From: an uncultured Chloroflexia bacterium
Lineage (GTDB): Bacteria; Chloroflexota; Anaerolineae; Anaerolineales; E44-bin32
DNA: 64,000 bases
Assembly: GCA_963777165.1 (NCBI GenBank)
Contig: CAVZPO010000023.1
Span: 558,278 to 622,277 of the forward strand
Direction: 5' to 3'
Every line of letters starts with the position of its first letter. Position 1 is the stretch's first letter. Made by a program: the position numbers and the translations under genes. Positions 1 through 64,000 of this stretch are shown piece after piece. Below the pieces are notes generated by a model. The model made no database searches. It saw nothing but the letters and a program-made list of their open reading frames with translations, and was not told where the DNA came from.

Positions 1-1
1 T

Positions 2-791
2 GCGCTCAAGTTCGGGCACCTGGTGATGGAAAAGACCCAGGCCGAGGTGACGAGCTTCTACATCGACATCCGGGCTCCGCATCAAGAACTACGAGGAGTT
101 CTACGACCGACTGCAGGATGAGGGCATGCGTTTCATCCGAGGCCGGGTGGCCGAGGTGACCGACGCCGCCCGACGGCCGGAGGAAGAGGGCAAGCTGATC
201 GTCCAGGTCGAGGACACGCTGGTCGGCAAGCAGCGCCGGCTGCCCTTCGATATGGTCGTTCTGATGTCGGGCCTGCAGCCGCGGGCCGACGCCAAGGAAG
301 TCGGCCTGCGCTTCGGGATCTCGTGCTCGATGGACGGCTGGTTCACCGAGCGCCACCCGAAGCTCGACCCGGTGGCGACGATGACCGACGGGATCTTCAT
401 CGCCGGCGTCTGTCAGGGGCCGAAGGACATCCCCGACTCGGTCGCCCAGGGAGCGGCGGCGGCCTCGCGCATCCAGGGCATGATCGCCAAGGGCACGGTG
501 ATGATCGAGCCCGTGGTGGCCACGATCCACGAGGAGCACTGCTCCGGGTGCCGCATCTGCAACAACCTGTGCCCGTACAACGCCATCGAGTTCCTGGCCG
601 AGAAAGGCGTCAGCTACATCAACGCCGCGTTGTGTAAGGGCTGCGGCACGTGCGTGGCCGCCTGCCCGGCGCAGGCCATCAGCGGCGCCCACTTCAGCAA
701 CCAGCAGATCACGGCCGAGCTCGAGGGGCTGCTGTATGACGCGGTGAGCGGCAACGGCGGAGCGCTGAAGCCCGTGGCCGTGCCGGCCTAG
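2..791 (+). pseudogene. hdrA: HdrA-family flavoprotein, C-terminal ~260 aa (5' end outside window); reading frame changes once near nt 77-81
   Basis: Frame 2 (nt 2-79) ends ...SFYIDIRAP. Frame 3 from nt 81 continues IKNYEEFYDRLQDEGMRFIRGRVAEV. Joined, they reproduce the FYID(I/V/L)R..GK.(Y/F)(E/D)E(F/Y) block of the intact HdrA paralogs at 20770-23694, 25200-26915 and 26946-28340. Downstream are GVCQGPKDIPDSVAQG and two CxxCxxCxxxCP ferredoxin motifs. The Met at 126 in the ORF track is internal. Confidence 0.8.
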
Positions 792-803
792 CGGAGGAAG
801 CCC

Positions 804-1301
804 ATGACTGACGAACGCTTCGAGCCCAAGATCATCGCCTTCCTGTGCAACTGGTGCTCCTACCGCGCGGCCGACCTGGCGGGCACGGCGCGCATGAAGT
901 ATCAGCCCAACATCCGGACGATCCGCGTCATGTGCAGCGGCCGCGTCGACCCGTCCTTCATCCTCAAGGCCTACTCCCTGGGGGCGGACGGCGTGATGAT
1001 CGCCGGCTGCCATCCGGGGGAGTGCCACTACCTGGAGCAGAACTACAAGGCCATGCGGCGCTACGAGATGCTGCGCCACACCCTGCTGGCCATGGGGGTG
1101 GAGGATCACCGCCTGCGGCTGCAGTGGGCCTCCGCCGCCGAAGGCAACGTACTGGCGGCGGCGATCAACGAGATGATCGAGCAGGTGCGCGCCCTGGGGC
1201 CGATGAACTGGCCGCGCTTCTGGAGCGAGAACGGCGGCCACCAGGAGGCCATCGCCCGCCTGCCCCACGAGCACGCCGAAGCCATGGAGGTGTCCGCATG
1301 A
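804..1301 (+). CDS. mvhD: Methyl-viologen-reducing hydrogenase delta subunit (MvhD/FlpD family)
   Basis: Motifs FLCNWCSYRAADLAG, MCSGRVDP and GCHPGECHY. Lies between hdrA and the hydrogenase small subunit. A clear paralog sits at 18565-18993. Confidence 0.85.
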   Translation: MTDERFEPKIIAFLCNWCSYRAADLAGTARMKYQPNIRTIRVMCSGRVDPSFILKAYSLGADGVMIAGCHPGECHYLEQNYKAMRRYEMLRHTLLAMGVEDHRLRLQWASAAEGNVLAAAINEMIEQVRALGPMNWPRFWSENGGHQEAIARLPHEHAEAMEVSA

Positions 1302-2284
1302 CTGCCAAGCCGAAGCTGGCACTCTACTGGGCGGCGTCGTGCGGTGGGTGCGAGATCGCCGTTCTGGCGATCGACGAGAAGATCCTCGAGGTGGCCGCGG
1401 CCTTCGACATCGTCCTGTGGCCGGTCGCCATCGACGCTAAAGTTCGCGACATCGAGAAGATGGCCGACGGGAGCATCGACGTCTGCCTGTTCAACGGCAG
1501 CATTCGCAACAGCGAGCAGGAGTACATGGCCCAGCTGCTGCGCCGCAAGTCCAAGATCCTGGTGGCGTTCGGCTCGTGCGCCCACGAAGGCTGCATCCCC
1601 GGCCTGGCCAATCTCTCCGGGCGCGAGGCGATCTTCGACTACGTCTACCGCAAGAGCCCGTCGGTCGACAACCCCCAGGGCATTGTCCCGCAGCCGGAGT
1701 ACCAGGCACCCGAGGGAATGCTGCACATCCCTGTCTTCTACGACACGGTCAAGACGCTCGACCAGACGGTGGAGGTGGACTACTACGTCCCGGGCTGCCC
1801 GCCGGAGGCCGAGAACATCTACGAGATCGTCAAGGTGGTCATCGCCGGGCTGGGCGGCGCCCCCCTGCCCCCGGCCGGGACTGTCCTCGGCAAAGAGACG
1901 ACGGTGTGCGACGAATGCCCGCGCACGCGCAACGAGAAGAAGATCAAGTCCTTCAAGCGCACCTGGGAGATCATCCCCAACGAGACCGAGTGCCTGCTCG
2001 AGCAGGGTCTGGTCTGCCTCGGGCTGGCGACGCGTGCCGGATGCGGCGCGCTGTGTCCGAAGGTCAACTCGCCCTGCATCGGCTGCCACGGCGCCAATGT
2101 CGACGTCGAGGACTTCGGCGCCCGGATGATGACGGCGCTGGCCTCGGTGATCGACTCACAGGACCCGGCCGAGATCCGCCGGATCATCCAGGAGGGCATC
2201 CCGGACCCGGTGGGCACCTTCTACCGCTTCAGCCTGCCCCACAGCCTGCTGCGCCGCTCGGCGATCAGCGGCAACGGGCACTAG
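1298..2284 (+). CDS. mvhG: [NiFe]-hydrogenase small subunit, Mvh/group 3c type
   Basis: The ATG at 1298 overlaps the mvhD stop (ATGA). N-terminal LYWAASCGGCEI small-subunit Cys motif, plus GSCAHEGC, PGCPP, CDECP, CLGLATRAGCGALCP and CIGC clusters. The longer ORF-track entry (845..) has an implausible Arg/Pro-rich N-terminus. Confidence 0.85.
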   Translation: MTAKPKLALYWAASCGGCEIAVLAIDEKILEVAAAFDIVLWPVAIDAKVRDIEKMADGSIDVCLFNGSIRNSEQEYMAQLLRRKSKILVAFGSCAHEGCIPGLANLSGREAIFDYVYRKSPSVDNPQGIVPQPEYQAPEGMLHIPVFYDTVKTLDQTVEVDYYVPGCPPEAENIYEIVKVVIAGLGGAPLPPAGTVLGKETTVCDECPRTRNEKKIKSFKRTWEIIPNETECLLEQGLVCLGLATRAGCGALCPKVNSPCIGCHGANVDVEDFGARMMTALASVIDSQDPAEIRRIIQEGIPDPVGTFYRFSLPHSLLRRSAISGNGH

Positions 2285-2302
2285 GCCCGAGGAGGCGAAC
2301 CC

Positions 2303-3769
2303 ATGCAGAGAATCTCGATTGACCCCATCACCCGCCTCGAGGGCCACGGCAAGATCGACATCTTTCTCGACGACCAAGGCGAGGTCGCCAACGCCTATTT
2401 CCAGATCCCGGAGCTGCGTGGCTTCGAGGTGTTCTGTGTCGGCCGTCCGGCGGAGGACATGCCCAACCTGACCGACCGCATCTGCGGCGTGTGCCCCGAG
2501 GCGCACCATATGGCGGCGTCCAAGGCCCTCGACGCGTTGTGGCACGTCGACCCGCCTCCGGCGGGGAAGAAGCTGCGCGAGCTGATGTACAGCATCTTCT
2601 TCGCTACCGACCACACTACCCACTTCTACGCCCTCGGTGCGCCCGATTTCATCGTCGGGCCGGATGCCCCGGTGGCCGAGCGCAACATCCTGGGCGTGAT
2701 CCAGAAAGTGGGCATGGACGTGGCCGGCAAGGTGCTTAAGATGCGCCACGACGGCCACTACCTGATCCAGATGATGGCCGCCCGCCGCGTGCAGCCAAAC
2801 TGGGGGCTGCCTGGCGGCGTCAGCCGTGGCATCAACGAGGAGCAGCGCAAAGAGATCGAGAAGCTCGGGCGCGACGCCATCGAGTTCGCCCTGTTCTCGC
2901 TGCAGGCATTCCGCGACATCGTCCTGGGCAACAAGGCCTACGTCGACCTGATCTTGGGCGACATCTACACTCACCGCACCTACTCGATGGGCATGGTCGA
3001 CGACAAGAACCGCGTCAACTTCTACGACGGCCTGATCCGCGTCGTCGACCCCGACGGCAAGGAATTCGTCAAGTACGCGCCCAAGGACTACCTGAGCGTC
3101 ATCGCCGAACACGTCGAGCCCTGGACCTACTTGAAGTTCCCGTACCTGAAGAAGGTCGGCTGGAAGGGGCTTGTCGACGGCAGCGACTCGGGTGTGTACA
3201 AGGCCACGCCTCTCTCGCGGCTCAACGCCGCCGATGGTATGGCGACGCCGAAGGCCCAGGAGGCCTACGAGGAGTTCTACAAGACGCTCGGCGGCAAGCC
3301 GGTGCACGCCACACTGGCAACCCACTGGGCCCGGCTGGTTGAACTGCTCTACGCCGCCGAGCGTTGGGTGGAGCTTGCCACCGATCCGGAAATTACCAGC
3401 CCGAACTACCGGACGATCCCGACGGAAACTCCGACCGAGGGCGTAGGGTCCGTCGAGGCGCCGCGCGGCACGCTCACCCACCACTACAAGACCGACGCGC
3501 GAGGCATCCTGACCGAGGTCAACCTGATCGTCGGCACGACGAACAACTACGCGCCCATCGCCATGTCGTGCAAGCGGGCCGCCGAGAAGCTGATCCACAA
3601 GGGCAAGGTCACCGAGGGCCTGCTCAACATGGTCGAGATGGGGTTCCGGGCCTATGACCCGTGTTTCGGCTGCGCGACGCACTCGCTGCCGGGACAGATG
3701 CCCATGGAGGTTCGTCTGCGGGGGCCGAACGGAGAGGTCCTCGAGGTTCTGACGAAGAACCTCGGGTGA
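2303..3769 (+). CDS. mvhA: [NiFe]-hydrogenase large subunit, Mvh/group 3c type
   Basis: RLEGHGKI, N-terminal Ni-ligand motif RICGVCPEAHH (RxCGxCxxxH) and C-terminal DPCFGCATH (DPCxxCxxH), followed by a ~28-aa tail of the kind removed by a maturation protease. Confidence 0.9.
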   Translation: MQRISIDPITRLEGHGKIDIFLDDQGEVANAYFQIPELRGFEVFCVGRPAEDMPNLTDRICGVCPEAHHMAASKALDALWHVDPPPAGKKLRELMYSIFFATDHTTHFYALGAPDFIVGPDAPVAERNILGVIQKVGMDVAGKVLKMRHDGHYLIQMMAARRVQPNWGLPGGVSRGINEEQRKEIEKLGRDAIEFALFSLQAFRDIVLGNKAYVDLILGDIYTHRTYSMGMVDDKNRVNFYDGLIRVVDPDGKEFVKYAPKDYLSVIAEHVEPWTYLKFPYLKKVGWKGLVDGSDSGVYKATPLSRLNAADGMATPKAQEAYEEFYKTLGGKPVHATLATHWARLVELLYAAERWVELATDPEITSPNYRTIPTETPTEGVGSVEAPRGTLTHHYKTDARGILTEVNLIVGTTNNYAPIAMSCKRAAEKLIHKGKVTEGLLNMVEMGFRAYDPCFGCATHSLPGQMPMEVRLRGPNGEVLEVLTKNLG

Positions 3770-3835
3770 GCCGGGCGCACGCCGGGCGCAGCGCGCGGCA
3801 GCGGGCAAAGATCCGCTGGCGCGTGGCGTAACGCA

Positions 3836-4306
3836 ATGCGGACGCTCGTCCTTGGTTTGGGGAACGCCATCCTGGGGGATGACAGCATTGGGTTACGCGT
3901 GGTGCGCCGCGTGGCGCAGCGCCTGCCCCCGTCCTCCGGCGTGACAGTTTCCGAGGATGAGCGCGGCGGGCTGGGGCTCGCCGAACAGCTGGCCGGTTTC
4001 GACCGGGTTCTGCTGGTCGATGCCATCCAGACCGGTGCGCCAGCCGGGACCTTACACACGCTCGACATACACTCGGTCCCCACGCAGCGGACGGCGACGG
4101 CGCACGGGATCAACCTGCGCATGGCGCTTGAGCTCGGCCGTCAGTCCGGGCTCGCCCTGCCAGTGGATGAGGCAATCGTCATTCTGGGCATCGAGGCCGC
4201 GGACGTCCTGACGTTCAGCGAGCAACTGACGCCCGACGTCGAACTAGCCATCCCCCGAGCCGTCGCCGCAATCGAGGCGTGGCTCCATCAGGAGGACCTG
4301 AAATGA
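3836..4306 (+). CDS. Hydrogenase maturation endopeptidase (HybD/HycI/FrhD family)
   Basis: N-terminal LVLGLGNAILGDDSIG motif; 156 aa; immediately downstream of the large subunit. Confidence 0.8.
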   Translation: MRTLVLGLGNAILGDDSIGLRVVRRVAQRLPPSSGVTVSEDERGGLGLAEQLAGFDRVLLVDAIQTGAPAGTLHTLDIHSVPTQRTATAHGINLRMALELGRQSGLALPVDEAIVILGIEAADVLTFSEQLTPDVELAIPRAVAAIEAWLHQEDLK

Positions 4307-4788
4307 TCTCTACCGAGACGCTCAGACGCTACCCGATCTTCGGTGGGTTCCCGGAAGCCACCCTGCGCGACATCGCCATGATCGGCCAGGAAACGAAGTT
4401 CAAGGCAGGAACCCGCCTCTTCACTGAAAGCGGCCGACTGCCCGCAGGGGAGAGGTTCCTCGAGCCCGGGAAGCCGGCCGATGCTTTCATGGTGGTGACG
4501 GAGGGCGAGGTCGACCTGATGACGATTCTTGGCAGCGGCAAGCAGGTCTTCGTGTTGACGGCAGTCACTGGAGACCTGCTCGGCCTCTCGAGCCTGCTCG
4601 AGCCGAACGGCTACCTGCTGACTGCCGTGGCGCGCACAGACGGGTCGCTGCTCAGCATTGCCTCTGCCGGCCTGCGGGCGCTGTGTGACCAGGACAATGC
4701 TCTCGGCTACCGGCTGATGCGGCAGATTGCGGTGGATCTCCGCAGCCGACTGGCGCAGGCGGTCGTCCAGCTCGCCGGAATGAGCTAA
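4303..4788 (+). CDS. Stand-alone cyclic-nucleotide-binding (CAP/Crp effector-domain) protein
   Basis: The ATG at 4303 is preceded by AGGAGG (4290-4295) and overlaps the protease stop (ATGA). The sequence pattern (YPIFGGF...L..IA......FKAGTRLF.E......F.VV.EGEVDL) fits a cNMP-binding beta-barrel. No DNA-binding HTH follows. Confidence 0.6.
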   Translation: MISTETLRRYPIFGGFPEATLRDIAMIGQETKFKAGTRLFTESGRLPAGERFLEPGKPADAFMVVTEGEVDLMTILGSGKQVFVLTAVTGDLLGLSSLLEPNGYLLTAVARTDGSLLSIASAGLRALCDQDNALGYRLMRQIAVDLRSRLAQAVVQLAGMS

Positions 4789-4830
4789 TCCCCCAACGCC
4801 TTGCGCGGTCCCTTCACCGATCACTGACAG

Positions 4831-4858
4831 GTAGGGGCACGGCATGCCGTGCCCCTAC
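4831..4858. terminator. Perfect 28-nt palindrome (GTAGGGGCACGGCA|TGCCGTGCCCCTAC) downstream of the cNMP-binding gene
   Basis: The two halves are exact reverse complements, giving a GC-rich hairpin about 40 nt after the stop at 4788. It is followed by GGTTTTGG (a short T-run). It could act as an intrinsic terminator or as a REP-like element. Confidence 0.5.
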
Positions 4859-4912
4859 GGTTTTGGCCAACCGGGCACGCCCCGAAAGCGGACAACCTGC
4901 CTATCCACTGCA

Positions 4913-5165
4913 GGGGCGAAGCATGCCGAAAGGCGCCCGCCCTCCTCCGACTCGAGTTGGGCATGCTTCCCCCCTACCCGCATCGGGGTCTCCCAAACGG
5001 TCGCGGCGCGTCTCCCCATTGCCGGATCAGCAGGCGCCTCATACCCTTCGATGCCTCACCGCCATCGTCGCGGGGGATCCCGTAGGGTGAATGGATGGGC
5101 GAAGCATGCCGTCTCGCACCGGCGTGCCGCCGGGCTTCGCGGCACGAACGGTGCTTCGCCCTTAC
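4913..5165. repeat. Two further imperfect palindromic elements related to the 4831-4858 hairpin
   Basis: GGGGCGAAGCATGCC (4913-4927) pairs with GGCATGCTTCCCCCC (4960-4974, one mismatch). GGGCGAAGCA (5097-5106) pairs with TGCTTCGCCC (5152-5161). The 15-mer GGGCGAAGCATGCCG occurs exactly twice (4914-4928 and 5097-5111). The elements end in CCCCTAC/CCCTTAC like the first hairpin. Confidence 0.6.
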
Positions 5166-5486
5166 GCGACAACTTGGTGCCCTACCGGGACAGTCCACAA
5201 TGACGTCGTGGCACCTTGGGCTAGGCGAGAAGCTGGCTGAATGAGCCTGACGGGTTTTGAGAGCTACGTCGCGCTACTCTTGTCAGCCGGGAGAGACGAG
5301 CGGGACGTTCGGGGCACTTCGGGCGTGATGAATGGCCGGAATCAATCGATTGCCGGCTCGACCCGCACGCAGCGTATCCGGTGGAAGGTCACCGGAATTC
5401 CCTGCAACCCCTCCCTTGACCGTCGGTTGACCTCCCGGCTAGGCTTGTGGGGCCGCATCTCGATCAGCTGCGGAGATAGAGGGCGT

Positions 5487-7037
5487 ATGACCGAAGACCC
5501 ACGAATCCTGCAGCTGCGCAAGCTCCGTCAAGAGGCCCGACTGGGCGGCGGCGCAGATCGAATCGCCAAACAACATGCCAAGGGCAAGATGACCCCTTAC
5601 GAGCGGTTGGATCTGCTCCTCGATGCGGGGACGTTCCACGAGCTCGAGCCCTTTATCACCGGACAGGGTGACGAACTCGGACTGAGCACCGAGAAGTTCC
5701 TGGGCGACGGCGTAGTCACCGGGTATGGTCAAATCGATGGCCGCACGGTGTACGTCTATGCGCAGGACTTCACCGTGCACGGCGGGACATTGAGCGAGAC
5801 GCAGAGTCACCGGATCTGCCGGGTGATGGATCTGGCCCTGCGCAACGGCGTGCCGATGCTCGGCCTGATCGATTCCGGCGGCGCCCGCATCCAGGACGGC
5901 GTGCGCAGCCTGGGCGGGTACGCCGAGATCTTTCGCCGCAACGCGCAATACTCAGGGGTGATCCCCCAGATCAGCGTGATGCTTGGCCCCTGCGCCGGCG
6001 GCGCCGCCTACTCTCCGGCACTGACAGACTTGATCGTGATGGTCGATAAGCACTCGTACATGTTCCTAACCGGGCCGGAGGTCATTCGGGCCGTGACCGG
6101 CGAGATCATCGATCCGGAGAGCCTGGGTGGGACCTCGATCCACACCTCGGTCAGCGGCACGGCGCACCTGGCAGTGGCCAACGAATTCGAGGCACTGGCC
6201 CTCTGCCGGCGAGTGCTCGGTTATCTTCCCTCGAACAACGTCGAGAACCCGCCCTTCCGCGTGACGGACGATGACCCCCTGCGGATGGATCCGGAACTCA
6301 ACGCCATCGTCCCGCTCGATCCGGCCACCCCATATTCGATGCACGCGGTCATCGAGCATATTGTCGACCGCGGATCCTTCCTCGAGATCCAGGCGGCGTG
6401 GGCACGCAATGCCATCGTCGGGTTGGCGCGTCTGGGAGGACACAGCGTCGGCATTGTCGCCCAGGAGCCGAGCGTGATGGCCGGCGTACTGGACATCGAC
6501 GCCTCGGATAAGATCTCGCGCTTTGTGCGCATGTGCGACTGCTTCAACGTTCCGCTGGTGACTTTTGTCGACAGCCCCGGATTCCTTCCCGGCGTCGATC
6601 AGGAACATCGCGGCATCATCCGCCACGGCGCCAAAGTGCTGTACGCCTACGCCGAGGCCACCGTCCCCAAGATCAGCGTGATCACACGCAAGGCCTACGG
6701 CGGAGCCTACATCGTGATGGGAAGCAAATACCTGGGAACGGACGTCAACTACGCCTGGCCGAGCGCCGAGATCGCCGTGCTGGGCGCCGAGGGCGCCGCC
6801 AATATCCTGTTCCGGCGCCAGATCGAAGCCGCGCCCGACCCGGCGGCCGAGCGCCTCCGCTTGGCCGACGACTACCGGCGCAAGTTCAACAACCCGTATC
6901 ATGCCGCCTCGGCCGGTTTCGTGGACGACATCATCGAACCGCAGGAGACGCGCCCCAAAGTCATCGCCACGCTGGCCGCCTTGCGGGACAAGTACTCGCC
7001 CGCGCCGCCGCGCAAGCACGGGAACATTCCGGTCTGA
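5487..7037 (+). CDS. mmdA: Acyl-CoA carboxyltransferase (methylmalonyl-CoA decarboxylase alpha / propionyl-CoA carboxylase beta family)
   Basis: Starts MTEDPRILQLRKLRQEARLGGG..IAKQHAKGKMTPYERL, typical of this family. The ATG at 5487 follows GGAGATAGAGGG. About 516 aa, with tandem carboxyltransferase halves. The preceding 82 codons of the track ORF look non-coding. Confidence 0.85.
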   Translation: MTEDPRILQLRKLRQEARLGGGADRIAKQHAKGKMTPYERLDLLLDAGTFHELEPFITGQGDELGLSTEKFLGDGVVTGYGQIDGRTVYVYAQDFTVHGGTLSETQSHRICRVMDLALRNGVPMLGLIDSGGARIQDGVRSLGGYAEIFRRNAQYSGVIPQISVMLGPCAGGAAYSPALTDLIVMVDKHSYMFLTGPEVIRAVTGEIIDPESLGGTSIHTSVSGTAHLAVANEFEALALCRRVLGYLPSNNVENPPFRVTDDDPLRMDPELNAIVPLDPATPYSMHAVIEHIVDRGSFLEIQAAWARNAIVGLARLGGHSVGIVAQEPSVMAGVLDIDASDKISRFVRMCDCFNVPLVTFVDSPGFLPGVDQEHRGIIRHGAKVLYAYAEATVPKISVITRKAYGGAYIVMGSKYLGTDVNYAWPSAEIAVLGAEGAANILFRRQIEAAPDPAAERLRLADDYRRKFNNPYHAASAGFVDDIIEPQETRPKVIATLAALRDKYSPAPPRKHGNIPV

Positions 7038-7053
7038 TCGTCGGAGGGAGCCC

Positions 7054-7386
7054 GTGCGCTCTCTCACGGATGAGGGTTCAGTGACGCCTGACTTCGCCAT
7101 CGCGCTTCAGCTCGCCGCTGTCGGCTTGCTCCTGGTCTTCGGCGCCATCCTGCTGCTGTGGGCGGGGATGGCACTTCTCGCCCGAGCGACCGCGCCGCGC
7201 CCCAGGCCGGCCCGTCTCGAGGACCTGGAGGAGGAGCGCCGGCGCACGGCGGCGGCATCCGCCGCGCTGGCCTGGCTGCGCAGCCGTGAACGCCGCCAGT
7301 TCCCCTTGCCCCCCACTGCGATGGTCAGCGCGTGGCAGGCGGTGATGCGCGCCGCCCAACTGCGCCAGCGAGGGCCGGTGCGATGA
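7054..7386 (+). CDS. Small single-pass membrane subunit of the Na+-decarboxylase (OadG/MmdD-like)
   Basis: The GTG at 7054 lies 7 nt after GGAGGGAG. One hydrophobic helix (AIALQLAAVGLLLVFGAILLLWAGMALLA) is followed by a charged tail. Positioned between the carboxyltransferase and the biotin carrier. An alternative GTG start is at 7081. Confidence 0.55.
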   Translation: MRSLTDEGSVTPDFAIALQLAAVGLLLVFGAILLLWAGMALLARATAPRPRPARLEDLEEERRRTAAASAALAWLRSRERRQFPLPPTAMVSAWQAVMRAAQLRQRGPVR

Positions 7387-7784
7387 AAGTCCGAGTCCGA
7401 ATCGAAGAACGCACGTACGTGGTGGAGATCGAAGACCCGCAGGCCGCTCCGGTCGTCGCCACCGTCGACGGGCATCGCTACGAGTTGTGGCCGGAAGACG
7501 GACGGCGTCTGCCGGATGCGTCCGCCTCCGGTGCCATGCAGCCGTTCAGCACGGAACGCGAGGTGCGCGCGCCGATCCCCGGAGTGATCCTGTCGGTGGC
7601 CGTAGAATCCGGCACCAGCGTCACCCCCGGCCAGGAGCTGTGCGTCCTGGAAGCGATGAAGATGCGCAACCCGATCTGTGCCGGACACGCCGGTGTCATC
7701 CAGACCGTTCACGTAACGGTCGGCAAGCACGTTCAGCATCGGGAGGTCCTGATGGAGTTCGCCGACCAAGCCGGCGAGGCCTGA
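7383..7784 (+). CDS. mmdC: Biotin carboxyl-carrier subunit (biotinyl/lipoyl domain)
   Basis: The ATG at 7383 overlaps the upstream stop (ATGA). The C-terminal domain carries the biotinylation motif CVLEAMKMRNPI. Confidence 0.8.
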   Translation: MKVRVRIEERTYVVEIEDPQAAPVVATVDGHRYELWPEDGRRLPDASASGAMQPFSTEREVRAPIPGVILSVAVESGTSVTPGQELCVLEAMKMRNPICAGHAGVIQTVHVTVGKHVQHREVLMEFADQAGEA

Positions 7785-7793
7785 TCCACGGCG

Positions 7794-8924
7794 ATGGACC
7801 TGGCCACCGTCCTCGACGCCCTCACCGAGGGCCTCTCCGCCTTCACCTGGGCCAATGCCGTCATGCTGCTCGTTGGCGGCATCTTGATCGCGCTGGCCAT
7901 CGGCAAGGAAGTCGAGCCGGTGCTGCTCCTGCCGATCGGTTTCGGGTGCCTGCTGGCCAACATCCCGTTGACCGGATTGAACGGCCCGGGGGGCATGACG
8001 GCGGTCCTGTACCAGGCCGGCATCGCCACCGAGCTCTTTCCGCTCCTGATCTTCGTGGGCGTCGGAGCGATGATCGACTTCTCTCCGCTCCTGGCGCAAC
8101 CGCAGCTCGCGCTGTTGGGCGCCGCCGGACAGTTCGGCATCTTCGGCACGCTGCTGCTCGCCTCGTGGATGGGTTTCCCACTGAAGGAGGCCGCCTCGAT
8201 CGGGGTGATCGGCGCCATCGATGGTCCGACGTCGATCTTCGTCGCCTCGCAGCTGGCGCCGCGTCTGTTGGCCCCCATCGCCGTCGCCGCCTACTCGTAC
8301 ATGAGCTTGATCCCAATCATCCAGCCGCCGCTGATGCGGCTTCTCACCACGCCGCGCGAGCGCCGCATCCAGATGGAATACACGCCTCGCCCGGTCTCGC
8401 GCCGGGCGCTGGTGCTGTTCCCGATCCTGGTCACCGTACTCGTTGGCCTGCTGGTCCCCAAGGCTGCTCCGCTCATCGGCGCCTTGATGTTTGGCAACCT
8501 GCTGCGAGAGAGCCGCGTCGTCGACCGGCTGAGCCAGGCCGCCCAGAACGAACTGCTGAATATCACCACGCTGCTGCTGGGGCTGACCATCGGCGCCACG
8601 ATGGAAGGCTCGGCGTTTCTGCGCTGGGACACGCTGGGCATCATGGCCCTCGGGCTGGCTGCCTTCGTCCTCGACACCGCTGCCGGCCTGACCTTCGGCA
8701 AGGCGCTGTGCGCGCTGAGCCGCGGCCGGATCAATCCGCTGATCGGTGCGGCCGGGATCAGCGCCTTCCCCATGGCCGGCCGTCTGGCGGCCAAGATGGC
8801 GCGCGAGGAAGATCACCAGAACTTTCTGCTGATGCACGCCATGGGCGCCAATACCGCCGGGCAGCTAGCCAGCGTAATTGCCGGCGGGATCCTGCTGGCC
8901 CTGACTACCGGCGTCCTCGGATAG
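7794..8924 (+). CDS. mmdB: Na+-transporting decarboxylase beta subunit (OadB/MmdB/GcdB family)
   Basis: 376-aa polytopic membrane protein. Gene order is carboxyltransferase, small anchor, biotin carrier, beta, as in sodium-pumping decarboxylases. Confidence 0.8.
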   Translation: MDLATVLDALTEGLSAFTWANAVMLLVGGILIALAIGKEVEPVLLLPIGFGCLLANIPLTGLNGPGGMTAVLYQAGIATELFPLLIFVGVGAMIDFSPLLAQPQLALLGAAGQFGIFGTLLLASWMGFPLKEAASIGVIGAIDGPTSIFVASQLAPRLLAPIAVAAYSYMSLIPIIQPPLMRLLTTPRERRIQMEYTPRPVSRRALVLFPILVTVLVGLLVPKAAPLIGALMFGNLLRESRVVDRLSQAAQNELLNITTLLLGLTIGATMEGSAFLRWDTLGIMALGLAAFVLDTAAGLTFGKALCALSRGRINPLIGAAGISAFPMAGRLAAKMAREEDHQNFLLMHAMGANTAGQLASVIAGGILLALTTGVLG

Positions 8925-8952
8925 TACCCCCGTCGGGGTGCGCTCGATGAAT

Positions 8953-8980
8953 CGCAGCTCCCGCCAGATGGCGGGAGCTG
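8953..8980. terminator. GC-rich hairpin between convergent genes (GCAGCTCCCGCC-AGAT-GGCGGGAGCTGC)
   Basis: Perfect 12-bp stem with a 4-nt loop, lying between the mmdB stop (8924) and the MaoC stop (9087). There is no strong T-tract, so the terminator function is inferred. Confidence 0.5.
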
Positions 8981-9086
8981 CCTGTGTCTCCAATGATCGC
9001 GCGGCTGAGCGCCAGACCGGCTCAGCAGTTCAATCGCCCTGCCCCGTCATCCAGCGGCGTTTCGATTGGCGCCGCCCCTCGCACCG

Positions 9087-9530
9087 TCACGCCGCCTGCA
9101 CCCTTCCCGGAAACCCGTCCACCAGCCCCTCCAGGACGGTCTCCCCGTTCTGATTGCGGCAAGTGCATTGAAGCCGGACCGAACCTTTCTCCTCATCCAT
9201 TTCGATCACCGCACCTTCGGCCGTGATCGTTTCGCCGATGAAGACCGGCGCCAGGAAGCGAAAGTCCATTCGCGTCGCCAGAAACCCCCACAGCCCTCCG
9301 AGGTGTGTCAGCAAGCTGGCGACGAGCAGCCCGGGGACGATCCGCTTACCGAAGCGCGAGTGGCTGGCGTAGACGTCATCCGTGTGCAGTGGGTTGATGT
9401 CCCACGTAGCGCCGATGAACATCGCCACATCGCCCTCGGTGAGCGTCCGGCGGAACCAGGTCTTCAGGCCGACCTGCAATCCCGCCGGCGGCAGGCGTCC
9501 GGGGAGGCTGGAAAGATCTTCGCTGCTCAC
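9087..9530 (-). CDS. MaoC-like (R)-specific enoyl-CoA hydratase / hot-dog fold protein
   Basis: 147 aa. The motif block F..ATWD.NPLHTD......S.FG..I.PG is characteristic of MaoC dehydratases. Confidence 0.7.
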   Translation of the reverse strand: MSSEDLSSLPGRLPPAGLQVGLKTWFRRTLTEGDVAMFIGATWDINPLHTDDVYASHSRFGKRIVPGLLVASLLTHLGGLWGFLATRMDFRFLAPVFIGETITAEGAVIEMDEEKGSVRLQCTCRNQNGETVLEGLVDGFPGRVQAA

Positions 9531-9562
9531 CGCTACCTTCCTTCCAGGCGAGCCAGACCGGC

Positions 9563-9919
9563 TCAGTGCTTCACCAGGTGTTTGATTTCGTCCTGGGAGT
9601 CCTCATACCGGCCTAAGGAGAAGCCCAGCAGCACGAGGAAACCGAGCGCGCCGAGTCCGCCGCACACCGCCCAGGTCTCCGGAAGCCAGAGGGGCAGCAC
9701 CGCCAGGATCAAGACCCCCCCGATGCCCCCCAGGAACGTGCCGCGCCACATCTTGGGAATGTCCAGCCACATGCGGATCAGGGAGAAGGGCTGCCGGTGA
9801 CGCTGCTGCTTCTGCGCGACGGAACGATCCAGCTTGCGGACCTTGGTCATCGGGTCGCGCGCTGCGATCTGCTTGTCGCGGATGCGGCGAAAGTGATCGG
9901 CATCATCTTTGGGCGGCAT
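9563..9919 (-). CDS. Hypothetical small membrane protein (two predicted TM helices)
   Basis: The ATG at 9919 is preceded by AGGAGG on the minus strand. The longer track ORF (to 10090) would overlap the pckA 3' end. Hydrophobic stretches: FLGGIGGVLILAVLPLWL and AVCGGLGALGFLVLLGF. Confidence 0.5.
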   Translation of the reverse strand: MPPKDDADHFRRIRDKQIAARDPMTKVRKLDRSVAQKQQRHRQPFSLIRMWLDIPKMWRGTFLGGIGGVLILAVLPLWLPETWAVCGGLGALGFLVLLGFSLGRYEDSQDEIKHLVKH

Positions 9920-9954
9920 GATCCCCTCCTGGGCGGCGGGTTGTGACGACCGGG

Positions 9955-11607
9955 TCAGCCGGCGTGACGCAACTGCGGCCCGGCCTTGACCACTTCCGGA
10001 GGCGAGTCGGCCTCGAATCGCTTGAAGTTCTCGACAAACCTCGCTCCAAGTTCGCGGTAGCGCTGCATGTAGACGTCCCGGTTCGGCCAAGAGCTCCCTG
10101 GGTCGAGCACCGAGTCGGGGACGCCCTCGCAGTGCTTCGGCACCTGGAAGCCGAAGATCGGATCGACCCCGTATTCAGCGTCCTTCAGCTTCCCGTCCAG
10201 CGCGGAGTTCAACAACGCCCGCGTGTGCCCGATGCTGATGCGCTTCCCGACGCCGTACGGCCCGCCGACCCAGCCGGTGTTCACCAGCCAGCACTCCACC
10301 CCATGGCGAATGATCTTACGCTTGAACAGATCGGCGTAGTAGGACGGGTGATGGACCATGAACGGTGCGCCGAAACACGCGCTGAACGTGATCTCCGGCT
10401 CCTCGCGCAGGCCGATCTCGGTCCCGGCGATCTTGGCCGTGTAGCCCGACATGAACTGGTACAGCGCCTGGTCCGGGGTCAGGCGGGCGATCGGCGGCAT
10501 CACGCCCGAGGCATCGCAGGTCAGCAGGATGATGTTCGTCGGGTGGCCGGCCCGCTTGGCCGAGAGCGCGTTCTCGATGAACTCCAGGGGATAGGAAGCG
10601 CGCGTGTTCTCGGTGATCGATTCGTCGTCCAGATCGATCTGGCGCGTCACCGGATCGAAGACGACGTTCTCCAGGATCGTACCGAACTTGCGCGTGCAGG
10701 CATAGATCTGCGGCTCGGCCGACGGCGAGAGCTGAATGACCTTGGCGTAGCAGCCGGCCTCGAAGTTGAACACCCCTTCGTCGCTCCAGCCGTGCTCATC
10801 GTCCCCGATCAGGCTCCGCCGGGGATCGGCCGAAAGGGTCGTCTTGCCCGTGCCCGAGAGGCCGAAGAACAGGGCCACGTCGCCCCGGCTGCCGACGTTG
10901 GCCGAACAATGCATCGACAGCACGCCCTGCAGCGGGAGCAGGTAGTTGAGGATGGTGAAGATCGCTTTCTTGATTTCGCCGGCATAGGCGGTGTTCCCGA
11001 TCAGACACAGCCGCTGCTCGAAGTTGAGGACGATGAAGGTCCCCGAGCGCGTGGCATCGATCTGCTGCATGCCCTGGAAGGAAGGCACGCATAGCACGGT
11101 GAACTCCGGCACGTGCCGCCGGCATTCTTCATTGGTGGCGGGCACCAGGAACATGTTGCGGGCGAACAAGCTGTGCCAGGCTGTCTCGGTCACGATGCGG
11201 ATCGGCAGCCGATACTGCGGATCCGCCCCGGCGAAGCAGTCCTGCACGAACACATCACGCCCCTGGACGTAGCCCTGCATCCGGTCATAGAGCTCGCCGA
11301 ACATGTCCGGGGCGAAAGGACGGTTGTACTCTCCCCACCAGACGTGGCCCTCCGAGCTGCCTTCTCGGACCACGAACTTGTCGTTGGCCGATCGCGCCGT
11401 GTGGCGACCGGTGTTGACCACGATCGGGCCCTGCTGGGTGATCCGTCCTTCTCCCCGGAAGACGATCTCCTCGTACAACGCCTCGTTGGGCAGATTCCAG
11501 TACACCTGGTGGAGGTTGGCCAGCCCGAGCGTCTCCAGGCCGAAATCGCTCTTGCGTGCTCCGGCCTGGGCCTGCGCCGGCGTTCGGATATCGAGCAGGT
11601 TGTTCAT
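9955..11607 (-). CDS. pckA: Phosphoenolpyruvate carboxykinase (ATP)
   Basis: 550 aa. N-terminal ...LYEEIVFRGEGRITQQGPIVVNTGRHTARSANDKF and the kinase-1a motif FFGLSGTGKTTLS. Confidence 0.9.
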   Translation of the reverse strand: MNNLLDIRTPAQAQAGARKSDFGLETLGLANLHQVYWNLPNEALYEEIVFRGEGRITQQGPIVVNTGRHTARSANDKFVVREGSSEGHVWWGEYNRPFAPDMFGELYDRMQGYVQGRDVFVQDCFAGADPQYRLPIRIVTETAWHSLFARNMFLVPATNEECRRHVPEFTVLCVPSFQGMQQIDATRSGTFIVLNFEQRLCLIGNTAYAGEIKKAIFTILNYLLPLQGVLSMHCSANVGSRGDVALFFGLSGTGKTTLSADPRRSLIGDDEHGWSDEGVFNFEAGCYAKVIQLSPSAEPQIYACTRKFGTILENVVFDPVTRQIDLDDESITENTRASYPLEFIENALSAKRAGHPTNIILLTCDASGVMPPIARLTPDQALYQFMSGYTAKIAGTEIGLREEPEITFSACFGAPFMVHHPSYYADLFKRKIIRHGVECWLVNTGWVGGPYGVGKRISIGHTRALLNSALDGKLKDAEYGVDPIFGFQVPKHCEGVPDSVLDPGSSWPNRDVYMQRYRELGARFVENFKRFEADSPPEVVKAGPQLRHAG

Positions 11608-12821
11608 AGCCAGTCCCTGACCAGCTTGCGGTCGCCGATGTAGATCTCATTCGGCGAATTCGGGTCGAGCGCCCATTTAATGCGTGCCACCCCTTCCGTC
11701 AGGTCCTTCACGCCGCCCGAGTAGCTTAGACGCAAGTGGCCCTCCATCCCGAATTCCTTCCCTGGGACGGTTACGACGAGTGCCTTCTTCAACAGGAACG
11801 TGGACAGCGCTACCGAGTCCTGGTTGTAGTAGCGGAAATCCGGCAGGCAGTAGAACGTCCCCTGCGGACGGGGAGTAACGATCGAGGCAACGCCGGTCAG
11901 CTCCTGCATCACCACGTCGCGGTTGTTCTGGATCGTAAGGCGCAAGCTCTCGACGAAGCTCTGCATGCCGGTCAAAGCGCCCTCGGCGCCAGCCTGCAGA
12001 ATGGCCGAGGCGCACGAGGTGGTCTGCGCCTGGACGTTGGCCATGATCTCGATGATCGCCCGCGGCCCGACGGCCCAGCCGATACGGAAGCCGGTCATGC
12101 CGTACAATTTCGAGATCCCGTTGATCACGATGATCCGGCTCGACTCGACGTCCTTCGTGGTGAAGTTGTAGGCCGGCGCGGCGCGCTGGCCGTCGAAGAC
12201 CAGCTTGTGATAGATGTCGTCGGTAATCAAGTACAGGTTCTTGCGCTCGCAGAACTCGACCAGGCCGGCCACGAAGCTCTCGGGAAACACCATCCCTGAC
12301 GGATTGTTCGGGCTGTTCAGGATGACGGCCTTGGTGTACCCGCTGACCGCCCGCTCGATGTCTTCCAGGCGCGGCTGGAAGGTTCCGTCTTCAGGGGTGA
12401 CGACGACCGGAACGCCGCCCACCATGCGGATCATCTCCGGGTAGCTCACCCAGTACGGCGCCAGGAGAATGACCTCTTCCTGCGGGTTGAGCAGCGTGAA
12501 CAACAACATGTGGATTGCCTGCTTGGCGCCAGTGGCGACGATCACGTTCTCAGGCGCCGCCAGCCGATCGTAGTGCTCCTCGGTATAGCGGATGATGGCC
12601 TTCTTCAGAGAAGGCAGCCCGTCGGTCGGCGTGTACTTGACGTCGCCCCCGCTCAGCTTGGAGGCCGCGCTCAGGATGGCGGTAATCGGGGCGCGGTTCT
12701 TCGGCTCCCCGATTCCCAGGTTGATCACGTCCTCGCCCCGCTCGCGCAGGATACGGGCTTCCTCGTTGAGCCTCAGCGTGGGAGACTCAGCGATCGAACG
12801 TGCCAGTCGGCTCAAACTCAT
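11604..12821 (-). CDS. Class I/II pyridoxal-phosphate aminotransferase (aspartate aminotransferase-like)
   Basis: 405 aa. INLGIGEP, NSPNNPSGMV, and the PLP-lysine region GISKLYGMTGFRIGWAV. Its stop overlaps the pckA start (4-nt overlap). Confidence 0.8.
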   Translation of the reverse strand: MSLSRLARSIAESPTLRLNEEARILRERGEDVINLGIGEPKNRAPITAILSAASKLSGGDVKYTPTDGLPSLKKAIIRYTEEHYDRLAAPENVIVATGAKQAIHMLLFTLLNPQEEVILLAPYWVSYPEMIRMVGGVPVVVTPEDGTFQPRLEDIERAVSGYTKAVILNSPNNPSGMVFPESFVAGLVEFCERKNLYLITDDIYHKLVFDGQRAAPAYNFTTKDVESSRIIVINGISKLYGMTGFRIGWAVGPRAIIEIMANVQAQTTSCASAILQAGAEGALTGMQSFVESLRLTIQNNRDVVMQELTGVASIVTPRPQGTFYCLPDFRYYNQDSVALSTFLLKKALVVTVPGKEFGMEGHLRLSYSGGVKDLTEGVARIKWALDPNSPNEIYIGDRKLVRDWL

Positions 12822-12960
12822 ACGTCAGCACCTCGCAGGCGCCCATCCAGTGGACGCCGGATCAAATCCACCCTTCGGGGGAACATCATCCCGGGCCGCC
12901 GGTCATATTATAGTGTCTCGGGTGCACCGCCCCCCGCCTCCGCCCGCAGGAAGCCGGCGG

Positions 12961-13890
12961 ATGGCTTGCTGGGCCAACCGGTCGAGAGACTGCGCCCTAG
13001 CCTGGAGACTGATGACCCACCCCCGCCATCCCACGGTCACCCTCACCCGTCTGCGCGCTTATCGCGCCCAGACGTTCCGGCTCGCCCCAGGCCTTCAGGT
13101 GAAGACACCCCGGCAGGCACTGGCATTCGTCGAAGAGCGCGGCTTCGTTTTCTTCTGGGCGATCCAAGGGATCGACCTGCCGAGCCTGTGGACGGCCGTG
13201 GCCGGGAACCGGCGCGTGGCCAGCGAGCACGACGACCCCGGGCACGTGACCTGGGGCTGGAAAGACTCGCTCCTGAGCCAGCGCCGCTGGTTCTACGCCA
13301 AGTTGCTCCGCGGCAAGTCGATGATGGTCAGCCTGAAGACGCTGCCCTACTTCTACGCCCTGAGCGACCGTCTCGGCGATCTAGAGGACTATCAACTCGC
13401 CTACGAAGCCGGCCGGCTGAGCCGCGAGGCGCGGGCCATCGCCGATGCTCTGTGCATCCACGGCGCGCAGCACACCGTCGCTTTGCGGAAGCTTGCCCAC
13501 CTCTCTTCCCAAGCCTCCAAGCGCAGGTTTGACAAAGGACTCCACGACCTGCAGCGCGGGCTGTGGGTCGTGCCCGTGGGCGTTGCGGAGGCTGGCGCCT
13601 GGCGCTACGCCTTCATCTACGAACTGCTCGATCGATGGCTCCCGGACATCGCCCGGCAGGCGCGACGGATTCCGCAGGATGCCGCGCGTTCCCATCTGGC
13701 CGGGCTGTACCTGGATTCGGTTGGGGCGGCCGAAGCGCCTGCCATCCGCAGCCTGTTCCGCTGGAGCGGGGCTGACGTTGACGCGGCCCTTCAGGCACTG
13801 GGATCGCGCGGGACGGCCGCCCAACTCGAGGACGGCCGCTGGGTGAGCAGCCGGCTCTTGGCGGGTCCGGTTCGTCGTCCCCGTCGCTAG
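12961..13890 (+). CDS. Hypothetical protein, possibly an AlkZ/YcaQ-related winged-helix protein
   Basis: The open frame has ATG candidates at 12961 and 13012. The upstream part of the track ORF overlaps aspC antisense and is discounted. The family assignment rests on weak recollection of the overall pattern only. Confidence 0.35.
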   Translation: MACWANRSRDCALAWRLMTHPRHPTVTLTRLRAYRAQTFRLAPGLQVKTPRQALAFVEERGFVFFWAIQGIDLPSLWTAVAGNRRVASEHDDPGHVTWGWKDSLLSQRRWFYAKLLRGKSMMVSLKTLPYFYALSDRLGDLEDYQLAYEAGRLSREARAIADALCIHGAQHTVALRKLAHLSSQASKRRFDKGLHDLQRGLWVVPVGVAEAGAWRYAFIYELLDRWLPDIARQARRIPQDAARSHLAGLYLDSVGAAEAPAIRSLFRWSGADVDAALQALGSRGTAAQLEDGRWVSSRLLAGPVRRPRR

Positions 13891-13891
13891 T

Positions 13892-15541
13892 TCAATCCCC
13901 AGCTGTCGGCAGGAGCGGCTCCTTACGCACCGGGCGGATATGCCGTGCATAGTCGGGCAGCAGGATCGGGGACGGGCGCCCGTCCTCCAGACCGGCCTGC
14001 TGCCGTTCGTGGTTCCATCTCCGCAGATGATCCAGCGTCCGTGCCCTCGGCTCGTGCCCGAGGGCGTAGGCTGCGGCCGCCGTCCCGGCGCGGCGTCCAA
14101 AGACGGTGATGTCGAGCAGCGAGTTTCCCATCAACCGGTTCGATCCGTGGATCCCGCCCGCCGCTTCGCCTGCCACGTACAGGCCATCGACGCCGGTGGA
14201 TCCATCCGACAGGATCCGGATCCCTCCGTTTTGATAATGGAGCGTCGGATAGACCAGCATCGGCTGGCGTGTGATGTCGATGTCGAATCCCTTGAACTGA
14301 CGCACCATCGCCGGCAGTTCCTTCTCGATCGTCCCCGGCCCGTGGATCTGGTTGATCATCGGTGAATCGAGCCACACCCCGGGCTGGCCCGTCGGTGTCA
14401 CCACACCGGTCTTGCGGTCCAGGCACTCACGAATGAACGACGCCGCCTCAACATCGCGCGTTTCCAGGGGAAACACGAACTGCTCGCCGGAGATGTTGCA
14501 TACCTGCGCGCCCAGGCCGCGGACCTTTTCTGTCACCAGTTGCCCGAGGATCTGCTCCGGGTAGGCGACACCGGTGGGGTGATACTGCATCGTATGCAGG
14601 AACGCCAGGCGGCCCCCCACGCGGTAGGCCAGTACGAGGCCGTCCGCTGTCGCACCATAGTGATTGGTCGTGGGGAATCCCTGGTAATGCAGCCGGCCGC
14701 CTCCACCGGTGGCCAGGATCACCGCACGGGCTTGGACGAGCTTGTACTCTCGCGTCTCCAGGTCGAGCAGCACGGCGCCGGAGACGCTTCCCTGCCCGTC
14801 GGTCAGCAGCTCGACAACCGGGTTGAATTCGAGCACCCGGATGGTCTCCGCCCGCGAGCGGACCTCATCGCGCAGCACACGCATGATCTCTGCGCCGGAG
14901 TAGTCCCGCGCCGAGTGCATCCGCTTGCGCGACGTACCGCCGCCGTGGATGGTGCTCATGGCACCGTCCGCCCGCTTGTCGAACATCACGCCGAGCCCTT
15001 CGAGCCACTGGATAACCTTCGGCGCATCCGTGACCAGCGCCTCGACCAAATCCGGGTGGTTCGAGAAATGCCCCCCGCCCATCACGTCCAGATAGTGAAT
15101 TGCCGGCGAGTCTTCAGGCTGATCGGCGGCCTGAATCCCTCCCTGCGCCATCATCGTATTGGCGTCGCCGAAACGCAGCTTGGTGACCATGAGCACCCGG
15201 GCGCCCGCTTCGGATGCCATCAGCGCCGCGCACGCGCCGGCGCCACCGCCCCCGACGATCAACACGTCGGTCTCCAGATCACAACGGTCCAGGGCGAACG
15301 TGTCCGGGTCGAGCTGCGCCGGCGCCTCCAATACTTCGGCAAGCTCCAGAGGCGTGCGGTCGCCTTTGCAGGCTCCGAGCCGGATCTCGCGCGATGCCAG
15401 GGCGATGTAATCCGGATGAAAGCGTCTGAGCACGTCGTCGCGCTGCTCCGGCGTGAGCCTGGGGAAGGTGGTGCTCATCCGCGCGCCACGGCTGGCTTCC
15501 ACGCGGGCGATCGACTCAAGCATGGCAGGCGTGTAGGCCAT
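13892..15541 (-). CDS. Fumarate reductase / succinate dehydrogenase-family flavoprotein (FrdA/SdhA/TfrA-like) with a ~100-aa N-terminal extension
   Basis: FAD motif DVLIVGGGGAGACAAL, active-site region PTLHYQNGGI, and C-terminal GSNRLMGNSLLDITVFGRRAG, all typical of the Frd/Sdh/NadB family. The first ~100 aa precede the Rossmann motif. Confidence 0.75.
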   Translation of the reverse strand: MAYTPAMLESIARVEASRGARMSTTFPRLTPEQRDDVLRRFHPDYIALASREIRLGACKGDRTPLELAEVLEAPAQLDPDTFALDRCDLETDVLIVGGGGAGACAALMASEAGARVLMVTKLRFGDANTMMAQGGIQAADQPEDSPAIHYLDVMGGGHFSNHPDLVEALVTDAPKVIQWLEGLGVMFDKRADGAMSTIHGGGTSRKRMHSARDYSGAEIMRVLRDEVRSRAETIRVLEFNPVVELLTDGQGSVSGAVLLDLETREYKLVQARAVILATGGGGRLHYQGFPTTNHYGATADGLVLAYRVGGRLAFLHTMQYHPTGVAYPEQILGQLVTEKVRGLGAQVCNISGEQFVFPLETRDVEAASFIRECLDRKTGVVTPTGQPGVWLDSPMINQIHGPGTIEKELPAMVRQFKGFDIDITRQPMLVYPTLHYQNGGIRILSDGSTGVDGLYVAGEAAGGIHGSNRLMGNSLLDITVFGRRAGTAAAAYALGHEPRARTLDHLRRWNHERQQAGLEDGRPSPILLPDYARHIRPVRKEPLLPTAGD

Positions 15542-15550
15542 CCGGTCCTC

Positions 15551-16252
15551 CTAGGCTTCGATGTCTCGCGCGTCGTAGCGAGCGCGCAGGGATGCCTCGT
15601 CCAGCGCGCGCAGCTCGGCCAGCGCGGGGCCAAATTCCCCCCGTTCAACCTGTTCGACGCGGTCGGCAAGGTGAGCGGATCGCTTGGCCAGGTATCGCCC
15701 GTACAGCCTGCGGGCCAGCAGTGCCACGTTGTACTGGGTCTCTTCCACCGGGCAGCGTGCCGAGCACAGGCCACAGGCGATACAGTCGAAGGAAGAGTTG
15801 GCCACGGCGTCGATGTCCCCGCGCATGGCGGCGGCCATGTAGCCGCGCACATCGATCCCTTGGGGACAGGCCTTGGTGCACGTGCCGCACGCCAGGCAGC
15901 GCAGCAGCTCCGGGTAGAGCGTGAACAGCGTCCCCGGCACTGCGGCCAGCTCCTCCAGGCGGTAGTCGGCCCGGCGCGACGGGAAGAACGGGATTTGCGC
16001 CAGGTACATGTCGGGCCGGACGACCGTTTGGCAGGCCAATGCGAAGTACAGGCGCGGGTCGCCTTTCAAACGATAGACAGTGGCGCATGCGCCGCAGAAC
16101 CCGGCTCGGCAGCCGACGCCCCGTGTCAGCGTGTAGCCGGCATACTCCAGGGCGCGCAGAATGGTCAGCGTCGGAGGGACTTCCACACGCTGCCCCATCA
16201 CGAAGACGGGAATGTTCTCAACCTCCACGGCAGCCACCTCCTCGCCGCTCAC
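15551..16252 (-). CDS. Fumarate reductase-like iron-sulfur subunit ([2Fe-2S] plus two Cys4 clusters)
   Basis: CRAGFCGACA (plant-type 2Fe-2S), CLACGTCTKACP and CIACGLCSARCP. A candidate GTG start at 16252 overlaps the upstream stop (GTGA). An alternative GTG at 16228 lies 8 nt after GAGGAGG. Confidence 0.65.
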   Translation of the reverse strand: MSGEEVAAVEVENIPVFVMGQRVEVPPTLTILRALEYAGYTLTRGVGCRAGFCGACATVYRLKGDPRLYFALACQTVVRPDMYLAQIPFFPSRRADYRLEELAAVPGTLFTLYPELLRCLACGTCTKACPQGIDVRGYMAAAMRGDIDAVANSSFDCIACGLCSARCPVEETQYNVALLARRLYGRYLAKRSAHLADRVEQVERGEFGPALAELRALDEASLRARYDARDIEA

Positions 16253-17415
16253 CGGTGGGCCTCGCCCAGCTCGACGAATTCCTTGCGGTCGAATGTCGCC
16301 GGCGGGAGCGGGTCCTGCAGGCTGCGCCCCGGCACGTAATCGAAGAGCGCCTGCGTCCGGCGCGCGACTGTCTGGAAGAGCAGATCCACCGGCAGATCCG
16401 CCGGGCAGGCGCTGGTGCACATGCCGCACCCCACACACGATGCGGTCACATGACACAAGCGGGTGAGCTGGAAGGTCAGGGTGTCTCCCGGCAGGCGTGC
16501 CGCGCCCTTGCGCTCGGCCCAGCCGAAGTATCGGCGGGGCTCGTGGCGAAATGCATCGGTGCGGAACAAACATTCCTTGCAGTAGCAGATCGGGCAGGCG
16601 ACGGTGCAGTTGTGACAGCGTTGGCAGGGCTCGAAGTCGAGCATCAGCCCGGGACTTCCCTCAGGGCCGGGGTGCATCCGTGCTTCCATAGCATCGAGTG
16701 CCTGCAATCGCACCGTATGCCGAGCTGCCTCCAGCCCTCCCAGCGATGCGGCGCGCGCCGGAAGGTCTTCGATCGGCTGTGCTGAAGCGGGCAGCCAACC
16801 GCCGTCCCGCGCCTCCAGGAGCAGGCCGTCTTGCACACCGATCCAATGGACGGCCAGGTCGGCATCCCATGCTGCAGGTGTCTCACACAAAGTGCACGCG
16901 TGGCGATAGGCCTCCTGTGGAGCGTCCGGGGATGCTTCCCGCTGCGATGCATTCAACCGATGCCGCGCCTGTGGGTCGGATTCGCTCCAGCGCCGCCACG
17001 CGGCCCCCTCCAAGGTGCCGACACAGTCGATCCCGATGGTCATGAAGTCGTCCATCCGGAGCTGGTTGAGCTTGGCCAGCTCCACCATGCCGCGCAGTTC
17101 GCAGGGGCGGCAGACGATGCCGACCTTGCCTTCCGCCGGCGTCTCCTCCGTCGTCGCACCCTGGCTTACAAGCGACGCCATACGCGCCATGTGAATCGGC
17201 ATCACCGGCATCAGAGGATCGGCGAGTGTGAGTCGCTCGGCCTTCGTGACCAGTGCAGGCTGCACGCCCAGCCCGTCACGCGTCCGCAGCATCACCAGCA
17301 CGGCGCGCAGCCGGCCGGTCTCCAGCAGCTCGGCCAGAGTCTGCTGCAGAGTTTCCAGCCCACCGTCCGGTCCTCCCGGAAGAGCAGCAAACAAGCTCAT
17401 ACCGTTCGCTCCCAT
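16249..17415 (-). CDS. HydB/AsrA/Flx-like iron-sulfur protein (paralog 2)
   Basis: The N-terminal block VGIVCRPCELRGMVEL...MTIGIDCVGT and the C-terminal CQRCHNCTVACPICYC ... CVGCGMCTSACP mirror the layout of hydB in this same window (VVLGLHTCDLHAL...VSIEC; CLACAMCTNVCPTCYC ... CVGCGRCAQAC). An alternative ATG start is at 17400. Confidence 0.55.
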   Translation of the reverse strand: MGANGMSLFAALPGGPDGGLETLQQTLAELLETGRLRAVLVMLRTRDGLGVQPALVTKAERLTLADPLMPVMPIHMARMASLVSQGATTEETPAEGKVGIVCRPCELRGMVELAKLNQLRMDDFMTIGIDCVGTLEGAAWRRWSESDPQARHRLNASQREASPDAPQEAYRHACTLCETPAAWDADLAVHWIGVQDGLLLEARDGGWLPASAQPIEDLPARAASLGGLEAARHTVRLQALDAMEARMHPGPEGSPGLMLDFEPCQRCHNCTVACPICYCKECLFRTDAFRHEPRRYFGWAERKGAARLPGDTLTFQLTRLCHVTASCVGCGMCTSACPADLPVDLLFQTVARRTQALFDYVPGRSLQDPLPPATFDRKEFVELGEAHR

Positions 17416-17433
17416 CCGCCCATGCGGCGGTGC

Positions 17434-18486
17434 CTACGTCGTCCAGGGTAGAGGGTCATGCAGATCCCTGCCGGCCACGTAATGCATCCGCTGTTGGATC
17501 TGCCGGCTCAGCGCGCGCTGGATGGCGCTCAGCGGGATCCCTTCCGGACAATGAACCTGGCACATCCCACACCCCGAACACGAAGCCAGACGCTGGCTGG
17601 CACTCAAGAGCGCATGCACAAAGGCATCCTTGCCGCCGGCAAGCGCGGCGCGCAGTTCATCGCTCCACTGTGGGCACGCTTCAACACACTCGCCGCACAG
17701 CGTGCATTTGTTCATGTAGCCGCCGATCACGCCGGGGTAGGCATCGATGAGGCCCAGGCTCTCGAGCTTCGCCTCAGCCGCCTCCTTGCGGCGCTCAGTC
17801 AGCCGCCAAAGCGTGACCTCGCGATCGACCGTCTCCCTCTCAGTCGCCGGCCGGTCCGTGAGCGCCTCCAGGTTCCAGCGCGCATCCTTGGCTTCATCCG
17901 CCAGGACCAACAGCCGCTCCTGATTCGGCACGCCGACCAGACCGATCAGCAGGTCGGCCGCACGGTAATCGGCGGCCGGCCTATCACACAGCTGGCACGC
18001 AAGCCGGCAACCCTCGGCGCGCACCTGTCCCGTCTGTGCCAGCTGAAGTGCCTCCCCCATCAGCCAGTCCGGCCGGCCGGGGTGCGCGGCGTTCCCATTC
18101 GCCCAATACTCCGGCTCGTAGGTCGAAAGGCAATCGACGCCGACGAGGATGAGATTCGTCAGGTCGAGCCTCCCTTGTTTCGCCAATTCGATGGCCGCGC
18201 GGACCTCACATGGACGGAGGACGGCAATCGACGGCCCCGAAGGGCTGTCCCCGAACGCGGTCCGCAGAAGCGCAGCGGCATTGGCCTGCATCAGCGGCAA
18301 CAGTGGGTTGACCCCTGCGAGCTCGCTCACCTGCGTGAGGACGGCAGGGTTCACGTGTCCCGGTTCGGTGGAGACAGGTCCGAGCAGACGACGCGCGGCG
18401 CTGGCCCGCATCAATCCCGCCAGGAACGACTGCAGAACCGTGACGGGGCCGCCCTCCCCAACTTCCAAGACTCGACTCACTAACAT
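17434..18486 (-). CDS. HydB/AsrA/Flx-like iron-sulfur protein (paralog 1)
   Basis: The ATG at 18486 lies 7 nt after AGGAGG. SIAVLRPCEVRAAIEL...ILVGVDCLST and CTLCGECVEACP ... CSGCGMCQVHCP. Same architecture as the downstream neighbour. Confidence 0.55.
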   Translation of the reverse strand: MLVSRVLEVGEGGPVTVLQSFLAGLMRASAARRLLGPVSTEPGHVNPAVLTQVSELAGVNPLLPLMQANAAALLRTAFGDSPSGPSIAVLRPCEVRAAIELAKQGRLDLTNLILVGVDCLSTYEPEYWANGNAAHPGRPDWLMGEALQLAQTGQVRAEGCRLACQLCDRPAADYRAADLLIGLVGVPNQERLLVLADEAKDARWNLEALTDRPATERETVDREVTLWRLTERRKEAAEAKLESLGLIDAYPGVIGGYMNKCTLCGECVEACPQWSDELRAALAGGKDAFVHALLSASQRLASCSGCGMCQVHCPEGIPLSAIQRALSRQIQQRMHYVAGRDLHDPLPWTT

Positions 18487-18564
18487 GGGACCACCTCCTG
18501 GCGCCTGCCTCCTGGGATCAATGCCCGGAAGGGTGACGCCGCCCAGCCCACGCTCCACTCGGCT

Positions 18565-18993
18565 TTAGACCGACCACTCCTGGCGCATTGGCGTCGGGCC
18601 TTTCGCGCGCAGAGCGTCGGTCATTTCTCCGATCGTGTTTGCAAACAACTTGCCCTCACTGGCACTGATCCACCGCAGCCAGACCCGCTCCGAATCGAAG
18701 CCGGCGCCGCCCAGGACTTCCTTGAGCACTGCCGCGCGACGGCGAGCCTTGTAGTTGCCATCTTGATAATGGCAGTCGCCCGGATGGCAGCCGCCGATCA
18801 GGACACCATCGGCACCGTCGGTCAGCGCTTTGATCACATACACCGGATCGACTGCGCCGCTGCACATCATGCGAATGATGCGTACGTTGGGCGGATACTG
18901 GAGGCGGCTTGTCCCGGCCAAGTCCGCTCCCGTGTAGGTGCACCAGTTGCACAGGAACGCCACGATCCTCGGCTCGAACGCTGCATCCATCAT
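18565..18993 (-). CDS. mvhD: MvhD/FlpD-family protein
   Basis: MMDAAFEPRIVAFLCNWCTYTGADLAG, MCSGAVDP and GCHPGDCHY. The upstream 135 codons of the track ORF overlap the HdrA gene and are discounted. Confidence 0.85.
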   Translation of the reverse strand: MMDAAFEPRIVAFLCNWCTYTGADLAGTSRLQYPPNVRIIRMMCSGAVDPVYVIKALTDGADGVLIGGCHPGDCHYQDGNYKARRRAAVLKEVLGGAGFDSERVWLRWISASEGKLFANTIGEMTDALRAKGPTPMRQEWSV

Positions 18994-19049
18994 GGCTATC
19001 TCGCCACCCTTCCTGGCATCGGTCGACCCGCCCTGCCCGCCCTCGGGGC

Positions 19050-20768
19050 TCATCCGGTTTCCCACAGCGCAGCCTCCAGCATCTCCGTCACCTGCCCGAA
19101 CTCGAAGCCCTTCTGCTGGCTCGCCTTGTTGGGGCAGGCCGCCACACACGCACCGCAGCCCTGGCAGAGCACGTCCACGACCTGGGCGCTGGCGTCGCCC
19201 GGCTCCAGCCGCCGCGCGCCGAACGGGCAGATCTGAACGCATATGCCACAAGCCGAGCACAGCCTTGGATTGACAGTGGCGATGATCGGCGTCGCGGCCA
19301 GTTCCTTCCTGGCCAGCAATGCGGCGACCTTGATCGAAGCGGCCTGCGCCTGAGCCAGTGTTTCGTCGATCGAACGCGGGGAATGCGCCAGGCCGCACAG
19401 ATACGTGCCCTCGGCGGCGAAATCGACCGGCCGCAGCTTGACATGCGCCTCGAGAAAGAAACCGTCCTTGGTCAGTGGGACTTTGAGCAGGCGGCTGAGC
19501 GATGCGTTTCCGGGCTCGGCCTCGATCCCGGCGCTGAGCACCACCAGGTCGGCGATGAGTTCGACTGTTTCTTTCCCCGGCTGCGCGACGACGCGCACCT
19601 GCAGCTGCTCCGCTGATCGGCCGGGCACGCCCTCCAGGCGGCTGACCACCGGCGGTTCGACAGGATCGAATTGCAGGAACCGCACCCCGGCCAGGCGCGC
19701 CTGCCGGTACAACCGCTCACGGAAACCGTAGCTCCGCAGGTCTCGGTACAGGATCGTCACCTGCGCCTGCGGTGCCCGTTGCTTGAGTGCCAACGCGTTC
19801 TTCAACGCCTCCGAACAGCACACGCGCGAACAGTACGGGTGCGTTTCGTCGCGTGAGCCCACGCACTGGATCATGACCACCGTGCGCGGGAACGCATCGG
19901 AGGCTTCGTCGACCGGTGTCTGCAGGCGCCCCTCGAACTCACGCTGCGTCATGACGTTGGGGAGCGCTCCGTACCCGTACGCTTCCGGGCGACGTTCGCG
20001 GGCGCCGGTCGCCACGACGGTTGCCCCATGGAGCAGTTCGACGTTCTCCCCGTCGGCACGGCGCACGGTCGTCCGGTAGTTGCCCACGTAGCCTGCCACC
20101 TCGAGGACTTCCGCGCCGGTCAGCACGCTGATCCGCGGCTCGCCCGTCACCCGGGCGAGGGTCTCTTCCAGGAGGCGCTGCGGATCGCCGCCGTCCATCC
20201 CGACGAGGATGTGGCGCAGGTTACCGCCCAGTTCCTGCTCGCGCTCCACCAGTTGGACCGGGAAGCCCTGCGCCGCGATCGCCAGCGCCGCCGTCATCCC
20301 AGCCACCCCTCCGCCAATGACCAGTGCCCGCGGCACGACGGTCACGCTGCCGCACTGGATCGGACGCAGGGTCCGGGCCTTCGAGACCGCCATCGCCACC
20401 AGTTCCTTCGCCTTGCGCGTGGCCACCTCGGGTGATCCGCGATGAACCCACGCATCCTGCTCCCGAATGTTGGCCATCTCGAACAAGTGAGGATTCAGCC
20501 CGGCCTGACGCAGCGTGTCCTGGAACAGTGGCTCGTGTGTCCGTGGGGTGCAGCTCGCCACGACGACGCGGTTCAGCCGGTGCTCGAGGATCGTCGCCGT
20601 GATCTTCTGCTGCGTGTCCTGCGAGCAGGTGTAGATATTGCGTTCGGCATACGCCACCCCCGGCAGGCTTCTGGCGTATTCGACCACCTCGGGGACATCG
20701 ACCACACCCCCGATGTTGATCCCGCAGTGACAAACGAATACGCCGATGCGAGGCGCCTCGTCCGCCAC
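19050..20768 (-). CDS. hdrA: HdrA-family flavoprotein (N-terminal Cys domain + FAD domain + C-terminal 2x[4Fe-4S] ferredoxin; no inserted ferredoxin)
   Basis: A GTG at 20768 lies 6 nt after GGAG and just after the upstream stop (20770-20772). IGVFVCHCGINIGG, VIGGGVAGMTAALA, IQCVGSRD..HPYCSRVCC, CSACGICVQICP and CQGCGACVAACP. Confidence 0.8.
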   Translation of the reverse strand: MADEAPRIGVFVCHCGINIGGVVDVPEVVEYARSLPGVAYAERNIYTCSQDTQQKITATILEHRLNRVVVASCTPRTHEPLFQDTLRQAGLNPHLFEMANIREQDAWVHRGSPEVATRKAKELVAMAVSKARTLRPIQCGSVTVVPRALVIGGGVAGMTAALAIAAQGFPVQLVEREQELGGNLRHILVGMDGGDPQRLLEETLARVTGEPRISVLTGAEVLEVAGYVGNYRTTVRRADGENVELLHGATVVATGARERRPEAYGYGALPNVMTQREFEGRLQTPVDEASDAFPRTVVMIQCVGSRDETHPYCSRVCCSEALKNALALKQRAPQAQVTILYRDLRSYGFRERLYRQARLAGVRFLQFDPVEPPVVSRLEGVPGRSAEQLQVRVVAQPGKETVELIADLVVLSAGIEAEPGNASLSRLLKVPLTKDGFFLEAHVKLRPVDFAAEGTYLCGLAHSPRSIDETLAQAQAASIKVAALLARKELAATPIIATVNPRLCSACGICVQICPFGARRLEPGDASAQVVDVLCQGCGACVAACPNKASQQKGFEFGQVTEMLEAALWETG

Positions 20769-20769
20769 C

Positions 20770-23694
20770 TCACGCTCCGCCGGATACGTTCTCTCCTGCG
20801 TACGAGGTCCCGCGCACCTCGGCCAGCAGCGCCGAGGCCCGCGCCGCAGCACAGCTGGCCTCGATGACGGTCTCGGGGATGTCCTTGGGTTCGCTGAACG
20901 CGCCGGCGACGAACACGCCCGGTCGCGACGTTGCGCCCGGCTGAAATGCCGGCGCCTCCGCAAAGCCGAACTCGTTCAGGCCCACACCCAGGCGATGGGC
21001 AAGGGAGATAGCGGCATCCCCCGGGCGCAGCCCCGTGGACAGAACGACCAGATCGAACTCCTCTTCGTGGGGAACCGGTTTGCCGTCCGCGGCGAAGGTC
21101 GCATAGCTCACGCGCAGATTGCCGGTGCCCGGAACCTCCCGCACGCTGGACACCATGCTGCGGACGTAGCGGACGCCCTGCTCTTTCTCGGCACGCTCGA
21201 TGTACTCGTCGAATCCTTTGCCGAAGGCGCGCAGGTCGATATAGAAGATGGTTGGTTCGATGTTCTGATCGTGCTCGCGCGCGATCACGGCTTCCTTGGT
21301 GGCGTACATGCAGCACACCGACGAGCAGTAGCCCTGACCACAGGAGGAATCACGCGAGCCGACGCACTGGATCCAGGCGACCTTGCGAGGGTGCGCTCCA
21401 TCCGAGGGTCGCTGCACGACCCCGCCGAATGGTCCCGAAGCGCTCAACATCCGTTCGAATTGCAGGCTGGTCAGGACATTGGCGTACCGGCCGAAGCCGA
21501 ACTCGGGCCGAATCGAACCTGGCATCGGCTCGAGGCCCGGCGCCAGCAGGACTGAGCCCACCTCGAGCTCCAGCACCTGTTCGACTTGTTGATGATCGAT
21601 GGCGCCGGCGCGGCAGGCATAGGCGCATTGCAGGCATTCCGAACACACACCGCATTCCAGGCAGCGTGCCGCTTCGGCGACCGCCTGCGCCTCGGAGAGC
21701 ACCGTGCAGACCTCGCCGAAGTCCGACCGGCGTTCGACGGCCGGGCGGCGACTGGGCTCAGCACGCGGGGCAGCCGGTCGCTCTCCCTCCGCCACACGGC
21801 GAACGGCCTCCTCTGGTTCCAGGACTGCGACCGGCGGCTTGACTTCGACTTGGAGGACTGTCTCGCCAAGCAGGAAGCGGTTGATCGAACCAGCCGCCTT
21901 GTGCCCGGCGGCGATGGCGTCGACGACGAAGGTCGTGCCGGTCACCACGTCCCCCCCGGCAAACACTCCGGGCAGCGTCGTCGCAAGCGTCTCCGCATCG
22001 ACCACCGGGAAGCGGCCGCGCACCGTGTCGACCTGTCCCTTCAGACACTCAATATCCGGCCGCTGACCGATGGCGAAGATCACGACATCGGCCGCAATGT
22101 GCTCTTCGGTCTGCGGCAGGATGTCGAAGTCGGGGCGGCCTTCAACGAAACCGCGGAAGTCGACCTGCGCACAGTCCACCCCGGTCACCTGGCCGTCAGC
22201 CTGGGTGATGGCGCTGAAGGTCCTGGAGGCGTAGACCTCGATGCCCTCTTCCTCCGCGTCGCGGACCTCCCAATCGTGCGCCGGCATCTTCTCCCGGCTT
22301 TCGAGGCATGCCATCCCCACCCAGGCCGCACCCAGTCTGCGGGCGCTCATCGCCGCGTCGATGGCGACGTTCCCACCGCCCAGCACCAGCACGCGTTTTT
22401 CGCGCACCCGGCCAGCCGGGTCCGGTTCATGAGACGCAAGGTCCACTCCCGTGTTCGGCCCTGCACTCCGCAAGCTGACCTGGCGTAGGAATTCGGTGGC
22501 CATGGTCACACCCGGCAGATCGGCGCCGGGGATCGGCAGCTTCACGCCCTGGTGCGCGCCCACCGCCACGAAGACGGCGTCGTACCCCTGGCGCAGTAGA
22601 CCAGGTGCATCGTCCACGCGATGGTTCAGGTGCAGCTCGACGCCGTACTGGAGGATCCGCTCGACCTCCGGCTGCAGACGGTCATACGGCATCCGGTATT
22701 CGGGGACACCGACTCGCATCATGCCGCCCGCCACCGGCAGCGCCTCGAAGACCGACACCGCGTGTCCCAGACGAACGAGATCGAGCGCGCACGTCAGTCC
22801 GGCAGGTCCGGCACCGACGATGGCCACGCGGTGTCCGCTGGGTTCGACCGGGGAGGGTTGCCCTGAAGGATCCGCTTCGTGCGTGTCTGTTGCGGTTCGC
22901 CGGTCCCATTGCCAGTCGGCCACGAACCGCTTCAGTCCCATGAGGTTGACCGGCGCGTCGGCCTTCCCACGCGAGCAGGCGTCCTCGCAGCGGTGATTGC
23001 ACACCCGGCCGCAAACGGACGGGAAGGGGTTGTCCTCCAGGATGGTGCGGTAGGCGTCGGCGAAGCGACCGGCGCGGATCAGCGCGACGTAACCCTGGGC
23101 GCGCTGATGGATCGGGCACGCGTCACGGCAGGGCGCCGTCCCTTGCTTCTGGATAGCGAAGGCGTTGGGGATCGCCTGCGGGTAGAGCTTGTAGATTGCA
23201 CGGCGCTGCGACAGATCCTGGTTGAACGCGTCCGGACGTTGAACCGGGCAGGCCGTGGCGCAATCGCCGCACCCCGTGCAAGCGTCCAGCTTAACGTAGC
23301 GCGGATGCTGGCGCAGGGTGACGCGAAAGGCGCCAGCCTGACCCTCGATCGATTCGAGCTCGGCATTCGTCAGGATATGGATGTTGAGGTGTCGTCCCAC
23401 CTCCACCAGCTTGGGCGACATGATGCACATGGCGCAGTCGTTCGTGGGAAACGTTTTGTCCAGCTGCGCCATCGTCCCGCCGATGGCCGGGGAGCGTTCG
23501 ACCAGGTAGACGGCGAGCCCGGCCTCGGCCAGATCGATCGAGGCCTGCATCCCCCCGATGCCGCCCCCAACCACCAGCACCGAACCCACGCGTGGCTCTG
23601 GACGCTCCACGGGAGCAGCTGCCGCCAACGGCGACACTCGCGGCTCGTCCGCCGGCTGAACTCCCGTATCCGAGTGAGCGAACTCCCGCATCAC
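20770..23694 (-). CDS. Large HdrA-like fusion protein with an inserted GltD/NfnB-like NAD(P)H-binding module (HdrL-type)
   Basis: HdrA N-part: VLVVGGGIGGMQASIDLAEAG, TFPTNDCAMCIMSP, CTGCGDCATACP. GltD-like insert: FPSVCGRVCNHRCEDAC, VAIVGAGPAGLTCALDL, VLVLGGGNVAIDAA. HdrA C-part: IQCVGSRDSSCGQGYCSSVCCMYATKEA, IFYIDLRAFGKGFDEY, GAFSEPKDIPETV. Confidence 0.75.
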   Translation of the reverse strand: MMREFAHSDTGVQPADEPRVSPLAAAAPVERPEPRVGSVLVVGGGIGGMQASIDLAEAGLAVYLVERSPAIGGTMAQLDKTFPTNDCAMCIMSPKLVEVGRHLNIHILTNAELESIEGQAGAFRVTLRQHPRYVKLDACTGCGDCATACPVQRPDAFNQDLSQRRAIYKLYPQAIPNAFAIQKQGTAPCRDACPIHQRAQGYVALIRAGRFADAYRTILEDNPFPSVCGRVCNHRCEDACSRGKADAPVNLMGLKRFVADWQWDRRTATDTHEADPSGQPSPVEPSGHRVAIVGAGPAGLTCALDLVRLGHAVSVFEALPVAGGMMRVGVPEYRMPYDRLQPEVERILQYGVELHLNHRVDDAPGLLRQGYDAVFVAVGAHQGVKLPIPGADLPGVTMATEFLRQVSLRSAGPNTGVDLASHEPDPAGRVREKRVLVLGGGNVAIDAAMSARRLGAAWVGMACLESREKMPAHDWEVRDAEEEGIEVYASRTFSAITQADGQVTGVDCAQVDFRGFVEGRPDFDILPQTEEHIAADVVIFAIGQRPDIECLKGQVDTVRGRFPVVDAETLATTLPGVFAGGDVVTGTTFVVDAIAAGHKAAGSINRFLLGETVLQVEVKPPVAVLEPEEAVRRVAEGERPAAPRAEPSRRPAVERRSDFGEVCTVLSEAQAVAEAARCLECGVCSECLQCAYACRAGAIDHQQVEQVLELEVGSVLLAPGLEPMPGSIRPEFGFGRYANVLTSLQFERMLSASGPFGGVVQRPSDGAHPRKVAWIQCVGSRDSSCGQGYCSSVCCMYATKEAVIAREHDQNIEPTIFYIDLRAFGKGFDEYIERAEKEQGVRYVRSMVSSVREVPGTGNLRVSYATFAADGKPVPHEEEFDLVVLSTGLRPGDAAISLAHRLGVGLNEFGFAEAPAFQPGATSRPGVFVAGAFSEPKDIPETVIEASCAAARASALLAEVRGTSYAGENVSGGA

Positions 23695-23746
23695 GCTACC
23701 GCCTCTTCATGAGGCCAGCCCCGCCGCATGCAGCAGCGGGCGCGGG

Positions 23747-24565
23747 TCAATCAGATGCTTCGACCACCACGTTCGCGACTCCTCCAGCCCGAAGGCCAAG
23801 TCCCATCAGTTCACTGATGTAGAAGACCGGCATCCGGCGCTCCGGGCCCGCCTGCCGCATCTCCAAATTGACCTGGCACAGCGGACAGCTGGTCACGATC
23901 GCTTGAGCGCCGGCTTCCCTTGCCCGTCCTGCCAGGCGGCTCACCAAACGGCGGGCAACCTTCGGCTGGGTGAGGGTCAACGCACCCCCACAACATTCCG
24001 TGGCGTTTCCCCATGGGCGCACGTCCGCGCCCAACGCGCCGAGCAGCTCGCCCATCACGACGGGGTGCTCCGGATCGTCGAACTTCGTCACCTCTGGAGG
24101 GCGCACGAGAAGGCACCCGTAGTACGCCACGACCGGGAAACCAGCAAGATCCCGCGTGACACGATCGCGGATTGCTTTCGCACCGACCGCGTCATGCAGC
24201 ACCTCCAGCAGTGCTCGCACGGAGCTCGAACCGCGGTATTCGAACCCCACGGCCTGCTCGAGTTGGCGGCGGCGCTCCGGACTGGACTGCAGCTCGCGTT
24301 CGACCGTCTTGTGGCGGTTGAAGCACGCGGCGCAGGGCATGAGGACGTCATGGCCGGCAGCCTGCGCCAAGGAGAGATTGCGCGCCGGAAGCGTCAGGGA
24401 GAGAGTGCGGCTCCGGCTGTGAGCCGAGGAGGCGCCGCAGCAATTCCAATCTTCCAGTTCGATCAGGCCGATCTTCAGGGCGCGGAAGACAGCCGTGACC
24501 GAGTCGTGGAATTCGCGTCCGGTCGAGTGCAGACTGCATCCGGGATAGTAGGCGTATTCCATCAC
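23747..24565 (-). CDS. hdrB: HdrB-like subunit (two CCG domains), copy 2
   Basis: YYPGCSL, DWNCCGASS, YYGCLL, TECCGG, TSCPLCQVN. Confidence 0.85.
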   Translation of the reverse strand: MMEYAYYPGCSLHSTGREFHDSVTAVFRALKIGLIELEDWNCCGASSAHSRSRTLSLTLPARNLSLAQAAGHDVLMPCAACFNRHKTVERELQSSPERRRQLEQAVGFEYRGSSSVRALLEVLHDAVGAKAIRDRVTRDLAGFPVVAYYGCLLVRPPEVTKFDDPEHPVVMGELLGALGADVRPWGNATECCGGALTLTQPKVARRLVSRLAGRAREAGAQAIVTSCPLCQVNLEMRQAGPERRMPVFYISELMGLGLRAGGVANVVVEASD

Positions 24566-25167
24566 GTGCTCCGACCGTCCGCAGCTGCGCTCTCGTCTGA
24601 TGACGCGGACATCATGGGCTCCCGCGCCTCAAACAACCTGCCGAGCTGCGCCCTGCCCTTGACGAGATGCGGCACGAGCGGGATCTTGCCCTTGATCACC
24701 ATCTGGGCGCCGCTGCCGAGATCGGAGAACAGGTTACCCGTCCATAGTTTGTGGGCGCCCAGGAGCCCGGCCTCGTTCATCCGCCCCAGACGTTCGACCA
24801 GGAACAGGAACAAGCGATGGAATTTGACCGAACCCGAGTCGGCGCTCGGTACGCCCTCCGCCATTGCGATCTGACGCAGGGCGTCGACGACGCGGGCGAT
24901 GTCGATCTCATTCGGGCAGCGCGTGGCGCACGTCTCGCAGCCCGCACACAGCCACAGATCGGCGCTGGAAAGAAGCCGGTCCTTCTGCCCAAGCTGGACC
25001 AGGAGGAGGATTTGATCCGGGCCATAACGCATCTCGGCGGCCGCCGGGCAGCCCGAGGTGCACTTGTGGCAGTGGTAACACAGCTCGACCTGCTGTTCGG
25101 CCAACGCGTTCACCCTCTCCATCAGGGGGACGTCCACCATTGGTCGGCTGTGAACGGCTGTCGTCAT
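24562..25167 (-). CDS. hdrC: HdrC-like subunit (2x[4Fe-4S]), copy 2
   Basis: ATG at 25167 (the upstream HdrA ends at 25200). CYHCHKCTSGCP and CAGCETCATRCP. The stop overlaps the hdrB start (4-nt overlap). Confidence 0.8.
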   Translation of the reverse strand: MTTAVHSRPMVDVPLMERVNALAEQQVELCYHCHKCTSGCPAAAEMRYGPDQILLLVQLGQKDRLLSSADLWLCAGCETCATRCPNEIDIARVVDALRQIAMAEGVPSADSGSVKFHRLFLFLVERLGRMNEAGLLGAHKLWTGNLFSDLGSGAQMVIKGKIPLVPHLVKGRAQLGRLFEAREPMMSASSDESAAADGRST

Positions 25168-25199
25168 TGGCTCCTCATGGCTCCCGGGGATTCCCCGGG

Positions 25200-26915
25200 C
25201 TAGACGACCTCGTCCAGCATCGCCAGCACCTGCGCTGGATGCCAGTTGCGTACGTAACACGCTTTGTTGGGGCAACCCGCCACGCATGCACCACAACTCT
25301 GACACAGGGCGGCGTTCACTGTGGCTACGTGCCGCACCGGATGGATGGACCGGGCCCCGTACGGGCAGATGCCGACGCATGTTGCACACGCGGCGCACAG
25401 GTCTTCGATCACCGCCGCCACCGTCGGCGACTGGGTCATCTCTGAATGGGAGAACAACTGAAGCACCTTGGCGGCTGCGCCGCTGGCCTGCGCCAGCGTC
25501 TCGGGGATATCCCGTGGCCCCTGGCAGGTGCCCGCCAGGAACACCCCGGCGGTCAGCGTCTCAACCGGGCGCAGCTTGGGGTGCGCTTCATTGAAGAATC
25601 CGTTGGCATCCGTGCTGATGTGGAGCGTCTGGCCGAGTTCGGTGGCGCCCGCCGCCGGGACCATCGGAGTCGCCAGAACGACCAGATCGGCGGCGATATC
25701 GATCGCCAGCCCGCTAAGCGTGTCCGAACCGGACACGCGGATCTTGCCCTCGTCCAGACAGACCTCGCTCACCTTCCCGCGCAAGTAGAGAGCGCCATGC
25801 TCCTCGATGGCTCGCCGTACGTACTCCTCGTACCCTTTGCCCGCCGAGCGGATGTCGATGTAGAAGACGTAGGCCTGGCCGTCGGGGACCAGCTGTCGGT
25901 ACTGCATGGCCTGTTTGGCGACGACCATGCAGCAGACCTTCGAGCAATACGGCACGCCGCGTTCCGGGTCCCGCGAGCCGGCACACTGAACGAAGACCAC
26001 CTGGCGGGGCACAGCGCCATCCGACGGACGCCGCAATTCGCCGCCGCGCGATAGCACTCGCTCGAAGTCGAGCGTGCTGATCACATCGGCCAGGAGCCCG
26101 CCTCCGTACTCAGGCAGGCGCGCGGGCTCGTAGGCGTCCCAACCCGTGGCCACGACGATCGCCCCCGCGTCGAGCGAGAACGGCGTAGGCTCATCGCCCT
26201 CCGGCGCAGCGGTGCGGATCTCCACCTGGAAGTTGCCCACATATCCGCTGCATGAGGTGACCTGCGAGCCCGTCAGCACCTGGATCTTCGGGTGGCTCTC
26301 GACTGCGTTCGTCATCGCCTGCAGGCGCTCGAAGCCTCCCGTGAGGTTCACGAAAGTCCCGCTCAACTGGGCCATGCGCCCGCCCAGCCCCGCCTCGCGC
26401 TCGACCAGGACGACCGGGTAGCCGGCGCCGGCGACATCCAGGGCGGCCTGCATGCCGGCGATGCCGCCGCCGATGACCACGCACCGACGGGTCAACGCCA
26501 GGGTCAGCGGCTCGAGCGCTTCATCCAGGTGTACCTTCTCGACAATCGACCGGACGATGTCGGAGGCCTTGGCCGTCGCCGCCGGCATGTCATGCTGATG
26601 CACCCACGACACCTGCTCGCGAATGTTGGCGCTCTCGCACCGGAAGGGATTCATCCCGGCGCTGAGCGCCGTGCGGCGGAAGGTGGTTTCGTGCATCGCC
26701 GGAGAGCAGGCCGCCACCACAATCCCGTCGAGGTGATGGTCGGCGATCGACTGGCGGATCAACTGCTGCCCCGGATCGGAGCACATGTATTTGTAATCGG
26801 CGGCGAAGGCAACTCCCGGATGATGGCGCAGCTCATCAGACAACGCGGCCACATCCACCGCCGAGGCGATGTTGTGGCCGCAATGACAGACGAACACCCC
26901 GATGCGACTGCCCAT
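25200..26915 (-). CDS. HdrA/QmoB-like flavoprotein (N-terminal Cys domain + FAD domain + C-terminal ferredoxin; no inserted ferredoxin)
   Basis: IGVFVCHCGHNIAS, VVIGGGIAGMQAALDVAGAG, VQCAGSRDPERGVPYCSKVCC, VFYIDIRSAGKGYEEY, GPRDIPETLAQASG, CAACATCVGICP, CQSCGACVAGCP. Confidence 0.8.
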   Translation of the reverse strand: MGSRIGVFVCHCGHNIASAVDVAALSDELRHHPGVAFAADYKYMCSDPGQQLIRQSIADHHLDGIVVAACSPAMHETTFRRTALSAGMNPFRCESANIREQVSWVHQHDMPAATAKASDIVRSIVEKVHLDEALEPLTLALTRRCVVIGGGIAGMQAALDVAGAGYPVVLVEREAGLGGRMAQLSGTFVNLTGGFERLQAMTNAVESHPKIQVLTGSQVTSCSGYVGNFQVEIRTAAPEGDEPTPFSLDAGAIVVATGWDAYEPARLPEYGGGLLADVISTLDFERVLSRGGELRRPSDGAVPRQVVFVQCAGSRDPERGVPYCSKVCCMVVAKQAMQYRQLVPDGQAYVFYIDIRSAGKGYEEYVRRAIEEHGALYLRGKVSEVCLDEGKIRVSGSDTLSGLAIDIAADLVVLATPMVPAAGATELGQTLHISTDANGFFNEAHPKLRPVETLTAGVFLAGTCQGPRDIPETLAQASGAAAKVLQLFSHSEMTQSPTVAAVIEDLCAACATCVGICPYGARSIHPVRHVATVNAALCQSCGACVAGCPNKACYVRNWHPAQVLAMLDEVV

Positions 26916-26945
26916 GGAACTCCGTTTAGTCTCCTCGCCCGCCCG

Positions 26946-28340
26946 TCAGGCAATCACGAGCTGCTGCGCATTCACCCGCTGCTGAAAAAGGGAAAGCACC
27001 TTGGCCGCCGCGCCGCTGGCCTGTGCGACCGTCTCCGGGATGTCCTTCGGCCCGAGCGCCGCGCCCGCCAGGAACACCCCTTCGGCCCCGCACTCGACCG
27101 GCGCCATCTCTTCATCGCCCGGAATCAGGAAGCCATTGCTGTCGACGCCCACGCCGAACAGATCGGCGACGGCGGCCGTGCTGGTGCGCGGCACGAATGC
27201 CGTTGCCAGGACCACCAGGTCGGCGGGGATCTCGACCGCCCGGTGGCTCAGCGTGTCGGCCCCCATGACCATCAGCTTGCCGTCCTGGGCGTAGATCTTG
27301 CTCACCTTACCGCGCAGGTAGATGACCCCGTGTTCCTCCTGCGCCCGGGTCACGAACTCCTCGTACCCTTTGCCTCCCGCGCGTACGTCGATGTAGAAGA
27401 CGTACGCCTGCCCCTCCGGTACCCGGTGTTTGTACAGCATCGCCTGCTTGGCCACATACAGGCAGCAGATCTTCGAACAATACGGCACGCCCCGCTCCGG
27501 ATCACGCGAGCCGCTGCACTGCACGAAGACGACCTGCTGGGGCACTGCCCCGTCCGACGGACGCAGGACCTTGCCGGCCGTTGGACCGCTCGCCGCCAGC
27601 AGGCGTTCGAACGCCAGCCCGTCTACGACGTCCTGCAGTTCCCCGCCGCCGTACTCGGGCAGTCGCTCCATTGGCAGCAAGTCGTAGCCGGTCGCCATGA
27701 CGATCGCCCCCACCTCTTCCTCGACGACCGTGTCCTGCTGCTCCCAGTCGATGGCGCCCGTCGGACAGAGTTTGGCGCACGCACCGCACTTGGGCGTCGC
27801 CGGGTTTCCCTGCTTGTCAACCGAAGGCGCACGTCCGGCCTCGATGTCCCACTTGCTCTGCAGGTAGCGGCAGTGCTCGGCATCGATCACCGGCTTGTTG
27901 GGCACCGCCTGCGGCGACAGGGTGTAGATGACCTTTCGCTTTCCGATCCCGCGCTCAAAGTTCGACTCGACCTTGAACGGGCATTTCTCCTGACAGACGC
28001 CGCAGCCGGTGCACTTCTCCCAGTCTACATAGGCCGCCCGGCGCCGAACCCGCACTGTGTAGTTGCCCGAGGCTTCCCTTCGGACCAACTCGATTTCGCT
28101 GTGTGTGTGGAGCCGGATGTTCTCGTGGTGACCGACCTCGACCGTCCTGGGGGTCATGATGCACTGCGAGCAGTCGAGCGTCGGGAAGGTCTCGGAGAGC
28201 TGGGCCATGTGGCCCCCGATCGAGGGCTCGCGCTCGACCAACACCACCGGAAAGCCGCTGTTGGCAATGTCGAGCGCGGCGGTGATCCCGCCAATTCCCG
28301 CGCCGACCACCAGGGCCGTGGTGCAGGCCGAGTTGCTCAT
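26946..28340 (-). CDS. HdrA/QmoA-like flavoprotein (FAD domain with inserted 2x[4Fe-4S] ferredoxin; no N-terminal Cys domain and no C-terminal ferredoxin)
   Basis: The ATG at 28340 overlaps the hdrB stop (ATGA). ALVVGAGIGGITAALD, TFPTLDCSQCIMTP, CTGCGVCQEKCP, CGACAKLCP, VQCSGSRDPERGVPYCSKICC, VFYIDVRAGGKGYEEF, GPKDIPETVAQASG. Confidence 0.8.
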   Translation of the reverse strand: MSNSACTTALVVGAGIGGITAALDIANSGFPVVLVEREPSIGGHMAQLSETFPTLDCSQCIMTPRTVEVGHHENIRLHTHSEIELVRREASGNYTVRVRRRAAYVDWEKCTGCGVCQEKCPFKVESNFERGIGKRKVIYTLSPQAVPNKPVIDAEHCRYLQSKWDIEAGRAPSVDKQGNPATPKCGACAKLCPTGAIDWEQQDTVVEEEVGAIVMATGYDLLPMERLPEYGGGELQDVVDGLAFERLLAASGPTAGKVLRPSDGAVPQQVVFVQCSGSRDPERGVPYCSKICCLYVAKQAMLYKHRVPEGQAYVFYIDVRAGGKGYEEFVTRAQEEHGVIYLRGKVSKIYAQDGKLMVMGADTLSHRAVEIPADLVVLATAFVPRTSTAAVADLFGVGVDSNGFLIPGDEEMAPVECGAEGVFLAGAALGPKDIPETVAQASGAAAKVLSLFQQRVNAQQLVIA

Positions 28341-29182
28341 GCGGCGGCCTGGAGCGGCAATGCAGGGCCGGCGTGCTCCGCCAGGCCGAAGGCGGCCGCC
28401 ATCACTTGAGTGAAATATGCCACCGGCAGCTGTTCCGCCGGCGGCTTTCCCTCCTGAGCCCGATCGAGATTGAACTTGCACAGCGGACAGGCCGTGACCA
28501 CGATCGTGGCGCCGGCGGCGCGCGCCGATTCGATCACCGCCGCCGACAGCCGCTGGTTGGCATCGGGGGCCGAGACAAGCAGCGTTGAACCACAGCACTC
28601 CGCCTGCCGGGCGAAGCCGACCGGCTCGGCACCCACGGATTGCAGTAGATCGTGCAGCACCCGCGGCGCCTCGGGCTTGTCGAACTCCATCTCGGCCTCA
28701 GGCCGCAGCAGCAGGCACCCGTAGTACGGCGCCGCCCGCAGTCCCTGAAGGGGCGCCACCACGCGTCGGCGCACGACCTCCCAGCCGAGGTCGTCGCGCA
28801 GGATGCCGAGCAAGTGGCGAACGTGCACCCGTCCGTCGTAGTCCCCTTCGGTCACGAAGGCATTCAGGCGATCGGCGGCCTCCGGGTGCGTCCGCAGGAA
28901 ATAGTCCGATCTCTTCAGGGCGTGAAAGCACACGGCGCACAACGTCGCCATGTCTCGCCCGGACTCCTGGGCAGCGATCAGCGCCCGCGCCGGGGCGATG
29001 AAGTTCATCACGTTCTCGGCGCTGAGCGGGAAGGATGCGCCGCAGCAGTTCCAGCCCGGCACTTCCCGCAGCTCGAGGTCCAACGCCGCCGCCACGGCTC
29101 TGCCGGAGGCATCGTAGTCGACCGCGGTCGTCGCCAGCGTGCAGCCGGGGAAGTAGGAGTAGAGCCGCTCGGCCGAGGTCAT
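28337..29182 (-). CDS. hdrB: HdrB-like subunit (two CCG domains), copy 1
   Basis: YFPGCTL, GWNCCGASF, YYGCLLL, AECCGS, TACPLCKFN. Confidence 0.85.
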   Translation of the reverse strand: MTSAERLYSYFPGCTLATTAVDYDASGRAVAAALDLELREVPGWNCCGASFPLSAENVMNFIAPARALIAAQESGRDMATLCAVCFHALKRSDYFLRTHPEAADRLNAFVTEGDYDGRVHVRHLLGILRDDLGWEVVRRRVVAPLQGLRAAPYYGCLLLRPEAEMEFDKPEAPRVLHDLLQSVGAEPVGFARQAECCGSTLLVSAPDANQRLSAAVIESARAAGATIVVTACPLCKFNLDRAQEGKPPAEQLPVAYFTQVMAAAFGLAEHAGPALPLQAAA

Positions 29183-29583
29183 CGCTCGCCTCTCCGCAGG
29201 GCGGCGATGACGGCCATTTGCGGTGCGGAGGCCAGGAGCGCGCCGTCCACCCGTCCCGCCAGGACGCGAGAGTCACCGCGCCGCAGGGCGATCTGGCGCA
29301 CGGCTTCCATGACCCGCGGCAGGTCGACCCCTTTCGGACAACGCGACTGGCACATCAGGCATGAGGCGCACATCCAGGGGGTCTGTGAATCGATGACCGT
29401 CTCCAGGCCGAGTTGAGCGAGCCGGATGATCTGGTTCGGAAGCAGGTCCATCTCCTCGACCAGCGGGCAGCCGGCGGAGCACCGGCCGCACTGATTGCAT
29501 TTCAGGAGGTTCTGCTCGGAGATCGCCTCGATCTCACGCACGAAGGGGCCGTGCAGCGCCGCCGGGTCGAGGGTTACGCGCAT
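29179..29583 (-). CDS. hdrC: HdrC-like subunit (2x[4Fe-4S]), copy 1; first gene of the long minus-strand operon
   Basis: ATG at 29583. CNQCGRCSAGCP and CASCLMCQSRCP. The stop overlaps the hdrB start. The upstream part of the track ORF lacks protein-like composition. Confidence 0.75.
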   Translation of the reverse strand: MRVTLDPAALHGPFVREIEAISEQNLLKCNQCGRCSAGCPLVEEMDLLPNQIIRLAQLGLETVIDSQTPWMCASCLMCQSRCPKGVDLPRVMEAVRQIALRRGDSRVLAGRVDGALLASAPQMAVIAALRRGER

Positions 29584-29780
29584 CGGGGCACCCCCCGGGT
29601 CTCGGCCCGGGGACGGCACGGATTGGCCGGGGAGAAGAAGCCGAGCGGAATGGGCCGTCTCTCGTCGAGGCTCACACCATGCGTCCCCATTTCGCATGGT
29701 CGACGGGTGCCGGGCACCGCGGCCAGAGAGAGTGACCCGGAGATCGCATGACCGATCGGCCTTCCGCACTGAGGGAGCAC

Positions 29781-29931
29781 GCTAGCACCTCGCGGAAATG
29801 GTTAACCCAGTCTAGCGGCGACCGTCCGGCGTCGTCATCCACCCTTGGCCTGAGATTGCCAGCGACGGTGGCCGACAGGCTCAAGTGTCTAGCATGTTGA
29901 GTATTTCGGTCTAGCTCATCGGGTTTCTAGC
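29781..29931. promoter_or_regulatory. Cluster of five (G/T)CTAGC hexamers in the divergent intergenic region; three lie in a locally AT-richer patch
   Basis: GCTAGC at 29781-29786. TCTAGC at 29811-29816, 29888-29893, 29910-29915 and 29926-29931; three of these are GTCTAGC. The cluster lies 200-350 nt upstream of hdrC (29583) and 260-400 nt upstream of the BNR gene (30188). A function as operator sites is inferred only. Confidence 0.3.
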
Positions 29932-30105
29932 CTTTTCGGCTTCAGCGCCGCGTTCAGGGCGTGTTCGCACGATCCCGGGTCGCTCCCACTTCATGGTCGC
30001 CCCGCAGGCATAGGTGCACCGCAATGGCACATGCCCCTCCGCGGCCGTGCACCTTCCGGGTCAGGTCCCACGAACAGGTGATTCCCGTTCTCGGTTGCAA
30101 TAGGA

Positions 30106-30111
30106 TATAAT
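30106..30111 (+). promoter_or_regulatory. Candidate -10 box (TATAAT) for the BNR/MoaD-like operon
   Basis: Exact TATAAT 77 nt upstream of the GTG at 30188, in an otherwise GC-rich context. No good -35 at 17 nt (TTCCCG at best). Confidence 0.3.
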
Positions 30112-30187
30112 CCGTCCGGTTTGGCCCCCTTGGAGAGTCGAGTCTTGGACATCGGGGCACAGCGCGAAGCACTGGAAGGAGCGAAAC

Positions 30188-31303
30188 GTGAGCGGGATCC
30201 GTGTACTCGTCGGCACACACAAGGGCGCGTTCATTCTCACCTCGGACGGGAAGCGCAAGGAGTGGGACGTCAGCGGACCGCACTTTGCCGGATGGGAGAT
30301 CTACCACCTCAAGGGGTCGCCGGCCGACCCGAACCGCATCTACGCCTCGCAGACCAGCGGCTGGTTCGGGCAGGTGGTGCAGAGATCCAGCGACGGCGGC
30401 GCGACCTGGGAGCCGGTGGGAAACAAGTTCGCCTACGACGGCACCCCCGGGACGCATCAGTGGTACGACGGGACACAGCATCCCTGGGAGTTCAAGCGCG
30501 TCTGGCACCTGGAGCCTTCGCTGACCGATCCGCAGACGGTGTTTGCCGGCGTCGAGGACGCCGCCCTGTTCCGGTCGGCCGACGGCGGGCAGGCCTGGGA
30601 GGAGCTTCCGGCTCTCCGTGCGGCCAAAGGCAATCTGTGGTCGCCCGGCGCGGGCGGCATGGGCCTCCACACCATCGTGCTCGACCCGCGGAACTCGGGG
30701 CGGATGTTCATCGCCATTTCGGCAGCCGGCGTCTTCCGCACGGATGACTCTGGCCAGACGTGGCGCCCGACCAACAACGGACTGAAGTCGGCGCAGGAAA
30801 TTCCCGACGCAGACGCGGAGGTCGGCCACTGCGTGCACCGGATCGCGATGCACCCGTCGCGCCCGGACGTCCTGTTCATGCAGAAGCACTGGGACGTGAT
30901 GCGAACGGACGATGCCGGCGGGACCTGGCGCGAGGTGAGCGGAAACCTTCCGACCGACTTCGGATTCGTCATCGACGTCCACGCCCACGAGCCCGAGACG
31001 ATCTACGTCGTCCCGATCACGAGCGACTCGGAGCACTATCCGCCCGAGGGAAAACTGCGCGTCTACCGCAGCCGGTCCGGCGGCGACGAGTGGGAACCGC
31101 TCTCGAAGGGCCTGCCGCAACGCGACTGCTACGTCAACGTGCTGCGCGATGCGATGGCCGTGGATTCGCTTGACCCGTGCGGCGTGTACTTCGGGACCAC
31201 CGGCGGCCAGGTGTATGCCTCCGCCAACGCGGGCGACGCGTGGAGCCCCATCGTGCGAGACCTGCCGGCAGTTCTCTCGGTCGAGGTGCAGACCCTGCCA
31301 TGA
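30188..31303 (+). CDS. BNR/Asp-box repeat beta-propeller protein (sialidase-fold / Ycf48-like family)
   Basis: Repeated S.DGG.TW-type Asp-boxes: [57 protein letters not shown] start preceded by GGAAGGAG. Confidence 0.7.
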
Positions 31304-31596
31304 TCCGCATCACCCTACCGGCGCACTTGCGGACGCTGGCCCGCATCCAGGGCGAGGTCCGGCTCGAAGTCGGAGGGGCGGTCACGCAGCGTTCGATCCT
31401 CGACGCGCTCGAGGCGGCGTATCCCGTGCTGCAGGGAACGATTCGCGACCAAGTGACCCACCAGCGGCGCGACTTCCTGCGGTTCTTCGCCTGCAAGCAG
31501 GACTATTCGCTCGAAGCTCCGGACGATCCGCTTCCCGACGAGATTGCACACGGCACGGAGCCCTTCCGCATCATCGGGGCGATGGCCGGGGGCTAA
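31300..31596 (+). CDS. MoaD/ThiS-family ubiquitin-like small protein ending in Gly-Gly
   Basis: The ATG at 31300 overlaps the upstream stop (ATGA). 98 aa, with a C-terminus ...[10 protein letters not shown] followed by a stop, the hallmark of sulfur-carrier / ubiquitin-like beta-grasp proteins. Confidence 0.65.
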
Positions 31597-31684
31597 GCAG
31601 AGGCGCCGCCGAGTATTTGTATCCGGCGGTAAGGGTCGGTCTGAACGCCATGCTTTGGGATGAAACCGAAGTGGAGGTCACACC

Positions 31685-32125
31685 ATGAGAGTGATGGTCA
31701 TCATGAAAGCGGACCAGGACACTGAGGCAGGCGTGCTGCCCGACGAGAGGCTCCTGACCGCGATGGGCGAATTCAATGAGGAACTGGTCCAGGCCGGCGT
31801 CATGCTCGCCGGCGAGGGATTGCACCCAAGTTCGAAAGGTGCGCGCCTCCGCCTTGAGGGCGCTGAGCGAACCGTGATCCGAGGTCCCTTCCCTCGGGCG
31901 AACGACCTGGTCGCCGGGTTCTGGATGTGGAAGGTGGCCTCACTGGACGAGGCGATCGATTGGGCCAAGCGCATTCCCAACCCGGACGGCGCCGAGGCGC
32001 AGGTCGAGCTTCGCCCGGTCTTCGAGGCGGAGGACTTCGGCACCGAGTTCACCCCCGAGCTCCAGGAGCAGGAAGCGCGACAGAGGGCCCGGGCGGAACA
32101 GCTCAACCAGCGCCCCGGGCGCTAG
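31685..32125 (+). CDS. YciI-family (DGPF-domain) protein
   Basis: MRVMVIMKADQDTEAG..P......AMGEFNEELV.AGV.L.GEGL.PS..G.R......VI.GPF....DLVAGFWMW.V.S..EAIDWA. RBS GGAGG about 6 nt upstream. Confidence 0.7.
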   Translation: MRVMVIMKADQDTEAGVLPDERLLTAMGEFNEELVQAGVMLAGEGLHPSSKGARLRLEGAERTVIRGPFPRANDLVAGFWMWKVASLDEAIDWAKRIPNPDGAEAQVELRPVFEAEDFGTEFTPELQEQEARQRARAEQLNQRPGR

Positions 32126-32146
32126 GCGCGAGACGTCTGTGAGGCC

Positions 32147-32570
32147 ATGGTGCGATTCCAGCTATTGATGATCCCGAAAGGCTACGAGAGGGCCACGCCG
32201 GGCACCCTGCCAGATGCCAAGTCCGTCCAGGCGATGATGAAGTACAACGAGTCCCTGCAGCGTGCCGGCGTGGTGCTGTCGCTCGAAGGGCTGCACCGCC
32301 CTCGATGGGCGCGCGTGTCTCCTTCTCCGCGGGCAAACCGAAGGTCATCGAAGCCCCATTCCCCGGCGTCAGCGAAGTGCTCCGCGGGTATTGGATGATT
32401 CAGGTCGGTTCGAAGGCAGACGCCGTCGAGTGGGCTCCCCGCTGACCGGCCTCGATGGAGCGCTCATCGAGATTCACCAGGTCCAGGAACACGCCGACTT
32501 CCCCGCGGATACCCAGCGGGCCACAGCGGCGTTCACAGACCTGAGAGCGAAGCCGAAGGGCGGCCAGTAG
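32147..32570 (+). pseudogene. Second YciI-family gene, interrupted by two frame changes
   Basis: Three frames together give a full YciI-like protein. Frame 2 reads MVRFQLLMIPKGYE...VLSLEGLH. Frame 1 reads PPSMGARVSFSAGKPKVIEAPFPGVSEVLRGYWMIQVGSKADAVEWA. Frame 3 reads ...DGALIEIHQVQEHADFPAD...KPKGGQ*. The first break is a missing C at about 32296 (CACCG instead of CACCCG). The second is within 32431-32445. Confidence 0.7.
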
Positions 32571-32861
32571 CCCGCGCCAACCCACTGGGCACTTCTGGCG
32601 CGGCTACCTCCCAAGCACTCGGATCACAGGCTTCCCGCGCGCAAAGCGTGTAATCCTTCCTATTCCCCAAGGCTTAGGAACAGACTCCCCCACTCCCCGG
32701 CCGCGCCAGGACGGCCGCGGCACACGGCTTCGTGTCCGCTGGCCTCGTTCCCGTTTTGCCCTGCCCGCAAACTCGAACGGCGCGAGAATCCTCCGACTGT
32801 GCTCAACGTCGCCCGGGGATCGCGAGGGCCCTGGCGGCAGCCGACGGAAGGGGATTGTGGC

Positions 32862-33504
32862 ATGCTCGTGCGCGACGTGATGACCGTCGACCCGATCACG
32901 ATCCGTCCGCAGGGCGACCCGCGCGCCGCACTGGGGCTGTGCAAATCGGGGCGGTTCCGGCGGCTCCCGGTCGTCGATGGCGAAGGGCAGGTCGTCGGCA
33001 TAGTGACCCGGGGCATGCTGGAGCGGTTCCTCGCCACCGCCCCCCCGCCCAGCATTCAAGCCCGCCAGCACGCCATCTCGCAGGTCATGGCAGCGCCGGT
33101 CATCACCGTATCTCCCGACGACCCCATGGAGGAAGCGGCGCGCCTGATGGTCGCCCAACAGATCGGCTCCCTCCCCGTCGTGGACCAGGGCCGGCTGGTC
33201 GGAATCGTCACCGAAACGGACATCTTCAAGGAGTTCGCCGAGATCCTGGGCGGACAGACTGCCGCGTTGCGGATGACGGTCGTCGTCCCGGACGTCCCCG
33301 GGTCGCTGGCGCGACGTCGTCAACGCCGTCGCCGGCCTGCACGGCAACATCCGCTCGGCGATCATCCTGCCGTGCGAGGATCTCGGTTGTCGTGCCGTGA
33401 CGCTGTGGATCGAAGGTTCGACCCGGGAGCGACTGACGGAAGCCGTAGCCGCGCTCGAGGGCGTCAGGCTCACCCGCCTGTGGAGCCCTCCGCCCGCAGG
33501 CTAG
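32862..33504 (+). pseudogene. CBS-pair protein with a C-terminal ACT-like domain, one frame change near 33312-33315
   Basis: The ATG at 32862 follows GGAAGGGG. Two CBS motifs are present (VRDVMTVDPITI... and [12 protein letters not shown]...GIVTETDIF). After ...[11 protein letters not shown] the protein continues in the +1 frame as [50 protein letters not shown]... to the TAG at 33502-33504. Confidence 0.7.
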
Positions 33505-33597
33505 CCTCGCAGCAACGCCGCTCCTCCTGCCGCACGTGAGGCGTCCCGGCTCACGAAAGGCGAGTGCGAGTCAATCGGCGGCCGTTGCCCCTGGGAC

Positions 33598-34254
33598 TCA
33601 GGCAGTGATGATCCCCTTCTGAAATGCGTACTTCACGAGTTCGGTTCGATCGTGCAGATCGAGCTTCTGCATCAGATGCAGGCGGTGGGTCTTGACCGTC
33701 TTGATGCTCAGCTTCAACATCTCGGCAATCTGGCGATTGGTGAAGCCCTCGGCTACCAGCTGCAGGACCTCGCGCTCGCGGATGGTCAGGTCGTCATACG
33801 GATCATGCGTCCGCTCGGCCTCCAGGCTGTTTAAGTACATGCTGGTAAGCGTCCTGGTCATCAAGGGCGAGAAGAACGGCTCCCCGCGTGCCACTTGCCG
33901 GATGGCGAGCACCAGTTCGCGTCCGGCGGAGTCTTTGAGGACGTAACCCGAGGCACCTGCGGCCAGCACCTGCGCCAGGTATTCATCGTTTTGATGCATG
34001 GTCAAGATCAGCACGCGTGACTCCGGCACCTCGCGGCGAATGTGCTTTGTCGCTTCCAGACCGCTGAGCAATGGCATGCCGATGTCCATGATGACGATGT
34101 CCGGTCGCAACGCCCGCGCCTGCTCCAACGCCTGGCGCCCGTTCTCCGCCTCTCCTACGACTTGAAGGTCGGTCTCGTCGCTCAAGAGCGCGCGGATGCC
34201 ATCGCGCAGGATGGCGTGATCGTCGGCCAACAAGATGCGGATCGGCCTAGCCAC
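33598..34254 (-). CDS. NarL/LuxR-family response regulator
   Basis: Receiver domain (ILLADDHAILRDG...DIVIMDIGMP) plus a C-terminal LuxR HTH (LTIREREVLQLVAEGFTNRQIAEMLKLSIKTVKTHR). Confidence 0.9.
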   Translation of the reverse strand: MARPIRILLADDHAILRDGIRALLSDETDLQVVGEAENGRQALEQARALRPDIVIMDIGMPLLSGLEATKHIRREVPESRVLILTMHQNDEYLAQVLAAGASGYVLKDSAGRELVLAIRQVARGEPFFSPLMTRTLTSMYLNSLEAERTHDPYDDLTIREREVLQLVAEGFTNRQIAEMLKLSIKTVKTHRLHLMQKLDLHDRTELVKYAFQKGIITA

Positions 34255-35308
34255 GCGGCCCCTCGAGGGCTTGCAGGGGAATGGCTACGCGCACGCGTGT
34301 CCCTTCGCCGGGTGTTGACTCTACGCTGGCCACCCCGCCCAGCGCCGCCGCCCGCTCGCGGATTCCGAACAAGCCCATGTGCTGCCGCCCGTCCGGCGGC
34401 GGCGGCAGCACGGCGTCGAACCCGACGCCGTCGTCATCCACTTCGAGCTCCAGGTCCTCGCGGCACGCGAGTCGGATGCGCACCTGGCCGGCGTCGGCAT
34501 GGTTGAGGACGTTGCTGATCGCCTCCTGGGCGATCCGGAACACGGCCGTCTCGACCGACGCGGGCAATCGCGGCAGGTTGGCATCCGCCTCGACCGTAAC
34601 GTCGATCCCCTCCGGCTCGAGCCGGTCCGAGGCATACCATCGGATCGCCGGAGCCAGCCCCAGATCATCGAGCACCAGGGGGCGCAAATCGGCCACGACG
34701 GCGCGCAGGTCATCCAGAGCACGCCGGGTCAGCCCTCGTGCGGCCCGAAGGCGATCCTTCAAGTGCGGCAGGTCGTCCGGGATGGCCGAGTCAATTCGCT
34801 CCAGAGCGATCAGCAGGCTGGCCAGCGACTGGCTGGTCTCATCGTGCAGCTCACCGGCGATGCGCTTGCGTTCCTCTTCCTGGGCTGAGATGACCTCCAG
34901 CGACAGCGCACGCAGGCTCCGCCGATTCGCCTCGATCGTCGCCGCATGCACGGCCAGCCGGTCGAGCATCGTGTTCAGCGCCAGAGTCAGTCGGTCAAGA
35001 TCCGGGTCGTTGCCCGGAATCACCGGCAGGGGAGCACCCGAGAGATCATCGTGGATCCGGCCGACGGCCCGGGTGAGCTCCGAAAGCGGGCGCAGAGTCC
35101 GGCGCAGCACGATGTAGTTGATCAGCAGGCTGAGCGCCACCCCCAGCGCGGCGAAACCCAATACCAGGCCGAGCGTCGACTCATCGGGCAGCGATTTGGT
35201 CACCAGGGTCCCGGCGACGGCGCCCAGCAGCACCACCACGGCATTTGCCGCCAGGATGCGGGTGAGCAGCGGAGGGCGCCAAGCGCGAATTGGTTTTGGC
35301 TCAGACAC
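34247..35308 (-). CDS. Sensor histidine kinase (HisKA_3/NarX-DesK type) with two N-terminal TM helices
   Basis: H-box IAGELHDETSQSL and an HATPase_c region (NVLNHA..., DDDGVGF, GLFGIRERA). The GTG at 35308 lies 7 nt after GGGGGAGG. The track start at 35476 is an alternative. The stop overlaps the regulator gene. Confidence 0.8.
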   Translation of the reverse strand: MSEPKPIRAWRPPLLTRILAANAVVVLLGAVAGTLVTKSLPDESTLGLVLGFAALGVALSLLINYIVLRRTLRPLSELTRAVGRIHDDLSGAPLPVIPGNDPDLDRLTLALNTMLDRLAVHAATIEANRRSLRALSLEVISAQEEERKRIAGELHDETSQSLASLLIALERIDSAIPDDLPHLKDRLRAARGLTRRALDDLRAVVADLRPLVLDDLGLAPAIRWYASDRLEPEGIDVTVEADANLPRLPASVETAVFRIAQEAISNVLNHADAGQVRIRLACREDLELEVDDDGVGFDAVLPPPPDGRQHMGLFGIRERAAALGGVASVESTPGEGTRVRVAIPLQALEGPRG

Positions 35309-35522
35309 CGGCGCGCCTCCCCCACTGCGGAACCGATGCTCCCGCGGGCACCGCGCTGCGTTTCGGGCCGTATGGGACTTGGCGGTCGTCGCCCCGAAGA
35401 CTGGCAGAAGGTGCAGGCCCCACCCTGGCATGCACCGTTGCTCATGCTCGACCTTATGGATCCCCACTCGGACCACAACGGCACCGACGGCTCAAAGCAT
35501 GCGGGCAAACTGGCGGACTCGT

Positions 35523-37160
35523 TCATAGACCCGCCGTCAGCTCGTAGACGAAGAGACCTGATCCGGAGTACACGAGCTCGACCCCTGCGCCCAGATGCGC
35601 ATCGAACTCTGCCGGATAGAGCCCCACGCGCTCTGTGACCACGACGTACCGAGCGCCGTAGCTCTGGGCCAGGTCGCGGACTACCTCCAGTTCTTGACCG
35701 GCAGGCAGAGTCATCGCCGGCTGGCCGCTGGCCAGGTTCACACTGTGAGCCTGGGTCGCAAGGACAGGCTCGTCGGGACTGGCATGTGCAGCCAGCCAAC
35801 TGGCTGCCTCGCCGAAGGTGGCCGAGTTCCTGCGGCTATCTTCGATCGCACGGGGCCAAGCAACCACGGATTGAATGAGAATCAATGCCGCAGTCGCGGC
35901 GGCCAGCCCGAAGCCCAATGTCCTCCTACGGCTCGTCACGCGTGCGATCACCAAGGCCGCACCCAGCGCCAACCAGGGGAGGGTCGCGCCCGCCGAGTGG
36001 TAGAACAACCCGGCCAGGGACGGCACGCTGAAGACGATGGCGCTGGCCAGGGCGAGCAAGACACCGTAGGCGATGCCCATCTGCATCACGGGACGCTTCG
36101 CTGCCGCCAGACCGAGCCACCCGAACGCGCCGAAAGGAAACGAGATCAACGCCCACACCCCGAGGTTGTGCACCAATGCCTGCCATCGAAGCCCGGCGAT
36201 GAAACCCGGCCCCCGCTCCAGGAGCGCGCGCAGCGTCGGCGGGTCGTTCCAGTTGAACATCTGCACGTAGTCCTGAAGCGCGGCGGCCGTCATCGGCGAG
36301 ACCGGCTGCAGAACGCCGAACGCGTGCAGGTTGCGAATCCACCAGGCCCCCATCGGTACGGCACAACCGGCTGCGAGCGCTGCCAGCATCAACAGCCCCT
36401 GACGGGTCAGCCGGAGATTGGCGACGAAGAACACAGCAGTCAACGACGGAATGAGCATCCCGTCCGAGCGCGTCAGATACGCCAGCCCGCCGAGCAGGCC
36501 GGCGGCCAGGCTGAGCCCCACCGATCGTCGCTCGGCTGCCAGCCCGCCCACCAGCAGCGCGCCCGCGCCGAGGAGCGCAAAGGGCGCCGCGCTGTCGGTG
36601 CTGGCCGCCTGGTAGACCGGAAGCGCTCCGGCCACAAGCAGGAGCGCCGCGCCCAGGGCGATCCGCCGATCGCCCGGATGCACCGTGCGGCCGAGCACGT
36701 ACGTCAGGGGGACGAGCAGCGCTGCGCACAACGTCCCGGGGACCTGCGCCACGAGCAGCGAGTCACCGAAGGCCTTGATCCAGGGAGCCATGAGCAGCGT
36801 CGCCATCGGCATCCAGTACTCATGGCTTGGGTGGGTGACGGAGGGGAACGTGAACTGGTAGGACCACAAGACATCGGAAACCAGGCCGCGCCCGGCGGCC
36901 AGGCTGCGGGCGGTCTGCAGGTAGAATGCCGGATCGTCAAGCGGCGGGAACGCGATGTGCGCGGCCAACGCCAGGCGGATTGCCCAGGCGATGGCCAACA
37001 ACCCGAGTGCGATCCACACATCGAGTCCTCGTCTCACCGTTCCTACGCCTCCCTCAACAAGGATGACTCCGGCCTTCGCTCCGCCGTTCCACTCTACGCG
37101 CTCACGGCGCGCTTCGGGGGTCACCTCAGCGGGTGCGCTCGAGGATGACCGCCGTGCCAT
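35523..37160 (-). CDS. GT39/GT83-like polytopic glycosyltransferase (ArnT/PMT_2 family)
   Basis: About 12 hydrophobic segments. The N-terminal loop FPPLDDPAFYLQTARSLAAGRGL is typical of dolichyl/undecaprenyl-phosphate-sugar transferases. An alternative GTG start at 37037 would remove the 35-nt overlap with the upstream gene. Confidence 0.6.
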   Translation of the reverse strand: MARRSSSSAPAEVTPEARRERVEWNGGAKAGVILVEGGVGTVRRGLDVWIALGLLAIAWAIRLALAAHIAFPPLDDPAFYLQTARSLAAGRGLVSDVLWSYQFTFPSVTHPSHEYWMPMATLLMAPWIKAFGDSLLVAQVPGTLCAALLVPLTYVLGRTVHPGDRRIALGAALLLVAGALPVYQAASTDSAAPFALLGAGALLVGGLAAERRSVGLSLAAGLLGGLAYLTRSDGMLIPSLTAVFFVANLRLTRQGLLMLAALAAGCAVPMGAWWIRNLHAFGVLQPVSPMTAAALQDYVQMFNWNDPPTLRALLERGPGFIAGLRWQALVHNLGVWALISFPFGAFGWLGLAAAKRPVMQMGIAYGVLLALASAIVFSVPSLAGLFYHSAGATLPWLALGAALVIARVTSRRRTLGFGLAAATAALILIQSVVAWPRAIEDSRRNSATFGEAASWLAAHASPDEPVLATQAHSVNLASGQPAMTLPAGQELEVVRDLAQSYGARYVVVTERVGLYPAEFDAHLGAGVELVYSGSGLFVYELTAGL

Positions 37161-38602
37161 CGGCGAAGGTCTCCGTCCAGAGCGGATCCTGGCGGAGCTG
37201 GCGAACCAGCCGCGAGTCCGGCGGCAGGATCACCCAGTCCACGTCGTAGCGCGCCAGCACCTGTTCCCATCCATCCCCCAGCGTGATGACCGTCTCGTAC
37301 TGCCGCGTGAGCGCCTCACCGTAGAAATCGGTCTGCCCATCGATGAAGACCGTCACCGCGGGCCAGCCTCGAAACAGCAGGTAGCCTCCCCACGGGAAGT
37401 AGTTGAACACATGTCGGCCGGGAGGGTTCGCCAAGGCCCAGTCGACGGCCTGAACGGGAAAGACGCGCGACGAGAGCGTGTTGCCCCCTGGAGCCGGCGT
37501 CAGCCGCACACCTGCGGCCAACAGGGCGGCCGCGCCCAGCATCGCAGCCGCCGGCCACAGCCTGCTCCGCAAGCCGGACTCGAGGCCGTGGAGCCGCGCC
37601 TCACGCTTCAGCCACGAACTCACCGGCCACCGACCCGGGCAGCGCAGCCGCCAGCGATTCGGCCAGGATCGGTACGGCGAGCATCGCGTAGACCGGGACG
37701 TGGCGAACGCTGTACAACCCCAGGCCGGTCCATCCGATCAGCAGGAGGATCGAGCGCGGCTCGGTCTGCCTGCGGCCGAGCGCCAGAAGGACCGGGGAAA
37801 TGAGGATCATCCCCAGGAAGGGCCACGTGCTCACGTCATGGAAGTTGGGGGACAGATACTCGGCCGTGTGACCGACCAGGTAGGCGTTCCCAATGTAACC
37901 GACCGAAGTGGCCCACAGGCGAAGGCCAACGGGGTTCACCAAAGTCGCCGCCAGCGAAAGCGCCAGAGCCAACCCGAGCCGGCGCCCATGAGCGGCGTTC
38001 GCCTCGTCCGGTCCCGACCTCCACCTGTGCCAGGCCCAGTCCGCGGCGTATGCGAGCCATACGACAAACCCGAAGACAAACGCTCCATGCAGGTTCGCCC
38101 ACAGAAGCATGATCAGCGGCTGGCGCCACCATGCCAGCGGCTCGCCGCGTGCCGACCGCTCCAGGCCATCGGTCCAGGCTACGACCAGGAGCAGCGTGAA
38201 CAGGTGCGGCCTGGCGAGCCAGTGCAGGCTGGATGCGGATGCGGCAATCAATGCCAGCAGCAGCGTCGCCAATCCGAGCTTGCTGCGTCGGGCGCCTGAG
38301 CGGTAGGTCCACGACAAGGTCAGGCCAAGCACAACGGCACATAGCAGGACGACGCCATCCAGCCCGAGGATCCTGTACGCAAGCGCAAAGGCAACTTGTG
38401 CCAGCCACTCGTGCGGCGTCAGTTCCTCGCCGGACATGGTATGGGAGAAGATGTCCGTCGTGGGGACTCGACCGGTCTGCAGGATGTGCTCACCGATGGT
38501 CAGGTGACGTCCCAGGTCGCCGTCGACGTTGAGCAGCCTCGGCCCGAGCGCCATGACCAACAGGAAGATGGCTACGAACAGCACATCCTCCAGGCGCGGC
38601 AC
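37126..38602 (-). pseudogene. Polytopic membrane protein with a C-terminal extracytoplasmic domain, either split by a frame change at 37601-37623 or two overlapping genes
   Basis: The ORF 37601-38602 (multi-TM, ends ...ESLAAALPGSVAG) and the ORF 37126-37623 (GTG start, SSWLKREARL..., one TM plus a soluble domain with NYFPWGGYLLFRGWP..VFIDGQTDFYG) overlap by 23 nt in different frames. The arrangement resembles a single GT-C-like protein. Confidence 0.45.
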
Positions 38603-38903
38603 CAGGAAGGCCCCGATCCCGCGCGGCCCATCCGCCGGGGACTCCGGAACCCTGCTGCGCTGCCGACGCCTTGTTGCCTCGGACCGTACTCACGTTCTCA
38701 TTGTCCCGACTTCACCCAAGAGCCTGGATCTCCAATCTCCCGCGAGCCAGAATCAGTGTGACGCAGTCTGCCAGTCCGTCCCTGGGCTCCCCACAGACGG
38801 CGCTCTTCGCAGGATGGGATTCTAGGCCACCCGAAAGGATTCGCCACCTCCGCTCGACTGCCTGCATCGGGGCGCCTTCAGCGCCTGCAGAACGGAGCAG
38901 GTC

Positions 38904-38909
38904 TATAAT
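38904..38909 (+). promoter_or_regulatory. Candidate -10 box (TATAAT) upstream of degV
   Basis: Exact TATAAT 52 nt upstream of the GTG at 38961. No convincing -35. Confidence 0.3.
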
Positions 38910-38960
38910 CGGGTCGCCGGTGTCGGCCAGGGATCCCGATCCCGTCTGAAGGAGCAGTGC

Positions 38961-39827
38961 GTGACCAGAGTCGCCATCGTAACCGACAGCGTCGTCAGTA
39001 TCCCCGAACAACTCCTCACGTCGCTCAACATCCGCTGGGTGGCCTACTATATCCACCGCGGGGCCGAGGTTCTCCGGGACCTGCTCACCATCCAGCGCGA
39101 GGAATTCTTCCGATGGCTCCCCACAGCCAAGGAGCTGCCGACGACCGCAAGTCCGGGGCCGGGTGACTACCTCCAGGCGTACGAGGAGCTGGCTCGGGAG
39201 GGCGTGCGGGAGATCGCCAGCATCCACATGTCGGCCGCCGGGAGCGGAGCTTACCAGGCAGCGCGAACCGCCCAGTCGATGGCCGCCGAACAAATGCCGG
39301 GCGTTCAGATCGAGGTCATTGATACGCGCAACGTCTCCATGTGTCACGGGTGGATGGCGATCGAGGCGGCGCGGCTGGCGCAGGCCGGCGGGCCGCTGGC
39401 CGACGTCGTGGCTTTGGTGCGTCGCATGATCCCGATCACGCACATGATCCAGACCGCCGACACACTCAAGTACCTCTACATGGGGGGCAGGATCGGCGCG
39501 GCCAAGCGGCTGGTCGGCGCCCTGCTCGACATCAAGCCTCTGATCGGTATGCAGGAAGGGACGATTGTCCCTCTGGGGGTGGCGCGCAGTCGTTCCAAGG
39601 CGTACCAGGCGATCGCCGACCTGGTCGAGAAGGCGGTGGGGACCGCTGGCAAAGTGAAGATCGCCTACGTCCACGCTGCCGCGGCCGAAGAAGCCGAGCG
39701 GCTGAGGGGATTGGTTGAATCGCGCGTGCGGGCGGTCGAATCCATCATCGCCGAGCTCTCTCCGGCCCTCGGCGTCCACTCTGGCCCGGGCACAGCCGGC
39801 GTGTGTTTCTTCCCGGTCTCCGAGTAA
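38961..39827 (+). CDS. DegV-family fatty-acid-binding protein
   Basis: 288 aa. VAIVTDS......P......I..V........G....D, and PTTASPGPGDY (the DegV S-P-G motif). GTG start after GAAGGAG. Confidence 0.8.
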   Translation: MTRVAIVTDSVVSIPEQLLTSLNIRWVAYYIHRGAEVLRDLLTIQREEFFRWLPTAKELPTTASPGPGDYLQAYEELAREGVREIASIHMSAAGSGAYQAARTAQSMAAEQMPGVQIEVIDTRNVSMCHGWMAIEAARLAQAGGPLADVVALVRRMIPITHMIQTADTLKYLYMGGRIGAAKRLVGALLDIKPLIGMQEGTIVPLGVARSRSKAYQAIADLVEKAVGTAGKVKIAYVHAAAAEEAERLRGLVESRVRAVESIIAELSPALGVHSGPGTAGVCFFPVSE

Positions 39828-40092
39828 CCTGATTCACCCGCGGCGGCGGAAGGCGGGCTGGCTCACGCCGGCCTGCCGTTTCCCCTCGGGCGGATCTTTG
39901 TCTTCGTCCCGGTCTTGGTCCGCCTGGCTTTCAACCTGAGCGAGCGTCAACTCCGCCCCTGCGCTTGGCAAGCTCCTTGCATCAGCGGGTGTGCAGGCGG
40001 GCACTGGTTCCCCGCCTGACTTCAACGTTCCCAGGCAGGGCTCCCAAGCATGGCCACGCAGACACTCCGCGCCACCCGCCCCACCCCATCGA

Positions 40093-41622
40093 ATGCGATG
40101 CCGTCCGCGGCGGAGAAACTCCGTACGCCCTCTGCTTCTGATCACAGCCATCGGAGCCGTCGCATTGGCAGTTCCTCTAGCGGCTTCCGGAGCACTGTAC
40201 GGCTCCTTCGCGCTCTCCGAAAGGATTGCGCCCGGCGTGGCCGTCGCCGGATTGTCCGTGGGCGAACTGACGGTCGAACAGGCGGCGAAGGCGCTCGACG
40301 ACCTGTGGAATCGACAGCTCACCCTGCAGGTTGTCGATCCTCCCAGCGGCGCGGCATGGACGATGACGCCCGGTGAGCTTGGGCTGTCCGTCGACGCACT
40401 GCAAACGGCACAGCGCGCCTTTGCCGTCGGGCGCGAGCAACGGCTACTCCAGGCGATCCAGCAAGCTGCGACCAGCCTGCGGGAGGGCGTCAACCTCGAT
40501 CCGGTGGTCGCCGTCGATCTCGCCACCGCGCAGCGCCGCCTTGAGTCGCTGGCCGAGGTGGCTGGGACACCAGCACAGGATGCCCGATTGGAGATCATCT
40601 CCGGCGTCGTCCAGGTCTTTCCTGCCCGCGAAGGGCGGGACCTGAACGTCGACGCCACGCTCGAGCTGATCGCCGCCGATCCCACCGCTCTCCTCGTGGA
40701 CTATGGGTTCGTCCCCTTGATCTTCACGCCGCGGCCGGCATCGATCGCCGAGGTGCGCGCAGCCGCGGCCGAAGCCGAGCGGCTGCTGGCCGCGCCCGCT
40801 ACTTTGCTCGTCTACGATCCCGTGACCAACGAGACGTTGACCTGGACGCCGGACCGGTCCACCGTGGGCGAATGGATCTCCGTCGGCAAGGGCGGGACTC
40901 AGGACGCGATTACGCTGGACCCGGCGCGGATCGCCGTCTCGGTGGACGCCTGGTCTGCTTCGTTGGGGGACGAGCGCCAGGTCGACGTGCCGATCGCCGC
41001 AGCTGCCCTTCAAGAGTCGGTTCTCGGCCGGCCGGCGCAGCCGGTTGTCCTGAAGTACCTGCCAACCGCCACCCTTGCCCGCGGCGGCGAGTCACTCGCC
41101 GCGATCGGCTTCCGGCATGGACTGCCGACGTGGAAGATCCAGGAGTACAACCCCACGACGAGCCCTTATGCCGGGCTGGCGGCCGGAACCGAACTCGTGC
41201 TGCCTCCGAAGGACGCCATGCTTCTGCTTCCGGTCGTCCCGGGGAAGCGGATCGTGATTAGCATCACCGAACAGCACCTGTGGACCTACGAAGCCGGCGG
41301 GTTGCGCAGCGAGCACGTGATCAGCACCGGCATCGCCCGCTCCCCCACCCTCCCCGGCCTGTTTCAAGTCCTATCCCACTACGAGAACGCCTACGCCTCG
41401 CGCTGGGACCTGTGGATGCCGAACTTCCTGGGGATTTACGATGCGCTGCCTGGATTCACGAACGGAATCCACGGGCTGCCGCTGCTCTCCAGCGGAGTCC
41501 GGCTGTGGGGAAACGTCCTCGGTCGGCCGGCGTCCTTCGGGTGCATCATCCTCGACTTGAAGGCAGCCGAGGAGCTCTATGCCTGGGCCGAGGACGGCGT
41601 GGTGGTCGAGATCCGCCCTTAG
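40093..41622 (+). CDS. Secreted/anchored LysM + YkuD L,D-transpeptidase-domain protein
   Basis: N-terminal TM (LLLITAIGAVALAVPLAA), a LysM-like segment (GESLAAIGFRHGLPTWKIQEYNP...LAAGTELVLP), and a YkuD catalytic region (IHGLP...RPASFGCIIL). The start is uncertain: ATG at 40093 or GTG at 39991. Confidence 0.65.
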   Translation: MRCRPRRRNSVRPLLLITAIGAVALAVPLAASGALYGSFALSERIAPGVAVAGLSVGELTVEQAAKALDDLWNRQLTLQVVDPPSGAAWTMTPGELGLSVDALQTAQRAFAVGREQRLLQAIQQAATSLREGVNLDPVVAVDLATAQRRLESLAEVAGTPAQDARLEIISGVVQVFPAREGRDLNVDATLELIAADPTALLVDYGFVPLIFTPRPASIAEVRAAAAEAERLLAAPATLLVYDPVTNETLTWTPDRSTVGEWISVGKGGTQDAITLDPARIAVSVDAWSASLGDERQVDVPIAAAALQESVLGRPAQPVVLKYLPTATLARGGESLAAIGFRHGLPTWKIQEYNPTTSPYAGLAAGTELVLPPKDAMLLLPVVPGKRIVISITEQHLWTYEAGGLRSEHVISTGIARSPTLPGLFQVLSHYENAYASRWDLWMPNFLGIYDALPGFTNGIHGLPLLSSGVRLWGNVLGRPASFGCIILDLKAAEELYAWAEDGVVVEIRP

Positions 41623-42857
41623 CCTGAGCGCGCAGCGCCCGGTTCCGCCAGAAGCGCGAACTCCCTCAAGCGGGTCGCGACCAGCACACAGACGGCCAAC
41701 AACGCCGTCAGCCCGATCAACGAAGGCGTCATCGATCCGCTGACGGGGTCTTTGAGCGCGTCCATGGCCAGAATGAACGCGATTCCGGAAACCTGTCCCA
41801 TCCACAACAGCAGACCATTCGACGTCCCCTCCGGCGTCGGACGCGTAATCTCGGCGCCGTACTGGAAGCCAATCGGGCCCGAGCTGAGCAGGAAGAAGCC
41901 CAAGTCGAACGCCGCCACGAGCAGGAGCCAGTACTCCCCTGCGAACGCCACCCCCAGGACACCCGGCAGTGCCCCCACCAGGGCGACGACGATGAAAGGG
42001 ACCCGGCGCCGGAAACGGTCTGAGAGCGAAGGCATGACCAGCGCCCCGACGACGCCGCCGACGATCATCAGCCCGCCGGCAATCCCCGCCTGGGTGATCG
42101 AGAAGCCGCGCGGGCGAACGATGTCCTCGATCCAGGTGGTCACGGCATTGAACAGCCCCAGCCCGATGAAGAAGATGAACAACAGAAGCAGGAAGTCGCG
42201 CTGCTTGAGCGCGTGCCGCAGGCCTTCGTAGACCTTCGAGCGTTCCTCTTCCTCCGGAGGGCACGGTGGCGTGGCCGGGCGCTCACGCGCCAGCAGCACG
42301 AAGGCGACACCCCCCACCACTGCCGCCACACCATAGATCAGCAGCATGGAACCGATGCCCACGCGCAGCGTCAGGAACGGCGTGAGGACCATGCCCAGTA
42401 GAATCCCGACGTACATGGCCAGGGATCCAAATCCGGAGGCCGTCGCCCGCTCCCCGACCGGGAACCAGCGGGCGGCCACTTTGGTCACCGCGTTCAGGAT
42501 GAACGGCTGCCCGATGGCGATCCCAAGCTGCGCCACCAGCACCAGGGTGTAATCCGACGCCACCAGCCCGCGCATCAGCCCGAAGATGCCGGTCAACCCG
42601 GCCCCGATGGCCACCGCCACGCGGAAGCCGTAGGTGTCGATGACCCACGAGGCGGGGATCGAGACCACCAGGTACGCCAGCATGAAGATCATCGATAGCA
42701 GCCCGATGCTCAAATCGGACACGCCGTAGTACGCCGCCGCCGTCCCGGTGATCGGCGCGAACGTGATCCACAGCGCCTGGTTGGCCACCACCGCCAGCAT
42801 GAACGCCAGCAGGACGACCCAGCGATAGCCGTACACCCGAAAACGCACTTCGCTCAT
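41619..42857 (-). CDS. MFS transporter
   Basis: 412 aa with about 12 TM segments and an MFS-type loop (GFRVAVAIGAGLTGIFGLMRG). Confidence 0.75.
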   Translation of the reverse strand: MSEVRFRVYGYRWVVLLAFMLAVVANQALWITFAPITGTAAAYYGVSDLSIGLLSMIFMLAYLVVSIPASWVIDTYGFRVAVAIGAGLTGIFGLMRGLVASDYTLVLVAQLGIAIGQPFILNAVTKVAARWFPVGERATASGFGSLAMYVGILLGMVLTPFLTLRVGIGSMLLIYGVAAVVGGVAFVLLARERPATPPCPPEEEERSKVYEGLRHALKQRDFLLLLFIFFIGLGLFNAVTTWIEDIVRPRGFSITQAGIAGGLMIVGGVVGALVMPSLSDRFRRRVPFIVVALVGALPGVLGVAFAGEYWLLLVAAFDLGFFLLSSGPIGFQYGAEITRPTPEGTSNGLLLWMGQVSGIAFILAMDALKDPVSGSMTPSLIGLTALLAVCVLVATRLREFALLAEPGAARSG

Positions 42858-42871
42858 TGCCGCCTCCGTCT

Positions 42872-44106
42872 CTACTCGTATACCTTCTCGGCTTCGAGTT
42901 CCCCATCCGGTGCGTCGGCCTCGACGTCCCGGCCCAAGGGCGCTGCACCCAGCTCGCGGTAGTACTCGTGCTGGATCACCAGGTCCATGATCTCGTTCGT
43001 GCCGGTCCAGATCAGCGCCAGCCGTGCGTCCCGAAGGAGCCGTTCGATCGGGTAGACGCTGGTGTAACCGATGCCGCCCATGATCTGCATCGCATGGTTG
43101 ACGATCGACCAGGCCGCCTCCGTGCCGACCTTCTTGGCTTCGGAGACCAGCCGCCGAACGCGCGCCGGCTCATCGCCGCGGTCGGCGGCCACCGCCGCGG
43201 CGTGGACCAGGCTGGAGGCCGAATCGAGGAGCGTGATGCACTCGGCGACCTTGAAGCTCACCCCTTCGAAGGTGCGTATCTTCTGCCCGAAGGCCTTGCG
43301 CCGATCGCTGTAGCGTGCCGCCACTTCCAGCGCGGCGCGCGCCATCCCCAGCGCGCCGGCGGCACTGGTCATCCGCTCGGGGATCATCATCTGATAGAAG
43401 ATCTCGGCCGCGCCGTGCTCCTTCCCCACCAGGTTCTCCGCCGGCACCCGCGCCTCCCGGAAGGTCACTCGCCCCGTCCCGCCACCGCGCGTGCCGAGCA
43501 GCCCGTAGACGTGCTGGACCTCGACGCCCGGCCCGCGTTCGACGACGAACATGCTGATCGAGGCGTGCGGATCTCCCGTCGGACGTGTACGCGCGTAGAC
43601 CAGGAAATAGTCGGCGCCCTCCGCCCCGACAATGAATCGCTTTTGGCCCTGGAGGAAGTAGGCATCCCCTCGGCGTTCGGCCAGCGTCGTCGTCCCGAAG
43701 AAGTCGGAGCCGCCGCGTGGCTCGGTCAGGGCTTCGGCAACGGTCAGTTTCCCTCCAGCACCGGTCGCAGCCAGCGCGCCTGCTGCTCCGCCGAGCCGAA
43801 GCAAGCCAGCGCCTCTCCGACGATGCTCGGCAGACTGTAGAGGCACGCCAGCGACGTTCCCAGGACCCCAACCTCTTCCAGCGCCACGATCTCTTCCTGC
43901 CACCCCAGGCCCCGTCCGCCGAACTCGGGGGAGAATTGCAAGCCGAGCAGCCGGCGGGCAGCGGCCTTCTCGAGAAAGACGCGCGGGTAGGTCACGCGGC
44001 CGGCATCCATGTCCAGGATCAACTGGCGCGGGACATCCTCCTGGACGAAGCGGCGTGTTTCGTCCCGCAGGGCACGCTGTCCCTCCGAGAGCAACACCTC
44101 GATCAT
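42872..44106 (-). pseudogene. Acyl-CoA dehydrogenase, one frame change near 43748-43753
   Basis: The N-terminal 120 aa (ORF 43744-44106: [23 protein letters not shown]...WLRPVLEG) continue in another frame as [40 protein letters not shown]... (ORF 42872-). The junction GAGGGAAACTGACC needs one more A/G to read EGKLT. Confidence 0.8.
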
Positions 44107-44361
44107 CTCTTGCCTCCTGCGGAGCCCGCCGCGTGATCCGGCAGCTTGGAATCACAAGCCCGGCCAGCCTTGGCCGGGCCGCAATTCAGTTGGATCGTAG
44201 CGCACGGCGGGTACACCGCTGCCATTGCCCCACCCGCTTCGGCGGCTGGAGTATACAGCCGGCCACCAGCCCCGGGCGACCGTCGGCAAGGGCAAACCGT
44301 AGTTGTGCACGCGTCCGAAGGGGGCTGCCGAGAGGGATCCTCGCGGACCCCTACTCTTGGT

Positions 44362-46302
44362 TCAGCAGTCAGCGTCGACCGTCACCGAAGCCGAGCCGCT
44401 GAAATGGGATCCCGCATATTCGAACTCGAGGTTCCGGGAGCTCCCCGCGCTGACGGTCTTGTTCGTCCCCACTGAGAAGCTCGGCCCGTTCTCCCATCCG
44501 CTCCAGATCGTCGTGTTCATTCTCACTCGTACGAGGTGCTCGTGGTCGTCGGTCCACGTGACACCCACGCCGCTCACATGCAGCACGAGATCGCCTGTGT
44601 TGTGGATCTCGACCGATACGGTATCGCCGTTGATCTGCACCCCGCCCGTGTCCCACTCGCAGACCAGCGGTGGCGGCGTGAGAGTGGGAGGAGGCACCGT
44701 GTTGGTGGGCGGGGCGGCCGTATTCGTCGGTGGGACCGGAGACGCGGTCAGGGTCGGGGACGGCGGAAGTGAGGTCAGCGTCGGTCCAGGAGGAGTTGGC
44801 GATGGCGGAGGCGAGGTTTGCGTCGGACCGGGTGACGTCGGTGACGGCGGGGGCGAGGTCAGCGTCGGACCGGCAGAAGTCGCCGTCGGCGCGGAGGTCG
44901 CCGCCTTTGTAGCGGACGGCGCGGTCGTACGCGAAGGCGTGACGCCGGTCGGCAGGGCGAGGCTCGCGGTGCCTCCGCTCGTCGGGAAGATGAGCAATGC
45001 CTGCGGACTAGCGGATGGTTCATCCATGGACTGCGTCGGCTGCGGTGAGCCGTCTTCGGGGCTCCCCGTCGCCTGAAGCGTTTGCACCACCGCGGAGTAA
45101 ACCGCCGTCTCGAGTTCACCCGGAGGCAGCTCGGTGCCCAGCGCCGGGGCGTTGGCGGTAAGGACGACATCGACGGTCGACTGGAGATCGGACGGACTCA
45201 TGGCAGGGGACGCGCTGGCCGGCCCGAACAGCTCGGGGTAGATGATCCAAATCGCGCCGGCGGAGACAACGCAGGCGAGCAGGAGCAGCAAAGCCGACAG
45301 GACCGCCGCCCGGTTGTTCGAGCGCTTGCGAGCTGGTGGCCTGACGTTCTGATAGCGCTGGTAGAGCTCCAGCGTGCGATCCAGCCCGATCGTGCGGGCC
45401 CCGGCGGAGCGCAGCTTCGGATCGAGGGCAGCCTTCAATTCGGTCTGAAAGGCCTGATTGAGATCCTTGATCGAGGCGAAGCGGAGTGCCGGGTCCTTGG
45501 CCAGCGCCTTGATCAAGACCAACTCCACGCCCTCGGGGAGGTTTGGGCTGACGGAGCGAGGCCGCGGCAAGGGCACGCTGACGTGCTTCATGGCGACCGC
45601 CATCGGCGTCTCCCCATCAAAAGGAAGTTGCCCGGTCGTGATCTGGTAGAGCATGATGGCGAACGAGTATTGGTCCGAACGCGCGTCGATCGGCTCGCCG
45701 CGGCACTGCTCGGGTGACATGTACGCAGGCGTCCCGATCAGCGCCGAGCCGGTGAGGTTCTGCGACGTGTCCTGGGGCCGGGCAAAGCCGAAGTCCGACA
45801 GCACCGCATTGCCTTGATCGTCAAGCAGGACATTGGACGGCTTGACGTCGCGGTGGATGACTCCGTTTTCGTGCGCGTAGCTGAGGCCCGCGGCCAGCTG
45901 ATCGACGATCCGCCCACCTTGAATTGGATCAAGGGGGCCCGCTTGAAGCCTCTCGTGAAGAGTCCCGCTGGCGATAAAGGGCATGACGATGAAGGCCAGA
46001 CCCTCGGCCTCGCCGAAATCGAGAATGGGGATGATGTTGGGGTGCTGCAGCCTGCGGAGAAGCTTGATCTCCCGCTCGAAACGGGCCTGAAACTGAGCCT
46101 CATTGGCCAGGTAGGGGGAAATGATCTTGATCGCCACCGTGCGGCTGGTGGTCACATCCACCGCACGGTAGACGCTCGACATCCCACCCTGGCCAATCTG
46201 CTCCAGGATCCGGTACCGGCCGATCGTACGGCCGACCAATCCGTTCACCGACCTCCTCCGCGACAGCGCTGCGGCACCCCGACTGTGCATCGCAAGGCGC
46301 AC
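44362..46302 (-). CDS. Hanks-type Ser/Thr protein kinase with one TM, a Pro/Thr/Ser-rich linker and a C-terminal extracellular beta-rich domain
   Basis: GRYRILEQIGQGGMSSVY, AIK, HRDVKPSNVLL, DFG, and TPAYMSPEQ. TM helix AAVLSALLLLLACVVSAGAIWII. GTG at 46302 or ATG at 46290. Confidence 0.85.
   Translation of the reverse strand: MRLAMHSRGAAALSRRRSVNGLVGRTIGRYRILEQIGQGGMSSVYRAVDVTTSRTVAIKIISPYLANEAQFQARFEREIKLLRRLQHPNIIPILDFGEAEGLAFIVMPFIASGTLHERLQAGPLDPIQGGRIVDQLAAGLSYAHENGVIHRDVKPSNVLLDDQGNAVLSDFGFARPQDTSQNLTGSALIGTPAYMSPEQCRGEPIDARSDQYSFAIMLYQITTGQLPFDGETPMAVAMKHVSVPLPRPRSVSPNLPEGVELVLIKALAKDPALRFASIKDLNQAFQTELKAALDPKLRSAGARTIGLDRTLELYQRYQNVRPPARKRSNNRAAVLSALLLLLACVVSAGAIWIIYPELFGPASASPAMSPSDLQSTVDVVLTANAPALGTELPPGELETAVYSAVVQTLQATGSPEDGSPQPTQSMDEPSASPQALLIFPTSGGTASLALPTGVTPSRTTAPSATKAATSAPTATSAGPTLTSPPPSPTSPGPTQTSPPPSPTPPGPTLTSLPPSPTLTASPVPPTNTAAPPTNTVPPPTLTPPPLVCEWDTGGVQINGDTVSVEIHNTGDLVLHVSGVGVTWTDDHEHLVRVRMNTTIWSGWENGPSFSVGTNKTVSAGSSRNLEFEYAGSHFSGSASVTVDADC
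44771..44896 (-). repeat. Three tandem 42-nt coding repeats (14-aa units GPT(L/Q)TS(P/L)PPSPT..) inside the kinase linker
   Basis: Plus strand, three consecutive units: gaggtcagcgtcggtccaggaggagttggcgatggcggaggc / gaggtttgcgtcggaccgggtgacgtcggtgacggcgggggc / gaggtcagcgtcggaccggcagaagtcgccgtcggcgcggag. Confidence 0.7.
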
Positions 46303-46742
46303 AGGAGCCGCAGGCCACCAGACATGCTTGTATGATAGGCCCTAACTGCCGAATTGCACCCTGTGGGGGGCTTGCAAAGGCCTATCAATCCGGCCCCGGG
46401 CGCTTCTTCCCGCAGACCGTAGCCGGCCACTCCCCCGATCGGACGCCCTGGGATTGGCTACAACGATGGTACGTCCTCGAGGGCGGGCGTGCAGAAATGC
46501 GGGCACTGCGCATCTCCAGAGGGCGTTGCTGTGCGGGAGCCGTCACGGCGGAACGAACGGACGGTGGGCGCGCTCGGCACACCAGGGTCGCGTATCGGTA
46601 AGACGACGATGAACGCGGTGGGACACGGCCCGCGCGATCGCCCCCACCGGGGATGTTCATGTGAAGGCGTAACTTCGTGTGAAGCGATCCTTCGCCCCAA
46701 CATGCAGATGAGGACTCCCGCGACGACCTGCGTCCCGCCGCG

Positions 46743-46770
46743 TTGACACGCCCGACCCTCTCGGTATAAT
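46743..46770 (+). promoter_or_regulatory. Consensus sigma70-type promoter for tRNA-Arg
   Basis: TTGACA (46743-46748), a 16-nt spacer, then TATAAT (46765-46770). The tRNA 5' end lies 11 nt downstream. Confidence 0.65.
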
Positions 46771-46780
46771 CCAGGTACAT

Positions 46781-46853
46781 GCCCCCGTAGCTCAATGGAT
46801 AGAGCGCCTGACTTCGAATCAGTAGGTTCCGAGTTCGAATCTCGGCGGGGGCG
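46781..46853 (+). tRNA. tRNA-Arg (anticodon UCG)
   Basis: Manual cloverleaf: acceptor GCCCCCG/CGGGGGC, D-arm GCTC/GAGC, anticodon stem CCTGA/TCAGT (one C-T mismatch at 27-43), loop CTTCGAA, T-arm CCGAG-TTCGAAT-CTCGG, discriminator G. No encoded CCA. Confidence 0.85.
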
Positions 46854-46948
46854 CTCGTCGTGTTCCTGATGCCGCCAGCGCCGCGGCGCAAACGGTCGCA
46901 GCGGCCCTGAGCCCCTCACGGCGTCAGCACTGCCCTGGAGCGCGCAGC

Positions 46949-48262
46949 ATGAACCAGGAGAAGCGCCCCCTCCCCACGACTTCCGGCCGAGGCGACCGTG
47001 GGACGGTCACGGCCGCGAGGGAGATCCTCTCGGGCAAGACCCGTAAGGGTAGGCTTGCCAGGCTGCTCCCATTCCTGGGCCCGGCCTTCATCGCCAGCGT
47101 CGCCTACATGGATCCGGGCAACTTCGCTACCAACATCTCGGCCGGCGCCAAGTTCGGGTACATGCTTCTGTGGGTCGTGCTGGCCTCCAACCTCACAGCG
47201 ATGCTCATCCAGACGCTCTCGGCCAAGTTGGGGATCGCCACCGGTGCCAACCTCGCCGAACAGTGCCGGACGCACTTCCCCCGGCCGGTCGTCCTTTCCA
47301 TGTGGGTGCTCATGGAAATCGTCGCCATGGCCACGGACCTGGCGGAGTTCCTCGGCGCCGCCCTGGGTTTCAATCTGCTCTTCGGGATGCCTCTGTGGCT
47401 CGCCGGTCTGTTGACCGCGGTTGCGACGGTCCTGATCCTGAGCCTGGAGAACTACGGCTTCCGGCCTCTGGAGGCTGTGATCACCGTCATGGTCGGCGTC
47501 GTGGCCGTGTGCTACCTGGTGGAGACGATCATCGACCGCCCTGCCTGGAACCTGGTACTACACGACGCGGTCGTGCCGAGGTTCGCCGGGCCGGAGAGTG
47601 TCGTCCTGGCGGCAGGCATCCTTGGCGCCACCGTGATGCCGCACGCGATCTTCCTGCATTCGGCGCTGACGCAGAACCGGATTGTCACGCGCAACACCGC
47701 CCAACAGCAGCGGGTGCTGCGCTTCGAGATCGTCGATGTGGCGATCGCCATGGGCGCCGCGGGGCTGATCAACATGGCCATGCTCATCATGGCGGCCGCC
47801 ACCTTCTTCAACCAGGGGCTGACGAACATCGGCACGATCGAGGAGGCCCACCGCACGCTTCAGCCGCTGCTCGGGCCAGCGGCCAGCTGGGTGTTCGCCA
47901 TTTCGCTCCTGGCCGCCGGACTCTCCTCGGCCTCGGTCGGAACCATGGCCGGCCAGGTGATCATGCAGGGCTTCCTGCACCAACATATCCCGGCCTGGAT
48001 CCGCAGGCTGGTCACGATGCTGCCGTCGCTGATCGTCATCGCCATCGGCCTCGACCCGACCCGGACCCTGGTGCTCAGCCAGGTCGTGCTGAGCTTCGGC
48101 CTGCCCTTCGCCATCATCCCCCTGGTGCTGTTCACCGCGCGGCGCGATATCATGGGCGCTCTTGTCAACCACCGGCTGACCACGTTTGCCGCCAGCATTG
48201 CGGCGGCGGCGATCGTCGTCCTGAACCTGTACCTGCTCTACCAGACGCTCATCGTGAGGTAG
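46949..48262 (+). CDS. mntH: NRAMP-family divalent metal (Mn2+/Fe2+) transporter
   Basis: GPAFIASVAYMDPGNFATNI (DPGN motif) and GATVMPHAIFLHSAL (MPH motif). 437 aa, about 11 TM. Confidence 0.9.
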   Translation: MNQEKRPLPTTSGRGDRGTVTAAREILSGKTRKGRLARLLPFLGPAFIASVAYMDPGNFATNISAGAKFGYMLLWVVLASNLTAMLIQTLSAKLGIATGANLAEQCRTHFPRPVVLSMWVLMEIVAMATDLAEFLGAALGFNLLFGMPLWLAGLLTAVATVLILSLENYGFRPLEAVITVMVGVVAVCYLVETIIDRPAWNLVLHDAVVPRFAGPESVVLAAGILGATVMPHAIFLHSALTQNRIVTRNTAQQQRVLRFEIVDVAIAMGAAGLINMAMLIMAAATFFNQGLTNIGTIEEAHRTLQPLLGPAASWVFAISLLAAGLSSASVGTMAGQVIMQGFLHQHIPAWIRRLVTMLPSLIVIAIGLDPTRTLVLSQVVLSFGLPFAIIPLVLFTARRDIMGALVNHRLTTFAASIAAAAIVVLNLYLLYQTLIVR

Positions 48263-48265
48263 GCC

Positions 48266-49171
48266 ATGTTCCGACATGTGCTCATTCCCCTCGACGGATC
48301 GCATCTGGCGGAGGCAGCCCTTCCCCCCGCTGCTTCCATCGCCGCCAAGCTCGGTGCGTCGGTGACGATGATCCACGTGATCGAACATCGTCCGCCGGAC
48401 TCAGTCCACAGTGACCGCCACTTGCACGATGTCGACGAAGCCACGCAGTACCTGTCCGAGCTTGCGCGCACGTCTTTCCCGCCCGGTGTGCAGGTCGAGA
48501 CGCACGTCCACACGGCCGAGGTCAGTGATGTGGCCCGCAGCATCGTCGAGCACTCCGATGAGCTCGAGCCGGATCTGATCGTGATGTGCACCCACGGGCG
48601 AAGCGGGCCGCGCGACTTCATGTTCGGCACGATTGCCCAGCAAGTCATCGCGCTCGGCGCCACACCGGTGCTGCTGATCCGCCCCGAGTTCCAGGAACGC
48701 AAGCCGGGGTTTCTGCGAGGGCCCGTCCTCGTGCCGCTGGACGGCCAACCCGATCATGCGCGGTGCCTGCCGCTCGCCGTTGAGTTGGCCAAGCCATTTG
48801 GAGCGCCAATTCACTTGCTCTCAGTCATCCCTACGGTAGGCACCTTGTCGGGTCACGAGGCCGCAACCGGACGCCTGCTCCCCACCGCGACGCGCGCCAT
48901 TCTGGACCTGGAGGAGGAGAACGCGTTGGCCTACCTCGAAGGGCAGGCGGGAGCTCTTCGCAAGGATCAGGTGGAGGTCGAGGCGAGCGTGGTGCGCGGC
49001 GATCCGGCCAGCAAGATCATCGAGGCCGGCGCCGAGCTCCACGCCGGGCTGATCGTCATGGGCGTCCACGGCACGGTGGGAAGCCAGGCCTTCTGGGAGC
49101 GCAGCGTCCCGCCGAAGGTGTCCGCCCGAAGCAGGATCCCCGTGCTCTTGGTCCCCATTCGCGACCGGTAG
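48266..49171 (+). CDS. Tandem universal stress protein (2 x Usp domain)
   Basis: Two repeats of the pattern ..VL(I/V)PLDG(S/Q).......L..A........(I/V)..(I/L)(H/S)V(I).......DLIVM(C/G).HGR/T.G......GS(I/V)...V......PVLL(I/V). Confidence 0.8.
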   Translation: MFRHVLIPLDGSHLAEAALPPAASIAAKLGASVTMIHVIEHRPPDSVHSDRHLHDVDEATQYLSELARTSFPPGVQVETHVHTAEVSDVARSIVEHSDELEPDLIVMCTHGRSGPRDFMFGTIAQQVIALGATPVLLIRPEFQERKPGFLRGPVLVPLDGQPDHARCLPLAVELAKPFGAPIHLLSVIPTVGTLSGHEAATGRLLPTATRAILDLEEENALAYLEGQAGALRKDQVEVEASVVRGDPASKIIEAGAELHAGLIVMGVHGTVGSQAFWERSVPPKVSARSRIPVLLVPIRDR

Positions 49172-49428
49172 TGCCGCGGCCTGGCCCCACCTCTTGATGT
49201 CGTGTGCGCCGGCATGCACCCAACTGGGGAAAGCCCGCAACGCGCCCCTGCCCAGCCCATGCTGAAACATCTTCTCCCGATCGGCGGTCTCCCCTTTCAC
49301 CACGTCTGTCGCCCAGTAGACTGCCCGCATGAGTGCGCTGGGTGGGGTATCATCCCAGCGTGCCGGACAAGCCCGTATCCACTTCCCCGGCCACTGGGTT
49401 TCGCAACCTAGCGCCAGGACACCAGAGC

Positions 49429-50997
49429 ATGACTGTAGCCAGGAGCACGCAGGCAGCGATCGATCGTTGGCCTTGGCTTAGCGCGGCCCCAGCGATCCTG
49501 GTGATCGCCGGCATCGCCGTCCTAGTCTTCCTGACGGAGAACCGCGTGGTCGGCTGGGAGCCCGGGTACAACGAGCTTCAGCCAGCCCATCACGGCTGGG
49601 TGTCGTCGCATACCCTCGCGATCATCAGCCATGCCACGGCGGAGAATGGGTTCGTGGGCTACGCGACGCAATCGATCGATGAATCCGGCCGGCCGGCGTA
49701 TGACTACTTCGATCGCTACCCCGTCTTCTTCAGCGTCGGGATGCACGCCCTGCTGTCCCTGAGAGACAAGGCTTCCACGCAGGTCTACCTGGCGAAGCAG
49801 GCCATGAATGCTGTGTTCCTGCTGACCCTAGTGGCGGCCTACCTCCTCGTCCGCCTCTTGGTCCGCAACTGGGTCTTAGCCGTCCCCGCCGTGCTCCTCT
49901 CGGTCTCGAGCCAATACTTTCTGTTCTACAAGGACATGGTCCATTACGACCAGCCCGCTTTGCTGGGAGTGATCATCGCAATCTACGCCATTGCCAGACA
50001 TCTCAAGCATCCAGTTCGCCCGCTGCTCTTTGCATCCGCAGTGGCGGCCGTCGCCCTGGGCCGAGGGTACGCGACGCTCGCTGTACTGCTGGTTTGGGCG
50101 GGGGTCGAGGCTTGCCGGATCATCCTACGGCGCGGATCCTCATGGCCGTCCAAGGCACGGCAATTCTTCCGCCATGAGTCCCTTCATGTGCTCATCATCG
50201 CCACACTCTGGGCCGCCGCACTCCTTTCCTACAACATCCTCGTCGAAGCCAGGAAGCGGGAGATCCCTCCGGCGGAGACGAGCATCGTCAGCTCGGCCGC
50301 CCAACGGCTGGCTCTGGACCGTCCTTTCAACGAGAGCAACTCCGAAATCCTCAGATGGGACCGGTTTCTTGCCGGTCAGGCCACGAGGATCGTACGCTGG
50401 GTGCTGCCCATCTGGGATTACGACGGTGTCACCTGGCTGGACGCGGTCATGGTTGTTCTTATGCTGGGCACGGTAGCCGTTTACGGCACTCGCCTAGACT
50501 CCCCGGGGAGAACCACTCTGATTCTCATGGTGGTGCCAGGGCTAGTGTGGATGGCCGCCTTGCGCAATCTGACGGCATTCCACGATTACACGACCATGTA
50601 CTATCTGGGGCTTTCGCTCGCGTTCTATATGGCCCTGTTCTCCCTGCTCAGGCCTTCCGTCTGGGCGAGGGGGCTTCTGCTTGTCGGGAGCCTGGCTATC
50701 TTTGTTTACCGCAACGATTCGACCCAGAGACTCCACTACCATCTCGGATCGACGGTCAGCAGCTACACCTGGGACTTCGTCGAGATCGGCAGGCAACTTC
50801 CAGAACACGGCGCGGGGAAATACGTCTACTTCGCGGATCCCATCCCGAAGGCCCCCTACGCCTTTGGCTTCTACCTCCCCGATGCCTACGAGGCTCCTTA
50901 TATGCTGGCCGAGTATGTCGTCAGCGCCAAGTACGACCTCTTTCCTCAGACCCTGACGCCCAACAACACAAGACTTTTTCTGTTCCGCAAACCCTGA
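49429..50997 (+). CDS. Polytopic membrane protein, possibly a GT-C-fold glycosyltransferase
   Basis: About 12 hydrophobic segments with a long first loop. ATG at 49429; the track start at 49333 is a GTG. No diagnostic motif recognised. Confidence 0.4.
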   Translation: MTVARSTQAAIDRWPWLSAAPAILVIAGIAVLVFLTENRVVGWEPGYNELQPAHHGWVSSHTLAIISHATAENGFVGYATQSIDESGRPAYDYFDRYPVFFSVGMHALLSLRDKASTQVYLAKQAMNAVFLLTLVAAYLLVRLLVRNWVLAVPAVLLSVSSQYFLFYKDMVHYDQPALLGVIIAIYAIARHLKHPVRPLLFASAVAAVALGRGYATLAVLLVWAGVEACRIILRRGSSWPSKARQFFRHESLHVLIIATLWAAALLSYNILVEARKREIPPAETSIVSSAAQRLALDRPFNESNSEILRWDRFLAGQATRIVRWVLPIWDYDGVTWLDAVMVVLMLGTVAVYGTRLDSPGRTTLILMVVPGLVWMAALRNLTAFHDYTTMYYLGLSLAFYMALFSLLRPSVWARGLLLVGSLAIFVYRNDSTQRLHYHLGSTVSSYTWDFVEIGRQLPEHGAGKYVYFADPIPKAPYAFGFYLPDAYEAPYMLAEYVVSAKYDLFPQTLTPNNTRLFLFRKP

Positions 50998-51196
50998 TCT
51001 CACCTCGTCGTGTCTGCCCGCCACGGGTTACCGGACACTCGCTGGCGACCCCCAGTATGCCTATGGGAATCCGGGCCGTTCTGACCTCCTGCCGACTATC
51101 GAGGCGCCGCTCTGCGGAGAGGCAACGGAGTGTCGCGTTGCCGCCGGCGCCAACAAGATTCACCGGGTTGAGGCCAATCCAACCAGCCGCCGACCG

Positions 51197-52089
51197 TCAG
51201 ACCTCTCCTCGCATCTCGGAAGACACCCGATCCCAGAGAGTCTCCCCGCCCCAGCCTGAGAAGTAGGGCAGGTCCCCCAGAGCAAAGCGACGGCGAATGA
51301 GGTGTGCGTTAAGGAATGCGTATCGCGCCTCCGTTGAGTCCACTGGCGGCGTTAGGGCGCCGAAGTCTTGCGGGAGGCCCGTAGCACTGAGGATGGCCCA
51401 CACCCTCGACGCCGGCCTGGCGCGGGCTTTCAGGGAAGCCCGGAGTTCCGGCCGTGCGCCCCACTGGCGCCGAATCAGCTCCTGGTGTTCTCGCCAGGCC
51501 TTGGGCTTGAGGCGGTAGTCCGACCAGCACTCACCGGCCACCTGTCCGGACGGATCGATCGACGAGAATGCGGTCAGGATCCGTCGAGACATTGTTGCAT
51601 CGTCGGGAAAGCAGCCCGCTGGTTCGATCACAGATGGGTCGAACTCGTCCAGCAGGACGGCATAGCCCGAAACCGCCAGGGCCGACGCCCGCGCGACATG
51701 GGGCCCGTGCATGGTCAGCCAGGGACCAGCCGCGCCTGGACCCGCCCGATCTGCTCGAGATCAGCGCGCACCTGCCCGGAGGCATCCGGCTCCGCGACGA
51801 TGGCCTCCACCGCCCACCCGGACGCCTGCAGGATTGAATGCACCAGAGGCTTGAGCTCGTCCGGGCCGCGGCGCATCGGCACGGGATCCATCACAAGCCC
51901 CAGCGGGACCTGCGTCGGTGCTTCGACCGAACGCAGGACCTCAGGCAGCCTGCGCACAGCGTTTTCGGCAAAGAGCATCCGCCGTAAGCGGATGGCCTCA
52001 CCGCGCGGGTAGCCGGGCAATCGCTCGATGTCGGGCCAGAAGGCGTGTTCCTGTCCTGGATCGAACCTCCGCATCCTGACCTGTCTCAC
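51197..52089 (-). pseudogene. Divergent glycerol-1-phosphate dehydrogenase (AraM/EgsA)-like gene, interrupted near 51712-51720
   Basis: Two ORFs in different frames abut at a TGA (51715-51717). The C-terminus ...LSATGLPQDFGAL...AFLNAHLIRRRFALGDL resembles the G1PDH C-terminal block (...AHNIRRHRYTILGD in archaeal EgsA, from memory). The expected GGGxxxD nucleotide-binding loop is degenerate (ALAVSGYAVLLD). It follows a HAD-IIA gene, as araL-araM does in Bacillus. Confidence 0.35.
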
Positions 52090-52928
52090 GAACCCGCGGA
52101 GCGCAAGTGATCGGCCACGGCCGCCAGGTCGGCGAAGATCATGTCGGGCTGATGCGGCGATCCTTCTACCTCGGACAAGCGGGTCTCTCCGGAAAGGACG
52201 AGCAGCGTGGTGATCCCGCTGGTCTTCCCCAGGGCGATGTCGGTGTACAGGCGATCGCCGATCATGGCCAGCGCGCCCAGGGGAAGCCCAAGCTTGGCGG
52301 CGGCGGCCTCGACGAACATGCGGCTTGGTTTGCCGACGACCAGGTCGGGTTCACGCCCGGTGGAAGCGCGTACCAGAGCGATCATCGCCCCCACGTCCGG
52401 CATGAACCCGGTGGGCGTCGGGCAGTTGAAGTCGGCATGTGTCGTGATATAGGGCAGACCGGCGCGCACCAGATCGCACAGGCGCCACAGCTTTGCGTAG
52501 GTCAGCGTCGTGTCAAAGCCAAGCACGGCATGCGTCGGGTTGTCGTCGTCCAGGACGACGCCGTGTGCCCGGAACTCCGCATGCAGGGACGGCGGACCCA
52601 GGAGGAAGACGCGCGCCTGCGGATACGCGGCCCGCAGGTGGCGGGCGGTTGCTTCGCCGGAGGTGAAGATCTTCTCACGGTCGACCGGCAGGCCCAGCCG
52701 GGTGATCTTCTCAGCGTAATCGTCCTGGCTGCGGGAAGAATTGTTGGTCAGGAACAGGAAGTCGCGCCCCTGTTCACGCAGCACCTGGATGAACTCGAGT
52801 GCGCCGGGCAGCAGCGACTCACCCAGATAGAAGGTGCCGTCCATGTCCAACAGAAAGCAGCGCACGTGATCGAGGCTCGACCGGCGTGCGGCGTTGGGAG
52901 CGGGGGTCTTGCGGTCCTGATCCGGCAT
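52086..52928 (-). CDS. HAD-IIA family phosphatase (NagD/AraL-like)
   Basis: Motif I FLLDMDGTFY, LTNNSS, GKP, and motif IV MIGDRLYTDI. 280 aa. Confidence 0.8.
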   Translation of the reverse strand: MPDQDRKTPAPNAARRSSLDHVRCFLLDMDGTFYLGESLLPGALEFIQVLREQGRDFLFLTNNSSRSQDDYAEKITRLGLPVDREKIFTSGEATARHLRAAYPQARVFLLGPPSLHAEFRAHGVVLDDDNPTHAVLGFDTTLTYAKLWRLCDLVRAGLPYITTHADFNCPTPTGFMPDVGAMIALVRASTGREPDLVVGKPSRMFVEAAAAKLGLPLGALAMIGDRLYTDIALGKTSGITTLLVLSGETRLSEVEGSPHQPDMIFADLAAVADHLRSAGS

Positions 52929-53134
52929 GCCCTGCCCCCTAGCCCTTCGCCTGGAGCGCGGCTAGGAGCTCCTGGCGCGCCTGGTCCGGCGGCCAGTCGT
53001 CGCGGAGGATGCAGCTGATGGGCGGCGTCATGGAGGCCCGGACTGCGATCAACCGCTTCAGACGGATCAACTTCCCGGTCGACGAGGACATTCCCACCTC
53101 CGTGCGCCGCCGCATGGGCGGGCGTGGTTCGTGC

Positions 53135-54458
53135 CTATGCGCCGAGCAGCAGGATCAGCCCGCCCAGCAGGCGCAGGCCGGCAGCCCCGAGCATCGCCCC
53201 GCGCAGCTCAAAGGTCGCGGCCAGCGACGGCCCAAGCAGCGAGCCGAACAGGATGCCCAGGTTGAGCGCCAGGTTATGAAGCGCCATGTGCGCCGGCCGG
53301 TCGCTATCCGGCACCTTCTCCATCAGCCGGTTCACCAGGGCGGCATTCAGCAGCCCCCAGACCGCCCCGCCCGTCAGCGAGGCCGCCCAGAACAGCGTAG
53401 CGTCCACCGCCAGCCAGGTCAAGAACGGATAGACCGCATACAGCAGCGAACTGACATGCAGCAGCCGGCGGTGCCCCAGCCGATTCGTGATCCGGCGAAG
53501 AGCGATCGAAGTGAAAATCATCGCCACGTAGAACAATGCGCTCCCCAGGCTGATTGCGCCGTCGGTCAGCTTGAGCTCGCGCACCCAGTAGATGGGAAAG
53601 ATGGGGAGCGGGAGGTACTGGAAGGTGTAGAACGCCAGATAGGCGAGAAGAAACTTGCCGAACGGACCTCGCAGCAGGTCCAGGCGCAGCAGACGGCGCC
53701 CATGGGAGCGTGCCAGGAATCGCAGGCCGGCCTCGGGGCGCTCGGCATCGGCCGCACGCAGCGCGCCCGGTCGAGCTGCGTCCAGAAGCGGCTGGTGGAT
53801 TCGCGGCGGAACCTGACCATCCGACGGCGCAGTGAGCCGCCCGATGTGATAGCTGCTGGCGGCCGCCCCGAGTGCGCCGAGTGCGAACACCCATTGATAG
53901 TTAACCGGGAAGCGGACGGTGTCGAGAAGCCCTCCACACACCAACGCGGTCAACGACAGCGTGACAGCCAGGAGGGCGTTGCGGCGGCCAACCACCTGCG
54001 CGCGGAACTCGGGCGGCACCAGGTCGGCGAACAGGGCATTAAAGCTGATCGCCAAGAGTGTGCCGGGGACCGACATGACCAAGAGTCAGCGCGATCAATG
54101 ACCAGATCTGTCCCGCCGGCGCAAACAGGGCCGGCAGAACAATCAGGGCCAGGTAGCCAGCACGTGTCCAGACCGCCGCGTGGTAGCTGGTGCGCACCAG
54201 CTGCCGGCCTTCGAGCCAGTGTCCGAATGGTATCGAGCCGATCAAGTTGACCACAGCCGGGCCAGCGGTCAACAGCGCGATCTGGTACGGCGTGGCTCCC
54301 AGCCGCGTGGCGAAGACCGAGAGGAAGGCCATGCTGCTGGCGGCCAGGACGCCGTACCAGGCGACGTCGTGGAGCAGATGCCGGGAGTTGGCTCGAAGCG
54401 CTGCGGCCTCAGATGGAGCGACGGTAGGAAGCATCAGGGGCAGAACCTGGACGGGCAT
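53135..54458 (-). pseudogene. MFS transporter, one frame change near 54083
   Basis: ORF 54039-54458 (...GQIWSLIALT) continues in the +1 frame as LVMSVPGTLLAISFNALFADLVP... (ORF 53135-54082). The junction ACT-C-TTG-GTC-ATG contains one extra nucleotide. Confidence 0.7.
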
Positions 54459-54827
54459 TCTACTTCCCCGGCGCGCCGACTGCCATACCGAACGCGGCGC
54501 GACTTCTGTCCCGACTCCCGTAGCCCGAACCGACTTCAGTCGCCGGTCGCTTCTGCCCCTCCGAGGCCATATCCGACCAAGTTGACCCTAATCCGGCCCC
54601 TTTCGTCGCCGTCGTTGGCTTCGAAGTCCTTCGGGCCATTCCGCGGTCAGGCTATGCGCAGGATTGGCCCTTTGTTGACCCTCCTTGTCGATGGTGACGA
54701 ATAGCCCGGCAAGCGTAGAAGGGTGTTACGTCAACCCGGAAGCCGGCCGCTATAAACTCAAGTGACCTCTCCGGCGGGTTCCGCGGGACGGACCACTACG
54801 CATGCCGAGAATGGAGCCAAGTCACCG

Positions 54828-55892
54828 ATGAGCTTCAAAGTCATCCCCAAGACCGTGCTCCCGGACTGGGTCGAGCAGATGCGCCGCAACCAGCGCGTCG
54901 TCGGCCCAAAGCCTCTGCACGGCCAACACATCTTCGGCGACATCCAGTCCGCTGCCGAGATCGACCTCGACTACCCCACCACCGTCATCCCGCCCAAGAA
55001 GTACCTGTTCCCACAGCAGGAAGATCTGCTGACCTATCGCATGGACGGCAGCCCTCCCCAGGTCGTTCAGGACGCCGAGCCCACGGTCGTGCTCGGATTG
55101 CACACCTGCGATCTGCACGCCTTGCACCTGCTGGACCGCGTGTTCGCGCAGACCTACGTGGACCAACCGTACATGGCCCGGCGCGAGAAGACGACGCTGG
55201 TCAGCATCGAGTGCCTGCGGCCGTGCATGACGCACTCGTTCTGCAAGAGCATGGGCACCCTTAGCGTGACCGACGGATTCGATCTGCACATGACCGATCT
55301 GGGCGACGACTACGCCGTCGATGTCGGCACCCCGAAAGGTGCGGCGCTGCTGCAGGGACTGCGCGGCGTGCGTGACGCCAGCGACGAAGACAGTCGTCGG
55401 GTCAATCGCGTGATGACCGAGAAGTGGCCGCGCTTCCCCCTGCGGCTGGATTTCGACGTCACCGAGCTGCCGAGCCTGCTTTCGGTCAGCTACGACTCCA
55501 AGTTGTGGGACGAACTCGGGGAACGCTGCCTGGCGTGCGCCATGTGCACCAACGTCTGCCCGACGTGCTACTGCTTCAACGTCGCCGACGAGGTCGAACT
55601 GACGCTGGAAGCCGGCAAGCGCTTCCGCGTCTGGGATTCGTGCCAGCTGGACAAGTTTGCCACCGTGGCCGACGGTCACAACTTCCGCGGCAAGCGTGCC
55701 GCCCGCCAGCGTCATCGGTTCTTCCGCAAGGGCAAGTATCAGACCGATGCCTTCGGGCTGCTCGGGTGCGTGGGATGCGGCCGCTGCGCCCAGGCCTGCC
55801 TGGTCGACATCACGCCCGTCGACACCTTCAACGAGCTGTACCGCCGTCGACACCGCCCGGCCTCCAGCGAGACGAAGGAGGTGGCGGCATGA
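54828..55892 (+). CDS. hydB: Group 3b hydrogenase beta subunit (HydB / AsrA-like Fe-S protein)
   Basis: ATG at 54828 (MSFKVIPKTVL). CLACAMCTNVCPTCYC and CVGCGRCAQAC. First gene of a hydBGDA-type cluster. Confidence 0.75.
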   Translation: MSFKVIPKTVLPDWVEQMRRNQRVVGPKPLHGQHIFGDIQSAAEIDLDYPTTVIPPKKYLFPQQEDLLTYRMDGSPPQVVQDAEPTVVLGLHTCDLHALHLLDRVFAQTYVDQPYMARREKTTLVSIECLRPCMTHSFCKSMGTLSVTDGFDLHMTDLGDDYAVDVGTPKGAALLQGLRGVRDASDEDSRRVNRVMTEKWPRFPLRLDFDVTELPSLLSVSYDSKLWDELGERCLACAMCTNVCPTCYCFNVADEVELTLEAGKRFRVWDSCQLDKFATVADGHNFRGKRAARQRHRFFRKGKYQTDAFGLLGCVGCGRCAQACLVDITPVDTFNELYRRRHRPASSETKEVAA

Positions 55893-56741
55893 ACCAGCCC
55901 CTGCGCGAGACGCTGACCGAGCCGTCCCTGTATCTTCCGACGACGGCCACCATCGCCGACATCCGCACCGAGGGCAAGCGCGAGAAGCTCTTCACCCTCC
56001 AACTGCCTCCGGGGATCTCCCTGGAACATCGACCCGGGCAGTTCGTCGAGGTTTCCCTGCTGGGCGTCGGCGAGGCGCCCGATCAGCATCACCTCCTCCC
56101 CCAGCCGCAGCAACGGGACCTTCGAGCTGTGCGTGCGCAAGGTCGGAGACGTGACCGGCATGCTGCACACGATGAAGACCGGCGACACGATCGGCGTCCG
56201 CGGCCCGTTCGGGCGCGGCTTCCCCATCGAGCGCTTCCGGGGCAAGGACATGCTCTTCGCCCCCGGCGGTCTCGGGCTGGCCCCGCTGCGGTCGCTGATC
56301 AACCAGGTGCTGGATGAGCGCGCCAACTTCGGGCGCGTGATCATCGCCTACGGCGCCCGGGACCCGGGCGAGCTGTTGTTCAAAGACGAACTCGAGCGCT
56401 GGTCGCAGCGCAGCGACATCGAACTGTATCAGACCGTCGATCGGGGCGATGAGAGTTGGACCGGCCCGGTGGGCGTGATCACGACCCTCTTCCCCAAGAT
56501 CGAGGTCCACGCCCGCAACACGGTCGCCGTGACCATCGGACCGCCGGTGATGTACCGCTTCGTCCTGATGGAGCTGCTGGGGAAAGGCATCTCGGAAGGC
56601 AACATCTGGCTCAGCCTCGAGCGGCGCATGAAGTGCGGCGTGGGCAAGTGCGGGCACTGCCAGATCAATCACCTGTACACCTGCCAGTCCGGCCCGTCCT
56701 TCTCCTACGCAGAGATCAAACACCTCGGGGAGGCGCTGTGA
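55889..56741 (+). pseudogene. hydG: Group 3b hydrogenase gamma subunit (HydG / AsrB-like FAD-NAD(P)-[2Fe-2S] protein), one extra nucleotide at 56081
   Basis: Frame 2 reads MNQPL...RPGQFVEVSLLGVGEAP. From 56082, frame 3 reads ISITSSPSRSNGTFELCVRKVGDVTG...GPFGRGF...CGVGKCGHCQ. The sequence gcg ccc G atc agc contains a supernumerary G. Confidence 0.8.
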
Positions 56742-57515
56742 TGGCCGTCCGACCCAAAGTCGCGTTCTTTGAATTCACCAGCTGCGAGGGCTGCCAGCTG
56801 ACGGTGGTCGACTCGCTGCAGACACACCCGGAGCTGCTCGAGGCGGTCGAGATCGTGCGCTTCCGCGAGGCGATGAGCGAGAAGGGGGACGACTACCTGC
56901 TGGCCTTCATCGAGGGCTCGTGCACCCGCCCGAGCGATGAGGCCCAGCTCAAGGCCATCCGCGGCAAGGCCGGCGTGGTCGTCGCCCTCGGCGCCTGCGC
57001 CCATCTGGGCGGCGTCAACGCCATCCGCAACCGCCAGGATCTGCCCGACGTCCGGCGCTACGTCTACGGCGACAAGGCCGAGTGGTACGAAACCTACCCC
57101 GCCCGGCCGATCTCGGCCGTGATCCCGGTGGATGCCTTCATCCCCGGCTGCCCGATCGACCGCGTACGAGTTCGTGAGCGTGGTCAAGGCCGTGCTGCAG
57201 GGACGGTCGCCCCAGCTGCCGGACTACCCTCTGTGCGTCGAATGCAAGCTCAAGGAAAACGTCTGCCTGTACCTGCGCGGCAAGACCTGCCTGGGTCCGA
57301 TCACCCGCGCCGGCTGTGACGCCATCTGCCCCACCTACGGCGACTCGTGCGAGGGATGTCGCGGGTTGATCCCCAATCCGAACATCGACTCGCTCAAGAC
57401 CGTCCTGGGCGAGCACGGGCTGAGCGTCGAGCAGACGATGGCCAAGATGACCATGTTCCTGACGTACCAGATGATGGAAAGCGAGGCGGCCGGCCATGGC
57501 AACGGGAAACGTTAG
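56741..57515 (+). pseudogene. hydD: Group 3b [NiFe]-hydrogenase small subunit (HydD), one extra nucleotide at about 57164-57166
   Basis: MAVRPKVAFFEFTSCEGCQL...AFIPGCPIDR in frame 2, then (D/Y)EFVSVVKAVLQGRSPQLPDYPLCVECKLKENVCL...GPITRAGCDAICP...CEGCRG in frame 3. The ATG at 56741 overlaps the hydG stop (TGATG). Confidence 0.8.
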
Positions 57516-58789
57516 GATCGACGTCCATCACATCACCCGCGTCGAAGGCCACGGCAACATCGTCGTCGACGTCAAGAACGGCCAGCTCAAGCAGTGCGAC
57601 CTTGAGATTCCCGAGACGCCGCGCTTCTTCGAGGCCATGCTGCGCGGCCGCCCGTACGCCGAGTCGTCGCACATCACCTCGCGCATCTGCGGGATTTGCG
57701 CCGTCGGACACGCCACCGCCTCGTTGCGCGCCACCGAGAAGGCGCTCGGCGTCGAGCCCAGCGAACAGACGGTGCTGCTGCGCAAGCTCAACTTTCACGG
57801 CGAGATGCTCGACAGCCATATCCTGCACGCCTACATGCTGGTGGCGCCCGACCTGCTTGGCGCCCCGAGCGTCGTCCCACTGGCCAAGGCCGCGCCCGAC
57901 GTCGTCCTGCGTGCCCTGCGCATGAAGAAGCTCGCCGGCGATCTGTGCGCCGCCATCTGCGGGCGCCACACCCACCCGATCGCCATGACCGTCGGCGGTT
58001 TCACCCACTTCCCCTCCCGCCTCGATCTCGAAACGCTGCGCCAGCGACTGATCGATGTCCGCGCGGATGTCGACCTGACGGTCGAGCTGTTCCAGTCCCT
58101 GAAGCTGCCGGCCTTCGAGCGCGACACCGAGTACATCGCCCTGGCGAAGCCCGACGAGTACTGCTACATCGACGGGGTGATCAAGAGCACCGATGGCGGG
58201 ACGTGGCCCATCGAGGACTACCGCCAGGTCACCAACGAGACCCTCGTCCGCCACTCCTCGGCCAAGCGCACGCGCAACCAGCGCGAGTCCTACATGGTCG
58301 GCGCTCTGGCGCGGGTCAACGTCAACTACGACCTGCTGCATCCCAAGGCCAAAGCGGCCGCTGCCGCCCTAGGGCTGAAGCCCAAGTGCACCAATCCTTA
58401 CATGAACACCACGGCCCAGGTGGTTGAGATTGCCCACTGCGTCGAGGACTGCCATCCGGCTGTGCGACGCCCTGCTGGCGCGCGGCATCACCTGGGAAGA
58501 GCCCGTCGCCCCGACCCGCCTGAGCGGTGAGGGCGCCGGAGCATGCGACGTCCCGCGCGGCACACTCTTCCACAACTACGTGATCCAGGACGGTCTGGTG
58601 GTCGGGGCCAACTGCATCATCCCCACCGGTCAGAACTTGAACAACATCGAAGCCGACATGCGCGCCCTCGTGCCGACGATCCTGGAGAAGCGGCCGGAGG
58701 AGATCACGCTCTCCCTCGAGATGCTCGTCCGGGCGTATGACCCGTGCATCTCCTGCTCGGCGCACATGCTCGATGTCGAGTACGTCTGA
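57496..58789 (+). pseudogene. hydA: Group 3b [NiFe]-hydrogenase large subunit (HydA), one extra T at 58450
   Basis: RVEGHGNIVVD and RICGICAVGHATAS (RxCGxCxxxH). After ...AQVVEIAHCVED the protein continues in the +1 frame as AIRLCDALLARG...PRGTLFHNY... to the C-terminal DPCISCSAH. The sequence gag gac T gcc atc cgg has one extra base. Confidence 0.85.
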
Positions 58790-58802
58790 GGCTGGTCTGG
58801 CC

Positions 58803-59348
58803 ATGATTCCATCGCCGTCGACCCGGGCCGAACCTCCCGGGTCGACTGCGCCTACGCTCGTCCTGGCCCTGGGCAACCCGCAGCGGGGCGACGACGGCGC
58901 CGGTCCGGCGGTGCTGGAGCGTCTGGCTTCGCAGCCCATACCCGATGGCGTCGAGCTCCTCGACGGCGGCCTCGCCGGACTGGAGACGGTGCTCCACCTG
59001 CAACACCGACGACGTGCTATCATCCTGGACGCAGCCGATTTCGGCGCCGCCCCGGGCGCCTGGCGGAGGGTCTCGCTCGAGACGCTGAAGCTTGCGCCTC
59101 CCCACGATGCCCCCGGCCTGCACTCCGCCGGACTGCGCGAGGCGCTCCAACTCAGCGAAGCTCTGGGGATCCTGCCGGCCGAGGTCGTCTTGTTCCTCAT
59201 CCAGCCGAGGCAGACCGGTTGGGACGCGGGATTGAGTGAAGACGTCCACGCGTGCCTGGGACCGGTCTGCCAGGCTGTACGATCCGAACTCAGCAGCGGC
59301 GGACCGCCGCCTGAAGACGAGGGAAGCCCACGATGGCGCACATCCTGA
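58803..59348 (+). CDS. Hydrogenase maturation endopeptidase, second copy
   Basis: LVLALGNPQRGDDGAG motif. 181 aa including a Pro/Gly-rich C-terminal tail that overlaps the next gene by 16 nt. Confidence 0.7.
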   Translation: MIPSPSTRAEPPGSTAPTLVLALGNPQRGDDGAGPAVLERLASQPIPDGVELLDGGLAGLETVLHLQHRRRAIILDAADFGAAPGAWRRVSLETLKLAPPHDAPGLHSAGLREALQLSEALGILPAEVVLFLIQPRQTGWDAGLSEDVHACLGPVCQAVRSELSSGGPPPEDEGSPRWRTS

Positions 59349-59728
59349 TCATTGATGACGACCCCGACATGGTCCTGGCGACAAAGTTGTGCCTGGAAAG
59401 CGGTGGCCATACGGTGGACTCAGCCGGCGATCCCGCCGACGGCCTGAAGCAGATCAAGGCCAAGCACCCCGACCTGATTGTCCTGGATGTGATGATGGAC
59501 TCGGCTACGGCCGGATTCCAACTCGCCCTGCGCCTGCGCGGCCCCAGCCCGGACCCGGATCTGGCCCCCTTCTCCAAGATCCCGATCCTGATGTTGACGG
59601 CCATCCACTCGACTACTCCCCTCCGCTTTGGCCCGGACGATGCCTACCTTCCGGTCGACGACTTCATCGACAAGCCGTTCGAGCCCGAGGCCTTTCTCAA
59701 GAAGGTCAACGCGCTGCTCAAATCTTAG
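59333..59728 (+). CDS. Single-domain response regulator (CheY-like receiver)
   Basis: ILIIDDDPDMV, DLIVLDVMMD, and the conserved K in DFIDKPF. 131 aa, no output domain. Confidence 0.85.
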   Translation: MAHILIIDDDPDMVLATKLCLESGGHTVDSAGDPADGLKQIKAKHPDLIVLDVMMDSATAGFQLALRLRGPSPDPDLAPFSKIPILMLTAIHSTTPLRFGPDDAYLPVDDFIDKPFEPEAFLKKVNALLKS

Positions 59729-59779
59729 GAATGCCGGGTCGGCGACGAAGACGCCGGCCCGCAGCGTTGAGGGCCCCGC

Positions 59780-61615
59780 GTGGCGGATTCTCCCGGCGAA
59801 CCCAGCGAGCTCGAGATCCTCCTGCCTCGCGATCTGGCAGCCGCCAGCACGCGGCTGATCCTCACCCGCTGGGCCGCCGGCGCGCTGGTGATCCTGGCTA
59901 CCCTGGCCAGCCAACGCTTACTCGGCGTCGTCCTCCCGGCCATGGGTCTCTACCTCACCGGGCTGGCGATCCTGGTGTACAACTCCCTCCTTTCGGTCCT
60001 GGCGCACCGCGCACCCGCGGCCGATCCCGCCGTCACCCTCGCCCGGCTCCGCCGGCTGGTAGTCCTCCAGGTCGGTCTCGACTGGCTGTGCATGGCGGTC
60101 TTCCTGCACCTCACCGGCGGCATCACCAGCCCGGGGATCGTCTTCCTGCTGATCCACATGCTGATGGTGACCATCCTGCTGCCGGGCGTCTCCTCCTACC
60201 TGTACGTGGCGCTTGGCGTCGGCGGTTTGCTCGTCCTGGCGCTGCTCGAATCCAGCCAGACGCTGCCCCACTTCACTCTGCTGCCTTCGCTGCCTGAGGG
60301 CCTGTACCGCGACCCGCTATTCATCACCTCCGAGATCGTGTTCTTTGCCGCCGCAGCGTTCGCCACCGTCACGCTGGCCTCCGGGATCATGACGCAGCTC
60401 CAGCGACGTGAGCGTCAGATCTCCGCATTGTTCCAGACGACGCGTGCCGTATCCTCGAGCCTCAGCCTTTCGGAAGTCCTCGACCAACTGACGCGTAACG
60501 CCGCCCTGGCTCTCGGGACCACCCATTCCTCCATCCGTCTACTGGACGAGACCGGCGAGAGGCTTCGACTGGTGGCCTCGTACGGCCTGAGCCCGGCCTA
60601 CCAGGAGAAGGGGCCCGTCGAAGTCTCCCAAAACCCCCTGGCGCAGGAGGCGCTGTCCGGCAGGCCGGCGCTTGTCGACGAAACGGCGGACGATGCGCGG
60701 CTGCAGTACGCCCGGCAAGTGCTCGACGAAGGCATCCACAGCCTGGTGGTAGTCCCGATCGTCGGCCGCTCTGGCCCGCTGGGGATCTTGCGCGTCTACG
60801 CCGATCAGCCGCGGCGCTTCACCGACGCCGACGCGCAATTCGTCATGGCGATCGCTCGACAAGGAGCCGTGGCCATCGAGAACGCCATGGCCCATGAAAC
60901 GCTTCAGAGCGCCGAAACCGAACGCGCCCAGTTCGTCCGGACCGTCACGCACGAGCTCCGTTCCCCCGTCGGGGGTGCGCAGAGCCTGCTGCGCGTGCTG
61001 CTCAAACAGATGTCTGGCGAGCTCAATCCCACGCAGCAGGACATCATCCACCGGGTGGAGATCCGGCTTGATTCGCTCATGGCTCTGATCAACGATTTGC
61101 TGGCTCTGGCCGCCACGACCACCCGCGGGTTCCAGGACAAGCCGGAACCGGTGGCGCTTGTCCCGGAGGTCCGGGGGGCAGTCGAGCAGAGGGCGGCGGA
61201 GGCACTGGAGAAGGACATCAACCTGAGCTTCACCCCGCCGCAGGGAAATCCATGGGTCCGGGCAGGGCATGAGGGTCTGGCGCACATCCTTGGCAACTTG
61301 ATCGGCAATGCCGTCAAGTACACGCCGGACGGCGGCCGGGTCACCGTCAGCCTCGAAACGCGGGGCGCCAGTGCCATTATCTCCGTGGCCGACACGGGCA
61401 TCGGGATTCCCGAAGACGAGCTTCCCCGGTTGTGGCAGGAGTTTTTTCGAGCCAGCAACGCCAGGAAGTCCGGCATCGTCGGCACCGGGCTCGGACTGAG
61501 CATCGTTAAGCGACGGGTCGAAGCTTACGGTGGCATGATCAGCGTCCACAGCCGCGTCGGGGAAGGGACAACGTTCAGCGTCGCCCTTCCCTTGATCGCC
61601 GCGCCCGGATCCTGA
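59780..61615 (+). CDS. Membrane-bound GAF-domain sensor histidine kinase
   Basis: GTG start. About 6 N-terminal TM helices and a GAF-like region (LSEVLDQL...VVPIVGRSGPLGILRVY). H-box VTHELRSPV. N/G boxes GNLIGNAVKYTPDGG, DTGIGIPEDE and GTGLGLSIVKR. Confidence 0.85.
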   Translation: MADSPGEPSELEILLPRDLAAASTRLILTRWAAGALVILATLASQRLLGVVLPAMGLYLTGLAILVYNSLLSVLAHRAPAADPAVTLARLRRLVVLQVGLDWLCMAVFLHLTGGITSPGIVFLLIHMLMVTILLPGVSSYLYVALGVGGLLVLALLESSQTLPHFTLLPSLPEGLYRDPLFITSEIVFFAAAAFATVTLASGIMTQLQRRERQISALFQTTRAVSSSLSLSEVLDQLTRNAALALGTTHSSIRLLDETGERLRLVASYGLSPAYQEKGPVEVSQNPLAQEALSGRPALVDETADDARLQYARQVLDEGIHSLVVVPIVGRSGPLGILRVYADQPRRFTDADAQFVMAIARQGAVAIENAMAHETLQSAETERAQFVRTVTHELRSPVGGAQSLLRVLLKQMSGELNPTQQDIIHRVEIRLDSLMALINDLLALAATTTRGFQDKPEPVALVPEVRGAVEQRAAEALEKDINLSFTPPQGNPWVRAGHEGLAHILGNLIGNAVKYTPDGGRVTVSLETRGASAIISVADTGIGIPEDELPRLWQEFFRASNARKSGIVGTGLGLSIVKRRVEAYGGMISVHSRVGEGTTFSVALPLIAAPGS

Positions 61616-61679
61616 CCCCTCGCCTCCTTCCCTCCCAATCACGGCGGCGCCGTTGACTCTCACTCAGGGCGATTGCAGC

Positions 61680-62483
61680 TCATGGGGTCGGGATGGGAGC
61701 GAGCCAGCCGCTCGCTGAGTAGTAGATCAGCGCCATCACCTCGCGCAGCGCCTGCCGGCTGTCGCCCAACGCTCGTTCACTCGGCAGGAGTGGGCTGGTG
61801 GGCGACCGCGAATCGGTGTGTTCCCTGCTCGGAGAGCCAATCGGCACGATGCCAACGGCCGCCAACGCGCCCAGGGCGCGCCGCATGTGCGTCGGGGAGG
61901 TGACGACGATCACACGGCTGACGCCGCGCGCCGCCAGCAGTTCTTCCAAGGCGAGGGCTTCCTCGCGGGTGCTGGATGCCATGGCTTCCTCTACGATCAC
62001 AGCGTCAGGGATTCCATGGGCCACAAGCACACGCCGCATCACCGTGCTTTCCGGCTCCCCTCGCCCGGCCTCGCCTCCCGGGCCCCCTGAAGGAATCACC
62101 AGCAGCGTCGGCAGAATCGCATAGACCCGCGCCGCCTCAAGCGCCCTCAACGCGCTGGCCTCGCTGGGCGCGCTGAAAGCCAGTTCGTCCGCGCGAAATG
62201 TTTCGCTCCCTCCCCCGAGGACAACGATCGCCTCGGCACCTTGAGCGTCGGCCGCTCCCTGCAGGGGCCGGGAGGCTCCGGTCAGGGCACGTTCGAGGGT
62301 GGTGGCAGTCACCGGCAGAGACAGGAGCCAGTAGGCGGTGGCCAGCGCTGCCAGCCAGCCGACGCCCCAGCGGCGGGTTCGCTTCCCGGCCATCAGCAGG
62401 GCCACTCCGACCGTCAAGCCCAGGAGCAGGAACCCGGTCGAGCCGGGCACCAGCATGGACTTCACTACATCGATCACGTCCAC
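61680..62483 (-). CDS. DUF218 / YdcF-ElyC-family protein with N-terminal TM helices
   Basis: AIVVLGGG, LLVIPSGG, RVIVVTSPTHMRRA. 267 aa. Confidence 0.65.
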   Translation of the reverse strand: MDVIDVVKSMLVPGSTGFLLLGLTVGVALLMAGKRTRRWGVGWLAALATAYWLLSLPVTATTLERALTGASRPLQGAADAQGAEAIVVLGGGSETFRADELAFSAPSEASALRALEAARVYAILPTLLVIPSGGPGGEAGRGEPESTVMRRVLVAHGIPDAVIVEEAMASSTREEALALEELLAARGVSRVIVVTSPTHMRRALGALAAVGIVPIGSPSREHTDSRSPTSPLLPSERALGDSRQALREVMALIYYSASGWLAPIPTP

Positions 62484-62579
62484 CCTCTCACTCCATCGGC
62501 GATCGGGAAAGCGAGCCTGCAGTGCGGTGTTGCGCGGGAATGCACCGCCAGGGGACTCCCGCGATGCGAGGCCGAGACT

Positions 62580-63906
62580 TCACGCGTGCTTCTTGAGCAG
62601 CGTGCCGTACAGGCTCAGGATCTGGTCGGCGATCAGCGGCCAGGCGTAGCCTCGGGCGTACTCGGCCGCCTGTCGTCCAAGGCGAGTGCGAAGGACTTCA
62701 TCCTCGACCAACCGCCGCAGCCGGTCGGCCAGCGCTACTGAGTCGCCCGCCGGGACGTGGAAGCCCGTCTCGTTGTCGCGCACCAGGAAGGCCAGGCCGC
62801 CCGTCTCGGAGGCCACCACCGGTCGCCCGCAGGCCATGGCCTCCAGCGCCACGAGCCCGAAGGACTCGTAGTGGGAAGGCACCACCACGGCGATCGCCGC
62901 GGAATAGTAGTACTGGAGCGTGTCCTGATCCTGCTTGCCAACGAACGTCACAATGTCATCGATCCCCAGTGTGGCCCGCATGGACTTCAGCCGACCCATC
63001 TCCTCGGTCATCCGTGCGGGGTCGACATCCGGATCGCCGCCGATCACGGCCACGCACAGCGGGTGTCTGGCCAGTGCGCCCTGCTGCGAGAGAAGCGCCA
63101 TCGCTTCCAGGAGGGTGTCAATGCCCTTGAGGCGTTCGATGCGACCGACGAACAAGATCATGCTCCGGTCGGCCGGGACGCCGACGAACTCCCTGGCCTC
63201 GTCCACCGGGATCGGGTAGAACCGACTGGTGTCCACGCCCGGCGGGATGACAACGACGCGCCGAATGTCGGCGTGGTACAGCCACTGGAACTGCGCCAGC
63301 TCGGCCTGCGTAGAGGCCACGATGGCGTCGGCATCCCGCAACAGCCGGGTCTCCGAGTCAAGGCGAAAGGCCGAACTCGGTCTCCTGCGCACTGCGCGCC
63401 ACGCGATTCTTCATAGCCGCCAGGGTGTGGAACATCTGCACCACCGGAACCCCCCAGCTGGCGCGCAAGTCGAGCGCCGCAAGGCCGGAGAGCCAGTAGT
63501 GGCTGTGGATCAGATCGTAGCGAGTGCCTTTGGTCTCGGCGAAGGCCTCCACACCGGCAACGAACTCGCCCAGGTGATCTGGCAAGACGTCTTTGGGCAG
63601 GGGCGTCTCCGGCCCGGACCGCACGTGGACGATTCGGTTTCCGTACCCCAGGTCGTGCAGAACGTGCGGGACATGATCGTCCTGCGAACGGGTGAAGACG
63701 TCGACGCCTACGCCCCGTCGCCCGAGCTCGCGGGTGAGGTCCCGGACGTAGACGTTCATGCCGCCGGTTTCCTTGCCGCCGAGCGTCGCCAGCGGGCAGG
63801 TATGGTAGGAGATCATCGCCACGCGCACGCCGCGATTATCCTCCGAGTGCCCGGGATTGCCAAGGTGCACCCGCACATCGGACGGGCGCGCCTGAGTCCT
63901 GTTCAT
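62580..63906 (-). pseudogene. GT4-family glycosyltransferase (MshA-like), one extra nucleotide near 63381
   Basis: The N-terminal ORF (RVAMISYHTCPLATLGGKETGGMNVYV...HTLAAMKNRVARSAQE) and the C-terminal ORF (PSSAFRLDSETRLLRDADAIVAST...PSHYESFGLVALEAMACGRPVVASETGG) are in frames offset by one. Deleting one A restores ...AQEPSSAF.... Confidence 0.8.
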
Positions 63907-63922
63907 CCCTCGCGGCGGCTGG

Positions 63923-63928
63923 TATAAT
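63923..63928 (+). promoter_or_regulatory. Candidate -10 box (TATAAT) for tRNA-Thr
   Basis: Exact TATAAT 11 nt upstream of the tRNA 5' end. No clear -35. Confidence 0.4.
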
Positions 63929-63938
63929 CCCGCCCGTT

Positions 63939-64000
63939 GCCACCATAGCTCAGCTGGCAGAGCGGGCGTTTCGTAAACGTCAGGTCGTGGGTTCGAATCC
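63939..64000 (+). tRNA. tRNA-Thr (anticodon CGU), 3' end cut by the window edge
   Basis: Acceptor GCCACCA, D-arm GCTC/GAGC, anticodon stem GGCGT/ACGTC, loop TTCGTAA, variable AGGTC, T-arm GTGGG-TTCGAAT-CC... (truncated). Confidence 0.8.

Follow-up and report, generated by a model that had tools for sequence, protein, structure and literature searches.

Gene organization of the locus

The 64,000-nucleotide stretch of DNA analysed here (the window), from an uncultured bacterium of the Anaerolineae (Chloroflexota), contains 13 minus-strand open reading frames that together occupy about 16 kb (13892-29583), with neighbouring genes either overlapping by 1-4 nt or separated by at most 78 nt. This gene cluster is genuine, and is bounded on one side by a convergent AlkZ-like gene and on the other by a divergent BNR-repeat gene. 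The features are as follows, with junctions given for the chosen start codons.

30104-31303, plus strand: BNR-repeat gene
29179-29583, minus strand: hdrC1, 134 residues; overlaps hdrB1 by 4 nt
28337-29182, minus strand: hdrB1, 281 residues; overlaps the QmoA-like gene by 4 nt
26946-28340, minus strand: 'QmoA-like' HdrA core, 464 residues; 30 nt from the QmoB-like gene
25200-26915, minus strand: 'QmoB-like' HdrA, 571 residues; 32 nt from hdrC2
24562-25167, minus strand: hdrC2, 201 residues; overlaps hdrB2 by 1-4 nt
23747-24562, minus strand: hdrB2, 271 residues; about 55 nt from hdrL
20770-23691, minus strand: HdrL part, 973 residues; 1 nt from hdrA
20795-20810 (near 20802), minus strand: site of a 1-nt insertion splitting an otherwise fused hdrL::hdrA reading frame
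19050-20768, minus strand: HdrA part, 572 residues; 56 nt from mvhD
18565-18993, minus strand: mvhD, [2Fe-2S] connector, 142 residues; 78 nt from FeS1
17434-18486, minus strand: FeS1, FdhB/ElpB-like Fe-S protein 1, 350 residues; 18-33 nt from FeS2
16249-17400, minus strand: FeS2, FdhB/ElpB-like Fe-S protein 2, 383 residues; overlaps frdB by 4 nt or lies 20 nt from it, depending on start choice
15551-16252, minus strand: FrdB-like Fe-S subunit, 225-233 residues (start at 16228 or 16252); 9 nt from frdA
13892-15541, minus strand: FrdA-like flavoprotein, 549 residues
12592-13890, plus strand: AlkZ-like gene

The preliminary description of this DNA had proposed 13 tightly packed same-strand genes without a membrane anchor, and both points are borne out, the first at the level of reading frames and the second by the lack, in all 13 proteins, of any 19-residue hydrophobic stretch of the kind found in membrane helices (the positive control, OadB, gave 56 such stretches). 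Profile searches of each protein against Pfam and NCBIfam likewise back the proposed parts list from the Hdr/Mvh/Qmo-like toolkit, namely two HdrC, two HdrB and four HdrA-family proteins, a GltD-like module, MvhD, and FrdB-like and FrdA-like proteins.

Two HdrCB sets and two pairs of HdrA-type flavoproteins

HdrC1 carries two CxxCxxCxxxCP motifs, at residues 29 and 72, and matches Pfam Fer4_8/Fer4_17, with 67 bits to the NCBIfam HdrC model (cut-off 160); HdrC2, 39% identical to it, has two copies of the same motif, matches Fer4_17/Fer4_9 and scores 74 bits. HdrB1 contains 10 cysteines and matches Pfam CCG in two stretches (72 bits), with motifs at residues 46 and 196, and neither of its top NCBIfam matches, an SdhE-type anchor (162 bits) and HdrB (141 bits), reaches the cut-off. 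The two CCG domains of HdrB2 (84 bits, motifs at residues 41 and 190) belong to a protein with 39% identity to HdrB1.

The QmoA-like protein consists of an FAD domain with an inserted ferredoxin domain (Pfam Fer4 at residues 104-123 and 184-203); it lacks the N-terminal Cys domain and the C-terminal ferredoxin domain, covering positions 140-562 of the NCBIfam HdrA2 model with 463 bits (cut-off 1100). The QmoB-like protein possesses an N-terminal CHCG Cys domain, an FAD domain and a C-terminal 2x[4Fe-4S] ferredoxin domain (Fer4_7 at residues 507-552), matches HdrA2 in two stretches (587 bits), and has no inserted ferredoxin domain. The Qmo label given earlier holds for the domain architecture only: the operon has no QmoC, the QmoB-like subunit has no MvhD-like tail (no FlpD match), and the partner flavoprotein at the end of the operon is not AprA.

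In the second pair, the HdrL part is an HdrA core in which a GltD-like NAD(P)H/FAD/2x[4Fe-4S] module (Fer4_20 and Pyr_redox_2, residues 184-596; PRK12771 466 bits, gltA 303 bits in NCBIfam) is nested in the inserted ferredoxin domain, so that BLAST alignment with the QmoA-like protein shows about 510 residues inserted between two cluster motifs. The HdrA part, with an N-terminal CHCG domain, an FAD domain and a C-terminal ferredoxin domain (HdrA2 496 bits), shares 41% identity with the QmoB-like protein along the entire length. The GltD-like module and the count of four HdrA-family flavoproteins stand as first described, but the view of hdrL and hdrA as separate genes does not: wherever the junction can be read in a relative (for example loci L001, L006, L031, L042, L057, L062 and L074), they form one reading frame, of which the HdrL part is the N-terminal half and the HdrA part the C-terminal half. 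In a DNA alignment with eight related loci the extra base near 20802 is found in the window only; it shifts the frame into a stop codon at 20770-20772, and the linker peptide TQERTYPAERE runs on in the hdrA frame. Because the small and large subunit genes of a group-3b hydrogenase (56741-58789) are likewise frameshift-split in the window, the hdrL/hdrA split is probably an assembly indel. The ancestral gene number is 12, not 13.

FdhB/ElpB-like proteins next to MvhD

MvhD (Pfam FlpD 177 bits, NCBIfam VhuD 132 bits) shares 54% identity with a second MvhD at 792-1301. The two proteins encoded after it are full-length homologues of Hdr-associated FdhB/ElpB, by sequence and, for FeS2, by fold. FeS1 has 13 cysteines, finds 7bkb_E (4.6e-9) and 9t1s_M (6.5e-9) in a phmmer search of the PDB, and is 29% identical to FeS2 over the full length. 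FeS2 has 15 invariant cysteines, consistent with four [4Fe-4S] clusters; its family profile matches 9t1s_M (2e-45), 7bkb_E (1e-37) and 8rvu_E (ElpB, 9e-36), and its AF2 model (pLDDT 87) gives Foldseek TM scores of 0.73 and 0.71. Homologues of FeS2 bear the JGI label 'formate dehydrogenase subunit beta'. The earlier assignment of both proteins as HydB/AsrA/Flx-like is rejected: the Fer4_22 match covers a cluster motif only and, at 20.6 bits, stays under the cut-off of 27.

In the solved Fdh-Hdr and Elp-Hdr complexes, the FdhB or ElpB subunit together with MvhD or ElpC forms a mobile arm on HdrA (PMC12350162), and in these methanogen enzymes it is the electron-donor arm. Here the homologous genes occur together, and mvhD adjoins an FdhB-like gene in most Anaerolineae loci. 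It is improbable that these subunits are active hydride-transfer sites where, as in Elp-Hdr, F420H2 (or else another deazaflavin or flavin) is the donor, with fumarate and/or a disulfide as acceptors. Such a role would suit their resemblance, in full-length sequence and in fold, to FdhB/ElpB, proteins that use an FAD site to oxidise F420H2, and some Chloroflexota do produce F420. However, the glycine-rich GxCGGAVT segment of FdhB falls on non-conserved residues of the FeS2-family profile, Pfam FrhB_FdhB_N is undetected and FrhB_FdhB_C marginal (25 bits) in these proteins, and HdrL already supplies an NAD(P)H site; the 64-kb window shows no F420 biosynthesis genes, which says little about the whole genome.

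The terminal flavoprotein and its iron-sulfur partner

The FrdB-like subunit has a Cx4Cx2C...C motif for a 2Fe-2S cluster and two CxxCxxCxxxCP motifs (Pfam Fer2, 27 bits, and Fer4_8), with weak matches of its N-terminal part to TfrB, dhsB and W. succinogenes FrdB, and of its C-terminal part to HdrC. The FrdA-like protein (FAD_binding_2, 230 bits) carries a conserved N-terminal extension of 90 residues and lacks the Succ_DH_flav_C domain. It reaches the cut-off of no curated NCBIfam equivalog model, the top match being TfrA (330 bits, cut-off 718), with NadB models scoring almost as high (267 bits). In PDB alignments it nonetheless aligns with SdhA, FrdA and NadB across the FAD and capping domains, and its AF2 model retrieves the same enzymes in Foldseek. 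The substrate and catalytic motifs QYHPTG (His), TEKVRG, ETRD (Arg), HYQNGG (His) and HGSNRL (Arg) are kept, and H321, T337, E338, R341, R362, H435 and R469 are invariant among 35 homologues. The proposal of a terminal fumarate-reductase-type flavoprotein with an Fe-S subunit thus holds, with dicarboxylate and catalytic residues intact.

What sets the FrdA-like protein apart from fumarate reductases and SdhA, besides the missing C-terminal domain and the unique N-terminal extension, is Asn128, which occupies the position of the covalent-FAD histidine and is invariant among the 35 homologues. Mutants of FrdA/SdhA with non-covalent FAD support fumarate reduction but not succinate oxidation, and the invariant asparagine therefore favours the reductive direction. 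By the same evidence it is highly improbable that the system runs oxidatively, with electrons from succinate and reduced ferredoxin confurcating onto NAD(P)+ or a disulfide, for example in syntrophic propionate or succinate oxidation. Nearby genes of methylmalonyl-CoA-pathway type would suit propionate oxidation as well as formation, and FrdAB would occupy the donor arm of Fdh-Hdr and Elp-Hdr; yet succinate (+30 mV) and ferredoxin average above the NAD(P)H potential, which makes for poor thermodynamics.

Conservation and genomic context

The linkage of these genes recurs in 80 species-representative Anaerolineae genomes, in an order that varies with clade. Of the Anaerolineae loci from species representatives, 46 have 8 kb or more of upstream sequence; in these, an FdhB-like gene and an HdrA-family gene each occur in 43, frdB in 40, hdrC in 38 and mvhD in 28. 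Linkage at this frequency lies far beyond chance, and synteny that is conserved yet rearranged in dozens of species argues for a functional unit.

That unit may comprise more than one enzyme. Most lineages keep both HdrA modules beside frdAB, but loci L031, L042, L062 and L074 have only hdrL::hdrA-mvhD-FdhB-like-frdBA there, and L024, L044, L046 and L078 only qmoA-hdrCB-qmoB-mvhD-FdhB-like-frdBA; in the latter four the HdrL set follows downstream. These differing combinations, the single mvhD of the operon, and the occurrence in S. fumaroxidans of an HdrABC/FdhB-like/MvhD/HdrL module without Frd lend some weight to a reading that is possible, if clearly not the favoured one: a single transcription unit encoding at least two enzymes, for instance a soluble QmoAB-like/HdrC1B1 complex acting on some disulfide and an HdrC2B2/HdrL::HdrA/MvhD/FdhB-like/FrdAB enzyme, rather than a super-complex of 12-13 subunits. 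For the Frd-proximal module this is compatible with the main explanation below, altering its stoichiometry but not its principle.

The surrounding genes bear on the substrate. Those for PEP carboxykinase, an aminotransferase (adjacent in the window), a carboxyltransferase and an OAD-beta decarboxylase lie near the operon and are kept in the closest relatives, which fits a fermentation from PEP through oxaloacetate, fumarate and succinate to propionate. Fumarate is a putative substrate only, because the equivalog cut-offs are missed, the C-terminal domain is absent and the N-terminal extension is unexplained. The same features, the adjacent aminotransferase gene and the closeness of the NadB and TfrA scores would suit a different substrate, such as L-aspartate or a substituted succinate or fumarate. 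An acyl-CoA-dehydrogenase-like gene, which a large subclade (L002, L013 and many more) has between frdB and frdA, is a hint of different or further substrates, perhaps a CoA-linked enoate, but is absent from the window clade. NadB, moreover, has no Fe-S partner, in contrast to the frequent linkage of frdB, and the His/Arg/His/Arg set is common to fumarate/succinate enzymes and NadB, so a C4-dicarboxylate is still expected. A non-fumarate substrate is on balance unlikely.

The preliminary description also placed H2 among the electron donors, through the Mvh hydrogenase at 1298-3769. This link is not supported: the hydrogenase belongs to a separate hdrA-mvhD-mvhG-mvhA-protease cluster that has an HdrA and an MvhD of its own, and unrelated genes fill the 10 kb in between. 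The rest of the earlier hypothesis, a cytoplasmic multi-flavin complex reducing fumarate or a related enoate and/or a disulfide, is partly supported, by the missing anchor, the Hdr toolkit, the Frd-type pair and the conserved synteny.

A model for electron flow

The operon probably provides a cytoplasmic, possibly energy-conserving route of fumarate reduction. The genes present, their domain and cluster motifs, the conserved active site, the FeS2 fold and the conserved linkage are observed, and we infer subunit contacts, electron donor, direction and bifurcation. The resulting picture, to which we give about an even chance, is a soluble fumarate reductase, independent of quinones, that draws its electrons from HdrA-type flavoproteins equipped with an NAD(P)H module. 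It may bifurcate electrons to ferredoxin, and its substrate may be a close C4-dicarboxylate enoate instead of fumarate. The FrdA-like protein, with non-covalent FAD, would reduce fumarate with electrons handed over by the FrdB-like subunit (one [2Fe-2S] and two [4Fe-4S] clusters), which would dock on one or two of the FdhB/ElpB-like poly-[4Fe-4S] subunits, themselves joined to the HdrA-type flavoproteins through the MvhD [2Fe-2S] protein. The HdrA side would consist of two heterodimer-style pairs, each with an HdrCB set: HdrL(::)HdrA, with its GltD/NfnB-like NAD(P)H-FAD module nested in the inserted-ferredoxin domain, and the QmoA-like and QmoB-like proteins, a pair whose inserted-ferredoxin domain is plain. 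It is through this domain that electrons leave methanogen HdrA for ferredoxin. Oxidation of NAD(P)H coupled to exergonic fumarate reduction (E0' about +30 mV) might then drive endergonic ferredoxin reduction by flavin-based electron bifurcation, and the CCG clusters of HdrB might relay electrons or cycle a thiol/disulfide intermediate, much as the heterodisulfide of methanogens cycles between Tfr and Mvh-Hdr.

The geometry presents a difficulty. In canonical Hdr the high-potential output runs via HdrC to HdrB. If the FdhB-like/MvhD arm works as its counterpart does in Fdh-Hdr and Elp-Hdr, it would be the input side of HdrA and not that output, so a fumarate-linked arm has no simple place in the canonical bifurcation geometry. 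Electrons could leave HdrA for fumarate through this arm with bifurcation unneeded, as in a non-bifurcating soluble enzyme in which NAD(P)H (through the HdrL GltD module) and/or a dithiol (through HdrB) supplies electrons that run downhill to fumarate with no ferredoxin reduced. TfrA, of thiol:fumarate reductase, is the closest curated match of the FrdA-like protein, and a soluble, NADH-dependent, five-subunit fumarate reductase has been purified from Hydrogenobacter thermophilus (Miura 2008, as cited in PMC13147460); both enzymes work in this downhill way. Against this, a downhill enzyme would need far less machinery than four HdrA-family flavoproteins, two HdrCB pairs and ferredoxin domains at the C-terminus or inserted, and about 350 mV would be wasted, unusual in strict fermenters; we regard simple downhill transfer as rather unlikely.

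Comparison with known systems

The idea of an Hdr-linked soluble fumarate reductase has been put forward before, and the preliminary view that the combination matches no described complex holds only for the specific Anaerolineae arrangement, which appears to be new. For Pseudoclostridium thermosuccinogenes (PMC7282089 and its ref. 15), clusters that combine Flx-Hdr with soluble FrdAB/TfrAB have been suggested to be fumarate reductases that bifurcate electrons; the same proposal exists for Thioflavicoccus and the symbionts of tubeworms (PMC6315080, PMC11636981), the genes being co-regulated or co-expressed (PMC7282089; PMC6315080; PMC11636981). The HdrABC/FdhB-like/MvhD/HdrL cluster of Syntrophobacter fumaroxidans is also known (PMC5947623), and the soluble Hydrogenobacter enzyme is a further precedent. 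No description was found in the literature of the arrangement seen in Anaerolineae, which lacks FlxA, has FrdAB beside an FdhB-like/MvhD pair and contains two heterodimer-style HdrA pairs. The arm would be the one that FdhAB-MvhD or ElpABC forms on methanogen HdrABC, and FrdAB would here take the place of FdhA or ElpA.

Organization of the operon

The window has a G+C content of ~66% and carries, within 13892-29583, 13 minus-strand ORFs, many of which are G+C-rich at the third codon position, as expected of genuine genes. If the likeliest start codons are taken, adjacent ORFs overlap by 1-4 nt or are separated by gaps of 9-78 nt. Hydrophobic stretches like those of membrane helices are absent from all 13 proteins but numerous in the control protein OadB. 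The coordinates, strand, packing and lack of a membrane anchor reported in a preliminary description of the region are therefore correct. A scan of 13000-30500 for consensus promoters and terminators returned no promoter-like site and 6 terminator-like sites against 7.1 expected, and is uninformative for a Chloroflexota genome of 66% G+C.

Genes of the operon in transcription order, with the bordering genes

30104-31303, divergent: BNR-repeat gene, upstream border, beyond a 520-bp spacer
First, minus: hdrC1, 134 aa, two CxxCxxCxxxCP motifs
Second, minus: hdrB1, 281 aa, two CCG domains
Third, minus: QmoA-like, 464 aa, HdrA core with an inserted ferredoxin domain, without N- or C-terminal domains
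Fourth, minus: QmoB-like, 571 aa, HdrA with an N-terminal CHCG domain and a C-terminal di-cluster ferredoxin domain, without the insert
Fifth and sixth, minus: hdrC2 and hdrB2, 201 aa and 271 aa
Seventh, 20770-23691, minus: HdrL, 973 aa, core and insert
Eighth, 19050-20768, minus: HdrA, 572 aa, same architecture as the QmoB-like protein and 41% identical to it
Ninth, 18565-18993, minus: mvhD, FlpD domain at 177 bits
Tenth and eleventh, 17434-18486 and 16249-17400, minus: Fe-S proteins FeS1 and FeS2, 350 aa and 383 aa, sharing 29% identity
Twelfth, 15551-16252, minus: FrdB-like, 233 aa, Cx4Cx2C...C [2Fe-2S] motif and two complete [4Fe-4S] motifs
Thirteenth, 13892-15541, minus: FrdA-like, 549-aa FAD_binding_2 protein
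12592-13890, convergent: AlkZ-like gene, downstream border

Features of the methanogen subunits are evident in the two CCG stretches of both HdrB1 and HdrB2 (72 and 84 bits, Pfam) and in the two [4Fe-4S] motifs of each HdrC. None of the 13 proteins reaches a curated NCBIfam equivalog cut-off: the HdrA-type proteins score 463-587 bits (cut-offs 1100-1400), HdrB 140 bits (345) and HdrC 67-74 bits (160). By these scores, the operon proteins are relatives of the named families rather than members. The full domain set of methanogen HdrA, namely N-terminal Cys, FAD, and inserted and C-terminal ferredoxin domains, is found in no single polypeptide and is instead divided between paralogues, the QmoA-like protein and HdrL having the core and insert, and the QmoB-like protein and HdrA combining the core with the two terminal domains. 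In HdrL, BLAST against the QmoA-like protein locates a ~510-residue GltD/NfnB-like module (Fer4_20 and Pyr_redox_2) within the inserted ferredoxin domain, where it separates the two cluster motifs.

A frameshift between hdrL and hdrA

The separation of hdrL from hdrA is peculiar to the window, as the two form a single ORF in every related locus with a readable junction, joined by the linker "...ARGTLTxExxYPPERDxSxEEPRVGVFVCHCG". In the window, this linker peptide runs on in the hdrA frame upstream of the chosen GTG, and a DNA alignment with eight relatives reveals exactly one extra base near 20802 (site 20795-20810), which splits an otherwise fused hdrL::hdrA of ~1545 codons. A stop codon lies 30 nt past the extra base, and a GTG 1 nt beyond the stop could restart translation. 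The window holds a further frame-split gene, that of a group-3b hydrogenase large subunit whose RxCGxC and DPCxxC motifs fall in separate frames. Moreover, the 97%-identical species-representative MAG (L003, CAVUPD010000003.1) has dozens of frameshift-broken ORFs across the operon and is unreliable for gene-level comparison. Given these other frameshifts, the split is probably an assembly indel, which is likelier than programmed recoding, and the ancestral gene count is probably 12. The 13 genes of the preliminary description are thus present as ORFs, but two of them are fused in relatives.

The terminal fumarate reductase-like pair

The FrdA-like protein matches FAD_binding_2 (PF00890, 230 bits) over residues 92-475, and its top Foldseek matches are SdhA, FrdA and NadB, each with probability 1.00; flavocytochrome c3 is also returned. 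When aligned to M. smegmatis SdhA and Salmonella NadB, it keeps the His of QYHPTG, the Thr-Glu...Arg hinge/clamp, the proton-donor Arg (ETRD), the His of HYQNGG and the Arg of HGSNRL, and residues H321, T337, E338, R341, R362, H435 and R469 do not vary among 35 homologues. The His that binds FAD covalently is missing, with 'GDANT' standing opposite 'GKAHT' of SdhA, and N128 is likewise invariant in the 35 homologues. In mutants of E. coli FrdA, non-covalent FAD permits fumarate reduction and does not permit succinate oxidation, an observation that bears on the rival reading in which the pair works in the oxidative direction.

Both ends of the protein depart from canonical relatives. A conserved, largely helical N-terminal extension of 90 residues is modelled with confidence, and at the other end Pfam finds no match to the C-terminal helical domain (Succ_DH_flav_C); NCBIfam models cover the protein only to about position 410 of ~550, and ~55 residues lie beyond HGSNRL. 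The top curated family is TfrA (NF004900), at 330.5 bits against a cut-off of 718, with NadB and SdhA models close behind, and the full-length proteins closest to it in sequence are TfrA-like and PRK07803-like. Substrates other than fumarate are a further rival reading, to be weighed between the mixed company of these matches and the conserved active-site residues. No AprA-family or APS reductase match is among the NCBIfam and PDB matches listed. The FrdB-like protein consists of Fer2 and dicluster domains and has no CCG domain, and scores 35 bits against the TfrB model (cut-off 385).

FdhB/ElpB-like iron-sulfur proteins

FeS1 and FeS2 had been labelled HydB/AsrA/Flx-like, an assignment that does not hold. 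The Fer4_22 domain scores 20.6 bits in FeS2 (cut-off 27) and is without a Pfam match in FeS1, and a true HydB/AsrA-like protein is encoded elsewhere in the window (54756-55892, Fer4_22 at 105 bits). Profile and fold favour FdhB/ElpB instead. A FeS2 family profile of 40 sequences aligns end-to-end with FdhB/ElpB structures (positions 11-373 of 386; E = 2e-45, 1e-37 and 9e-36), and the AlphaFold model of FeS2 (pLDDT 87), including an N-terminal alpha/beta domain modelled with confidence, superposes on FdhB/ElpB with Foldseek TM of 0.71 and 0.73. In the window and most related loci, mvhD lies directly upstream of the FdhB-like gene, and the FdhB-like subunit presumably docks to a connector of the MvhD/ElpC type.

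The flavin site of FdhB is another matter. The FdhB segment 'GECGGAVT', near the N-terminus, faces non-conserved columns of the FeS2 family profile, and Pfam finds no FrhB_FdhB_N domain and only 25 bits for FrhB_FdhB_C, while 15 Cys are invariant in the family. The FeS2 family may thus have lost the flavin/F420 site and act solely as an Fe-S wire, which bears on the rival reading of F420H2 as electron donor, a reading to which the resemblance to FdhB lends itself. JGI pipelines name homologues of these proteins "formate dehydrogenase subunit beta". Such automatic annotation, 'formate dehydrogenase beta' for the FdhB-like gene and 'succinate dehydrogenase/fumarate reductase flavoprotein' or 'aspartate oxidase' for the flavoprotein, can mislead metabolic reconstructions.

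Distribution and linkage

The FrdA-like family is found in 80 GTDB species representatives at 65-97% identity, all of them Chloroflexota and mostly Anaerolineae/Anaerolineales, and its members carry generic names. At the 50%-identity cluster level there are few other N-extended clusters. Those from marine Gammaproteobacteria/Thiotrichales MAGs and one Prochlorococcus genome (sp. MIT 1201), clusters P0123 and P0128, hold FrdA-like homologues of 43-47% identity with the same N-terminal extension.

Linkage was counted by calling ORFs in all fetched loci and matching them to the window proteins, and 46 loci with at least 8 kb of upstream sequence were counted. An FdhB-like gene and an HdrA-family gene each accompany frdA in 43 of the 46, frdB in 40, hdrC in 38 (often as an hdrC::hdrB fusion) and mvhD in 28. 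The complete gene order of the window occurs only in its closest relatives (L001, L003, L004, L006, L007 and L057), and other clades have the orders:

hdrCB-hdrL::hdrA-mvhD-FdhB-frdBA
qmoA-hdrCB-qmoB-mvhD-FdhB-frdBA, then a second HdrA/MvhD/HdrL set
hdrL-hdrCB-qmoB-FdhB-fdx-frdB-ACAD-FdhB-frdA

Rearrangement on this scale could suit a rival reading in which the genes encode separate complexes. Gene content is kept despite the rearranged order, however, which is good evidence that the operon genes constitute a functional unit. Within that unit an insert-bearing HdrA core, the insert being ferredoxin alone or ferredoxin with GltD, is recurrently paired with an HdrA bearing N- and C-terminal domains, as separate or fused polypeptides, and judged by domain content such a pair jointly rebuilds the domain set of the methanogen HdrA homodimer.

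A large Anaerolineae subclade has an acyl-CoA-dehydrogenase-like gene between frdB and frdA (8881-9987 in locus L002, 7779-8888 in locus L013), often together with genes for a small ferredoxin and another FdhB-like protein, and ~20 further loci have a gap of 1.0-1.2 kb at this position. The gene is missing from the clade of the window.

Surrounding genes

Genes on the frdA side of the operon include:

Start of the window: hdrA, C-terminal 260 aa, the window opening inside the gene
792-1301: second mvhD
1298-2284: mvhG
2285-3769: mvhA
3770-4306: HycI-type maturation protease
5241-7037: carboxyltransferase
7785-8924: Na+-decarboxylase beta subunit (OAD_beta)
9955-11646, minus: ATP-PEP carboxykinase
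11604-12821, minus: class I/II aminotransferase

Positions 1-4306 are a canonical Hdr-Mvh (group 3c) cluster, which in two relatives (L016 and L068) is preceded by hdrC-hdrB-hdrA. Because the cluster begins in another hdrA and continues with mvhD, mvhG, mvhA and the protease, Mvh has its own MvhD and HdrA and is not part of the operon, contrary to the link drawn in the preliminary description; coupling of the operon to H2 through the nearby hydrogenase is physiologically possible but finds no support in the layout. With this link, the hdrL/hdrA split and the naming of FeS1 and FeS2 corrected, that description was essentially right, and its interpretation, a cytoplasmic multi-flavin complex reducing fumarate, a related enoate or a disulfide, is partly supported for a system that is uncharacterised.

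The genes at 5241-12821 flank the operon also in L001, L003, L004 and L006, with a biotin carrier gene accompanying the carboxyltransferase, which suggests a conserved C4-dicarboxylate/propionate neighbourhood. As genomic context, the PEP carboxykinase, aminotransferase and carboxyltransferase/OAD-beta neighbours fit a fermentation to succinate or propionate.

A sulfhydrogenase-like (group 3b) [NiFe]-hydrogenase cluster at 54756-58789 encodes the HydB/AsrA-like protein, a HydG-like protein with NAD_binding_1 and DHODB_Fe-S_bind domains (55917-56741), and small and large subunits that are both apparently frameshift-split, RICGIC and DPCISC lying in different frames. Histidine kinases are encoded at two sites 4-30 kb from the operon, one with a HisKA_3 domain at 33598-35491, together with a LuxR-type response regulator, and one with a GAF domain at 59771-61615.

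A possible mechanism

Structures of Fdh-Hdr and Elp-Hdr show FdhB/ElpB joined with MvhD/ElpC in a mobile arm, and the gene string mvhD-FdhB-like-frdB-frdA would specify the same arm with FrdAB as its partner. As the potential of fumarate/succinate lies well above that of every Hdr couple, and as the FAD is non-covalent, electrons should run to fumarate, away from the oxidative direction. HdrL would provide an NAD(P)H entry site of a type that in Nfn is the bifurcating flavin itself, and the QmoA-like subunit would retain the exit through the ferredoxin insert. The most economical hypothesis is that NAD(P)H drives a flavin-based bifurcation in which fumarate is the high-potential and ferredoxin the low-potential acceptor; for this, standard potentials give a calculated energy of about -49 kJ per 2 NAD(P)H.

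Geometry is the weak point of this hypothesis, as the canonical Hdr arm is an input and HdrC -> HdrB is the high-potential output. The two complete HdrCB pairs could serve as an electron relay, or could cycle a thiol/disulfide as in Tfr and Mvh-Hdr. A downhill reduction of fumarate by NAD(P)H or by a thiol, with no bifurcation, is a rival reading. To return to bifurcation, it is possible, if rather doubtful, that on the FdhB-MvhD arm of an Hdr-type bifurcase FrdAB stands in for FdhA/ElpA, yielding a true bifurcating NAD(P)H : fumarate + ferredoxin reductase. Its HdrA pairs are of the split, heterodimer style, and in one of them an Nfn-like NAD(P)H module is lodged in the ferredoxin insert.

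Were this so, it would be the first Hdr-family enzyme in which an organic enoate, and not a disulfide, is reduced in the exergonic half-reaction, and a high-potential organic acceptor would join the Hdr family of bifurcating enzymes. The Hdr donor arm would be modular, with Frd as a fourth partner beside Mvh, Fdh and Elp. Anaerolineae are abundant in digesters, sediments and aquifers. The cluster being conserved across the class, a confirmed mechanism would account for extra energy gained by Anaerolineae fermenters from quinone-free fumarate reduction, and energy yields of succinate- and propionate-forming fermentation in anoxic, Anaerolineae-rich habitats would have to be revised. On the basis of gene clusters, bifurcating reduction of fumarate has been postulated for Firmicutes and for sulfur-oxidising symbionts, but it is not known to have been demonstrated. 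The version found in Anaerolineae presents a target that is compact, well conserved and widespread, and the structural hypothesis for it is clear, FrdAB being placed on an FdhB-like/MvhD arm. It so offers a concrete, testable architecture for a long-postulated enzyme in an abundant, poorly understood bacterial class.

Comparison with known systems

The nearest precedents are clusters that join Flx-Hdr to a soluble FrdAB or TfrAB. In P. thermosuccinogenes, a co-regulated 'succinate operon' encodes soluble FrdAB with Flx-Hdr (PMC7282089 and its ref. 15), and Ca. Endoriftia, symbionts of tubeworms, and Thioflavicoccus mobilis have tfrAB-flxABCD-hdrABC (PMC6315080, PMC11636981, PMC13147460); each was proposed as a bifurcating fumarate reductase, and neither was purified. 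As in the operon, an anchorless FrdAB or TfrAB is clustered with HdrABC and an MvhD-type connector, and a coupling of NADH to fumarate and ferredoxin has been proposed there. The operon differs in having no FlxA, its putative NAD(P)H entry being the GltD-like module nested in HdrL; in its FdhB/ElpB-like Fe-S connectors, four HdrA paralogues (three if fused) and two HdrCB pairs; in an FrdA that is N-extended and without the C-terminal domain; in the absence of fumarase/rTCA genes from the operon; and in its host phylum, Chloroflexota. FlxA, reportedly described by Ramos et al. in 2015, is said to be an NAD(P)H/FAD-binding subunit with a 2Fe-2S cluster, of the NAD_binding_1/DHODB_Fe-S_bind type; these domains occur in none of the 13 operon proteins and are present at 55917-56741, inside the hydrogenase cluster. 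FlxB and FlxC are HydB/AsrA-like Fe-S proteins, from which FeS1 and FeS2 were set apart by description and Fer4_22 scores rather than by FlxB/C sequences. The counterpart of FlxD, an MvhD-like protein encoded with hdrABC, is present (FlpD at 177 bits).

The Fdh-Hdr(-Fmd) and Elp-Hdr complexes of methanogens (PDB 7BKB, 8RVU, 9T1S) share with the operon an FdhB/ElpB-like gene that adjoins both an MvhD/ElpC-like [2Fe-2S] gene with HdrA/B/C and the gene of a catalytic partner, and the likeness of FeS2 to FdhB/ElpB, in both sequence and fold, extends over the full length. In the bacterial operon, however, the partner is FrdAB and not FdhA/ElpA, HdrA is split into complementary paralogues, and the flavin-site motif of FdhB is not kept. 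Electrons probably flow outward to fumarate here, whereas they flow inward in Fdh-Hdr and Elp-Hdr. To our knowledge, biosynthesis of CoM/CoB is not expected in Chloroflexota.

TfrAB of Methanothermobacter is likewise a soluble fumarate reductase with CCG-domain chemistry encoded alongside, TfrA being the top curated match of the FrdA-like protein. The N-terminal half of TfrB has a 2Fe-2S and two full Cys4 [4Fe-4S] motifs, as does the FrdB-like protein. In contrast to TfrB, the CCG domains of the operon are on separate HdrB1 and HdrB2 proteins and not fused to FrdB, and HdrA, MvhD and FdhB-like proteins are added.

A module of HdrABC, FdhB-like, MvhD and HdrL proteins that is thought to be con- or bifurcating is known from proteomics of Syntrophobacter fumaroxidans (Sfum_0819-0824; PMC5947623). 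This cluster, and HdrL of Desulfobacterium autotrophicum, resemble the operon in that hdrABC, an FdhB-like protein and MvhD are encoded with an HdrL that contains a module for NAD(P)H binding, but no FrdAB is attached to the S. fumaroxidans cluster, for which DsrC is the proposed acceptor, whereas in the operon a second HdrA is joined to HdrL and frdBA closes the cluster.

QmoABC-AprBA, and QmoAB-HdrCB of Gram-positive sulfate reducers, also use two different HdrA-like flavoproteins with HdrC(B)-type proteins to feed a soluble flavoenzyme of the FrdA superfamily and its Fe-S partner, and the hdrCB/qmoAB gene order is reminiscent. Yet the operon has no QmoC, membrane or quinone link (the qmoC model matches over its first ~95 positions only, at 59-65 bits against a cut-off of 300), its QmoB-like protein has no MvhD-like tail, and it ends in an enzyme other than AprA. 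The 64-kb window is without sat, apr and dsr genes. An AprA/Qmo identity is thus rejected on the missing AprA-family match, QmoC, sat and dsr.

Type E SQR/MFR (SdhABE) combines FrdAB-type subunits with an HdrB-like two-CCG subunit, the SdhE anchor, which is the best NCBIfam match of both HdrB proteins. The scores against SdhE (NF042965) of 162 and 148 bits nonetheless fall far short of the cut-off (500), at least 5 genes lie between either hdrB and frdAB, each hdrB is paired with hdrC, and there is no sign of membrane or quinone association.

A soluble NADH fumarate reductase of five subunits, FrdABCDE, has been purified from Hydrogenobacter thermophilus (Miura et al. 2008, cited in PMC13147460), which as described in PMC13147460 is also cytoplasmic and multi-subunit, with an FrdA-type catalytic subunit, a pyridine nucleotide donor and an irreversible, reductive direction. 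Its five genes are, unlike those of the operon, scattered in the genome, and the two systems are likened by description, not by subunit sequences. We know of no MvhD or FdhB-like subunits reported for the Hydrogenobacter enzyme.

Literature searches outside the subscription journals found no description of the arrangement in Anaerolineae/Chloroflexi, in keeping with the preliminary description, which did not recognise the combination, although Flx-Hdr clusters with FrdAB/TfrAB had been proposed earlier. The kind of system is therefore already known, though still hypothetical. What is new here is the lack of FlxA with HdrL as putative NAD(P)H entry, the placement of FrdAB beside an FdhB-like/MvhD pair, the two heterodimer-style HdrA pairs, the N-extended and C-truncated FrdA, and the prevalence of the system in Anaerolineae.
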